In this document: positions 1 to 64,000 of the stretch, piece by piece
How positions within the stretch are numbered: position 1 is the stretch's first letter
Layout of the letters: every line of letters begins with the position of its first letter
Assembly: GCF_044704955.1 (NCBI RefSeq)
Contig: NC_091999.1
Span: 21,700,001-21,764,000, forward strand
Direction: 5' to 3'
Length of the DNA: 64,000 nucleotides
Origin: Pristiophorus japonicus
Taxonomy: Eukaryota
Program-made: the position numbers and the translations under genes
The notes under the pieces: model-generated
The model's database searches: none
The model's input: the letters and a program-made list of their open reading frames with translations, nothing else
What the model was told of the DNA's origin: nothing

Positions 1-330
1 GCAAGAGCACCTCAGCTCCTCCCACTCCCCCGCCCTGCAAATGTTTTTCTTTCAGATACTTATCCAACTCCCTTTTGAAAGCCATGATTGAGTCTGCCTC
101 CACCACCCTTTCAGGCCGTGCAATCCGGATATTAAACACTCACTATGCAAAAAGGTTTCTTCTTGTATCGCCTCTGGTTCTTTTGCCAATCACCTTAAAT
201 CTGTGTCCTCTGGTTCTCGACCCTTCTGCCAATGGGAACAGTATCTCTCGATCTACTCTGGCAAGACCACTCATGATTTTGAACACCTTGATCAAATGTC
301 CTCTCAATCTTCCCTGCTCTAAGGAGAACA
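1..330 (-). mobile_element. CR1-clade LINE 3' fragment
   Basis: Minus ORF 143..331 FSLEQGRLRGHLIKVFKIM...TRGHRFKV is the typical CR1 ORF2 C-terminus. Confidence 0.8.
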
Positions 331-957
331 CAAGAAATAAGAGCGGGAGTAGGCCATTTGGCCCCTCGAGTCTGCTCCATCATTCAATAAAATCATGGCT
401 GATCTGATCATGGACTCAACTCCAATTCACTTCCCCCTCGCTCCCATAAATCTTTACTCCCATATCGCTCAAAAAATCTGTCTATCTCCGCCTTAAATAT
501 ATTCAATGATCCAGCCTCCACAGCTTTCTGAGGCAGAGAATTCCACAGAATTAGAACCATCTGAGAGAAGAAATTGCCCCTCATCTCAGTTTTAAATGGG
601 CAACCCCTTATTCTGAAACTATGCACCCTAGTTCTAAATTCTCCTATGAGTGGAAATATCCTCTCTGCATCCACCTTGTCAAGCCCTCCAGTAAGTTTTA
701 AGTTTCAATAAGATCACCTCTCATTCTTCTGAACTTCAATGAGTATAGGTCCAAACTACTCAACCTTTCTTCATAAGTCAATGCCCTCATTTCAGGAATC
801 AACCTCGTAAATCTTCTCTGATCTGCCTCCAATGAAAGTATATCCTTCCTTAAATACAGAGACCAAAACTGTACGCAGTACTCCAGGTGTGGCCTCACCA
901 ATACCCTGTACAGTTGTAGCAGGACTTCTCTGCTTTTATACTCTATCCCCCTTGTAA
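331..957 (-). mobile_element. CR1 LINE 3' fragment (second subfamily)
   Basis: LVRPHLEYCVQFWS and RRMRGDLIET motifs plus the CR1 3' UTR seen in other copies in this window. Confidence 0.9.
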
Positions 958-1024
958 CCCCAGCTGCTCCTGTTTTGTACAGGTTCATCATACTATCCAT
1001 GCGTTTGTACTCTATACTTCTATT

Positions 1025-1165
1025 TGTAAACAGAGATACTGTCAAGTGTAGAATAAACAGGGACAGGGTCTAGTGTAATATAAACAGAGGCAGGGTCGAA
1101 TGTAATATAAACCGAGACTGGGTCATGTGTAATTATAAACAGTGACATGGTCTAGGGTAATATTT
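1025..1165 (-). repeat. Degenerate 27-bp tandem repeat (reverse complement of the 62-63.5 kb satellite)
   Basis: Units such as gtgtaatataaacagaggcagggtc are the reverse complement of TAGACCCTGTCTCTGTTTATATTACAC. Confidence 0.75.
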
Positions 1166-4100
1166 AAAATGACTCCTGGTGCCATGAACTAGTGAGTACA
1201 GAAATAGGAGGACAGAGCAGATGAATGCCTGGCTGGAGAGATGGTGCAGGAGGGAGGGCTTTAGATTCCTGATGCATTGGGACCACTTCTGGAGGGAGGT
1301 GGGACCAGTACAAGTCGGACGGGTTGCACCTCAACAGAGCCGGGACCAATATCCTCGTCCGGGGGCGGGGGGGGGGGGGGGTTTGTTAGTGCTGTTGGGG
1401 AGGGTTTAAACTAGCTTGGCAGGGGATTGGAACCTGAGAATAGTTTCAGTTGGGAGGGAAGTAAAGCTGGAATTAGAAAGCAAAAATGTAGAAAGTGAGT
1501 TGGAAGGACGGAGGAAAAAAACAGGAAAAACAGGTAAAAAAACAAATTTAAAAGCTCTTTGTCGAAACGCACATAACATTTGTAACAAAATAGATGAGTT
1601 GACGGCACAAATACATACAAATGGGTACGATCTGATACCGATTACAGAGACGTGGTTGCAAGGTGACCAGGACTGGGAACTAAATATTCAGGGATATTTG
1701 ACAATTCGGAAGGATAGACAGAAAGGAAAAGGAGATGGGGTAGCTCTGTTAATAAAGGATGAGATCAGTGCGTTAGTGAGAAACGATATTTGCTCAGAGG
1801 ATCAAGATATTGAATCAGTTTGGGTGGAGATGGGGAATAATAAAGGGAAAGTCACTGGTGGGCAGAGTCTATAGGCCCCTAACAGTAGCTACACTGTTGG
1901 ACGGAGTATAAATCAAGAAATAATGGAGGCTTGTAATAAAGGAATGGCAATAATTATGGGTGATTTTAAACTTCATATTTATTGGACAAAGCAAATTGGC
2001 CAGGGTAGCCTTGTGGAGGAGTCCATAGAGTGTATCTGGGATAGTTTCCTTGAACAGTATGTTGTGGAACCAACCAGGGAGCAGGCTATCTTAGATCTAG
2101 TACTGCGTAATGAGGCAGGATTAATAAATGATCTGGTACTAAAAGATCCTCTCGGAATGAGTGACCATAATATGGTTGAATTTCAAATTCAACCATATTA
2201 TGGTTGGTGAGAAAGTTGGTTCTCAAACCAGGGTCCCAAGCTGAAATAAAGGAGACTACAATGGTATGAGGGCAGAGTTGGCTAAAGTGGACTGGGAAAA
2301 TAGATTAAAGAATGGGATGGTTGATGAGCAGTGGCAGACATTTAAGGAGATATTTCATAACCTGCAAGAAAAATATATCCCAATGAGAAGCAAAGACTGT
2401 AAGAGACAGGATAACCATCCGTGGCTAACTAAGGAAATAAAGGAGGTATCAAATTGAAAACAAAGGCATACAGTGTGGCCAAGTCTAGTGGGAGGCCAGA
2501 GGTTTATGACATTTTTAAAAGCCAGCAGAGAACGGCTAAAAAAATGATTGAGAGGGAAGATAGATTATGAAAGAAAACTAGCACAAAATATAAAAACAGA
2601 TATTAAGAGTCCTTCATGGTAAAAACATCCCATCAGTGGATAAGCGAGGGGCTATAGATAGGGAGGAACGCAATACAATCACGATCACTAATGACGTAGT
2701 ACTAGGTAAAATAATAGGACTAAAGGCAGACAAGTCCCCTGGACCTGATGGCTTGCATCCTAGGGTCTTAAGAGAAGTGGCTGCAGAGATAGTGGATGCA
2801 CTGGTTGTAATCTACCAAAATTCCCTGGATTCTAGGGCGGTCCCAACAGATTGGAAAACCGCAAATGTAACGTGCCTATTTGAAAAAGGAAGCAGACAAA
2901 AAGCAGGACAATTTAGACCAGTTAGTCTAACATCTGTCATTGGGAAAATGCTGGAGTCCATTATTAAGGAAGCAGTAGCAGGACATTTGGAAAAGCATGA
3001 TTCAATCAAGCAGATTCAACATGGTTTTATGAAAGGGAAATCATGTTTGACAAATTCGCTGGAGTACTTTGAGGATGTAACGAGCAGGGTGGATAAGGGG
3101 GAAGCAGTGGGTGTGGTGTATTTGGATTTCCAGAAGGCATTCGATAAGGTGCCACATAAGAGGTTACTGCACAAGATAAAAGCTCACAGGGTTGGAGGTT
3201 ATGTATTAATGTGGATAGAGGATTGGAAAACCAACAGAATGTCTGGATAAATGGTCATTTTCCAGATGGCAAACATGACTAGTGGAGTGCCGCAGGGATC
3301 GGTGTTGGGTCTTCAACTAATTACAATCCATAATAATGACTTGGATGAAGGGACCGAGTTTGCTGTTGTTACAAAAATTGTGCGGAGGACACAAAAAATC
3401 TGCAAAGGGATATAGCCAGGTTAAGTGAGAGGGCAAACATTTGGCAGATGGAGTATAATGTGGGAAAATATGAAGTTATCCACTTTGGCAGAAATAATAG
3501 AAAAGCAAATTATAATTTAAATGGAGAAAAATTGCAAAGAGCTGCATTACAGAGAGACTTGGGGGTCTTGTGCATGAAACACAAAAAGTTAGTATGCAGG
3601 TACGGCAAGTAATCAGGAAGGCAAATGGAATGTTGGCCTGTATTGCAAGGGGGATAGAGTATAAAAGCAGAGAAGTCCTGCTGCAACTGTAAAGAGTATT
3701 GGTGAGGCCACACCTGGAGCACTGCGTACAGCTTTGGTCTCCGTATTGAAGGAAGGATAAACTTGCATTGAAGGCTGTTCAGAGAAGGTTCACTAGGTTG
3801 ATTCCGGAGATGGGGGGTTGACTTCTGAGGATAGGCTGAGTAGGTTGGGCCTATACACATTGGAGTTTCGAAGAATGAGAGGTGATCTTATTGAAACTTA
3901 ATGATAATGAGGGGACTCGCTAAGGTGGATGCAGAGAGGATATTTCCACTCATAGGGGAAACTAAAACTAGGGGGACATAGTCTCAGAATAAGGAGCCGC
4001 CCATTTAAAAGTGAGATGAGGAGGAATTTCCTCTCTGAGGGTGGCAAATCCCTGGAATTCTCTGACCCAAAGAGCTGTGCAAGCAGAGTCATTGAATAAT

Positions 4101-4265
4101 TTAAGGTGGAGATAGACACAATTTTGAACGATAAGGGAATAAAGGGTTATGGGGAGAGGGCAGGGAAGTGGAGCCGAGTCCATGATCAGATCAGCCATGA
4201 TCTTATTGAATGGGGAGCAGGTTCGAGGGGCCAAATGGCCTGCACCTGCTCCTATTTCTTATCTT
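1166..4265 (+). mobile_element. CR1 LINE, 5'-truncated in ORF1, degenerate (esterase end, APE, RT, 3' UTR)
   Basis: NAWLERWCRREGFRFL (ORF1 esterase end); ITETWL, MGDF and SDHN (APE); KSPGPDG, RPVSLTS, QHGF and YLDFQKAFDKVPH (RT); frameshifts and an internal deletion near 2620. Confidence 0.95.
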
Positions 4266-4299
4266 ATAGACTGTTTTTCCTCCACTCCCAATTTTCACC

Positions 4300-5030
4300 A
4301 CCAATTCTGGCTGCGTTCAGTTCGACACTCACTGGCTCCCCTCCATCTCCTTCCCTGAAAGTGCTGGCTCATGGCTGGGTTCAGTTCTACACTAACTGGT
4401 TCTCCTCACTTCCTTCAAGATGCTGACTGTAGCTGGGAACAGTTCCACACACACTGGTTCCCCTCTCCTCCCCTGAAGACTCTGGTTCTGTCTGGGTTCA
4501 GTTCCAAACTCACTGGTTCCCCTAGCTCACCTCCGCTGATGGTGCTGACCGTGGCTGGGTTCAGTTCTGCACTCACTTGTTCCCCTCCCTCTCATTACCA
4601 GAGGGTGTTGGCTGGCTGGGTTCAGTTCCACACTCACTGGTTCCACTAGCTCACCTCCCCTGAAGGTGCTGACTCTGCCTGGGTTCAGTTCGACACTCAC
4701 TGGTTCCCCTCCTCCCCTGAAGGTGCTGACTCTGGCTGGGTTTAGTTCTGCACTCACTGCATCCCCTCCCCTGAAGGTGCTGACTCTGGTTGGGTTCAGT
4801 TCTACACTCACTGGTTCCCCTCCTCCCCTGAAGGTGCTGACTCTGGCTGGGTTTAGTTCTGCACTCACTGCATCCCCTCCCCTGAAGGTGCTGACTCTGG
4901 TTGGGTTCAGTTCTACACTCACTGGTTCCCCTCTCCTTAAGGTGCTGACTCTGGCTGCGTTCAGTTCTGCACTCACTGGTTCCCCTCCCCTGAAGGTACT
5001 GACTCTGTTTGGGTGCATTTCCAGACACTG
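4300..5030 (-). repeat. 54/57-bp minisatellite of the ZNF cassette (cassette sense is minus)
   Basis: Unit CTACACTCACTGGTTCCCCTCCCCTGAAGGTGCTGACTCTGGCTGGGTTCAGTT; an 18-aa periodicity is visible in overlapping ORFs. Confidence 0.95.
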
Positions 5031-5415
5031 ACATCATTCACTTTGTTCCGACACCAAGATATCAGCGAATGCGCTATGCTACTCACTGAACCAAGATGGC
5101 GGAGCGATGAATCTGCCTTCCTGTACGAAGATGGCCGCCGTTAGCCTGGGCCTGTGACCGGGAGAGCGACCCGAAGCTGCAACCGCTGATATTCCGGTTA
5201 TTATTCCGGGCTTGCGGCGGGCACCGGATGTTTATGAAGCCTCGCCGGCTCCCCGCTGGTCCATTATTCTGCTCCGTCCCGCTGAAAAGGATACTTCTAA
5301 GGAGCCTGTCCAAACCGTGTCTCCTCCGCCATTACACGCACCGCGCATGCTCCAAACAAGCTCCTGTAGTCTGGATGCGGCACATTCTTCCGCGCGGGGC
5401 ATGCTGGCGACATGA
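5031..5415 (-). promoter_or_regulatory. CpG-rich promoter/first-exon region of ZNF cassette A
   Basis: CpG-dense; YY1-type AAGATGGCGG (~5093) and AAGATGGCCG (~5128); NRF1-like GCGCATGC (~5343); inverted homolog of 18612-19005. Confidence 0.65.
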
Positions 5416-5417
5416 GA

Positions 5418-5685
5418 CCATGAGAAATTGGAGCAGGAGTGGGCAACCCGGACCCCCGAGCCTGCTCCCCATTCAATAAGATCATGGCTGGTCTGATCAT
5501 AGACTCAGCTCCACTTCTCTGCCCGCTCCCCAGAACCCTATACTCCATTATCGCTCAAAAATATGGCTATCTCCGCCTTAAATATATTCAATGACCCAGT
5601 CTCCACTGCTCTCTGGGGCAGAGAATTCCAAAGATTTACAACCCTCTGAGAGAAGACATTTCTCCTTATCTCAGTTTTGAATGGG
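5418..5685 (-). mobile_element. CR1 3' tail fragment
   Basis: FKTEIRRNVFSQRVVNLWNSLP plus the CR1 3' UTR. Confidence 0.85.
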
Positions 5686-5734
5686 CTGAGGAGAAAGGCT
5701 GCATTTGTAAATAGAACAGGATTTACTGTGATTG

Positions 5735-5945
5735 CATTGGGCACTGAAACATGTTCACTCTGGCAGCTATACTTTGTTTCTGATGATTTTAATAACCCCT
5801 ATACCTGAGCTGGAGATTAATATTGTGTATAAATGTTGAATAAATTATCTTTATTTCAAACAAAGTGTGTCGAATATTTGATTCCTCCATGATCAGAGGA
5901 GACTAATTGATGTTCTGTTACTGACTGTTCCATTTTAGTGCTTTT
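5735..5945 (+). pseudogene. Orphan ZNF-cassette 3' UTR remnant
   Basis: Similar to 22600-22690 and 26065-26240 (ctgaaacatgttca...gctggag.ttaatatt...gtgtgtcga...ctaattgatg); AATAAA near 5838. Confidence 0.55.
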
Positions 5946-6224
5946 TCTTAATCTAACTTATGTCATTTATCATCTAGTTCACCTTCTATCAAACTCCAAA
6001 CTTGTTCCATTTGAGTACGAATTGTAGTTGTAGTAGACTTAACTGCAGTGTGTCAGTTTAAACTCAACTGAAATCCTTTGAACCACCCCTTTATTGAACC
6101 ATCTTGCATAAGGTTCGAAATCCGTTACTTTCTGTAACCCGTTTTTGTAACCGATTGAATTTTACAAACTCATCCACACATTTTGCACATGATAGCCTGT
6201 CAAATATTCTGATATTTGTACTTG

Positions 6225-6825
6225 TCATTGCCACAAACTCCGTTCCCTAGCCACAGACTCCGTCCCTCTCCTCAACTTCTGTCTGAGCCTGAACCAGACT
6301 TTTTGCAACCTTGGTGTCATACATAATCCTGAAATAGGTTTTTTAACCAGATACCCACGGCATAATTAAGACTGCCTATTTCCATCTCTGTAACATCATC
6401 CATCTCCGCTCTTGCCTCAGCTCATCCACTGCTGAAGCCCTCATCCATGCTTTTGTTACTTCTGGACTTGACTATTCCAATGCACTCCTCCCACATTCGA
6501 CTCTACATAAACTAGAGTTAATCAAAAATTCTGCTGCCCATGCCCTAACTCGCACCAAGTCGAGCTCCCCACCACCCCTGTCCTCACTGACCTACATTGG
6601 CTTCTAGTTAAGCAACGCCTTGATTTAAAAATTCTAATATTTTCAAACCCCTAAATTGCCTCGCCCCGCTCTAGCTCTGTAAATTCCTCCAGCCCCACAA
6701 CCACCATCCTGCCCCCCACCCATGAGATATCTGTCTTCCTGAGCATCCCTGATTATAATTGGTGACTGTGCCTCCTGTTGCCCAGGTCCCAAGTCCTGGA
6801 AAACCGAGCCTAAACCTTTCTGTCG
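6225..6825 (+). mobile_element. L2-clade LINE 3' fragment
   Basis: gctgaagccctcatccatgcttttgttacttctggacttgactattccaat encodes an AEALIHAFVTSxLDYSN L2 ORF2 motif; LHWL motif follows. Confidence 0.75.
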
Positions 6826-7210
6826 AACCCATGCTGTACCTGCTCTGGCAGTTTTTGATGGGATAGTGTAGAGCAAGCTTTTCTCTCTTATCTAATCCGT
6901 GCTGTATCTTCCCTCGGAGTGTTTGATGGGACAGTGTAGAGTGAGCTTTACTCTGTATCTAACTCGTGCTGTACCTGCGATGGGAGTGTTTGATGGATCA
7001 GTCGATGGAGAGCTTCACTCTCTGACTAACCCGTGCTGTGTCTGTTGTGCGACTGTTTGATCGGACGGCGTAGAGGGAGATTAACTCTGTATCTAACCTA
7101 TGCTGTACCTACCCTGGGAGTGTTTGGGACAGGCTAGAGTGAGATTTAACCTTTAATAACCCACGCTGTACCGACATGGGAATGTCTGGTGAGACAGTGT
7201 GGAGGGATTT
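6826..7210 (-). repeat. 67-bp satellite, about 6 units
   Basis: Reverse complement of GTACAGCACGGGTTAGATACAGAGTAAAGCTCCCTCTACACTGTCCCATCAAACACTCCCAGGGCAG. Confidence 0.9.
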
Positions 7211-7214
7211 GTTG

Positions 7215-7660
7215 GTGGGCTCCGCTCGCAGACTTTGAGCTCGGAGCCCATGTGAGGCGGGGCGGAGTTGTGCGCAGGCGCGGGGCCAGCCTATTGTGGG
7301 AGATTAGCTGTAGACGGACGACGTTTTGCCCCCACCCCCGCGGAGATTGGATGAGCAGCCCGGGCAGTGCGCCCAGGCTGCCTGAGGACTCACGGACACG
7401 AGCGTGCGGTGAGATTTGGGTGGCGGCTGTGGGGCGCCTTCGGGCAGGGACGGGCCTTGGTTATTGTCGGGGGTTGCCGGGAGTTCGGCCGCCAGCTTTG
7501 GGCAGCACGGGTCCGCCCGCCACGGGGAGCAGGGAGCAACAGGGGCGGGGCTTCCTCGACATCACAATATTTCCATTGTCCCACTGCAAGGCAGGGAGCA
7601 TGCGTGGCGGCCGCCTTACTGCAGGAAGCAGGTGCAGGATGGGGACCAGTGCCATGAATA
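7215..7660 (+). promoter_or_regulatory. CpG-island-like promoter/first-exon candidate
   Basis: GC box GGGGCGGAG (~7259), NRF1-type TGCGCAGGCGC (~7271), possible donor cg|GTGAGA (~7409). Confidence 0.45.
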
Positions 7661-7772
7661 CATGAGAATATCAGAAATAGGAGATGAGTCGGCCCTTTGG
7701 CCCCTCGAGCCTGCCGCCATTCAATAAGATGATGGCTGCAGCATCTGGGGTGGTTCTCATTGGAGCAATGAA

Positions 7773-7930
7773 ACTCTTTTGAGTTTACCTGAAAAAAAAC
7801 ATCAACATTAAACCGTGCCACCCACCTGGGTGACACAGCAGACATTTTCAAGGCACCTTTTTTTTTTCCTTTTTATGTGTTTTTTTTTGTTTTTCTTTTT
7901 TTTTGGTTTTTTTTTGGGCGCTAAAATTCC
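7773..7930 (-). mobile_element. Short 5'-truncated Tx1 copy (3' UTR only), in tandem with the long copy
   Basis: Repeats the terminal 3' UTR of the adjacent element; flanked by a 13-bp direct repeat TTGGAGCAATGAA at 7760-7772 and 7931-7943. Confidence 0.85.
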
Positions 7931-8156
7931 TTGGAGCAATGAAAGTCTTTTTGAGTTTATCTGTGAACATAAAAAGGCATTAAACCGTGCCACCCGCCCT
8001 GGATGACACAGCAGACATTTACAAGGCCATTTTGTTTCTTTTTCTTGGTTTTTTTTTGGGGCGCAAAAATCAAATTTTTCCAGTGCCCCCTATAACAGGG
8101 GAGGGGGACACTAAAAGCACCGGCAATTAAAATAAATGAAACTTTAAAACGTAAAA

Positions 8157-11100
8157 TCAAATTAAAATTTGGTTGCCGGGCGTGATGATGCACTCCAGTC
8201 CCTCCGGTGCCCACCTCTCGCGGAAGGCCGCGAGCGTACCGGTGGACACCGCGTGCTCCATCTCCAAGGACACCCTGGACCGGATGTAAGAGCGGAAGAG
8301 AGGCAGGCAGTCAGGTTGAATGACCCCCTCGACCGCCCGCTGCCTGGACCGACTGATGGCACCTTTGGCCGTGCCCAGGAGCAGTCCTACGAGGAGGCCT
8401 TCGGACCTACACGCACCCCTCCACACAGGGTGCCCAAAGATCAGGAGAGTGGGACTGAAGTGCAGCCAGAATTTCAGGAGCAGCCCCTTCAAATAATGGA
8501 ACAGGGGCTGCAACCTTGTGCACTCAATAAAAACATGGAAAACGGACTCCTCCAGACCGCAGAAATTGCAGGCGGACTGGGAGTCCTTGAACCGGCTTAA
8601 AAATTTATTGCACGGCACTGCTCCATGCACCACCCTCCAGGCCAAGTCCCCGATGAATAATGGGAGGACGCCTGCGTAGAGTGCCCTCCATCGGGGACCC
8701 CCGCCTCCTCCGGATGGCAGGATGGTACGCCATGGCGTGTCCGGACGGCAGGTGAGGATGGCAAAGTTGAGACTGTGCAGGAGCAGCCCATACAGGAAAC
8801 CCCTCCGCGCGGAACTGAAAGGTACGGAGGGGATTTCCCCGAGGCGGCTCAAGTTGTGAGGCGCCGGACCCCGAGGGAGGTTCCGGGTTTTGGCGCCGAT
8901 GAGGAATTCCGTCCGGACGGGGGTCAGTTCGGACGGGATCTCCCCACGTGCTTGAGCCTCCTCGATGCACCTAACGGAGTCAGGGCCCAAAGCTGTTTAT
9001 AGCGACTCGATGGCTTCCGCCGCGTGGCGGACGTCGGCTGAATTTAGGCGCTGCGCCAGATTGTCTGGCGCCATCCAGCCCGCTCCTCCGCCATCGAGCA
9101 GGTCCCTGAACCTGGTCACCTCACCAGCCACAGCCCTCTCTTCCGACCGCCACATAAAACCTCGGTCGTGGAGGTACGGATTCCCGAGCAGCGGCTCCTG
9201 CAGGACGGCCGCCACTCCAGCCGGCGGAGAGCTGCGCTTGGTGGAGACTTTGTTCCAGGCACTGATGAGTTCCTTGTAAAAGACAGGCAGCTCCCGGAGG
9301 GCGGTCCTGGCACTCCCCAAGTTCACAAACAGGAGCTGCGTGTCATAATTGAGGTCGCGCTGCTGGCGGAAGAAATACGTCGCCAGAGCACACCACCTAG
9401 GAGGGGGCTCGACGTAAAGGTATCTCTGCAGGGTCTGAAGACGGAAAGTCGCGAGCTGGGCGCTGACGCACACCAACGACTAACCGCCCTCCTCAAGCGG
9501 GAGACTCAAGACTGCTGCAGAGATCCAGTGCTTCCTGTTGTTCCAGAAGAAGTCCACCAGCTTCTTCTGTATTTTGGCGACAAATGCAGGGGGAGGGGTC
9601 AAAGTGACCAGCCGGTACCACAACATTGCGGCCACCAGCTGGTTTATGACTAGCGCTCGACCCCTGTAGGACAGCACTCGGAGCAGTCCTGTCCAGCGCC
9701 CTAGTCGAGCGTCGACCTTGGCCTCCAGCTCCTGCCAGTTCGCCGGCCAGGCTCTCTCGTCGGGGCTAAGGTAAACTCCCAGATAGAGGAGATGGGTCGT
9801 GTTCCAGGCAAAAGGCCTGAGCTCCTCCGGCAGGGAGTCCACCCGCCACTGACCCACCAGGAGTCCGGAACATTTCTCCCAGTTGATTCTGGCGGAGGAT
9901 GTGGCCGAGTAAATCTCTTGGCACTCACGCATCCTCCGCAGGTCAGCGGGATCCTCTATCGCGAGGAGCACGTCATCGGCGTAAGCCGAGAGGACGACCC
10001 CCACACCCGGCCCTTGCAGAGCCAGTACTGTCAACCTCGATCGCAAGAGGCGCAGGAAAGGCTCCACGCAAACGGCGTATAACTGGCCGGACATTGGGCA
10101 TCCCTGGCGCACCCCTCTCCTAAAGCGAAGTGGCGCCATCAAGGATCCGTTAACCTTAATCAGACACTCCGCGGCGGCAGACAAAAGTCGGATCCGGGCG
10201 ACGAAATGCGTCCCGAACCCGAAAACGCACAGAGTTCCGAGCAGATAGTCATGATCCACCCTGCCGAACGCCTTCACTTGGTCGAGGGATAGGAAGGCGA
10301 CCGACAGACCAGCCTACTAGGAACAATGGATGAGGTCCCGGACCAGATGGATGTTATCGTGGATTGTCCGGCCCGCGTCCGTGTAGGACTGGTCGGGGTG
10401 GATCCTGTGGTCCAGCAGACATTGCCCTGGCGAAGATTTTGTAGTCCGTGCTGAGGAGGGAGACCGGGCGCCAGTTCTTAAGGAGGCGGAGATCGCCCTT
10501 CTTCGGCAGCAAGACGATGACTGCCCTGCGCCAAGAGAGGGGCATCTCCCCGGTCGCCAGACTTTCCCCCAGGACCCGCGCGTAGTCGCTCCCCAGGGCG
10601 TCCCAGAACGCCCTGTGGAACTCCACGGTCAGCCCGTCCAGCCCCGGGGATTTTCCCCTCGAGAGCCGGTCCAGGGCACCGGTCAGTTCCGCCAGGCTTA
10701 GCGGAGCTTCCAAATTTTCGGCGCCCTCCGGGCTGACCTTCGGCAGGTCCTCCCACAAAACTCTACGCGCTTCCTCGCTGGACGGATCCGGAGAGAACAG
10801 AGCCCCGTAATATTCACGGGCCCTGTTGTTGACGCCCTCCGGATCCGAGACGAGAGAGCCGTCGTTGGCCAGCAGCGTCAAGAGCTGCTTACGGACACTC
10901 TGCCTTTTATCCAGCGAGTAGAAGAAGGGGGAGCCATGGTCCAGATCCCGCAGGAACCGGATCCGCGACCTCACGAACGCGCCTCGGGACCCAACGAGTT
11001 GCAGGTCCTTCAGCGCGGCCTTCTTCGCTTCGTACACCGTCCGCAGGGCCGGGTCCTGGACGACTTGACCGAGACGGGCTTCCAGGTCGAGCACCTCTTT

Positions 11101-12038
11101 TTCTAGGCGCCCGACCCTGGCCGCCCGCCTCTTGGTCGAAATCCTCGCGTACCTTTGACAGCAGACGCGGACGTGAGCCTTGCCCACGTCCCACCACAGC
11201 CTCAAGGAGGGGAAGCCCCCCTGCTTCCTTCTCCAGTCGGAGCAGAATCGACGGAACGAGTCCTGGAACCGCACGTCCTCCAGCAGCCGGTTGTTAATGT
11301 GCCAGTACGCGGACCCCGTCCTCGCACGGAGCGAAGCGAGCTCCGCCCACATCAGGTGGTGGTCCGAACACGGCACCGGCCGCATGGAGGCCGCCGGGAC
11401 GCAGGAAACATACGCCCGAGACACGTAAAGGCGGTTGACTCTGGACCATCCTACTCCAGGCCTCACCCAAGTAAAGGCGCTGGAGTCGGGGTGGAGATTT
11501 CGCTACGTCCACCAAGTCGAAGGACCCGACCAGCTCCCTCAACTTCTCCATCGCTGTCATGCACTGCGGGGCACCGGAGCCGTTCCTCGCCTCGAGGGTG
11601 CAGTTAAAATCCCCCCCGAGGACAATGCAGTCGCCGACATCGACGGAGCCAAGAAGAGCGGACACCTCTTCAAAGAAGCACGTTGGCTGCGGGCCGGGCT
11701 GAGGGGCGTACATGTTCACGAGATGGAGCGGCACGTCCCCCAGGCGAACCGTTACGTGCAGCAAGCGGCCTGGCACGGGCTCCTTGACCCCCAAGATCTC
11801 CGGTTGAAAATGCGGGCCCAGCAAGATGGCCACCCCACTAGAAATGGCGGTGAGGTGGCTCATGCGGACCTCTCCTTGCCATTTCAGGAGCCACGTGGCT
11901 TCGTCTCCCGGAACGGTGTGGGATTCTTGCAGGAAGCACACCGCATATTTCCCCTCCCGCAGGAGCGAAAAATTGTCAAATCTATGGCGTGCCCCTCTGC
12001 CGCCGTTGATGTTGAGGCTGACTATGGTTATCTTCATG
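8157..12038 (-). pseudogene. Tx1 ORF2 (APE endonuclease-RT-C-terminal Cys domain), frameshifted
   Basis: SLNING, CFLQESH, LGGDFN, SDH; KSPGLDG, NWRPVSLLSTDYKI, GVRQGCPMS, SAYADDV, YLGV; CNFCGLEESVFHVFIEC; split across 5 ORFs. Confidence 0.92.
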
Positions 12039-12063
12039 GCAAAAGCATAGTGCAACCTCTACC

Positions 12064-14164
12064 TTAACCTATTGTGGGGGAGGCAGCGGAGTCTTTTGTT
12101 GAACTCCGCTCACTCCGCAGCCCAGTGAGGAGTCCCTCGAGCTCACGCTGCTCAAGGTGTTGCGCCTTTGTCAAGGGCCTGCCTGCGGCCAAGGTTTTAG
12201 TGGTGGCGCGGACGGACCCCTTGATCAGCTCTGGCTCGGACCATTTTTCCAGGGCCAGTCGGGCTTGGTTGCAGCGACCCCGGCTCTGGTCCAAAAATCC
12301 CGGAGTTCCTTTGCAGGAATGAGGATGGTCTTGGCGGCGGTCGCGAGCAGATCCTCCGCCTCGCTGGCGGTGGTCTCTAGATTTTACCTCCCGCGTCCCC
12401 CACCGAGTCCCCGTCCTCCTCCGGGAGGTGGCCGCCAGCAGCCGGCCCATCGACCGCACAAGGTATGGCAAATGACCCGGCCGCTCCAACCGGCCCTGGT
12501 TCTGCCCCGATCCCACCCCCAGGAACATCGACAGAGGAGTCCCCACTGGGCTCTTTTAAAAATGGTGCTGGGTCGGGAAACGACAGCGGAAGGGGCTTCC
12601 CCTCCGCCCCCGGAACCGGGGAACAAGGAAAGACCCGGCCATAGGAAATCCCCAGGCTCCCCAAGAGCTCCAGCTCCAAAGTAGGGGGCGAGGATGGGTG
12701 TTCCTCCCCCTCCCCGCTGCGAGCCCCCGGCCCAGCATCTACAGTGTCATTAAAATCATTCATTTCATTTTCTGCCGGGTCGAGCGACTCCCGGGGGAAG
12801 TTGGATATTGGCTGGGCGGGCTCAGGTTCGGCCTTTTCGGCCCCCCCCGCCTCAGTCCCCGGGACGCCCGGCCCAGCGGCAATGCTTTCCTCCGCGATCC
12901 CCACGCCCCCCACGACAGGCAGGTACTCCACGCCATCCCCGGGAGGCAGAGGCTGGGCAGCCTCGACTGTCTCACCCTCCCCAGGGACAGACTCCTCCCG
13001 CCTACGGCGCTGCTTGGGGGCGCTGGTGGTGGACGCGGGACACGCGGCGGGCAACGACTCCTCCGCGTAGGGATGTTGTTCCCCCTCCACCTCATCGGGG
13101 CGGCGCCTCCTTTTGTTGCTGGGGGTGCGCTGAGGCAGGGAGACCTCCATGTCTGCCGAGGCCTCCCGCTCCGCCCCCCCTTTTCCTTTTCTTGCCCTCG
13201 CCCGAGCCCCTCAGCGGTATTCGTCAAGGGCTCGGGCACGGGCTCAGGGCACACCGCGCTCGCCGGTGACTGGGTTGGGCTGAGCGCAGTGGTCAATCCT
13301 TCCGGCGCACTGAAGGGACCCGCCTCTAGATGTTTCACCTTGTTCCGCGCCTTCTTTCCGGTCGGACGCTCTACCTCCCCCCGCCGGAGGCCGTGAAAAC
13401 AAAGGCCCCCGACGATGCCCGTGCACCTATGGCTCCAGGCACGCGGACGCAACTAGGGGGAGGGGTGGCGGCGGCGCCAGCCTTGGCCGCCTTTGGTGGT
13501 TTGGCGGCCTTGGAGGTGGAGCAGTTCTTCCAAACATGCCCCACCTCCCTACAGGCATGGCACCACACGCCGTTCGACGTCCAGAAGATGCGGTAGGCAG
13601 TCCCCTCGTGCACCACATTAAAGTGCCCTTCCGTCGTGTCCTCCCGCGCCAACCGGACAAAGAGCTGGCGGCGGAAGGAGAACACGTGGCGCAGGCTGTT
13701 CTCTCTGAGGCCGAGCGGTATGGGGTTGATCCACGACCTTACCTCCCCCAGTTGGTGTAGATGAGGGAGGGGAGCTCAGCGGGAACAAAGGGCGGGACGT
13801 TTGACACGATGACCCTCTGCGCGGTGGCCTCGAGAGGGTCCACCGGCAGGAACGTCCCGCCCACCGTGAGCCCCTTTTCGATGGCCAGGGACACCACCCG
13901 CTCCGACCCCAGGAAGAACATGACCTTCCCAGACATCTTGGAGGCTGCGACAATGGCCGAGGGGCCGACTACCCCAGCCATCGCCCGCACGCACTCCTCG
14001 ATGGTCATTGTGGGGTGAGTGTAGCTCTTGACCCCGTGTTTTTTTGTGATGAGTTGAAAAGGTGGCAGGGCAGCAGGTGGCGCAAGAGGTGCCGTGGATG
14101 TGGACACTGCCTGCGCATATGTCCTCGCTGGCCCCGCCACCGGCGTGGATGGGGTCGCCATCAC
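12064..14164 (-). pseudogene. Tx1 ORF1 (gag-like nucleic-acid-binding protein), frameshifted
   Basis: RTYAQAV start, VIVSNVPPFVP motif, CHACREVGHVWKNC zinc knuckle, acidic low-complexity middle; ends just upstream of ORF2. Confidence 0.85.
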
Positions 14165-16524
14165 GGGGTCCCATTAAGGGCTACACCCACCCCATAATCA
14201 CAGGCCTCAAAGGTCTTAATTGGCCTCGTTTGATTAGACTGAGCAGAGGAGCTCTTAACGAGGCACACCTCTCCCCTAGTTGGCAATTGGGGAGGGGCCT
14301 TGCTCCCTCTGCTCAGTTCTCTTAATTTTTTTCTATTTTTAAATTGGGAGGAAGGGGTCTCAGAGAGAGAGGGGAGAAACAGAGAGTAACAGAGAAAGAG
14401 AGAGGGGGGTGGGAAGGGGGGGAACTGCGAGGGCAGGTCTCCCCTCGCAGCTGTGGGTGGGTGCAATCCCCAGATGGCAAAACACAAATAGTCTTTGGGT
14501 TGGTCTTCGGGTGAGGGGAGAAGATGTCTTCACCTGGGGCAGCTCGAGCCACCAGGCACACACTCCTAACGATGTTAAATGGGTGATTAAAGAAATGAAA
14601 TCTTCAGCCTGGTAGCTCCAGCTATCCCAGGCTAGGCAATTGGGGGGGGGGGGGGGGGTTCAATTGTGTGTGGGGCCTAGTTGTAGGCAAGTCCCCCACA
14701 CACACTTTCCACACACACACACCCCGCGCGATGTTCCGGCCCTTAGTGGTCTTCTTTCCTCCCCCCACCGATACAACAAAATCTATTTGGGAAATGCACC
14801 CACACCCACATGTAGAATGGTAGTCTCCCTCCTTCCACACTGGATGTTGTTGTTGATCTTTCCCCCTCTCTCCAACTCTTTGTAGAAAAGGTAAAGATGT
14901 TAAACGCTTTCTGCCTTCCTCCTCTCCCTCTGGGTGAAAGTTGGTGGTGAAGCCCCTTCCTTCCTTCACACTGCCACACACAGATACCGTTTCCTTGTTT
15001 CACATCTCAATACAAGGACCATCTCTTCACACATCCCCTTTATGCACAATTGCAGCAGACATGAGCAAGGACGTGAGGCTTATTAAAAGACACATTTCAT
15101 TACAGCAAAGGTTACACTGGGAGAAATGTTCAGTTATTTTCCATTACAGCAAAAATGCCAGACAAACCAGCAGCATACTAGCACCTGAACAGTGTCTCAT
15201 TAGCCTACAGGCTTTCCTTAAATAGATTTGCTGCGTGGAAATAAACTTAAACCAGCTTTGCGGGCATGATGCTCTATTCACACATTGAAGGTGAGATAGA
15301 TGCTGTGGGGCACACACTAAGTCAAGCAGCTGAAAGTGATTTACAGACTGGGTTTTGTGTTTAATGATCCCGGGCGTGTTACCAATGCCGGCAAAGATGA
15401 AGCCCATGGAATAAAAGGGACAGTGGATACTGTCTCACTGTGAGCGTGTCAGAATGAGAAGCTTTAACAACAACCCATGTTTCACAAAGGGAGACCTCAC
15501 CAGACGAAAGGACATTGGGCGTTTAATGGGATGTTTGTGTCACTGGGCTACAGGAGGCTACTTGTGACAGAAGGAAAGCTGGACACAGCAAACGAACAGT
15601 TTAATGGCCTGCCCAGGGCCCACTCTGACCCCCACCTTCTCTCTCTCACTATTGATGGACACTGCTGCAGTAATTGCTCCTCTAACCTTTGCTCTCTTGT
15701 CCCTCCCACACCCCTAACCCGAAACAATCTCCCTCCTCCTACATCCTCACTGTGCTGGAATCCACACCAGTCTCCCGATCTGCTCCTTCTTCTCTCCCTG
15801 GATCCTGAAACTACAGAACTCACTGATCTCCAGGCTCTAAAACTGAAGCTTGGTGGCCCTCAGTCCCTACTCCTTGATTTACCTCCGCTTCTCTCCTCCT
15901 CTTTCCCCCTTGGTTGTGTTCCACACTCTGGGCCTTGGACCTTCCCCGGGGATTCTCAGTATGAACAGGGGGATGTGTGTTGAAACAGGATGTTACTGCT
16001 CTCCTCCTTTAAAGGGAAATGGAGAGGATCAGTTGGGCTGATGGCCCTGCTTTATGACATCACCGCAGTGCCTAACAACCAACCTCCCTGAGCCCTGATC
16101 ATTTTGGGCTGGGTTGAGCTCAGTGCTGTTACAGGAAGGGAAACAGGAGCAGGAATTGACCCGTGTGAAGCCCAGGATTAACGGGGAGAGGTACAGGATC
16201 AATTTATACCTTATTGAGTGCGAAATGTCATTGTCCCAGACACTCCTTGTCCCTCAGTATCTGTGTCGGGGAGCGACCGATGGGTTCACTCTGTATCTAA
16301 CCCGCGCTGTGCACGACTGGAGAGTGTTTGATGCTGGCACGAGGTGCACAGCTTAATGAGCATAACATTTAATCCAAAGATGATCAGATAAACCCATGAG
16401 CTTCACCTCTGGACACAGGTCCTGAAGGACAGGGAGTGTCTCTAATAATTTGGCTGGTATCCTTGATCAAATTTAAACACCTCGCATCTCTTTTTCAAAA
16501 TTCGTTCATGGGATGTGGGCGTCG

Positions 16525-17490
16525 TCTCTCATCTCGCATTCTTCTGTACGAGAGCGAATATAGGTCTCGTCTACTCAATCTCTCATAGGACAATCCCCCC
16601 ATCCCAGAAATCAGTCTGGCGAACCTTCATTGCACTCCCTCTATAGCAAGTTTATCTTTCCTTACATAAGGAGACCAAAACTGTACACAATACGCCAGGT
16701 GTGGCCTCACCGGAGTCCTTTATAATTGCAGTAAGATGTATTTACTCTTATACTCAAATCTTTTTGTAATAAAGGCCAATATACCATTTGCTTTCTTAAT
16801 TGCTTGCATGTAAACTTTTAGCGTTTTGTATACAAGAACACCCAGGTCCCTCTGATCACCAACATTTCCCAATCACTCACCATTTAAAATAAATACTCTG
16901 CCTTTCTATTTCTACTCTCAGTTTATAACTTAACATTTCTTCACATTATATTCCATTTACCATGTTCTTGCCCACTCACTGAGCCTGTATATATCCCCTT
17001 GAAACCTCTTTTCATCCTCCTCACAACTTATATTCCCAACTAGCTTTGTAGCCTCAGCAAACTTCGATATATTACATTTGGTCCCCTCATCCAAATTATC
17101 GATATAGTTTGTGAATTGCTGGGGCCCAAGCACCGATCCTTGCAGCACCCCACCAGTTACAGCCTGCCAACCCGAAAATCGCCCGTTTATTCCTACTCTC
17201 TGTTTTCTGACCGTTATCCAATCCTTGTTCATATATTACCTCTAATCTCACGAGCGATAATTTTGTTTAATAATCCCTTGTGTGGCACCTCATTGAATGC
17301 CTTTTGTAAATCTAAATAAATCACATCAAGTGGTTCGCCCTTTTCTATCCTGCGAGTGACAACCTCAAGAAATACTAACAGATTTGTCAAGTACAATTTC
17401 CCTCTTATAAATCCGTGTTCATTCTGCCCAATCGTGTTATTACTTACTACGTGCTTAATAATATATTTTAGCATTTTCACTACTACTGAT
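16525..17490 (-). mobile_element. Old CR1 RT fragment
   Basis: YLDLQKAFNEVPH, VLQGSVLGP and SKFAEATKL degenerate RT motifs. Confidence 0.85.
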
Positions 17491-17499
17491 ATCAGAACT

Positions 17500-18548
17500 A
17501 TCAGTATTGCACGGGTTAGATACAGAGTAAATCTCACTCCATCCTGTCCCAAACACTATCAGGGTTGATACAGAGTAAATCTTAGACTACAATATCCCAA
17601 ATACTCCCAGGGCAGGTGCAACATGTTTTAGATACAGAGTAAAGCTCCCTCTACACTTTGCCATTAACCAGTCCCAGGGCAGGTGCAGTACAGGTTAGAC
17701 ATGGAGTATCTTTTCCTCAACCCTGCCACAAAACATTCTCAGGGCAGGTACAGCACGGGTTAGATACAGAGTAATGCTGCCTCTGCACTGTCCCATGAAA
17801 CACTCCCAGGGCAGCTACAGCACATGATTAGATGCAGAGTAAAGCTCCCTCTACACTGTCCCATCAAACACTCCCAGTGCAGATACAGCACGTGGTTAGA
17901 TACAGAGTAAAGCTCCATCTACACTGCCCCATCAAACACTCCCAGGATAGGTACAGCACAGGTTACACGGAGTACATCTTCTTCTACCCTGATCCAGCAA
18001 TTCCGTTGCAAATACAGCATTTGTTTCATATTAAGTAAATCTCCCTCTACACTGTTCGATCAACCACTCCCACAGCAGGTACTGCATTGGTTATACACTA
18101 AGTAAAGCTCCCTCTACACTGTCGAAATAAACACTCCTAGGACAGCTACAGCACAATGTAGATACAGTGTAATTCTCTCTCTAATCTTTCTAGAATTCTG
18201 CACAGTTTTGGTCGCCTTAGCTAAAGAAGGATATATTTGCCTTGCTTAGAAACAGAGTAAAGCTCCCTCAACACTCTCCCACCATACATTGCAAGGGCAG
18301 GTACAAAGCAGGTTAGAGACAGAGTATATCTTCCTCAACCCTACCCCAAGCATTCCAGAGCAGATACTGCATTGGTTAGATACAGATTAAAGCTCCTTCT
18401 ACACTGTCCCATCAAACACTCCCAGGGCAGGTACAGCACGGATGAGATACAGAGTAAAGCTCCCTCTATACTGTCGCATCAAAGACTCCCACAGCAAGTA
18501 CAGCACGGGTAGATATGGAGTAAACCCCGCCCTAGACTGTCCCGTCCA
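17500..18548 (+). repeat. 67-bp satellite, about 15 degenerate units
   Basis: Repeated gttagatacagagtaaagctccctctacactgtcccatcaaacactcccagggcaggtacagcacg. Confidence 0.92.
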
Positions 18549-18611
18549 ATGTTATTGAATGGGGAGCAGGCTCCGGGGGCCGGGTGGCCCCCTCCTGCTC
18601 ATATTTCTTAT

Positions 18612-19005
18612 GGGGGAGAATGTGCCGCACTCAGACTGCAGGAGCTCAGTGTGCAGGTGCTGGTCCTGGCTGTGTTTGGAGTATGCGCGGTGCGTGTAAT
18701 AGTGGAGGAGACACATTTCGGGCAGGCTCCACAGAAGTATCCTTTTCAGTGGGACGAAGGGGAATAATGGACCACCGGGGAGTAAGGGAGGCTTCATCAA
18801 CAACCAGTACCCGCCGCAAGCCCGGAATAGTAACCAGAATATCGGCGATTGCAGCTTCGGCGCTTTTTCCCAATCACAGGCCCAGGCTAACAGCGGGCAT
18901 CTTGGTGCAGGAAAGCAGGTTCAGCGCTCCGCCATCTTGATTCACTTAGTAGCACAGTGCAATGTGCGGCCATCTTGGTGCAGGAACAAAGTGAATGATA
19001 TCAGT
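18612..19005 (+). promoter_or_regulatory. CpG-rich promoter/first-exon region of ZNF cassette B
   Basis: CCGCCATCTT and GGCCATCTT YY1-type motifs; reverse-complement homolog of 5031-5415; preceded by the same CR1 tail stub (18549-18611). Confidence 0.65.
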
Positions 19006-19172
19006 GTCTGGAACTGAACCCAGCAAGAGCAAGCAACTTCAGGGGAGGGGAAACAGTGAGTGCAGAACTGAACCCAGCCACAGTCAACACATTCAGGGGA
19101 GGGGAACCAGTGAGTGTAGAACTGAACCCAGCCAGAGTCAGCACCTGCAGGGGAGGGGAAACAGTGAGTGTA

Positions 19173-21413
19173 CATAGAAACATAGAAAAATAGAAAATAA
19201 ATGCAGAAGTAGGCCATTCGGCCCTTCTAGCCTGCACCGCCATTCAATGAGTTCATGGCTGAACATTCAACTTCAGTACCCCATTCCTGCTTTCTCGCCA
19301 TATCCGTGATCCCCCTAGCAGTAAGGACCTCATCTAACTCCTTTTTGAATATATTTAGTGAATTTGCCTCAACATCTTGCTGTGGTAGAGAATTCCACAG
19401 GTTCACCACTCTCTGGGTGAAGAAGTTCCTCCGCATCTCGGTCCTAAATGGCTTACCCCTTGTCCTTAGACTGTGACCTCTGGTTCTGGACTTCCCCAAC
19501 ATTGGGAACATTCTTCCTGCATCTATCCTGTCTAACCCCATCAGAATTTTAAATGTTTCTATGAGGTCCCCTCTCATTCTTCTGAACTCCAGTGAATACA
19601 AGCCCAGTTGATCCAGTCTTTCTTGATAGGTCAGTCCCGCCATCCCGGGAATCAGTCTGGTGAACCTTCGCTGCACTCCCTCAATAGCAAGAATGTCCTT
19701 CCTCAGGTTAGGAGACCAAAACTGTACACAATACTCCAGGTGTGGCCTCACCAATGCCCTGTACAACTGTAGCAACACCTCCCTGCCCCTGTACTCAAAT
19801 CCCCTTGCTATGAAGGCCAACATGCCATTTGCTTTCTTAACCGCCTGCTGCACCTGCATGCCAACCTTCAATGACTGATGTACCACGACACCCAGGTCTC
19901 TTTGCACCTCCCATTTTCCTAATCTGTCACCATTCAGATAATAGTCTGTCTCTCTGTTTTTACCACCAATGTGGATAACCTCACATTTATCCACATTATA
20001 CTTCATCTGCCACGCATTTGCCCACTCACCTAACCTATCCAAGTCGCTCTGCAGCCTCACAGCATCCTCCTCGCAGCTCACACTGCCACCCAACTTAGTG
20101 TCATCCGCAAATTTGGAGATACTACATTTAATCCCCTCATCTAAATCATTAATGTACAATGGAATCAGCTGGGGCCCCAGCACAGAACCTTGCGGTACCC
20201 CACGAGTCACTGCCTGCCATTCTGAAAAGTACCCATTTACTCTTACTCTTTGCTTCCTGTCTGACAACCAGTTCTCAATCCATATCAGCACACTACCCCC
20301 AATCCCATGTGCTCTAACTTTGGACATCAATCTCTTGTGTGGGACCTTGTCGAACGCCTTCTGAAAGTTCAAATATACCACATCAACTGGTTCTCCCTTG
20401 TCCACTCTACTGGAAACATCCTCAAAAAATTCCAGTAGATTTGTCAAGCATGATTTCCCTTTCACAAATCCATGCTGACTTGCACCTATCATTTCACCTC
20501 TTTCCAAATGCACTGCTATGATATCCTTAATAATTGATTCCATCATTTTACCCACGACCGATGTGAGGCTAACCGGTCTATAATTCCCTGTTTTCTCTCT
20601 CCCTCCTTTTTTAAAAAGTGGGTTTACATTGGCTACCCTCCACTCTATAGGAACTGATCCAGAGTCAATGGAATGTTGGAAAATGACTGTCAATGCATCC
20701 ATTATTTCCAAGGCCACCTCCTTAAGTACTCTGGGATGCAGTCCATCAGGCCCTGGGGATTTATCAACCTTCAATCCCATCAATTTCCGCAACACAATTT
20801 CCCAGCTAATAAGGATTTCCCTCAGTTCCTCCTCCTTACTAGACCCCCCAACCCATTTCATAACCGGAAGGTTGTTTGTGTCCTCCTTCGTGAATACCGA
20901 ACCAAAGTACTTGTTCAATTGGTCCGCCATTTCTTTGTTCCCCGTTATGACTTCCCCTGATTCTGACTGCAGGGGACCTACGTTTGTCTTTACTAACCTT
21001 TTTCTCTTTACATATCTATAGAAAGTTTTGCAATCCGTCTTAATGTTCCCTGCAAGCTTCTTCTCATACTCCATTTTCCCTGCCCTAATCAAACCCTTTG
21101 TCATCCTCTGCTGAGTTCTAAATTTCTCCCAGTCCCCAGGTTCGCTGCTATTTCTGGCCAATTTGTATGCCACTTCCTTGGCTTTAATACTATCCCTGAT
21201 TTCCCTTGATAGCCACGGTTGAGCCACCTTCCCTTTTACATTTTTATGCCAGACAGGAATGTACAATTGTTGTACTTCATCCATGCGGTCTCTAAATGTC
21301 TGCCATTGCCCATCCACAGTCAACCACTTAAGTATGATTCGCCAATCCATCGCAGCCAATTCACGCCTCATACCTTCAAAGTTAGCCTTCTTTAAGTTCT
21401 GGACCATGGTCTC
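19173..21413 (-). mobile_element. Young 5'-truncated CR1 LINE
   Basis: Continuous 726-aa frame with RT (QGSVLGP, FADD); (TTTCTATG)n-type tail; tgagtgta repeated at both junctions. Confidence 0.95.
19227..21407 (-). CDS. CR1 ORF2 reverse-transcriptase region (APE domain missing)
   Basis: ORF track 726 aa: KSPGPDGLHP, NYRPVSLTS, QHGF, GVPQGSVLGP, SKFADDTKL; small deletion near the C-terminus. Confidence 0.85.
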   Translation of the reverse strand: MVQNLKKANFEGMRRELAAMDWRIILKWLTVDGQWQTFRDRMDEVQQLYIPVWHKNVKGKVAQPWLSREIRDSIKAKEVAYKLARNSSEPGDWEKFRTQQRMTKGLIRAGKMEYEKKLAGNIKTDCKTFYRYVKRKRLVKTNVGPLQSESGEVITGNKEMADQLNKYFGSVFTKEDTNNLPVMKWVGGSSKEEELREILISWEIVLRKLMGLKVDKSPGPDGLHPRVLKEVALEIMDALTVIFQHSIDSGSVPIEWRVANVNPLFKKGGREKTGNYRPVSLTSVVGKMMESIIKDIIAVHLERGEMIGASQHGFVKGKSCLTNLLEFFEDVSSRVDKGEPVDVVYLNFQKAFDKVPHKRLMSKVRAHGIGGSVLIWIENWLSDRKQRVRVNGYFSEWQAVTRGVPQGSVLGPQLIPLYINDLDEGIKCSISKFADDTKLGGSVSCEEDAVRLQSDLDRLGEWANAWQMKYNVDKCEVIHIGGKNRETDYYLNGDRLGKWEVQRDLGVVVHQSLKVGMQVQQAVKKANGMLAFIARGFEYRGREVLLQLYRALVRPHLEYCVQFWSPNLRKDILAIEGVQRRFTRLIPGMAGLTYQERLDQLGLYSLEFRRMRGDLIETFKILMGLDRIDAGRMFPMLGKSRTRGHSLRTRGKPFRTEMRRNFFTQRVVNLWNSLPQQDVEANSLNIFKKELDEVLTARGITDMARKQEWGTEVECSAMNSLNGGAG

Positions 21414-21771
21414 TGAGTGTAGAACTGAACCCAGCCAGAGTCAGCACCTTTAGGAGAAGGAAGTGTACCTGTGAGTGTCGAACTGAATCCAGCCAGTGTC
21501 AGCACATGCTGGGAAGGGGAAGGAGGGGAACCAGTGAGTGTAAACCTGAACCCAACCAAAATTGGTAGTGAAAACTGGGAGCGGAGGAGAAACTGTCTCG
21601 AAATTTGTGTTGATTTGGATTTCAGCACAGCAGGTGGGCCAACGTGTGGGACAGGGATTTATAGCTTTGGAAGGACAAGGGAGATAAGCATGTTCAATGG
21701 AAACTAGATGAGTCTATCCTGAATTTCGGTCCTGTACTGACAGCGATGAGTTTTGTTGTCCCCTTTTACAG

Positions 21772-22554
<783 letters not shown>

Positions 22555-23035
22555 CTCAAGGGGTTAGAATCTGCTGTTATTGCTGCTGTTAATCACATCC
22601 CGACTGAACCATGTTCATTCTCATAGTTGGGATTTGTTTCTGCTGATAATAACCCTGAAACTGGGCTGGATCTTAATATTCTGGATATATTGCTGATTGT
22701 GTTCTCGGGGCTGCAGTGTCCATTTAAAAACCCTGTGTGTTATCTTTCCCCTTAATTCAGCAACTCTCAACAATAAAATTATGAACTTTTACTTTAATCC
22801 TACCTTGATCTTTGGTGCACAATCTACAATAATATAAACGTTTGTACTGAATATAATCTCCAATTAGAAAGAGCTTGCTGACAATGCTTACTGACTTGCA
22901 CATTAAACACAGCGGCCCCTCCATTATCCACCAGAAAGAAGGAGAATGGGAATTGGTGGGGAATCATTGTCCCCAAATGGTTTCCCCCATCTGGTGCAGC
23001 AAAACCCCTGGCATGGGAATGGAGTCAAGTCCAAA

Positions 23036-24665
23036 CCAAAACTGTGTGTAGTACTCCAGGTGTGGTCTTACCAACGCCCTGTACAGTTGTAGCAGGACTT
23101 CCCTACTTTTATATTCCACCCCCCTTGCAATAAAGGCCAGCATACCATTTGCTTTCCTGATTATTGCTCTACCTGCATGCTAACGTTTTGCATTTCATGT
23201 ACAAGAACCCCCAGATCCCTCCGTACTACAGCATTTTGTAATCGTCCCCATTTAAAGAATAATTTGCTTTTTTATTTGTACTACCAAAGGGGATAAGCTG
23301 AAATTTTAACACATTACAGTCCATCTGTCAGATTTTGCCAACTCACTGATCCTGGCTATATCCTTTCGTAGATTATTTGCGTCCTCCTCACAGCTTGCTT
23401 TCCCAACTATCTTTGTATCATCAGCAAATTTGATTATGTTACACTCGGTCCCTTCATCCAAGTTATTAATATAAATTGTAAATAGTTGAGGCCCCAGCAC
23501 TGATCCCTGTGGCACTCCACTAGTTACAGTTTGCCAACCTGAAAATGATCCATTTATCCCGACTCTCTGTTTTCTGTTAGTTTGCCAATCCTCTATCCAC
23601 GGTGATACATTACCGCCAACCCCATGAGCTCTTAGCTTGTGCAGTAGCCTTTTGTGCAGCACCATATGGAATGCTTTCTGGAAATCCAAATATACAACAT
23701 CAACTGATCTCCTTTATTCACTCCGCTCGTTACATCCTCAAACAACTCCAGGAAATTTGTCAACATGATTTCTCTGTCATAAAACCATGCTGACTCTGCT
23801 TGACTGCAATATGATTTTCTAAATGTCCTGCTACTTATCCTTAATGATAGACTCCAGTATTGTCCCACTGACAGATGGTAGGCTAACTGGTCTATAGGTT
23901 CCTGCTCTCTGTCTCACTCTTTTCTTAATTAGGGGTGTTACATTTGCGGTATTCCTGTCGATTGGGGACTCGCCAGAATTTAGGGAATTTTGTTAGATTA
24001 CAACCGATGCACCGACTATCTCTGCAGCCACTTTTTTCAAACCCTAGAATGCTTGTCATCAAGTCCAGGGGACTTGTCCGTCTTTAGACCCATTAGTTTG
24101 ATTAGTACTTGATCTCTCGTGATAGTGATTGCTCCCCCGCTCCCCCGCCCCCCCGCAATAGCTCCTTGGTTATTAACTATTAGGAAGTTTTTAGGTGCCC
24201 TCTACCGTGAAGACCGATTCAAAATTATTCTTTTAAAGTCTCTGCCATTTCCATGTTTCCTATTATTAATTCTCCAATTTCATCTTCTAAGGGACCAACG
24301 TTTTCTTCAGCTGCTCGTTTCCGTTTTATATCCCTGTGGAAGCTCTTATTTACTGTTTCCATATTCCTTGCTAACTTGCTCTCATCTGCTATCTTCACTG
24401 TCTTCATCATTTTTTTCGTCGTCCTTTGCTGCTTTCTTAAAATTTCCCAATCCTCAGGCTTTCCACTGTCGTTCGCAACATTGTATGCCTTTTTTCAATT
24501 TGATACCATCCTTTACTTCCTTAGTTAGGGTGGGATGGTTCATCCTTCTCTTACCATCTTAATTTCTCACTTGAATAAATCTTTGCTGAGAGTTATGAAA
24601 TATCTCCTTAAATGTTTGCCATTGCATTTCTACAGTCCTACCCTCTAACATATTTTCCCAGTCCA
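23036..24665 (-). mobile_element. Degenerate CR1 ORF2 fragment
   Basis: DFQKAF, SGVPQGSVLGP and KFADDTK motifs; same subfamily as 1166-4265. Confidence 0.9.
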
Positions 24666-24939
24666 CTTGTTGTCAGTGACAAGGGTTGGTTTATATCACA
24701 TGGGAGGAATTTGGTGTCAGTGACTGAGGGGTTATGGAGTGTACTCTACAATTTCTGCTGTCCATATTCCCAATACAAGCCTCCTAAAGCAAGTGCTCTA
24801 CTCGGAGTTTCGACATGGCAGTGACAATGCGTGGGCGGGGCTTCAGCATGTCTGTCAGTTTGATTGGACCACATGTTTGTGCCCAGGTCAGTGGCCCCTG
24901 AAAGGGAACCTTGTTGTTCTGATGATTGTTGTCTGGTGA

Positions 24940-25722
24940 CTCTGGGCCAAATTGGCTCACCCAATTGGGTCAGCCCGTTATCACCCTATTGGGCTAGCCT
25001 TGGCTCACCTGGCCCAGGCCATCCCAGGCTCACCTCATTGGGCCAGCCTGACTCACACTATAGGGTGAGCCCGCGCTCACCTATTGGCCAGCCTGGGCAC
25101 GCCCTATTAGGCCAGCCCGGCTCACACTATTGGGCCCGCCCAGCTCACCCTATTGGACCAGCCCGTGATCACCCTATTGGGCTAGCCTTGGCTCACCTCT
25201 TACAGGCCATCCCAGGCTCACCCTATTTGGCCAGCCTGGCTCACACTATTGGGCCAGCCCGCGCTCACCTATTGGCCAGCCTGGGCACGCCCTATTAGGC
25301 CAGCCCGGCTCACACGATTGGGCCAGCCCGGCTCACACTATTGGACCAGCCCGGACTCACCTATTGGGCCAGCCTGTGCTCACCCTATTGCGCTACCACG
25401 TCTCACCCTATTGGGCCAGCCCATCTCACCCTATTGGGCCAGCCCAGCTCACACTATTGGGCCAGCCCGCGCTCGCCTATTGGGCCAGTCTGGGCACGCC
25501 CTATTAGGCCAGCCTGGCTCACACTATTGCGCCTGCCCAGCTCACACTATTGGGCCATCCCAGACTCACCTATAGAGCCAGCCTGGGCTCACCCTATTGG
25601 GCCAGCCCGGCTCACACTATTGGGCCAGCCCGGGCTCACCTATTGGGCCAGCCTGGGCTCACCACAATGGGCCAGCCCATCTCACCCTATTAGGCCAGCC
25701 CGGGTCACCCTATTGGGCCAGC
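24940..25722 (+). repeat. ~23-bp GC-rich satellite with higher-order structure
   Basis: Unit approximately GGGCCAGCCCGGCTCACACTATT; diagnostic variants recur about every 190 bp. Confidence 0.92.
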
Positions 25723-25817
25723 ACAAAAGACCCATTGTCCAGCGGAGAGAATCAGCAGCTCATTGATTTTATTCTCACTCTGCGCATAGTGGATGCAGAA
25801 CTGAACCCAATCTCGTA

Positions 25818-26017
25818 AGCTGGAAATGCATCGTCACAGTCACACCGGGGAGAGGCCGTTCAGCTGCTCTGAGTGTGGGAATGGATTCACTCAGTCATCC
25901 CACCTGCTGACACACCAGCGAATTCACACCGGGGAAAGGCCGTTCTCCTGTTCTGAGTGTGGGAAGGGATTCATTCAGTCATCCCACCTGCTGAGATACC
26001 AGCGAGTTCACAAATGA
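25818..26017 (+). pseudogene. 3' fragment of a C2H2 ZNF gene (two intact fingers plus stop), followed by the conserved 3' UTR to ~26240
   Basis: [58 protein letters not shown]; the 5' part is replaced by satellite. Confidence 0.85.
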
Positions 26018-26679
26018 CTGCAGGGGTTGGATTCTATTGTTTCTGCTGCTGGTAATCGCATCCTGATTGAAACATGTTTGTTGTATCAGTTGGGGTTTGT
26101 TTCTGTTGATGTGATAAACCTATAACTGGGCTAGAGTTTAATATTTTCATGTTTCAAATAACACAGTGTGTCGATGTTTGATATCTCCAAGATAAGAGGG
26201 GATTAATTGATGTCCTTTTACTGACTGCACCATTTTGGGCCTTTTCTCCTTTCTAACTCTGGATTATTACAGTTCTCATACCATCGGTTACTCTCCGGGA
26301 CAAGTTACCAGTCTATTAATCACTTTCAGATACTGGACTTAGCGTGTGCCCCGCAGCATCTCTCTAACCTTCGATGTGTGAATGGAACACCCCGCCTGCA
26401 AACTTGGTTTCAATTTAAATTTGAATCCACTCAGCAAATGTATTTTTAAAAAATATGTACATGTAAACTGATCACATGAAATAATTGGCAAAGGTTTAGA
26501 GTCACCAAGATGAATAAGTAAACACATCACGGCCCAATAACCCAGCTCTATATTCACAGGAGAAAGTCTGTTATCTATCTCCTCGAATGGCAGTGGGTGA
26601 GATGAGCGATCGAATCACTATCCACGCTCAACAGCATACATTCCCACTGTCCCCACATTGAGAGTTGAGTCAGGTGGGC

Positions 26680-26990
26680 GCACGAGTCTCACAGGCTGAA
26701 CGATTAGTTGTAGGAGCATCCACACACAGAACACGTGTCCTGTTTCTTCCCGCTGTGATTGGTGTTTTTACAAAGGCTAATGATAAGATGATCCTGATCA
26801 ATCCGGCGAATCTGTCAAATCTTAACGCGATGTCTGGATTGCGTTTCCCAGTTGCAGATCCTCCCCTTCTAATACCCTGCAAATAAATGGTGGTTACAAA
26901 CGTTGTTACTTTAAGTACAGGATATAAATTCAGAACAGACAATTCTAGAATCTATAGATCTTTCTGTCCCCTCCTGTCCCTCCTAAACTG
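26680..26990 (-). pseudogene. Degenerate ZNF cassette remnant (intron end, acceptor, one decayed finger)
   Basis: Reverse complement reads cag|ggtattagaagggg..., homologous to 21700-21860; HSGKKQDTCSVCG finger relic. Confidence 0.65.
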
Positions 26991-27059
26991 TAAATTCCTT
27001 ATTCTAGACATTTACTGTCTAAAATCAACTTTCATTTCATCGCCTGAGCTTTATTATCT

Positions 27060-27325
27060 CCAGAAAGTGCTGAATCTGGCTCAGTGCAATGCCACAGAGA
27101 TTAGTTAACCTCTAGTGCCTCACGGTCAGTCGATTCAGTGAGTGCCAGCAGGATTTCCACTGTGTTAGGCATCACAGCCTCAACTCCTGTCGTCAAATGA
27201 CATCCACACACTTCCCAGTTGTACTGAGGATAATTATAACCTGTGAACTGCTGCCTTGGCTGAGCTCAACTAACAGCCCAGATCAAGGATCGAACTTGGG
27301 AAATTCCCATTCAGTACTGCAGTAT
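27060..27325 (-). mobile_element. Possible old tRNA-derived SINE
   Basis: B-box-like GTTCGATCC on the minus strand near 27285-27297; the rest is unassigned. Confidence 0.3.
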
Positions 27326-27660
27326 TTTAAAATTTGCGGGGGGGCGCGGGGGGGGGGGAGTTGGAGAAGGGTGGGAACAGAATATTTTGAAACAAATTTG
27401 ACTCTACCTGTAAATGAAACCTTCATCACAATGCACAATTCTGAACTCTTTCCAAAGTCGACAAGCAAGTGAAATGGATCATCAAAAACAGTGAGACATT
27501 TTTGAATGGCTCAAGTCACTGATATAGCTTTACAATCATTGCACAGTACAGAAGGGAGCGACAGGTAATGGTAGCTCGGTTCGTAAAGTCCTCCGACACA
27601 ATATAAACTGGACTGTCCCTTTAACTATAAAGAGGTAGAGAAACGGGAGTCCCTGTCCCT

Positions 27661-27730
27661 TTATGTATATATATATATATATGTATATGTGAATGTATAT
27701 ATGCATGTATGTATATATGTGTGTGTGTCT
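27661..27730. repeat. (TA/TG)n microsatellite
   Basis: Directly visible. Confidence 0.9.
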
Positions 27731-27785
27731 ACAAAGCACATCATTCTTAATATTTGCTAATCAATTGCACAGAGATAAATTATTA

Positions 27786-27930
27786 CACGCACAGGCATCT
27801 TCCACCCTTCAACATGTAGTTCAGGATCCGGAATATTAGGACCTTCATTGAAACACCTGTGAACTCATCCCTTTTCGGGGTGGAAGCAAGTCATCCTCGT
27901 TTCGAGGGACCGCCTATGAAGACGATGATA
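27786..27930 (+). mobile_element. 5'-truncated copy of the RTE-tailed non-autonomous element
   Basis: Matches 38412-38547; ends gtggaagcaagtcatcctcg...gcctatga(..gat)n. Confidence 0.8.
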
Positions 27931-28489
27931 ATGGTGCAAGATTACCAAGAGGCTTGTTTAAAATGGAAATAACTTCAAGGTGTTACCGACCTTGAACTTT
28001 GCTGGAACAAAAGAGAAGAACTCCAGTAATGTCCAGCTTCTTATATGCAGCAATGAATCTTGAATGCCACAGCATGGTAACAAAATTGAACTTAAGACTT
28101 TAAAAACAAATGCTTGGAATGAATGATTTGGAGTCATGTGTTATCTTCTACGACAGACTGCTCGAGGGGGAAGATAACAGACTTGCTGTAAACGCATTGC
28201 AGATAGCTTTTGTATTGTTAAATCACAAAGGCTGGACACAGGTTTTTGTGAAAATAAAATTGATGAGCTAAATAGATAGGAGCTCCTGCTCAAGCATTCG
28301 GGACAGGAAATCTAATTCAGATAAGCTAAGTTTGACCTATGGAGGGAAGACCTCTCACAGAGCGGTGATGTTTTTCCTTTGTTTCTTTTTCTTGCAGAAG
28401 CAAGTGGAAGCGAGGGCGCAGGATGCAATATCGCAACCAGCAAGGGCCAGGTGAACGAGGGAAGGTGTGTGTGCCTAGAATGCTGGGGA

Positions 28490-28915
28490 AGCATCGCTGA
28501 CCTACATAATTCCCGGTTAAGCAATGCCTCGATTTCAAAATGTTCATGCTTGTTATCAGATCCCTGCAAGGCCTCGCTCCTCCCTATCTCTGTAATCTCC
28601 TCCACAGCCCCACAACCCCTGAGATATCTGCTCTCCTCTAATGCTGCCTTCTTGAGCAGCCCTGATGATCATCGCCCAACCTTCTGTTGCCTTGGCCCCA
28701 AGCTCTAAAACTCGTTCCCTAAACCTCTCTGCCTCTCATTCTTCCTTTAAGATGCTCCTTAAAACCCATATCTTTGACCAAGCTTTTGATCACCTGTCCT
28801 AATATCTGCTTATGTGGCTTGTGTCAAGTTTTTTGTCTTATAATACTCTGTAAAATTCCTTGGGACGTTTTACACATTAAAGGCATTATATAAATACAAG
28901 TTTTGTTTTTGTTGT
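28490..28915 (+). mobile_element. L2-clade LINE 3' end
   Basis: Homologous to 6600-6820; ends ctttgaccaagcttt...aaaggcattatataaatacaag(ttg)n. Confidence 0.7.
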
Positions 28916-29549
28916 TGCTGATACCCTTGATTTGACCTTTCACGGTATTTTATAGAACGTGCAGCTCAGAAACAAGCCATTTGGCCGAACTGGTCCACGT
29001 CGGGGTTTAAATGCCACACGACCCTCCTCTCAAACTATCAACATACCCTCCTACTCCCCTACATTGAGCAGTTCCACATTCACTGGTTGCCTTCCAGTGC
29101 CTATCCAAAGGGCCAATGTGTGAGGGTATGCAGTGATTGTTGGCAGCCTATTCAACCTTTGGGGCATCATAGTCCCTTTGCAGACTTGGCCTTTGCTGCT
29201 GTGGTGAGTGTACAGTGACCAGTGGAAGGAGCCCAGGGCGGTGAGGTTAACTGCAGTCTGCCCACCAGCAGCCCATCCTGGGTCAGCTGACAACCCCCAC
29301 AGTGAGCAGCTGGAATGTGCAACCTCTCCTGGTCTGCACTGGGGAGCAAGGGAGGTCAAGGGTCAGCACAGAATTTCATCAACGTTGACCTCCAGCCTCT
29401 CTACCTCAGGAGAATCAAGTTGCAACAACGTCATGTTGTCATCACTTTCCAGCGCGCGTCACACTCGGCCCCCACTGTTCCGGCGATCTCAGTCCCCATT
29501 GGGTGGAAGCTCCTGTCAATCAGGTCGTGGGTTCTGGTCACATGCCCAA

Positions 29550-29975
29550 AGGCTGGAGGCGGAGAGAAGATTCCGGAACGGGGAAGCGTCGGGCAGCTCA
29601 GGGGAGCCCTGGACCTGGCCGGGGGTGGGTCTTTCTAAACACCCGAGTTAGGCCTCAGGCCCCAAGCAGGAACATGCAGCTCCGGCGTTTGCCCAGAGCT
29701 CGAGTGTGTCAGATGCTTCACGGAGGCGGTCGGAGATTGTAGGGGCGGGGAAGGATGTGTATCCGCGTGTGGGCCGGGGAGCCTCACACACATCCGTTGT
29801 TGGCCTCAGGCCCCAATCACAGCCCACAGGCCCCGGGTATGCGCGGCTGTGACAGGCCCGGCTCAGCGGGGTCACTGGCCGCCGTCTTGCACAGGGCGGG
29901 GTCACAGTGCATGCGCGACCACCTTGCCCAGGAACAATAAGTTGGCGGGGCTTCAAGGTCCCAGTGCCCGCGAGA
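29550..29975. promoter_or_regulatory. CpG-island-like promoter candidate
   Basis: GC boxes GGGGCGGGG (~29742) and GGGCGGGG (~29894), YY1-like GCCGCCGTCTTG (~29878), NRF1-like TGCATGCGC (~29908). Confidence 0.5.
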
Positions 29976-29979
29976 TGGA

Positions 29980-30422
29980 GCAACCTGGGCATCAGGCTCT
30001 TCATCACCTCGCAACAATAACCAAGGCAACAGGCTCTTCATCCCCTCACAACAATAACCTAGGCAACAGGCTCTTCACCCCTCACAACAATAACCTAGGC
30101 AACAGGCTCTTCATCCCCTCACAACAGTAACCTAGGCAACAGGCTCTTCATCTCCTCACAACAATAACCTAGTCAACAGGCTCTTCATCCCCTCACAACA
30201 GTAACCTAGGCAACAGGCTCTTCATCCCCTCACAACAATGATCTAGGCAACAGGCTCTTCATCCGGTCACAACAATAACCTAGGCAACAGGCTCTTCATC
30301 CCCTCACCACAATGACCTAGGCAACAGGCTCTTCATCCCCGCACAACAGTAACCTGGGCAAGAGGCTCTTCATCACCTCACAACAGTAACCTGGGCAACA
30401 AGCGAGTCATAACCTCACAACA
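29980..30422 (+). repeat. 37-bp minisatellite, about 12 units, each containing an RFX X-box-like motif
   Basis: Unit ACAACA(A/G)TAACCTAGGCAACAGGCTCTTCATCCCCTC. Confidence 0.95.
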
Positions 30423-31513
30423 CCATCCTGTTCAACAGTTACAACATTAGCCTCTAATTATATAGTGCCTTCTACGTAGAAAATCGTCCAAGGGCACTTC
30501 ATAGGGACGTTATTGGAGAATAATTTGATACCGAAGCGTAGAAATATAGAAAGTAGGTGCGGGAGTAGGCCATTCGCCTCTTTGAGCCTGCAGCTCCATT
30601 CAATATGATCATGGCTGATCATGCAACTTCAGTACCCCATTCCTGCATTCTCTCCATATTTCTTGATCCCTTTAGCCATAAGGACCACATCTAACTCCAT
30701 TTTCAATATGTCCAACGAATCGGATTCAAAACTTTCTGTGGGAGACAATTCCACACGTTCACAACTCTCTGGGTGAAAAAGGTTCTTCTCATCTCAGAGG
30801 AACAAAAGAACATAAGAATTAGGAATAGGAGTAGGCCATCTAGCCCCTCGAGCCTGCTCCGCCATTCAACAAGATCATGGCTGATCTGGCCGTGGACTCA
30901 GCTCCACTTACCCGCTCGCTCCCAGTAACCCTTAATTCCCTTATTGGTTAAAGATCTATCTATCTGTGATTTGAATACATTCAATGAGCTAGCCTCAACT
31001 GCTTCCTTGGGCAGAGAACTCCACAGATTCACAATACTCTGGGAGAAGAAATTCCCTCTCAACTCAGTTTTAAATTGTCTCCCCCGTATTTTGATGCTGT
31101 GCCCCTAGTTCTAGTCTCCCCGAACAGTGGAAACAACCTCTCTGCCTCTATCTTGTCTATCCCTTTCATTGTCTTTAATGTTTCTATAAGATCACACCTC
31201 ATCCTTCGGAACTGCAACGAGTACAGACCCAGTCTACTCAATCTATAATCATAGGGTAACCCCCTCATCTCCGGAATCAGCCGAGTGAATCGTCTCTTTA
31301 CCCCCTCCAAAGGTAGTATATCCTTCCTTAAGTAAGGTGACCAAAACTGCTCGCAGTACTCCAGGTGAAGCCTCACCAATACCCTACACAGTGTGAGCAG
31401 GACCTCCCTGCTTTTGTACTTCATCCCTCTCGCAATGAAGGCCAACATTACATTCGCCTTCCTGATTACCTGCAGCACCTGCAAACTAACATTTTTTGGG
31501 GATTCATGCACAA

Positions 31514-34500
31514 TGAGAGGGAGGGGTGTTCAACAAAAGACTCCGCTCCCTCTCCCACAATAGGTTAAGGTAGAGGTTGCACTATGCTTTTGCCATGAAG
31601 ATACCCATAGCCAAACTCAACATCAACGGCAGCAGAGAGGCACGCCATAGATTTGACAATTTTTCGTTCCTGCGGGAGGGGAAATATGCGGTGTGCTTCC
31701 TGCAAGAAACCCACACCGTTCCGGGAGACGAAGCCATGTGGCTCCTGGAATGGCAAGGAGAGGTCCGCATGAGCCACCTCACCGCCATTTCTAGTGGGGT
31801 GGCCATCTTGCTGGGCCCGCATTTTCAGCCGGAGATCTTGGAGGTCGAGGAGCCCGTGCCAGGCCGCTTGCTGCACGTAACGGTTCGCCTGGGGGACGTG
31901 CCGCTCCATCTCGTGAGCATGTACGCCCCTCAGCCCGGCCCGCAGCAAACGCGCTTCTTTGAAGAGGTGTCCGCTCTTCTTGGCTCCGTCGACGTCGGCG
32001 ACTGCATTGTCCTCGGGCGGGATTTTAACTGCACCCTCGAGGCGAGGGACCGCTCCGGTGCCCCGCAGTGCATGACGGCGATGGAGAAGTTGAGGGACCT
32101 GGTCGGGTCCTTCGATTGGTGGACGTCTGACGAAATCTCCACCCAGACTCCAGCGCCTTTACTTGGGTGAGGCCTGGAGTAGGATGGTCCAGAGTCGACC
32201 GCCTTTACGTGTCTTGGGCGTACGTTTCCTGCATCCCGGCGGCCTCCATGCGGCCGGTGCCGTGTTCGGACCACCACCTGGTGTGGGCGGAGCTCGCTTC
32301 GCTCCGCGCGAGGACGGGGTCTGCGTACTGGCACTTTAACAACCGGCTGCTGGAGGACGTGCGGTTCCAGGACTCGTTCCGTCGATTCTGGTCCGACTGG
32401 AGAAAGAAGCAGGGGGGCTTCCCCTCCTTGAGGCGATGGTGGGACGTGGGCAAGGCTCACGTCCGCGTCTTCTGTCAGGATACGCGAGGGGGTCGACCAA
32501 GAGGCGGGCGGCCAGGGTCGGGCGCCTAGAAAAAGAGGTGCTCGACCTGGAATCCCGTCTCGGTCAAGTCGTCCAGGACCCGGCCCTGCGGACGGTGTAC
32601 GAAGTGAAGAAGGCCGCGCTGAAGGACCTGCAGCTCGTCGGGTCCCGAGGCGCGTTCGTGAGATCGCGGATCCGGTTCCTGCGGGATCTGGACCGCGGCT
32701 CCCCCTTCTTCTACTCGCTGGAAAAAAGGCAGAGTGTCCGTAAGCAGCTCTTGACGCTGCTGGCCGACGACGGCTCTCTCATCTCGGATCCGGAGGGCGT
32801 CAACAACAGGGCCCGTGAATATTACGGGGCTCTGTTCTCTCCGGATCCGTCCAGCGAGGAAGTGCGTAGAGTTTTGTGGGAGGACCTGCCGAAGGTCAGC
32901 CCGGAGGGCGCCGAAAATCTGGAAGCTCCGCTAAACCTGGCGGAGCTGACCGACGCCCTCGACCGGCTCACGAGGGGAAAATCCCCGGGGCTGGACGGGC
33001 TGACCGTGGAGTTCCACAGGGCGTTCTGGGACGTCCTGGGGAGCGACTACGCGCGGGTCCTGGGGGAAAGTCTGGCGACCGGGGAGATGCCCCTCTCTTG
33101 GCGCAGGGCAGTCATCGTCCTGCTGCCTAAGAAGGGCGATCTCCGCCTCCTTAAGAACTGGCGCCCGGTCTCCCTCCTCAGCACGGACTACAAAATCTTC
33201 GCCAGGGCGATGTCTGCTCGCCTTGGTGCCGTGCTGGACCACATGATCCACCCCGACCAGTCCTACACGGTCCCGGGCCAGACAATCCACGATAACATCC
33301 ATCTGGTCCGAGACCTCATCCATTGTTCCCAGGAGGCTGGTCTGTCGGTCGCCTTCCCATCACTCGACCAAGAGAAGGCGTTCGACAGGGTGGATCACGA
33401 CTATCTGCTCGGAACGCTGCGCGCTTTCGGGTTCGGGACGCATTTTGTACACCGCCGCGGAGTGTCTGATTAAGGTTAACGGGTCCTTGACGGCGCCCCT
33501 TCGCTTTAGGAGAGGGGTGCGCCAGGGATGCCCCATGTCCGGCCAGTTATACGCCGTTTGCGTGGAGACTTTCCTGCGCCTCTTGTGGACGAGGTTGACG
33601 GGACTGGCTCTGCAAGGGCCGGGTGTGGAGGTCGTCCTCTCGGCTTACGCCGATGACGAGCTCCTCGCGGTAGAGGATCCTGCTGACCAGCGGAGGATGC
33701 GTGAGTGCCAGGAGATTTACTCGGCCCCGTCCTCCGCCAGGATCAACTGGGGGAAATGTTCCGGACTCCTGGTGGGTCAGTGGCGGGTGGACCCCCTGCC
33801 GGAGGAGCTCAGGCCTTCTGCCTGGAGCACGACCCATCTCCTCTATCTGGGAGTCTACCTTAGCCCCGACGAGGGAGCCTGGCCGGCGAACTGGCAGGAG
33901 CTGGAGGCCAAGGTCGCCGCTCGCCTAGGGCGCTGGACAGGACTGCTCCGAGTGCTGTCCTACAGGGGTCGAGCGCTAGTCATAAACCAGCTGGTGGCCG
34001 CAATGTTGTGGTACCGGCTGGTCACTTTGACCCATCCCCCTGCGTTTGTCGCCAAGATACAGAAGAAGCTGGTGGACTTCTTCTGGAACAACAGGGAGCA
34101 CTGGGTCTCTGCCGCGGTCTTGAGTCTCCCGCTTGAGGAGGGCGGTCAGTCGTTGGTGTGCGTCAGCGCCCAGCTCGCGACTTTCCGTCTTCAGACCCTG
34201 CAGAGATACCTTTACATCGAGCTCCCTCCTAGGTGGTGTGCTCTGGCGACGTATTTCTTCCGCCAGCAGCGCGACCTCAATTATGACACGCAGCTCCTGT
34301 TTGTGAACTTGGGGGGTGTCAGGACGGCCCTCCGGGAGCTGCCTGTCTTTTACAAGGAACTCATCAGGGTCTGGAACAAAGTCTCCACCAAGCGCAGCTC
34401 TCCGCCGGCTGCAGTGGCGGCCGTCCTGCAGGAGCCGCTGCTCGGGAATCCGTACCTCCACGACCGAGGTTTTATGTGGCGGTCGGAAGAGAGGGCTGTG

Positions 34501-35716
34501 GCTGGTGAGGTGACCAGGGTCAGGGACCTGCTCGATGGAGGAGGAGCGGGCTGGATGGCGCCAGACACGCTGGCGCGGCGCCTAAATTCTGCCAACGTCC
34601 GCCACGCGGCCGATGCCATCGAGTCGCTAAAAACAGCTCTGGGCCCTGACTCCGTTAGGTGCATCGAGGAGGCTCAAGCACGTGGGGAGATCCCGTCCGA
34701 ACTGACCCCCGTCTGGACGGAATTCCTCATTGGCGCCAAACCCCGGAACCTCCCTCGGGGGCCGGCGCCTCACAACTTGAGCCAACTCGAGGAAATCCCC
34801 TCCGTGCCTTTCAGTTCCGCGCGGAGGGGTTTCCTGTACGGGATGCTCCTGCACACTCTCAACTTTGCCATCCTCGCCTGCCGTCCGGACACGCCATGGC
34901 ATACCATCCTGCCGTCCGGAGGAGGCGGGGGTCCCCGATGGAGGGCACTCTACGCAGGGGTCCTCCCACTATTCAACGGGGAGTTGGCCTGGAGGGTGGT
35001 GCACGGAGCAGTGCACAGCAATAAATTTTTAAGCCAGTTCACGGACTCCCAGGCCGCCTGCAATTTCTGCGGTCTGGAGGAGTCCGTGTTCCATGTTTTT
35101 ATTGAATGCACGAGGTTGCAGCCCCTGTTCCATTATTTGAAGGGGCTGCTCCTGAAATTCTGGCTGCACTTCAGTCCCACTCTCCTGATCTTTCGGCACC
35201 CTGTGCGGAGGGGAGCGGGTAGGTCTGAAGGCCTCCTCTTAGGACTGCTCCTGGGCGCGGCCAAGGGTGCCATCAGCCGGTCCAGGCAGCGGGCGGTCGA
35301 GGGGGTCGTTCAACCTGACTGCCTGCCTCTCTTCCGCTCTTACATCCGGTCCAGGGTGTCCTTGGAGATGGAGCACGCGGTGTCCAACGGTACGCTCGCA
35401 GCCTTCCGTGAGAGTTGGGCACAGGAGGGACTGGAGTGCATCATCAAGCCCGGCAACCAAATTTTAATTTGATTTTACGTTTTAAAGTTTAATTTGATTT
35501 AATTGCCGGTGCTTTTAGTGTCCCCCTTCCCTTTTATAGGGGGCACTGGGGAAAAATTGTGATTTTAGTGCCAAAAAAAAAACCAAAAGAAGAAAAACAC
35601 AGAAAGAAAAAAAAAAAGGAGAAAAAAAAAAGGGCCTTGTAAATGTCTGGTGTGTCACCCAGGTCGGGTGGCACGGTTTAATGTTTTTTGTTTTGCAGAT
35701 AAGCTCCAAAAAGAGT
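31514..35716 (+). mobile_element. Tx1-clade retrotransposon, 5'-truncated at the end of ORF1, with 11-bp TSD
   Basis: TTCATGCACAA at 31503-31513 and 35717-35727; close homolog of 7944-12100. Confidence 0.95.
31595..35472 (+). pseudogene. Tx1 ORF2 (APE-RT), three frameshifts
   Basis: ORFs of 197, 120, 345 and 675 aa; CFLQETH, DQEKAFDRV, GVRQGCP, YADD, CNFCG...C. Confidence 0.93.
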
Positions 35717-37967
35717 TTCATGCACAAGGACCCACAGGTCCCTCTGCACCGCAGCATGTTGTAATTTCTCCCCATTCAAATAATATTCCCTTTTACTGTT
35801 TTTTTTTCCAAGGTGGATTACTTCACATTTTCCAGCTTACCCATTATCCTTAGACTGTGCCCCCTGCTTCTGGACTTCCCCAACATCGGGAACATTCTTC
35901 CTAAATCTAACCTGTCCAGTCCAGTCAGATTTTTATATGTTTCTATGAGATCCCCTCTCATTCTTCTAAATTTCAGTGAGTATAAGCCGAGCCGATCCAG
36001 TCTTTCCTCTTATGTCAGTCCTGCCATCCCGGGAATCAGTCTGGTGGACCTTTTCTGCACTCCGTCAATAGCAAAAACGTTTTTCCTCAGATTAGGAGAC
36101 CAACACTGCACACAATAGTCAAGATATGGTCTCACCAAGTCCCTGTACAACTGCAGTAAGACCCCACTGCTCCAATATTCAAATCCCCTCGCTATGAAGG
36201 CCAGCATACCATTTGCTTTCTTTACTGCCTGCTGTACCTGCATGCCTACCTTCAATGACGGATGAACAATGACACCCAGGTCTTTTTACACCTACCCTTT
36301 TACTGATCTGTCACCATTCAGATAATAATCTGCCTTCCTGTTTTTGCTACCAAAGTGGATAGCCTTAAATGTATCCCCATTATACTTCATCTGACATGCA
36401 TTTGCCCATTCACCGAACCTGCCCCAGTCCCCTGCAGCCTCATAGCTTCCTCCTCGCAGCTCGCACTGCCACCCAGCTTAGTGTCATCTGCAAACTTGGA
36501 GATATTACATTCAATTCCTTCGTCTAAATCATTAATGTATATTGTAAATAGCTGGGGTACCATCACTGAACCCTGTGACACCCCACTAGTCACTGCTTAC
36601 AATTTTAAAAATGACTCGTTTATTCCCACTCTTTGCTTCCTGTCTGCCAACCAGTTCTCTTTCCACGTCAATGCATTACCCCCAATACCATATGCCTTAA
36701 TTTTGGACACTAATCTCTTGTGTGTGACTTTGTCAAAAGCCTCTTGAAAGTCCAAATACATTACATCCACTGGTTCTCCCTTGTCCACTCTGCGAGTTAC
36801 ATCTTCAAAAAACTCTAGAAGATTTGTCAAGCATGATTTCCCTTTCATAAATCCATGCTGACTTGGATTCATCCTGTCACTGCTTTCCAAATGCGCTGCT
36901 ATTACATCTTTAATAATTGATTCCAGCATTGTCCCCACCAACGATGTCAGGCTAACCGATCTATAATTCCCTGTTTTCTCGCTCCTTCCTTTTTTAAAAA
37001 ATGAGGTTACATTAGCTACCCTCCAATCCATAGGAACTGAACCAGAGTCAATGGAATATCGGAAAATGACCACCAATACATCAACATTTTCTAGGGCCAC
37101 TTCCTTAAGTACTCTGGGATGCAGATTATCAGGCCATGTGGATTTGTCGGCCTTCAGTCCCTTCAATTTCCCTAACACCATTTCCTGACTATTAAGGATT
37201 TCCCTCAGTTCCCCCTTCTCGCTAGACCCTCGGTTCCCTAGTATTTTCGTGAGGTTTTTCGTGTCTTCCTTTGTACAGACAAAACCAAAGTATGTGTTCA
37301 GTTCGTCTGCCATTTCCTTTTTCCACATTATGAAATCACTTGATTCTGTCTTCACTAATCTTTTTCTCTTCACTAATCTACAGAAGCTTTTACAGTCAGT
37401 TTTTATGTTCTCTGCAAGCTTACTCTCATACTCTATTTCACCCCTCCTAATTAAACCCTTGGTCCTCCTCTGCTGAATTCTAAATTTCTCCCAGTCATCA
37501 GGTTTGCTGTTTTTTCTGGCCAATTTAGATGCATCTTCCTTGGATTTAACCCTATCCTTAATGTCCCTTGCTAGCCACGGTAGAGCCACCTTCGCTGTTT
37601 TATTTTTACTCCAGACAGGGATGTACAATTGTTTAAGTTCATCTATGTGATATTTAAATGTCTGCCATTGCCTATCCACCGTCAACCCTTTAAGTATAAT
37701 TTTCCAGTCTATCCCAGCAAGTTCACGTCTCATACCGTCGAAGTTTCCTTTCATTAAGTTCAGGATCCTAGCCTCTGAATTAACTGTGTCACTCTCCATC
37801 TTAATAAAGATTTCTACCATATTATGGTCACTCTTCCCCAAGGGGCCCGTCACGACCAGATTGCTAATTAATCCTCTCTCGCTACACATCACCCAGTCTA
37901 GGATGGCCTGCTCTCCAGTGGGTTCCTCGACATGTTGGTCTAGAAAACCATCCCTTATACACTCCAG

Positions 37968-38547
37968 AGGATTTACTGTGATTGAAAGGCTGCATTCGAG
38001 GGAGCAGGGTGCGGCGGCGCGGTCCCGGCCTGCAAGACCATCAGCAGGCCGGGGCCATCAGATGTAACTGCGTGCGGCAGTGGCATACCACTGCAGGAGG
38101 TCGACGGCTGTGAAGCCAGGTCGCTCATTGCAGTATGAGCAGGCACAGCACGAGGGGCCTAGGAGCTGCAAGAGATTGTAGAGGGAAGTGACCCGGGCCC
38201 AGGGAAGGCGTGAGTCTGGGGCCCAGAAGAGGCGAGTGCCCAGAGGCAGCATGGACCTGCCCACACTGCTATATGCGTGTATGCTAGGTCCGTGCAGCAG
38301 AGCTGTTCTCCAGTCGTCTGAGGGAATCATTGCCATTGGACCAAGACCTAGCTGTAACAAGCCTGTGTGGTGGCTGGTGTGCAACGGCCATTACACGTTA
38401 AAAATATCCAACCACAGGCATCGTACACCCTCCAAAGTGTAGTTCGTGATCTGGAATATTAGGTCCTTCATTGAAACACCTGTGAACTCAGCCCTTTTTG
38501 GCGCAGAAACAAGTCATCCTCGCTTCGAGGGACTGCCTATGGTGATG
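37968..38547 (+). mobile_element. Non-autonomous RTE-tailed retroelement (SINE-like) with 11-bp TSD
   Basis: TSD ATACACTCCAG at 37957-37967 and 38548-38558; tail caagtcatcctcg shared with the RTE fragment at 61830. Confidence 0.85.
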
Positions 38548-39237
38548 ATACACTCCAGGAAATCCTCCTCCACAGTATTGCTACCAGTTTGGTTAGCCCA
38601 ATCAAATTATGGCTTAATGTCACCCATGATAACTTCTGTACCCTTATTGCACGTGTCCCTAATTTCCTGTTTGGTGCCATCCCCAAACTCCCTACTACTG
38701 TTTGACTGTCTGCACACAACTCCCACTAATGTTTTCTGCCCTTTGGTGTTTCGCAGCTGTATCCATATAGATAAAACATCATCCACGCTAATATCCTTCC
38801 TTACTATTGCGTTAATCTCCTCTTTAACCAGTAACACTACCCCACCTCCTTTTCCTTCCTGTCTGTCCTTCCTGAATATTGATTACCCATGGATGTTGAG
38901 TTCCCAGCCTTGGTTACCCTGGAGCCATGTCTCCGTAATCCCAATTACATCATATCTGTTCACAGCTACCTGCGCAGTCAATTCATCCACCTTATTACGA
39001 ATGCTTCTCGCACTGAGAATCCGAGCATTCAGGCTTGTTTTTTAACAGTCTTTGTCCTTTTAGAATCATGTTGTAGTGTGCCCTTTTGTAGGCCTTTTTT
39101 GATTTTTGTCCTTGATTTCTCTGCCCTCCACTCTTGCCTTTCCCCTTCCTACCTTTTGCTTCTGCCCCCTTTTTATTTCCCTCTGCCCCCCTGCACAGAT
39201 TCCCATTCCCCTGCCATTTTAGTTTAAAACCTGCCCA

Positions 39238-39528
39238 TTTAGAATCATAGATTTAGAATCATAGAATCATAGAAATTTACAGCACGGAAGGGGGCCATTT
39301 CAGCCCACCGTGTCCGTGCCGGCCGACACAGAGCTATGCAGCCTAATCCCACTCTCCTGCTCTTGGTCCGTTGCCCTGTAGCTTATGGCACTTTAAGTGC
39401 ACATCCAAGTACTTTTTAAATGTGCTGAGTGTTTCTGCTTCTACCAAATTTTCAGGCAGTGAGTTCCAGACCCCCACCAGTCTCTGGTTGAAGACATTTC
39501 CCCTCAAATCCCCTCTAAACCTCCTACC
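39238..39528 (-). mobile_element. CR1 3' tail
   Basis: (TAGAATCA)n tail on plus; similar to 53590-53860. Confidence 0.7.
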
Positions 39529-40275
39529 TGCAGAGGAAAGGAGTTCTGGAGCTTTGGGCCTAGGCAGCAGAAGGCAGGATCACCGATGGTTACGCGATTA
39601 TAATTACGGATCCTCAAGAGGGCAGAATTTGAGAAGCACAGATATATGGGGAGGGGGGTGGGCTTTTGAGGCTGACGGATATTACTGAGATAGGGAGGGA
39701 CGAGGCCACGGAGGGATTTGAAAATAAGCTGAGAATTTTGAAATTGATATGTTGCATACCAGGGAGCCAATGTATGTCACATGGATGATGGGTGAACAGG
39801 ATTTGGTGCGAGTTAGAACACGGCTGCAGAGTTTTGGATGAGCTCGGGTTTACTTAGTGTAGAACATGGGAGGCCAGCCAGGAGTGTGTTGGAATAGTCA
39901 AGTCGAGAGGTAACAAAGGCATGGTTGAGGGCTTCTGCAGCAGATGAGCTGTGGCAGTGGCGGAGACGGACAATGTTTTGGGGGTGGAAATAGGTGGTTT
40001 TGGTTAAGGTGCGGATATGTGCTCGGAAGCTCATTTCAGGGTGAAAGTTTGCGAACAGTCTCGTTCAGCCTCGGCCAGATGCTAGAGAGAGGGATGCAGT
40101 CAGTGAGGAGTGAATGGAGTTTGTGATGGGGACAAAAGACAATGGCTTCAGTCTTCCCAATATTTAATTGGGGAAGATTTCTGCTCACCTGGTACTGGAT
40201 GTTGTACAAGCAGTCTGACAATTTAGAGACTGTGGAGGGGTCGAGAGAAGTGGTGGTGAGTTACATCTGGGCCTC
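39529..40275 (-). mobile_element. L2-clade LINE fragment
   Basis: QLNIGKTEAIVF and AEALNHAFVTSRLDYSN motifs. Confidence 0.8.
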
Positions 40276-40277
40276 GT

Positions 40278-40972
40278 TAGAATCATAGAATGGTTACAGC
40301 AGAGAAGGAGGCCATTCGGCCTGTCGAACCCATGCCGGCTCTCTGCAAGAGCACTTCAGCTAGTCCCACTCACCTGCCTTTTCACTGTAGCCCGAAAAAT
40401 TTATCTCCATCAGATACATATCTAACTCCCTTTTGAAACCAGTGACTGAGTGAACCTCCACCATCCCTTCAGGCAGTGCATTCCAGATCCTAACCACTCG
40501 CTGTGTAAAAATGATTTTTCTCATGTTGCCTGTGGTTGTTTTGCCAATCACCTTAAATCTGTGTCCTCTGGTTCTCTAACCTTCCACCAATGGGAACAGT
40601 TTCCCTCTAACTACTCTGTCCAGACCACTCATGATTTTGAACACCTCTATCAAATCTTCTCTGCTCTAAGGAGAAAGCCCCAGCTTCTCCAGTTTATCCA
40701 CGTTACTGAAGGCCCTCATTCCTGGAAACATTATCGTACATCTTTTCTACACCCTCTCTAAGCCCTTCACATCCTTCCTAAAGTGCGGTGCCCAGAATTG
40801 GACACACTACTCCAGTTGAGGCCGAATGAATGTTTCATACATGTTCATTTTAATTTCCACACTTTTGTACTCTATCCCTCTATTCATGAAGCCCAAGCTC
40901 CCATAAGTTTTTTTAACTGCTTTCATAACCTGTCCTGCCACCTTCAACGATCTGTGCACATAAACCGTTAGA
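40278..40972 (-). mobile_element. CR1 3' fragment
   Basis: FTQRVVRIWNALP and RGIEYKS..RPQLE motifs. Confidence 0.85.
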
Positions 40973-40989
40973 GCTCTCAGATGTATTCT

Positions 40990-41326
40990 CGACCTGACAT
41001 CTGTCATACGCGCTCTTCTTCGGCTTCACCTTACTCCCAGGCCACATGTGATGTTCGCGGCCTAGATAAGTCCATGGGCCATGTATATATTCAGTGTGAG
41101 AGGTTGCAGCCCCTGAATAGTTACCTGAAGTGGCTGCTCCTCAACTCTTGGTTACACTTTAGCCCCGTGTTCCAAATCTTTGTCCGCCTGGTGCAGAGGG
41201 GGGTGGGTAAGACGGAGGATCTTCTCCTGGACCTGTTCTTGGGCCTGGCTCAAACAGCAACTTGTAGGTCCGGCGTGGGCGAGGCCCACAGGTGGATCAC
41301 TCTAGCTGCCTGCCTCTCTTCCACGG
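40990..41326 (+). mobile_element. Old, diverged Tx1 ORF2 C-terminal fragment
   Basis: HVYIQCERLQPLNSYLKWLLLNSWLHFSP aligns with HVFIECTRLQPLFHYLKGLLLKFWLHFSP. Confidence 0.75.
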
Positions 41327-42685
41327 TCAAGAAAGGAGGGAGAGAGAAAACGGGAAACTACAGAACAGTTAACCTGACATCAGTCCTTGGGAAAATCCTG
41401 GAATCCATTACTACAGAAGTGGTAACAGAGCTTTTAGAAAATCATGGTATGATTAGGCAGAGTCAACATGAATTTATGAAAGGTAATCGTGTTTAATACA
41501 GTTATTAATTTTTTTGAGGATGTAACTAGCAGGGTGGATGAAGAGGAACCAGTGGATGTAATATTTTAGAATTTCCAAAAAGCATTTGATGTGCCACATG
41601 AAATGCAACTTAAGAGCTGATGGAGTTGGGGGTAATATATTAATATGGTTAGAGGATTGGTTAACGGATGGAAAACAGAGAGTAGGGATAAACGGGTCAT
41701 TTTCCAGTTGGGAGGCTGTGACTAGTGGGGTGCCAGCGCTTTACTTGAACTATTTACAGTCTATATTAATGACCAAGTGCATTGTATACATGATTGCTGA
41801 CGATTCAAAGCCAGAAGGGAAAGTACGTTGTGAGGAGGACGCAAAGAGCTGCAGAGGGATATGGACAGGTTAAGTGAGTGGGCAGTAAGGTGGCAGATGG
41901 AGTATAATGTGGGGAAATGTGAGGTTATTCACTTTGTTAGCAAGAATAGAAAAACAGAATATTTTATTAATGGTGAAAAACTAATAAATGTTAGTGTTCA
42001 GAGAGATTTAGGTGTCCTTGCACAGAAAACTCAGAGAGCTGGCATGCAGGTCCAGCAAGCAATTAGGAAGGCATGTTGGCCTTGATTGCCAGGTGGTTGG
42101 AGTACAAGAATTACAAAGTCTTGATACAATTGTAAAAGGCCTTGGTGAGACCACACCTGCAGTGTAGTGCACATTTCTGGTCTCCTTATTCTGAGGGAGT
42201 GCAACAAAGGTTTGTCAGATTGATTAACGGGATGGGGGATTCTCCTATGAGGAGAGATTGAGAATAACGGGCCTATACTCTCTGGTGTTAATATGAACGA
42301 GAGGTGATTTCATTGAAACATATACAATTCTGAGGGGGGTTGAAAGGGTAGTGCTGAGAGGTTGTTTCCTCCGGCTGGAAAGGCTGGAACTAGGAGGCAT
42401 AGTCTCAGGATAAGGGGTAGGCCATATAAGACTGAGATGAGGAGGAATGTCCGCACTCAGAGATTTGCACATATTTGGAATTATCTACCCCAAAGGATTG
42501 TGAGTGCTGAGGTGTTGAATATAGTCAAGAATGAGACAGGTAGAATTTTGGAATCTCGGGAAATCAAAAGATATAGAGAGAGGGCAAGAAAGTGGAGTTA
42601 TGGTCAATGATCAACCATGATCTTATTAAATGACGGAGCAGGCTCGAGGGGCTGTATGGCCTATTCCTGTGCCAAATTCTTGTGG
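41327..42685 (+). mobile_element. Degenerate CR1 RT-to-3' end
   Basis: KKGGREKTGNYR, WQMEYNVGKCEVIHF, 3' UTR. Confidence 0.88.
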
Positions 42686-42889
42686 TCTTTTGTGTTGTCG
42701 GTGCCCGGATGGCCCTGGACAGAGAGCATGCATTGTGCACTTGTTCCTTAATCCCTTCTGCGACCAGTGGTACCTCAGGGTATGGAGGGTCTCATACATA
42801 CTGGGAATTACATTCAGGTTTCATTGGGAAGGTTCCCTTTGCTTTTGTTGCTTATGTTGCCTTATTCTAGTTTGATTGGAACACATGTT

Positions 42890-43257
42890 TGTGAGAACGA
42901 GAGAGGAAAGAATATTCCATAGGAACTAGAATTGTCTGTTTTGATTTTCTATCCTGGACTTTTGTAAACTCCTTTTTCGCGTGTTAGAAGGGGAGGATTT
43001 ACTGACGAGAAATTGAAACCAATCAAGATCTGACAGTCACTCGATTCATCAGGACCTGAATATCATGAGCCTTTGAATGTGGAAGAAGAAATGTTTGCCT
43101 GTTCTGTCCGTGGGAAAATATTTCAAACATCAGTGTGACTGGAAAATCACCGAGACATGCACACACACCCGAGTGAGAATGTTCAAATGAAATGACTGTG
43201 GAAAGAGTTTTAATCTTTTAAAGTGTCTGAGAAATATTCCACCATTCGCAGCGGGGA
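42890..43257 (+). pseudogene. ZNF cassette remnant (intron end, leader and two decayed fingers)
   Basis: Homologous to 21670-22050 (gatctgacagtcactcgat.catcaggacctgaatatcat; tttcaaacatcagtgtgactggaaaa); acceptor AG mutated. Confidence 0.8.
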
Positions 43258-43690
43258 GTTCTACACTCACTGGTTCCCCTCCCCTGAATGTACTCACTCT
43301 GGCTGGGTTCAGTTCTGCACTCACTGGTTCCCCTCCCCTGAGGGTACTGACTCTGGCTGGGTTCAGTTCTACACTCACTGGTTCCCCTCCCCTGAAGGTA
43401 CTGACTCTGGCTGGGTTCAGTTCTACACTCACGGGTTCCCCTCCCCTGAAGGTACTGACTCTGACTGGGTTCAGTTCTACACTCACTGGTTCCCCTCCCC
43501 TGAAGGTACTGACTCTGGCTGGTTTCAGTTCTACACTCACTGGTTCCCCTCCCCTGAAGGTACTGACTCTGGCTGGGTTCAGTTCTACACTCACTGGCTC
43601 CCCTCCCCTGAAGGTGCTGACTCTGGCTGGGTTCAGCTCAACAATCACTGGTTCCCCTCCCTCTTTGCCCCTGAAGGTGCCGGCTCTGTC
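43257..43690 (-). repeat. 54-bp minisatellite, about 8 highly homogeneous units
   Basis: (RVSTFRGGEPVSVELNPA)n periodicity. Confidence 0.95.
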
Positions 43691-43904
43691 TCCATTCCTC
43701 TTCCCAATACTCTGTCTTTCACTATAAGCTTTCGCTCTGTAATTTTGGTGAGGTGCTCTCCTCAACTAATCACCAATGTGCGGTTATTTACAGACTGTCC
43801 ATGATTCCCTTCCTGTCCTGGAGTTTGCCATGGGGCCGCTTTTTTGAGCTTCGGGCTGAAACATTGCAGGAGAAACCGGGAACTGGCGGCTGAGGGGTGG
43901 ATAA

Positions 43905-44585
43905 TGTTAGATAGAGAGTAAAGCTCCATCTTCACTGCCCCAGCAAACACAACCAGGGTACGTACAGCACGGGGCTAGGTACAGATAAAGCTCCCTCTAC
44001 TCTGTCCCATCAAACACTCCCAGGGCAGGTAAGCACGGAGTTAGATACAGAGTAAAACTCCCTCTACACTACCACATCAAACACTCCCAGGGTCGGTACA
44101 GCACGTGTTAGATACGGAGTAAAGCTCCTCTACACTGTCCCATCAAACACTCCAAGGACACGAACAGCACGGGTTTAGATACAGAGTAAAAATCAATCTG
44201 CAATGTCCCATCGGACATCCCAGGGCTGGTACAGCACGGGGTTAGATACAGAGTACAGCTCCCTCTACACTGCACCATCGAAACTTCCAAGACACATACA
44301 GCACGGGATTAGATACAGAGTAAAACTCCCTCTACACTGTCCCATCAAACACTCCCACGGCAGGTACAGCACGGGTTAGATACAGAGCAAAACTCCATAT
44401 ACACTGGCCCATGAAACACTAACCAGGGCAGGTACAGCACGCATTAGATACAAAGCAAAGCTCCATCTACACTGCCCCAACAAACATTCCCTGGGCAGGT
44501 ACAGCACGGGGTTAGATACAGAGTAAAGTTCCCTCTGCACTGTCCCATCAAACACTCCCAGGAAAGCTACTGCACGGGTTAGATA
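43905..44585 (+). repeat. 67-bp satellite, about 10 units
   Basis: Same unit as 17500-18548. Confidence 0.93.
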
Positions 44586-45362
44586 CTGACACCAATCCCC
44601 ACCTGTCTGATATAAACCAACCCCACAGTCACTGACACCAATCCCCTCCTGTCTGATATAAACCCACCCCACTGTCACTGACACCAATCACCTTTTGTCT
44701 GATAAACCAACCTCACAGTCACTGACACCAATCCCCTCCTGTCTGATATAAACCCACCCCACAGTCACTGACACCAATCCACTCCTGTCTGGTATAAACC
44801 CACCCCACAGTCACTGATAACAACCCCCTCCTGTTCGATATAAATCAACCCTACAGTCACTGACACCAATCCCCTCCTGTCTGATATAAACCATCCCCAC
44901 AGTCACTGACACCAATCCCCTCCTGTCTGATATATACCAACCCCACAGTCACTGACACCAATCCTCTCCTGCCTGATATAAACCAACCCCACAGTCACTG
45001 ACACTAATCCCCTCCTGTCTGATATAAACCCAACCCACAGTCACTAACACCAATCCCCTCCTGTCTGATATAAACCAACCCCACAGTCACTGACAGCAAT
45101 CTCCTCCTATCTGATATAAACCAACCCCACAGTCACTGACACCAATCCCCTACTGTCTGATATAAACCCACTCCACAGTCACTGACACCAATCCCTTCCT
45201 GTCTGATATAAACCCACCTCACAGTCACTGACACCAATCTCCTCCTGTCTGATATAAACCAACCCCACAGTCACTGACACCAATCCCCTCCTGTCTGATA
45301 TAAACTTGCCCCACGGTCACTGACATCAATCCCCTCCTGTCTGATATAAACGAGCCCCACAG
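44585..45362 (+). repeat. 46-bp satellite, about 17 units
   Basis: Unit ACTGACACCAATCCCCTCCTGTCTGATATAAACCAACCCCACAGTC. Confidence 0.95.
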
Positions 45363-45409
45363 GCCCAGAAGGATTAAACTCAGCCCGTTACTTGGATTGT
45401 ACTTGTCTC

Positions 45410-48400
45410 CAGAGCTTGGAGTGCTGCAGCATAAAATGGCATTTGTGAGTTTGGTAATTGGGTGAGTTTTAAGGGTTATTCTCTTTAAATCATTTGGAGG
45501 CTGGAGTAAATTTTTAGTGGCAATTGCCAGTAGCTTCTAAGTAAGTAGCAGTTTAATTTAAAAGGGAAACGTTAAACAGTTGGGAATCTTTCAGATTTCG
45601 GCAGAGAAAAACAAGGTAACTGTCCAGTAGGAGGCAATTCGCAGTTAGTTAAAATCAGTTCTACAAACGACTGACCAGTAGTGAGTCATCTGACCTGGAT
45701 ACAGTTTAAAAAGAGGCAGCTCGTGCAGTGCACCGAGTGCAGCAGCATAGAGTGGCATTTGTGAGTTTGGTAACTGGGTGAGTTCGGGCAATTTGGGGTG
45801 GCTGGTGCTGTTTTGTCTTATTTTTCCTACCAGTGCTGACACTAGTGCAGCTGACAAGGAGTGCGAGAATAGGAGACGGAGGCCCAGAGTCAAGCCCAAC
45901 CAGCTGCAGATAAAGATACAATGGTGTGAAATCGAAAGGTGACGTCACAGCCTAGCTGGTAAGTGATTGGCTGTTCGACTGGTAAGTATAACTCTCTTTT
46001 AGACTAACTTTTAGATTGGTTTAATTGGCAGCGAACTGCTAAGCAGCTGTTTGGTCTTTAAGTAAATTTTAGTAAGTAAATTAATTTAAGGGTTAAGTCA
46101 TGGCAGGAGAGCTCGGACCCGTGTCATGCTCCTCCTGTGCTATGTGGGAAATCAGGGGCGCTTCCAGTGTCCCTGACTACTATGTGTGCAGGAAGTGTGT
46201 CCAGCTGCAGCTCCTGACAGACCACATGATGGCATTGGAGCTGCGGATGGACTCACTCTGGAGCATGCGCGATGCTGAGAATGTTGTGGATAGCACATTT
46301 AGTGAGTTCGTCACACTGCAGGTAAGGGTTAGGATAGATAGTGAATGGGTGACCAAGAGACAAGGCAAGAGCAGGAAGGTACTGCAGGAGTCCCGTGCGG
46401 TCATCTCCTCCAAAAAAAATATACCATGTTGAATAATGTTGGGGGAGATGACTTACCAGGGGAAGGCACCAGCAGCCAGGTTCATGGCACCCTGGGTGGC
46501 TCTGCTGCACAGAAAGGCGGGAAAAAGAGTGGGAGTGCTAAAGTGATAGGGAACTCTATGGGAATAGATAGGAGTTTCTGCGGCTGCAATTGAGACTCCA
46601 GGATTGTATGTTGCCTCCCTGGTGCAAGGGTCAAGGATGTCTCGGAGCGGCTGCAGAGCTTTCTGGAGAGGGAGGGTGAACACCAGTTGTCGTGGTGCAT
46701 GTAGGCACCAAGGATATAGTTAAGAAGCAGGAAGAGGTCCTACAAGCTGAATTTCGGGAGCTAGGAGTTAAATTAAAAAGTAGGACCTCAAAGGTAGGAA
46801 TCTCTGGATTGCTACCAGTGCCACGTGCTAATCAGAGTAGAGGGAGCAGGATAGTTAGAATAAATACGTGGCTTGAGCAGTGGTGCAAGAGGGAGGGATT
46901 CAAAATCCTGGGACTTTGGAACCAGTTCTGGGGGAAGTGGGACCTGTACAAAAGGGACAGTCTGCACTTGGGCAGGACTGGAACTGATGTTCTAGGGGTA
47001 ACATTTGCTAATGCAATTCGGGAGTGTTTAAACTAATATAGAAGGGGGATGGGAACTTATGCAGCGAGACAGGGCGAATTAATATGGAGCCAGAAACAGA
47101 CGGTAGAAAGGTAAAAAGCAATAGTGGAAGGCCGAGTAAATAAAGGCAAGAAAGAAAAAGGGCCACACTACATCATAATTCTAAAAGGACAAAGGGTGTT
47201 ACAAATAACCAGCGTGAAGGCTTTGTGTTTTAATGCAAGGAGTATCCGTAATAAAGTGGATGAATTAACTGTGCAAATAGATGTTAACGGATATGATGTG
47301 ATTGGGATTACAGAGCCGTGGCTCCAGAATGATCAGAGCTGGGAACTCAACTTCCAAGGGTATTCAACATTCAGGAAGGATAGAATAAAAGGAAAAGGTG
47401 GTGGGGTAGAATTGCTGGTCAAAGAGGAGATTAATGCAATAGTTAGGAAGGACATTAGCTTGTGATGTGGAATCTATATGATTAGAGCTGCAGAACACCA
47501 AAGGGCAATATATATTCGTGGGAGTTGTCTACAGACCTCCAAACAGTAGCAGTGATGTTGGGGAGGGATTCAAACAGGAAATTAGGGGTGCATGCAATAA
47601 AGGTGCAGCAGTTATCATGGGTAACTTTAATATGCATATATATTGAGCTAACCAAACTGGAAGCAATACGGTGGAGGAAGATTTCCTGGCATGCATAAGG
47701 GATGGTTTTCTAGACCTATATGTCGAGGAACCGACTAGGGGGGAGGCCATCTTAGACTTGATGTTGTGTAATGAGAGAGGATTAATTAGCAATCTCGTTG
47801 TGCGAGGCCCTTTGAGAAAGAGTGACCATAATATGGTGGAATTCTACATTAGGATGGAGAATAAAACAGTTAATTCAGAGACCATTGTGCAGAACTTAAA
47901 GAAGGGTAACTTTGAAGGTATGAGGCGTGAATTGGCTGGGCTAGATTGGCAAATTATACTTAAGGGGTTGACTGTGGATGGGCAATGGCAGACATTTAGA
48001 GACCACATGGATGAACTGCAACAATAGTACATCCCTGTCTGGCATAAAAATAAAAAAGGGAAGGTGGCTCAACCGTGGCTGTCAAGGGAAATCAGGGATA
48101 GTATTAAAGCCAAAGATGTGGCACACAAATTGGCCAGAAATAGTAGCGAACCCGGGACTGGGAGAAATTTAGAACTCAGCAGAGGAGGACAAAGGGTTTG
48201 ATTAGGGTAGGTAAAATAGAGTACACGAGGAAGCTTACAAGGAACATTAAGGCGGACTGCAAACACGTCTCTAGATATGTAACGAGAAAAAGGTTAGTAA
48301 AGACAAGCGTAGGTACCCTGCAGTCAGAATCAGGGGAAGTCATAACGGGGAACAAAGAAATGGCAGATCAATTGAAACATAGAAAGAAAGAAAATAGGTG

Positions 48401-50223
48401 CAGGAGTAGGCCATTCGGCCCTTCTAGCCTGCACCGCCATTCAATGAGTTCATGGCTGTAAATGAAACTTCAGTACCCCTTCCTGCTATAGAACAAGTAC
48501 TTTGGTTTGGTATTCACTAAGGAGTACACAAACAACCTTCCGGATATAAACGGGGTCAGATGATCTAGTAAGAAGGAGGAACTGAGGGAAATCCTTATTA
48601 GTCGGGAAATTGTGTTGGGGAAATTGATGGGATTGAAGGCAGATAAATTCCCAGGACCTGATGGACTGCATCCCAGAGTACTTAAAGAGGTGGCCTTGGA
48701 AATAGCGGATGCATTGACAGATATTTTCCAACTTCCATAGACTCAGGATCAGTTCCTATGGAATGGAGGGTAGCCAATGTAACCCCACTTTTTAAAAAAG
48801 GAGGGAGAGAGAAAACAGGGAATTGTAGACCAGTCAGCCTGACATCGGTAGTGTGTAAAATGATGGACTCAATTATTAAGGATGTCATAACAGCGCATTT
48901 GGAAAGAGGTGACATGATAGGTCCAAGTCAGCATGGATTTGTGAAAGGGAAATCATGCTTGACAAATCTTCTGGAATTTTGTGAGGATATTCCCAGTAGA
49001 GTGGACAAGGGAGAACGAGTTGATGTGGTGTATTTGGTCTTTCAGAAGGCTTACAACAAGGTCCCACACAAGAGCAAAGTTAAAGCACATGGGATTGAGG
49101 GTAGTGAGCTGACGTGCACTGAGAACTGGTTGCCAGACAGGAAGCAAAGAGTAGGAGTAAATGGGTACTTTTCAGTATGGCATGCAGTGACTAGTGGGGT
49201 ACCGCAAGGTTCTGTGCTGGGGCTCCAGCTGTTTAAATTGTACATTAATGATTTAGACGAGGGGATTAAATGTCGTATCTCCAATTTTGCGGATCATACT
49301 AAGTTGGGTGGCAGTGTGAGCTGTGAGGAGGATGCTATGAGGCTGCAGAGTTACTTGGATAGGTTTGGTGAGTGGGCAAATGCATGGCAGATGAAGTACA
49401 ATGTGCATAAATGTGAGATTATCCACTTTGGTGGTAAAATCAGAGAGACAGACTATTATCTGAATGGTGACAGATTAGGAAAAGGGGAGGTGCAACGAGA
49501 CTTGTGTGGCATGGTACATCAGTCATTGAAGGTTGGCATGCAGGTACAGAAGGCGGTTAAGAAAGCAAATGGCATGTTGGCCTTCATAGCGAGGGGATTT
49601 GAGTACAGGGGCAGGAATGTGTTACTATAGTTGCACAGGGCTTTGGTGAGGCCACACCTGGAGTATTGTGTACAGTTTTGGTCTCCAAACTTGAGGAAGG
49701 ACATTCTTGCTATTGAGGGAGTGCAGCGAAGATTCACCAGACTGATTCCTGGGATGGCGGGACTGACATATCAAGAAAGACTGGATCAACTGGGCTTGTA
49801 TTCACTGAAGTTCAGAAGAATGAGAGGGGATCTCATAGAAATGTTTAAACTGTTGACGGGTTAAAACAGGTTGGATGCAGGAAGAATGTTCAAAAATGTT
49901 GGGGAAGTCCAGAACCAGGGGTCACAGTCTAAGGATAAGGGGTAAGCCATTTAGGACCGAGATGAGAAGCAACGTCTTCACCTAAAGAGTGGTGAACCTG
50001 TGGAATTCTCTACCAGAGAAAGTTGTTGAGGCCAATTCACTAAATATACTCAAAAAGGTGTTAGATGTAGTCCTTACTACTTTTGGGAAAAAGGTATAAA
50101 GCGAGAAAACAGGAATGGGGTACTGAAGTTGCATGTTCAGCTATGAACTCATTGAATTGCGGTGCAGGATCGAAGGGCCGAATGGCCTACTCCTGCACCT
50201 ATTTTCTATGTTTCTATGTTTCT
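45410..50223 (+). mobile_element. Essentially full-length CR1 LINE (5' UTR, ORF1, ORF2, tail), inactivated
   Basis: ORF1 46100-47036, ORF2 ~47190-50120, (TTTCTATG)n tail; same subfamily as 19173-21413; 5' boundary approximate. Confidence 0.93.
46100..47036 (+). pseudogene. CR1 ORF1 (C4 zinc finger/coiled coil plus SGNH-type esterase), frameshifted
   Basis: CSSC...CRKC; VIGNS (GDS block), CCLPGARV, VVHVGTKD (GxND block), DSLHL (DxxH block). Confidence 0.85.
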
Positions 50224-50639
50224 TTTCCCCTGCCGAGAAGATTGATGCACCAGACGGAGGGGCAACATTTGGGACATTGATTCTCCATCAATTCCCATTT
50301 CCCTTCTTTCTGGTAGATAATGGAGGGGCCGCTGTGTGTAATGTACAAGTCAGTAAGCATTGTCAGCAAGGATTAATCAGCACTTTCTAATTGGAGATGT
50401 GCATCAGTGAAACCTTTCAGACACTGAATTATAGATATTGTACCAAAGATCAATTTAGGATTGAAGGAAAAGTTTATAAATTTAGTTGTAAACACATTTC
50501 TGAAGAGCATTCTGAGGAACAGTCATCAAACTGAAGCTTTAACTCTGTTTCTCTCCAAAAAGGCTGCCTGACCCGCTGAGATTATCAGCATTTTCTGTTT
50601 TTATTTCAGATTCCAGGACAGAACAGTTCAGGACGTGAC

Positions 50640-51050
50640 ATTCCAGGATACTCACAGACAGAACACACACATATTTATCCTTCCACATTCACAGGCCGAT
50701 TATATTCAGATCCTGATTACTCGAGTGACTCTTGACGCGATGTTTGGTTCGAGTTCCCTTTCTCCAAATCCTCTCCTTCTAATACCCTGTAAAAGGAGTT
50801 TTCAAAATACATCACTGTAAGGACAGGATATAAATTCAGAACAGACAATTCTCGTTTCTATGGAACATTCTTTCCTCTCTTATTCCCCCAAACCTGTAAA
50901 TCCCCGTCACACACACTCTCCTTCTTCCCTGTGCTGAAATCCAAACCCATTTCACCATCTCCGACGTTTCTTTCCTGCACTCCCAGTTTTTTCCTTCCCT
51001 CTGCTCTGGATGGGTTCCGTTCTTCACCCGCTGTGTGCAGAGCGAGAATA
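50640..51050 (-). pseudogene. ZNF cassette remnant D (intron, acceptor, leader; finger array deleted)
   Basis: Reverse complement matches 21565-21905, with an intact tttacag|ggtattagaagg acceptor near 50787. Confidence 0.75.
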
Positions 51051-51084
51051 AGATCAATGAGTCAATGATTTTATCTCCTGGTCA

Positions 51085-51375
51085 CTGGGACACGAAATCC
51101 CTGCCCTCTCTTCATTCCAGTACCAAGATGGCCGCACTGCGAGGGGAACCATTAGCTCTTTCCTTCACCAAGATGGCTGTCCGTAACGGGCCTGTCACCA
51201 ATAAAAAGCCTCACGGGCGCCGTCGGATGGAACATAGACCGGGCCGCTGGTTCACTTTCAGGCCTTGAGCCTGTTCTCCAACATTATAAATCGTGTGGTG
51301 CGGCCTACCCGCAGTTTATTAATCACCCGCTCCCGCCCGCCAACACTATTTTGCTTGTGTTTTATTGCCCGCGTT
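51085..51375 (-). promoter_or_regulatory. CpG/YY1 promoter of cassette D
   Basis: CAAGATGGCCG (~51124) and CAAGATGGCTG (~51169); similar layout to 5050-5220. Confidence 0.55.
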
Positions 51376-51409
51376 GCTCAAGATCCAAATCTGGAAACAC
51401 AGAATGAGC

Positions 51410-51800
51410 AATTCAGATCTCATTGAAAGCTAAATGATTCTGAGGGGGTTGACATGTTGGATGCCGAGAGGATCTTTCCCCTGGCTGGAGAGTCTACATC
51501 TAGAGGGCATAGTTCCAGGATAAGGGGCGGGCCATTTAAGACAGAGAAGAGGAAAAATTTCATCACTCAGAGCGTTGTGAATCTTTGAAATTTTCAATCC
51601 AAAGGCCTGTGGATGTTGAGTTGTTGAGTATATTCAAGGCTGTGATAGATAGATGTTTGGACTGCAGGATAATCAAGGGATATGGGGATATTGCAGCAAA
51701 GTGCAGTTGCGGTAGATGATCAACCATGATCTTATTGAATGGCGGAGCAGGCTCGAGGGGCCGTATGGCCTACTCCTATTCCTAATTCTTATGTTCTTAT
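51410..51800 (+). mobile_element. CR1 3' fragment (part of a duplicated block)
   Basis: Paralogous to 59960-60340. Confidence 0.8.
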
Positions 51801-52002
51801 CTAACTTCACACCTTCCCATGAAAACCTCCTCAGAATTGAGAACACTAATTGTGTCCTTTGTCGCTTAACTCCCCCTGATCTCTTGGCCTTCTTGTGATT
51901 TGCTCTGAGAAACTCCTCTGGCGGACCGTCACTGGGAGAATGCAAGTTGTTGTGTGTGGAATTATATAATCATGTTTACAAAACGCTGGCGCCTGCAGTA
52001 TA

Positions 52003-53333
52003 GGAATAGTGCAATCAAGCAGACGGAACATGGATTCATGGAGGAGAAATCATGTATAACTAAATTACTGGAATTCTTTGAGGATATAACGAGCATGGTG
52101 GATAGAGGTGTACTGATGGATGTGATGTTTTTAGATTTCCAAAAGGCATTCGATAAGTTGGCACACAAAAGGTTACTGCAGAAGATAAAGGCACCTGGAG
52201 TCAGAGGAAATGTATTAGCATGGATCGAGAATTGGCTGGCGAACAGGAAGCAGAGAGTCGGGATAATTGGGTCCTTTTCGAGTTGGAAATCGATGGTTAG
52301 TGGTGTGCCACATGGATCGGTGCTGGGACCACAACTGTTTACAATATACATAGATGACCTGGAAGAGGGGACAGAGTGTAGTGTAACAAAATGTGCAGAA
52401 GACACAAAGATTAGTATGGAAAGCGGGTTGTGTAGCGGAAACATGAGAGGCTGCAAAGAGATTTAGATCGGTTAAGCGAATGGGCTAAGGTTTGGCAGAT
52501 GGTATATAATGTCGGATAATGTGAGGTCATCCACCTTGTTAAAAAAACAGTAAAAGGGAATATTATTTGAATGGGGATAAATTACAACATGTTGCGGTGC
52601 AGAGGGATCTGGGGGTCCTTGTGCATGAATCCCAAAAAGTTAGTTTGCAGGTGCAGCAGGTAATCAGGAATGCGAATGGAATGTTGGCCTTCATTGCGAG
52701 TGGGATGGAGTACAAAAGCAGCGAGCTCCTGCTGCAACTGTATAGGGTATTAGTGAGGCCTGGAGTACTGCGTGTAGTTTTGGTCACCTTACTTAAGGAA
52801 GGATATACTAGCTTTGGAGGGGATACAGAGACGGTTCACTCGGCTGATTCTGGAGATGAGAGGGTTATCTTATGATGATAGATTGAGTAGACTGGGTCTT
52901 TACTCGTTGGAGTTCAGAAGGATGAGGGATGATCTTATAGAAACATTTAAAATAATGAAAGGGATAGACAAGATAGAGGCAGAGAGGTTGTTTCCAATGG
53001 TCGGGGAGACTAGAACTAGGGGGCACAGCCTCAAAATACGGGGGAGCCAATTTAAAACCGAGTTGAGAAGGAATTTCTTCTCCAAGAGGGTTGTGAATCT
53101 GTGGAATTCTCTGCCCAAGGAAGCAGTTGAGGCTAGCTCATTGAATGTATTCAAATCTCAGGTAGATAGATTTTTAACCAATAAGAGAATTAAGGGTTAT
53201 GGGGAGCGGGCGGGTAAGTGGAGCTGAGTCCACGGCCAGTTCAGCCATGATCTTGTTGAATAGCAGAGCAGGCTCGAGGGGCTAGATAGCCTACTCCTGT
53301 TCCTAATTCTTATGTTCTTATGTTTTTATGTTT
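52003..53333 (+). mobile_element. 5'-truncated CR1 with 6-bp TSD
   Basis: AGTATA at 51997-52002 and 53334-53339; the empty site is present in the paralog at ~60542. Confidence 0.92.
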
Positions 53334-55243
53334 AGTATATGTTTATGATCAGCAGGTGGCGACAGTGAGCTTATTGAAACAGGAATCATGCAGAGGCTGC
53401 TGTTGCTGAGCAGATGTGTCACAGTCTGCATGGTATCAAGGCCGTGAAGATGGTGCAGAAAAGATTTACTAGAATTCTGCCAGGAATGTGGTATTTCAGT
53501 CATGCAGAGACGAGGGAAACTGGAATTGAGCAGAGAAGGTTAAAGGATGATTTAATAAAGGTGATTAAAATGATGAAAAGTTGTGACAGAATCATCGAGG
53601 TTTACGACACAGAGGGAGCTCTTTGTGCCATCATGTCCGTGCCGGCCGAAATACAACGATCCGGCCGAATCACATTTTTCATTGTTCCATAGCTCTGTAT
53701 GTTATGGCACCTCAAGTGCATATGCAGGTACTTTTTCAATGAGATGGAGATTTCTGCCTGTACCTCCATTTTTGGCAGTGACTTCCAGACCCCCACCACC
53801 CTCTGGATGAAAAGGAATTCTCCTCCATCCGCTCTAATCCTTCCAGCAATTACTTTCCATCTATTTTCCCAGGTTATTGACCACTCTGCTCAGGGAAATA
53901 GTTCCTTCCGAGCAACTCTATCTCAGCCCCTTATACTAGAAACATAGAAACGTAGAAATTTACAGCGCAGATGGAGGCCATTTCGGCCCATCGTGTCCAC
54001 GCCGATCGACAAAGAGCTGCACAGGCCTTGGTCAGCAGTCCTAAAGTTTACATATAAACCTATGAAGAATGATCGAAAGGCAAAGAGCACCCAGCCCAAC
54101 CAGTCCGCCCCACACAACTGTGAAACCCCTTATACTAAAACATTCTACACTCCACCTCAACAGGAGCCATGTGATCTCAAAACAAGAGGCAAAAAACAGA
54201 TACAATCTTAGGCCAATTTAGGGAGAAAAATTCTGGGAAAATTACTCTCTGACCCATCCAGGTGATCGAAATTATTCGGAGAGATCACCCTGGCCGAATT
54301 CTGTTCCCCACAGTACTTACCATTATATCTGCTCCGTCCAACAAAAGGTCGTCCAGTCTACTCCAAACTATCAGCTCTCGGTCTGTAACCCTGCAGATAA
54401 CGGCACTTTAAGTGCCCATCCAACCATCTCTTAAAAGTGGAGAGGTTCTCTTCATTCACCACTCTCCCAGGCATAGATTTCCCGATCCCCAGAACCCTCT
54501 ATGTAAAGAAACCCCCCTTTCAAATCCCCTTTAAACATTCCACCAACCATCTTAAAAGTATGCCTCCTCGTAATAGATTGCTCCACCAATTGAAATAGGC
54601 CCTTACTATCCACTATGTCCAGGCCCCTCAATATTTTGTACACTTCAATGAGGTCTCCACTCAACAACCTCTGTTCCAATGAGAACAAATCCAGCCTATC
54701 TAATCTGTTCTCATAACTAAGATTCTCCATTCCAGGCAGCAAACTAGTAAATCTCACCTGCACCCTCTCCAGTGAAATCAGAAATCACGTCCTTCCTATA
54801 ATATAGCTACTAGAACTTCACATCGTACTCCAGCTGTGGCCTAACCAAAGTAGTATACACTTTAAGCATAACCTCCCTGCTCTTATATTCTATGCCTTGG
54901 CCAATAAAGGCAAGCATTCCGTATGCCTTATTGACCACCTTATCCACCTGGCCTGCTACTTTCAAGGGTCTGTAGACAAGCACTCCATGGTCCCTTTGTT
55001 CATCTACACTATTAAGTGGCCTACCGCTTAATGTGTATACCCTTTCCTTATTAGCTCTCCCAAAGTGCATCACCTCACACTTCTCTGAAATAAATTCCAT
55101 TTGCCACTGCTCTGCCCACCTGACCAGTAGAATGATATCCCCCTGCAGCACATGACTTTCCTGTACATTATTAACCACAATTTTAGTGTCGGCTGAAAAA
55201 TTCTTAATCATACTCCCTATATTCAAATCTAAATCGTTGATAG

Positions 55244-55435
55244 TGTAGTGTATGGAGAAAGAGTCAGACTGAACACTGTGAGCTCAAAGTAAAGTGTGAA
55301 CTTAATCTTTTATTGCAGGTCTCCAGAGTGCTTCTCCAACCTGTGAAGCTTTCTTAAATATGGGATCCCTTGGGACTCCGGGGAATGAGCCCTCTGTTGG
55401 TTGTACAGTGTAGATACAAGTCCACAAATATAACA
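55244..55435 (-). repeat. Gypsy 3' LTR
   Basis: TG...CA termini; direct repeat of 58926-59129; AATAAA on minus. Confidence 0.92.
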
Positions 55436-58400
55436 ACACTCCCGCCCAAAGTCAATAGGGTAACTATTTACAATGTGAGTCGATATGGGTCTCTTGTTGC
55501 CCTGGTTGAACATCTCGGTGTGAAAGCTGGTGTTGTTGTTGCTGAATAATTTGTTGGGCCCTCGCTGGGCTCTGTGCAGCTGGCCTTGCTGGGATGCCTG
55601 GTGTGTTGGGCTCTGCAGGGCTGGTGTGGATGATGGGTTCTGCTTCGTGGTCAACCGTGGTGTCATTTGTCACTGGTGTTTATGTTAGGGATCTAAAAAT
55701 GCAGGGTCTAAGGTGGGTTGCTCAGGGTAGTCCGTGAATGTGAGTTTGATTTGGTCCAAGTGTTTCCGGTGAATGAGTCCATTTGAAAGTTTGACCCGAA
55801 ACACACTGCTCCCCTCTTTGGTCACGACAGTTACGGAAAGCCACTTGGGACCTTGTCTATAATGTAATACAAATACAGCATCATTGACTTCAATCTCGCG
55901 TGACACATTTCCACTATCATGGTTTGCACTTTGTTGAAGCCGCCTGCTCTCTACCTCTTCATGTAGATCAGGGTGAACGAACGAGAGCCTTGTCTTAAGT
56001 GCTCTTTTCATGAGCAGTTCAGCAGGTGGGATCCCAGTGAGTGAGTGGGGTCGCGTGCAGTCGCTAAGCAGGACTCGGGATAGGCGAGTCTGCAGTAAGC
56101 CTTCAGTTACTCTCTTCAAGCCTTGCTTGATGGTTTGCACTGCTCTCTCTGCCTGACCATTGGACGCTGGTTTGAACGTGGCAGATGTGACATATTTGAT
56201 CCCGTTACGGGTCTTTAATTATTTGAACTCAGCACTGGTAAAACATGGCCCGTTGTCGCTCACCAGAACATCGGGTCAGCCGTGAGTGACAAACATGGCC
56301 TGCAGGCTTTCAGTGGTGGCGGCGGACGTGCTAGCCGACATTATCTCACATTCAATCCACTTGGAGTACACATCTACAACCACATGGAACATTTTAACCA
56401 AGAACAGGCCTGCGTAGTCGACGTGTACCCTGGACCACGGTTTGGAGGGCCAAGACCATAAACTTAGCGGCGCATCCCTGGGTACATTGCTCAACTGCGA
56501 GCATGTATTACATCTGTGAACTCAGGATTCTAAATCCGCATCGATACCGGGCCACCACACGTGAGATCTGGCTATCGCTTTCATCATTATGATGCCTGGG
56601 TGGGTACTGTGAAGGTCATTGATGAAGGTGTCTCTGTCCTTCTTAGGGACTACTACTCGATTGCCCCACAGAAGGCAGTCTGCCTGTATAGACATTTCAT
56701 CTTCGCGCTGCTGGAATGGCTTTATCTCTTCCTGCATTTCCACTGGGACACTGGACCAGCTCCCGTGAAGGACACAGCTTTTGACTAGAGATGATAAGGG
56801 GTTCTGGCTTGTCCAGGTTTTGATCTGCCGGGCAGTGACGGGTGATTGCTCTCTCAAATGCTTCCATTACCATGGCTGGATCTTCAGGCTGCACCATTTC
56901 CACCCCCGTGGTGGGCAACGGCAGCCTACTGAGATCATCGGCGCAGTTTTCTGTGCCTGGTCTGTGGCGAATGGCGTAATTGGTTGCGGACAACGTGAGC
57001 GCCCATCTCTGGATGCGGGCCGATGCGTTGGTATTTATCCCATTACTCTCGGAAACCATGGATATAAGTGGCTTATGGGCAGTTTCCAATTCGAATTTTA
57101 GCCCAGACATGTTTTGCTGCTTTTTCTTTACCATTGACACATGCTAACGCTTCCTTTTTAATCATGCTGTAGCGTCTCTCGGCCTTAGACAGATTTCTGG
57201 ATGCATAAGCAACTGTTTGCAGTTTCCCGAAATCATTAGCTTGTTGCAATACACACCCGACGCCATATGACGACGCATCACATGCTAGTACCAAATGCTT
57301 ACATGGATCAAACAACACAAGCAATTTGTTTGAGCACAATAATTCTCTCGCTTTTACGAAGGCATTTTCTTGGCTTTTGCCCCAAACCCATTCGCCACCT
57401 TTTCGTAGGAAGAACTGTAATGGTTTTAGCAGTGTGGTGAGACCCGGTAGGAAGTTATCAAAGTAGTTCAAGAGTTCCAAAAACGACCGCAGTTCGGTCA
57501 CGTTCTGTGGGCTCGGTGCATTCTCGATTGCACTCACTTCGAGCGTTTTAACCTGAGCCCCACACGGTTGAGTCGACGAAGAACCTCCTCCAGGTTCTGC
57601 AGGTGCTCGACTGTGTTCCGACCTGTGACCAAGATTTCGTCCTGGAAGACGAAGGTTTGCGGGACCGACTTCAGTAAACTTTCCATGTTTCTCTGGAATA
57701 TTGCTGGCGCTGATAGAATTCCAAACGGACATCTGTTATAAACAAAAAGACCTTTGCGCGTGTTGATGCAGGTGAGGGCCTTCGATAATTCCTCCAGTTC
57801 CTGCATCATGTAGGCTGAAGTCCGATCCAGCTTCGTGAACGTCTTTCCTGCCGCCAGCACTGCAAAGAGGTCGTCGGCTTTTGGTAGTGGTATTGGTCCT
57901 GCAGGGAGAAACGATTGATAGTTACTTTGTAATCACCATAGATTCTGACGGTGCCATCCCCCTTGAGGACTGGGAGAATAGGACTGGCCCACGCACTGAA
58001 CTCGATCGATGAAATGATGCCCTCTCTTTGTGGACTGTCTAGCTCGATCTCTCCCCTTTCTCTCATCATGTATGGTACTTCTCTCGACTTGTGATGGATG
58101 GGTCGCGCCCCCGGAATTAGGTGGATCTGCATTTTTGCTCTTTGGAATTTCCCGATGCCTGGTTCGAACAACGAAGGATATTTGTTTAAGACCTGGGCAC
58201 AGGAATTGTCGTCAGCGGGTGATAGCGCTCGGATGTCGTCCCACTTCCAACATATCTTTGCCAGCCAGCTCCTGCCAAGCAGCGTGGTACCATCGCCAGA
58301 GTGGTAGTTTGTGCACAGCTCAATCGTAAGAGACCTTTACGGTAGCACTGCCGATTACAGGAATCTATTCTTTTGTGTAAGTTCTTAGTTTCCTGCGAAT

Positions 58401-58925
58401 TAGAGTTAAGACTGACCTTGAGGCCTTGTTGCACCACAACCTTTCAAAAGTCATTTTGCCCATAATGGACTGGCTTGCACCCGCGTCCAGCTCCCTTGAC
58501 ACCGGGAGCCCATTTAGTTCAACATTCAGCGTTATCGGGGGACAATTCGTGGTGAATGTGTATACCTCATGTACCTCTGCCTCCTCTATCTGAAGCTCTG
58601 TTTCGTCATGATCCTCCTCTGTAACCTGGTGGTTTGCAGGTTTAACAGGCTGAGCAGCTCGCCTGCATACTCGTCGGACGTGTCCCATTGTTCCACAGCC
58701 CTTGCAAACTTATCATTTGAATCGGCATGAATGGAAACGATGATCACCCCCGCAGTGCCACAAGGTGTTAATGGCCTTGCATTCATCACCCTTGATGTTA
58801 GACTCTGAGACATCTGCCGACGTGTAGCTGCAGGTATGTGTGACCTGTCCTGTACGTTCCGATTCGAAAACAACGTGACTTTGTTCATCATACTTGTAGC
58901 AGCACAAACTGTATCTCGTCGCCAG

Positions 58926-59129
58926 TTTAGTGTGTGGAGAAAGAGTCAGACTGAACACTGTGAGCTCAAAATGATGTGTGACCTTAGTCTGTTATTGCAG
59001 AATGCCTCTCCAACCTGTGAAGCCTTCTTAAATACCTGTGTTCCCAAGGGATTATGAGATCCCTTGGGACTCCGGGGAATGAGCCCTCTGGTGGCTGTAC
59101 AGAGTAAATACAAGTCCACATATATAACA
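58926..59129 (-). repeat. Gypsy 5' LTR
   Basis: Direct repeat of 55244-55435 with one terminal base mutated; adjacent PBS. Confidence 0.92.
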
Positions 59130-59440
59130 GATATATACCACAAAAACCAAGGGACCGAGTACTGAGCCCAGCGGAAACCCACTGGAAACATCCCTCCAGT
59201 CAAATGAAATCCATCAATCATTACCCTTTGCTTCCTACCTCCAAGCCAATTTTGCTTTCAACTTGCCACTTTGCCCTGAATTGCCATGCTCTTTATACCT
59301 CATTGCATTTTTTGAGGAGGTAACCAAAAGGGTCGATCTTCCCTTAAGCAATCCGTGCTGACTGTCCCTAACTAATCCTTGCCTTCCAAGTGTAGATTCA
59401 TCCTGTCTTTTAGGACTTTTTTCCAATAATTTTCCCACCA

Positions 59441-60342
59441 CAATAATCTTGTACACGTCAATTAAATCTCCCCTCAGCCTCTTCTGTTCCAAACGAAACA
59501 ACTCCAGCCTGTCCAATCTTTCCTCATGGCTAAAATCCTCCAGTCCTGGCAACATCCTCTTCAATCTCCTCTGTACCCTCTATAGTGGAATCACATCTTT
59601 CCTGTAATGTGGTGACCAGAACTGCACACTGTGGCCGAAATGGTATTTTGTAGTGTTAATGGCGGACCACGCCGCTCTTATATTCTATGCCATGACCGCT
59701 AAAGGCACGTATTCTGTATTCCTTTTTAAAACAACTTATCTGTCTAGCCTACTACTTTCAGGGATCTGTGAACCTGTACTCCAAGGTCCTGGAATACTGG
59801 GGCAGTTTGGGTCTCCTTATCTAAGGAAGGATATACTTGCCTTGGTGGTGGTGCAACTGAGGTTCACTAGATTGAATCCTGGGATGAGAGAGCTGTGTTA
59901 TGATGAGAGATTTTACAGAATGGGCCTCTGCTCTCTGCAGTTTAAAAGAATGAGTGGTGCTCTCATTGAAAGATACAGGATTCCGAAGGGGATTGACAGG
60001 TTAGATGCTGAGAGGTTGTTTCCCCTGGCTGGAGAGTCTACATCGAGAGGGCATAGTTTCAGGATAAGGGGCGGGCCAATTAAGACAGAGAAGAGGATGA
60101 ATTACATCACTCAGAGCGTTGTGAATCTTTGAAATTCTCAATCCAAAGGACTGTGGATGCTGAGTCGTTGAGTATATTCAAGGCTGAGATAGATAGATAT
60201 TTGGACTGTAGGAGAATCAAGGGAAATGGGGATAATGCAGCAAGGTGGAGTTGAGGTTGATGATCAGCCATGATCTGATTGAATGCTGGAGCAGGCTCGT
60301 GGGGCCGTATGGCCTAATCCTGCTCCTAAATCTTATGTTCCA
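59441..60342. mobile_element. Two CR1 fragments in opposite orientation (59441-~59785 minus; ~59790-60342 plus)
   Basis: LEQKRLRGDLIDVYKI on minus; SPYLRKDILAL..RFTRL on plus. Confidence 0.8.
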
Positions 60343-60823
60343 TATAACTTAACACCCTCCCAAGAAAACCCCCTCAGAATTGATAACACGAATTGTGTCC
60401 TTTCTCCCTTAACTCCCCCTGATCTCTTGACCCTCTTGTGGTTTTCTCTGAGAAACTCCTCTGGATCAACGTCACTGGGAAAATGTAAGTTGTTGTGTGT
60501 AGAATTAGATAATCATGTTTAAAAAAAACTCTGGCCCCTGCAGTAGATGTTTATCATCAGCAGATGGCGACAATGAGCTTATTGAAACATTATTCATGCA
60601 GAGGCTGCTGTTGCTGAGCAGATAAGTCACAATCTGCATTGTTAGAACATGTTATATAATTGCTATCAATCAATAATTACTAATACTCAGATTACTGCTC
60701 AGTCCAATTTTAAGAGAGCAAGAATCCTTATAATTAATCTAATGGAACAATAGAGATTGAATTAATTTCAGTCCAGACTTTGGGAAATGTGTCACGGCCT
60801 TGAAGACGGTGCAGAACAGATTA

Positions 60824-61180
60824 AACATAGAAACATAGAAAATAGGTGCAGGAGTGGGCCTTTCGGCCCTTCGAGCCTGCACCACCATTCAATAAGATCA
60901 TGGCTGATCGTTCACCTCAGTACCCCTTTCCTGCTTTCTCTCCATACCTCCAGATTCCCTTAACTGTAAGGGTCATATCTAACCCCCTCTTGAATATAGC
61001 CAATGAACTGGCATCAACAACTCTCTGCGGCAGGGAATTCCACAGGTTAACAATTCTCTGAGTGAATAAATTTTTCCTCATCTCAGTCCTAAGTGGTTTA
61101 CCCCTTATCCTAAGACTTTGTCTCCTGGTTCTGGACTTCCCCAACATCGGGAACATTCTACCCGCATCTAACCTGTCCCA
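60824..61180 (-). mobile_element. CR1 3' tail
   Basis: (CATAGAAA)n tail on plus; MFPMLGKSRTR...NLWNSLP. Confidence 0.88.
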
Positions 61181-61199
61181 TCACTTCAGAATTGGGGTA

Positions 61200-61470
61200 A
61201 CTTCATGCCCTAAAATTGCTTCACAGGAGCGTTATCAAACAAATTGTGGCACCGAGCCACAGAATGAGATATTGGGACAGGTGATCAAAAGCTTCGTCAA
61301 AGAGGTAGGTTTTACGGAGCGTCTTAAAGAAGGGAAGACAGGTGGAGAGTGTTAGGGAGGGAATTCCAGAGGTTAGGGACTTGGCAGCTGAAGGCACGGC
61401 GATGGTGGGGTGATTAAAATCACGGATGCTCAAGAGTCAAATATTGGAGGAGCGCGGAGCTCCTTGGAGT
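61200..61470 (-). mobile_element. L2 3' fragment
   Basis: Reverse complement similar to 28660-28820. Confidence 0.65.
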
Positions 61471-61494
61471 GTTGTGGGGCATAACACAGCGGTT

Positions 61495-61845
61495 CCTACA
61501 TGGAGCTGCAACACGGCAAGCGAGCAGAGGAAACATTTCAAGGACACCCAAAAGGCCTCCTTGATGAAGTGCAACATCCCCACCAGCACCTGGAACTCTC
61601 TGGCCAAAGACCACCCTAAGTGGAGGAAGAGCATTCGGGAGGGCGCTGAGCACCTCGAGTCTCATCGCCGAGAGCATGTAGAAACCAAGCGTGGACAGTG
61701 GAAAGAGCATGCGGCAAACCAGACTCCTTACCCAGCCTTTCCTTCAACCACTGTCTGACCACCTGCGACAGAGACTGTAGGTCCCGCATCGGAATTTCCA
61801 GTCACCCGAGAACTAACTTTTAGAGTGGAAGCAAGTCATCCTCGA
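61495..61845 (+). mobile_element. RTE-clade LINE 3' end
   Basis: RKHFKDTxKASLxKCNI..TWxxLAxDxxKWRKSIREG and a terminal CxxC..H relic; RTE-type tail. Confidence 0.8.
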
Positions 61846-61984
61846 CTAGAATTCTACCAGGAATGAGGTATTTCAGTTATGCAGAGACTAGAGAAATTGT
61901 GATTGAGCAGGGAAGGTTAAAGGTTGATTTAATAGAGGTGATTAAAATGCTGAAAGGTGGCGATAGAATCATAGACGTTTACAT

Positions 61985-63470
61985 CACATTAGACCCTGTC
62001 TCTATTTATATTCCACTTGACCCTGTCTCTGGTTTAATACACTAGACCTTGACTCTGTTTATATTCTACTAGACCCTGTCTCTGTTTATAATACACTAGA
62101 CCCTGTCTCTGTTTATTTTACACTAGGCCCTGACACTGTTTATATTACACTAGACTCTGTCTCGGTTTATTTTACACTCGGCCCTGACACTGTTTATATT
62201 ACACTAGACACTGTCTCTGTTTATATGATACTAGACCCTATCACTGTTTATATTACACAACATCTTGTCTCTGTTTATAATACACTAGACGCTGTCTCTG
62301 TTTAAATTACACTGGAACCTGTATCAGTTTTACTGCCCTAGACCAAGAGTGAAATATTTTACAGTATAACCTGCCCCTGTTCATATTGCACTCGACCTTG
62401 TCCTAGTTATTACTGCACTAGACAATGCATCTATTTATAATATGCAAGGCTGTGTCTTAGTTACATTTACTGAGGTGATTAAAATGATGAGACGTGGTGA
62501 TAGATTCATAGACGTTTACAAAACACTAGACCATGTCTCTGTTTACATTACACTAAACACTCTCTCTCTGTTTATCTTACAAGAAAACCTGTCCCAGTTA
62601 TTACTGCACTATAACATGACTCTGTTTATACAGTGTGCGATAGTATAGTGGATATGATACTGGACTAATCCACAGATCTAGAAGAATAATCCAGAGACGT
62701 GATTTCAAATCCAGCCACAACAGCTGGGCGAATTTAAATTCAGTTAAATGAATATAAAATTGGAATCATAAGCTAATATGAGTAATGCTGACCATGAAAC
62801 TACCAGATTGTCCTTTAGGGAATGAAATCTGCCATCCTTACCCGGTCTGGCCTATATGTGACCCACAGTAAGGGTCTCTTAAATGCCTTCTGGAATGACC
62901 CAGCAAGCCACTCAGTTGTATCAAACCGCTAGAACAAAGTCAGCACTGAGTACTTTCACCACACGCACTGCAGCGGTTCAAGAAGGCGGCTCAGCACCAC
63001 CTTCTCAAGGGCAAATAGGGATGGGCAATAAATGCTAGCCTTGCCAGTGAAATCCAGACCCCATGACGAAGAAATAAAAATGATTACATTAGGCAGTACC
63101 TCAGTGATTACAGCAAAATGATATTTATTATACAGCAGTACCTGTCTCAGTTATTACTACACTATACCGTATCTCTGTTTATATTACACTAGGCCCTGTC
63201 TCTTTATATTATTCTAGACACTGTCTCTTTATATTATTCTAGACCCTGTCTCTGCTTATATTACACTAGACCTTGTCTCTGTTATTACTGCACTAGAACG
63301 TGTCTCTGTTTATATGACACTAGACCCCGTCTCTGTTTATATTACACGAGACCCTGTCTCAGTTATTACTGCACTAGAACGTGTCTCTGTTTATATTACA
63401 CTAGACCCTGTCTCAGTTATTACTGCAATATAAGATGTCTCTGTTTATATTACACTAGACCCTGTCTCCG
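61985..63470 (+). repeat. 27-bp satellite interrupted by a SINE (arms 61985-62635 and 63085-63470)
   Basis: Unit TAGACCCTGTCTCTGTTTATATTACAC. Confidence 0.92.
62636..63080 (+). mobile_element. tRNA-derived SINE
   Basis: A-box-like tagtatagtgg and B-box-like gatttcaaatcc; A-rich end; the tail is also present as a reversed stub at ~16495-16525. Confidence 0.65.
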
Positions 63471-64000
63471 TAAGATAGAGAGACAGATGATAGATAGATA
63501 CTGATAATCGTCAAGATATATATTTGCGTGTGTGAGAGGATGCAATAATTGTTTTTTTTACTTAGGAGCACATTTATTCTTGTTAACAGCTATCAGCAGC
63601 AGTGGGCAATGTCCTATTGATCTTGTATTGTGACGGTAATATTTGTGTTGAGAGGATGGGGTGAATCTCGTAACAATCTCCCAGAGATGGTCCGGGATTG
63701 AGGGACAGGACTGAAGGTGAGCAATTCACTGCACTTTGCACTACTTAGTGGCACTCTGTGTGTTAAATGTTACTAATTCACACGTGTGTTGCCCTGTGCC
63801 AATTGCTCACAGTTTTTAATGTTAAGGATTGTTTTTCCTGCAGTATTTTCCATTCAGCTTTCACATGGCCCACTGATTGTGTCAGACAGAGCCTTGAATC
63901 GTGACCTCACAGCACCGCCGGATGGGCAGCCGCAGAGTCCTAACGTGCACTCAGTTCAACAGCTCTCAGTTTGTTGAGAGGAACATAAAAAACACACACA

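Follow-up and report, generated by a model that had tools for sequence, protein, structure and literature searches.

A Tx1-like LINE family with a probable insertion site in the reverse-transcriptase coding region of CR1

Organization of the locus

The window, that is, the whole 64-kb stretch of DNA that was analysed, contains three 3' ends of a single Tx1-like LINE family. One of these belongs to copy A, whose insertion point falls in the reverse-transcriptase region of an antisense CR1 element, and uninterrupted versions of the same target are found in further CR1 copies:

31503..31513, plus strand: 5' copy of the copy A target-site duplication (TSD), TTCATGCACAA, 11 bp
31514..35716, plus strand: copy A, 5'-truncated, with its start some 80 bases upstream of the ORF2 ATG (31596)
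35650..35678, plus strand: conserved 3' UTR hairpin of 12 bp, some 40 bases from the 3' end, common to copies A and B and fragment C
35717..35727, plus strand: 3' copy of the copy A TSD, TTCATGCACAA, with TTCAT at 35717-35721
52619..52629, minus strand: empty canonical target TTCATGCACAA in an intact CR1 paralog
3568..3578, minus strand: empty canonical target in another CR1 copy, with the upstream context ..TTTTTGTGT
23194..23204, plus strand: empty near-canonical target TTCATGTACAA in a third CR1 copy

The ORF2 of copy A is broken into at least 4 pieces, and its 3' UTR occupies 35473-35716. Conservation of the hairpin was judged on three sequences, too few for a real covariation test. The other two ends lie together near 7.8 kb, where copy B, carrying ORF1 and ORF2 (both broken), is followed by a short fragment of the same family:

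7944..14164, minus strand: copy B, given from the ORF1 start (14164); the element extends farther upstream, with a candidate 5' end near 14594 or beyond
7931..7943, minus strand: TTCATTGCTCCAA between the copy B 3' end and the fragment C 5' end, the 5' copy of the fragment C duplication
7773..7930, minus strand: fragment C, 158 bp, 5'-truncated, 3' UTR only, a separate insertion
7760..7772, minus strand: 3' copy of the fragment C duplication, TTCATTGCTCCAA, 13 bp, perfect
7653..7738, minus strand: CR1 3' tail fragment in sense orientation, 22 bases downstream of the 7.8-kb landing place and distinct from the CR1 reverse-transcriptase site

Copies A and B are 94.2% identical over 4103 aligned columns. 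A second Tx1-like fragment lies at 41035-41271, its junction cut off by a CR1 copy.

Identity of the family

The family had been predicted to be Tx1-like, an APE/RT element, and the domains found bear this out: Exo_endo_phos (E-value 1.4e-4, below the curated cut-off at 22.1 vs 24.5 bits), RVT_1 (64.1 bits) and zf-RVT (28.0 bits in copy B). ORF2 thus has the layout of the Tx1 clade, with an N-terminal APE domain, a reverse transcriptase and a C-terminal zinc-binding region. A nucleic-acid-binding zinc knuckle in ORF1 is a further feature of this clade; in copy B it takes the form CX2CX4HX4C around 13560-13520, in an ORF1 piece that reads ..WCHACREVGHVWKNC.., and a Pfam search with the two ORF1 pieces returned no family. 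A search for homologous proteins with a 675-aa piece of ORF2 recovered 34 proteins at E <= 1e-30, the best of them 64% identical (P0001), and copies of the family itself were not among these 34. The best named relative is an alligator 'transposon TX1 uncharacterized 149 kDa protein' (37% identity over 97% of the query), and among solved structures human L1 ORF2p comes nearest (E = 2.4e-13); it aligns with residues 9-237 of the 675-aa piece, the RT core only. Judged by its domains and its best named hit, the family is a Tx1-like APE/RT LINE. A 17-mer from the tail occurs at 44 loci in metagenome contigs, 2 in viral and 30 in prokaryote ones; these were dropped as chance matches, since blastn of copy A against all 76 of them returned nothing.

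The 3' junctions and their duplications

All three ends read ...AAAAGA(G/C)T and are followed by TTCAT, each exactly as the original prediction had given it. When the whole window was searched with the 18-mer of the tail, allowing up to 3 mismatches, only 3 matches were obtained (0.06 expected), all of them exact. Copy A terminates in ...CTCCAAAAAGAGT at 35716, followed by TTCATGCACAA at 35717-35727, and the second 11-mer at 31503-31513 abuts the first base of the copy, 31514. On the minus strand, copy B terminates in ...CTCAAAAAGACT at 7944, followed by TTCATTGCTCCAA at 7943-7931, and fragment C in ...CTCAAAAGAGT at 7773, followed by TTCATTGCTCCAA at 7772-7760. A terminal poly(A), whose absence had also been predicted, is lacking at all three ends; the 3' UTR does contain an A-rich tract, some 85 bases upstream of its end. 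Target DNA directly follows the termini, ...AAAAGAGT or ...AAAAGACT, which is not the pattern of a poly(A)-dependent L1-type element, marked by a poly(A) terminus and an A/T-rich nick site.

At the 31.5-35.7 kb site TTCAT was claimed to belong to the target, and the intact CR1 paralog confirms it: the uninterrupted CR1 at 52615-52632, in reverse complement, is TGGGATTCATGCACAAGG. On the CR1 sense strand the target at 52619-52629 encodes ..DLGVLVHESQK.., just past the RVT_1 match. It likewise holds that TTCAT opens the TSDs at both independent places, and given the letters of the first site, the chance that a second independent site repeats them is about 1/1024 by simple arithmetic. The further claim that the TSDs end in CAA is correct for both TSDs of the window and finds no support in the six stacked junctions of this kind listed from public contigs, whose target portion extends to 35728, 35729 or 35730 and not to 35727.

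Junctions in public contigs

Among public contigs of the same organism, a 601-base stretch is covered by 43,524 contigs (X1) and 26,737 contigs (X2). Among the matches listed, 8 of 12 begin at the junction (35718-35730), lead back into the element and represent stacked 5'-truncated copies; six of these eight keep the sequence to 35728-35730, which places the CR1 target between the copies. One listed match (35718 to 35300) has the tail, then only the TT of TTCAT, and then other letters. Loose ends of the 'before' type at 35715 (105 contigs, X1) and 35717 (63 contigs, X1) are empty CR1 sites and fall into two subfamilies, ..TTTTTGT+GT and ..TTTTTGGGA. Among the 21 loose ends listed (790 more exist), none of the 'behind' type lies at 35716-35727, which proves little. 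In the contigs the family is very abundant in the source organism; it is scarce in a second one and was not seen in a third, both of which nonetheless keep the empty CR1 site. This pattern points to a recent, lineage-specific burst.

Interpretation of the landing sites

At 7.8 kb, the succession of copy B, TSD, fragment C and TSD (7760-7943) is one of tandem copies sandwiching a TSD, a mark of Tx1 elements, seen here at one of the two occupied places. Since fragment C is flanked by a duplication identical at 13 of 13 positions and yet has diverged from the tail of copy B (81% identity, 32 gap columns), two landings at one nucleotide are indicated. A local duplication of the B tail together with 13 bases of flank, by unequal exchange or replication slippage, would also yield head-to-tail units with a common 13-mer, but it is highly improbable: the units themselves differ far more than the perfectly matched 13-mers around them, fragment C is nearer to copy A (83%, 5 gap columns), and it carries extra letters at the truncation point where it begins, as is typical of 5'-truncated LINE copies. 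A like architecture has, moreover, been read as sequential insertion in Tx1-mobilised SINEs (PMC4494074). Upstream of copy B no CR1-like sequence was found. A disguised CR1 reverse-transcriptase site at 7.8 kb was considered and rejected, the adjoining CR1 homology being the sense-orientation 3' tail. The downstream flank is weakly like the sequence downstream of the CR1 target (score 11, reached by 23 of 2000 shuffles; tied 7th-8th among 148 TTCAT sites), and the place may not be wholly unrelated to that target. Near the 5' side of copy B no copy of the 13-mer was found. A TTCATT (6-7 bases) at 14601-14596 on the minus strand is a candidate for the copy B duplication; since the stretch above it resembles the 5' UTR of copy B (score 16; 6 of 300 shuffles), this candidate may be internal.

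The window holds 148 TTCAT on both strands, and two places are occupied. The region homologous to the CR1 target is present in 9 CR1-like copies, of which four have TTCAT there and one of these four is occupied; among the other 144 TTCAT, one place is occupied, and it is occupied twice. TTCAT alone is thus not the specificity. Even use of all TTCAT would give such a pattern with a probability of about 5e-4 (3 x 4/148 x 1/148, post hoc arithmetic), and this weighs against a specificity made of short motifs only (TTCAT where the first nick falls and perhaps CAA where the second does), in which CR1 would have been hit through its abundance together with the motif. Such a specificity would agree with TTCAT opening both independent places, with CAA closing both TSDs of the window, and with a 7.8-kb place outside the CR1 reverse-transcriptase site; the ends of the contig stacks beyond CAA, among the matches listed, again speak against it, and we consider it quite improbable. 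Of the short-motif specificity originally proposed, then, the shared TTCAT survives and the sufficiency of the motif does not. Alternatively, TTCAT could be templated by the RNA of the element, whose true end would be ...GAGTTTCAT, perhaps derived from CR1 read-through; the nick would then fall after TTCAT, the duplications would be GCACAA and TGCTCCAA, and TTCAT would be dispensable in the target except as microhomology. Every junction can be read in this manner, and the empty CR1 site GGGATTCATGCACAAGG is compatible with a nick before or after TTCAT. The TTCAT before fragment C, directly behind the end of copy B, is not assignable to the target, and read-through with annealing has been described for other site-specific LINEs (cited in PMC4494074). 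On the other hand, templating by the RNA demands a coincidental TTCAT before the nick in CR1 (1/1024) unless annealing acts, and with annealing at work it merges with the best explanation. The listed contig that retains only TT is also at odds with it, and TGCTCCAA was not seen in the stretch read upstream of copy B; we regard it as unlikely.

The preferred reading, to which we give a probability of roughly two in three (0.68), is that of a sequence-specific L1/Tx1-type LINE with its main site in the CR1 reverse-transcriptase coding region and a rare off-target at 7.8 kb; CR1 as the main target rests on one case in the window and a few of the contig matches listed. The target had been described as matching none of the known Tx1 targets; the named targets are indeed absent, and the target hitherto without a match is most likely the CR1 site itself. 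In our reading, the CR1 target is longer than TTCAT, which supplies its first five letters and forms the core of the site that is nicked or annealed; the off-target at 7.8 kb has TTCAT and little else in common with this target.

Proposed mechanism

The main landing would take place at a fixed stretch in the CR1 reverse-transcriptase coding region, with the element entering antisense to CR1. The APE endonuclease would nick the bottom strand between ...TTTTTG(G/T)G(A/T) and TTCATGCACAAGG, and the freed ...GCATGAA-3' end would prime reverse transcription at the end of the poly(A)-less RNA, which is probably recognized via its structured 3' UTR. With a second nick 11-14 bases farther on, the duplication would always open with TTCAT. 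For the copy at 7.8 kb, its own end ...AAAGAGT followed by TTCAT may mimic the natural ...TTTGTGT followed by TTCAT of one CR1 subfamily; this re-creation of the site by the element's own tail is drawn from 3 of 4 matching bases. A second copy could then have been inserted at the same nucleotide, giving the element-TSD-element-TSD stack.

A more far-reaching proposal, which we hold as possible though on balance doubtful, is that the working specificity comes from the nicked DNA end (...ATGAA-3') pairing over five bases with the RNA terminus or its read-through (UUCAU), to which the endonuclease would add only a loose context. As each landing leaves the element's own tail followed by TTCAT, every copy would become a new landing pad. 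If this is true, head-to-tail arrays could be seeded at any first stray landing and not in CR1 alone, and the 7.8-kb stack would be the first documented array seed outside CR1.

Site-specific LINEs are natural cases of RNA-templated insertion at a set DNA address, and the coding sequence of CR1 appears to serve a Tx1 element as such an address, the target spot being kept conserved and plentiful by CR1 selection and amplification. The stray double landing hints that TTCAT at the nick is indispensable to the target and that the end of the element itself can replace the upstream half of the target, hints that CR1-borne copies cannot supply.

Comparison with known target-specific elements

Tx1 families are described as targeting other transposons and forming tandem copies that sandwich a TSD (Kojima, 2015; PMC4494074), a target preference being accepted where more than 20% of flanks are of one kind (PMC4494074). 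Tx1L of Xenopus laevis, whose endonuclease is a sequence-specific nickase (PMC1950540), resembles the present family as an APE and RT LINE of the L1/Tx1 group with one site inside another transposon (PMC1950540; PMC4494074). The two are set apart by description, as the target of Tx1L is the DNA transposon Tx1D, whereas here it is the coding region of a CR1 LINE. The crocodilian Tx1-Mar, Tx1-9_AMi, Tx1-8_Crp, Tx1-4_AMi and SINEU-3 show a preference for fixed places in Mariner, Harbinger or LTR elements, and the crocodilian Tx1 families share with ours the tandem copies around one TSD that are taken as sequential insertions (PMC4494074). A LINE target is not named for them in the sections of that paper cited here, and SINEU is poly(A)-tailed (PMC4494074), unlike the present family. 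Keno (U2 snRNA), Kibi ((TC)n) and Koshi ((TTC)n) are likewise target-specific elements of the Tx1 clade (PMC4494074), but their targets are RNA genes or microsatellites, and neither place here is of that kind. The named targets of Keno, Kibi, Koshi, Tx1-Mar and Tx1L do not occur at the junctions, which are without snRNA, microsatellite or DNA transposon.

Human L1 nicks at TTTT/AA and depends on poly(A). Its ORF2 belongs to the same fold family, whereas the family described here lacks poly(A), shows no T-rich site at the nick and lands at a fixed place. The R1 and R2 elements of the rDNA also occupy a conserved site in a multicopy sequence, with junctions that are precise and carry no tail. 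Both are members of other clades, and the R2 endonuclease is of another type. In R1/R2-type insertion, read-through RNA anneals to the target, and specificity is said to gain from co-transcription with the target (PMC4494074), whereas in the present family annealing is putative. In the literature searched (Repbase and Dfam lay outside the scope), no paper was found in which a LINE is described as a Tx1 target. In our reading, the habit is one already known among Tx1 elements, and what is new is the target, CR1.

Copies in the Window and Their Family

A blastn search of the window with the 31.5-35.7 kb element as query returned five matches. Four of these fall on copy A, a Tx1-like LINE copy, and on copy B and the 158-bp fragment C, which belong to the same family:

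31511-35717, plus strand: copy A, self match
12115-8035, minus strand: copy B, 94.2% identity to A over 4103 aligned columns
8037-7943, minus strand: tail of copy B, 85.6% identity to A over 97
7927-7772, minus strand: fragment C, 84.0% identity to A over 162

The remaining match (179 bases, 41033-41209) overlaps a distant second Tx1-like ORF2 fragment (41035-41271, plus strand) that is 57% identical in amino acids to the 675-aa piece of A (residues 535-613); this fragment ends at about 41330, interrupted by a CR1 copy. Searching for the conserved tail 18-mer gave three occurrences, with no others when 3 mismatches were permitted; the number of 3' ends in the window is therefore exactly three.

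The protein pieces of A and B contain Exo_endo_phos, RVT_1, and zf-RVT domains. Among named relatives of the 675-aa piece, an alligator "transposon TX1 uncharacterized 149 kDa protein" scores best (37% identity, 97% coverage); among solved structures, human L1 ORF2p is closest (E = 2.4e-13). Membership of the Tx1 clade is proposed from these hits and from the features of the element, not from a tree. Upstream of the start point of A, which is truncated about 80 bases ahead of the ORF2 ATG, B extends into an ORF1 that has a zinc knuckle of the form CX2CX4HX4C; B is therefore the near full-length element and A a 5'-truncated one. Every ORF is broken in both. In or just upstream of the 5' UTR of B, a C run (14641-14657, minus strand) and short internal repeats (..CCCCAATTGCC..; 14270-14690) are found, the latter with a similarity score of 16 that 6 of 300 shuffles match; these repeats may be 5' UTR monomers. 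About 450 bases beyond the presumed 5' end of B, on the opposite strand, TTTATGCACAA (15039-15049, plus strand) is one mismatch away from the canonical 11-mer, probably a chance match (1.45 such matches are expected per window).

3' Junctions and the CR1 Target Site

Copy A ends in ...CTCCAAAAAGAGT at 35716, followed by TTCATGCACAA, and the identical 11-mer stands just before it at 31503-31513. B ends in ...CTCAAAAAGACT at 7944 and C in ...CTCAAAAGAGT at 7773, each followed by TTCATTGCTCCAA (7943-7931 and 7772-7760, respectively). Terminal poly(A) is absent from the 3' ends of A, B, and C; an A-rich tract is internal to the 3' UTR, and all three tails (n = 3 sequences) have in common a 12-bp hairpin, some 40 bases short of the 3' end. 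The original prediction had described these junctions, duplications, and tails without poly(A) correctly in every detail.

To judge from empty CR1 copies, TTCAT belongs to the target DNA at the CR1 site. At 52.6 kb, the intact paralog has the sequence ...CTAACTTTTTGGGA-TTCATGCACAAGG and carries TTCAT, as had been proposed for the 31.5-35.7 kb site; the copies at 3.6 and 23.2 kb read ...TTTTTGTGT-TTCATGCACAAG and ...GTTTTGCAT-TTCATGTACAAGA. On the CR1 sense strand the target codes for ..DLGVLVHESQK.., just past the part of the ORF matching RVT_1, and the Tx1 copy is inserted antisense to CR1. The RNA too may end in UUCAU, with the nick falling after TTCAT: the empty CR1 site is compatible with a nick on either side of these letters, and at the 7.8-kb place, where B and C landed, the TTCAT ahead of C directly follows the end of B and is assignable to target or element alike.

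A Second Place, Occupied Twice

Fragment C is a separate landing, independent of the tail of B. Its origin as a duplicate of that tail was rejected, as the two share 81% identity with 32 gap columns, yet their 13-mers are identical at 13/13 positions; C and A share 83% identity with 5 gap columns. The downstream flank holds a CR1 3' tail fragment (7653-7738), a sequence present many times in the window; where CR1 is intact, it is located ~620-700 bases 3' of the RT site. Because this fragment runs in the sense direction with respect to the Tx1 copies and no CR1-like sequence was found upstream of B, the 7.8-kb place is ruled out as the canonical site. Its downstream flank bears a weak likeness to the downstream part of the CR1 target (local score 11, reached by 23 of 2000 shuffles); by this score the place ties for 7th-8th of all 148 TTCAT occurrences in the window, with the four true CR1 sites ahead of it.

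Three tandem-repeat blocks of one sequence (17560-18550, 43900-44590, and 6820-7210) are mutually 73-85% identical in many registers, and the Tx1 stack at 7.8 kb is ~550 bases away from one of them. One 54-bp minisatellite is arrayed at 4300-5021, 19011-19172, 21414-21558, and 43257-43661, each array adjoining CR1-tail-like sequence.

TTCAT occurs 148 times on both strands. Nine CR1-like copies contain the target-homologous region; TTCAT is kept in four, of which one is occupied. Among the other 144, a single place is occupied, twice. Were three insertions to land evenly over TTCAT sites, the observed pattern would have p ~5e-4 (post hoc arithmetic). The proposal of a short-motif specificity is upheld in that TTCAT is target DNA at the CR1 site, and fails in that TTCAT by itself does not account for the use of only two places. 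We read the target as the CR1 site, whose first letters are TTCAT, rather than as a short motif.

Distribution in Public Contigs

Contigs (not reads) matching 35300-35900 numbered 43,524 and 26,737 in X1 and X2 (one sample of organism A), 13 in X5 (organism B), and 5 in X9 (organism C). Compared with copy A, 5248 X1 contigs were at least 99% identical, 14074 were 95-99%, 17852 were 90-95%, and 6350 were below 90%. Empty CR1 sites account for the loose ends "before" 35715 (105 X1 contigs and 114 X2 contigs) and for those "before" 35717 (63 X1 contigs); these sites belong to two subfamilies, of which X5 contains both and X9 one. X5 yielded one 381-base element contig (on 35300-35514, 7 differences in 215 bases), and X9 had zero depth over the element part of 35300-35900. 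Organism A thus has the family in great abundance, B has little of it, and in C it was not seen; all three organisms carry the empty CR1 site. Since X5 and X9 keep this target but almost no Tx1, a lineage-specific burst is suggested.

Eight stacked junctions, running from 35718-35730 back into the element, were among the 12 rows listed of 22; each means a 5'-truncated copy directly behind the junction of another. In six of the eight the kept part extends to 35728-35730, which places CR1 target between the stacked copies; the other two keep only the TT of TTCAT (35718), or TTCA (35720) followed by CR1-like letters. Loose ends "behind" 35716-35727 were absent among the 21 rows listed (790 further rows exist), a weak negative. 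Many contigs stop at 35833-35838 (loose ends "behind" 35833, "before" 35835 and 35838), which marks where two repeat families meet in the CR1 sequence flanking copy A.

Proposed Mechanism and Known Tx1 Targets

From what is read directly (junction positions, duplications, double landing, poly(A) absence, and domains), we infer that the APE domain would nick the bottom strand immediately before TTCAT, that the ...ATGAA-3' end would prime, with the RNA recognized via its structured 3' UTR, and that a second nick would follow 11-14 bases further. The five bases could be recognized either by the protein or by the RNA through base pairing. "Own tail + TTCAT" may re-create a usable site, because G at -2 and -4 and T at -1 are common to the tails of A and C and to one CR1 subfamily.

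A Tx1 element aimed at CR1 or TTCAT was not described in the portions of the literature covered, a search that lay outside Repbase and Dfam. Kojima 2015 (PMC4494074) gives U2, U5, 5S, satellites, microsatellites, Mariner, Harbinger, and LTR elements as Tx1 targets, and interprets tandem copies with a TSD between them as the product of sequential insertion. The Tx1L endonuclease is reported to nick almost only at its own target (PMC1950540). The RT-coding site of the CR1 LINE is a new target for this known site-specific habit of Tx1 elements, to which the window contributes an off-target place that, being hit twice, points to TTCAT as the indispensable core of the target.
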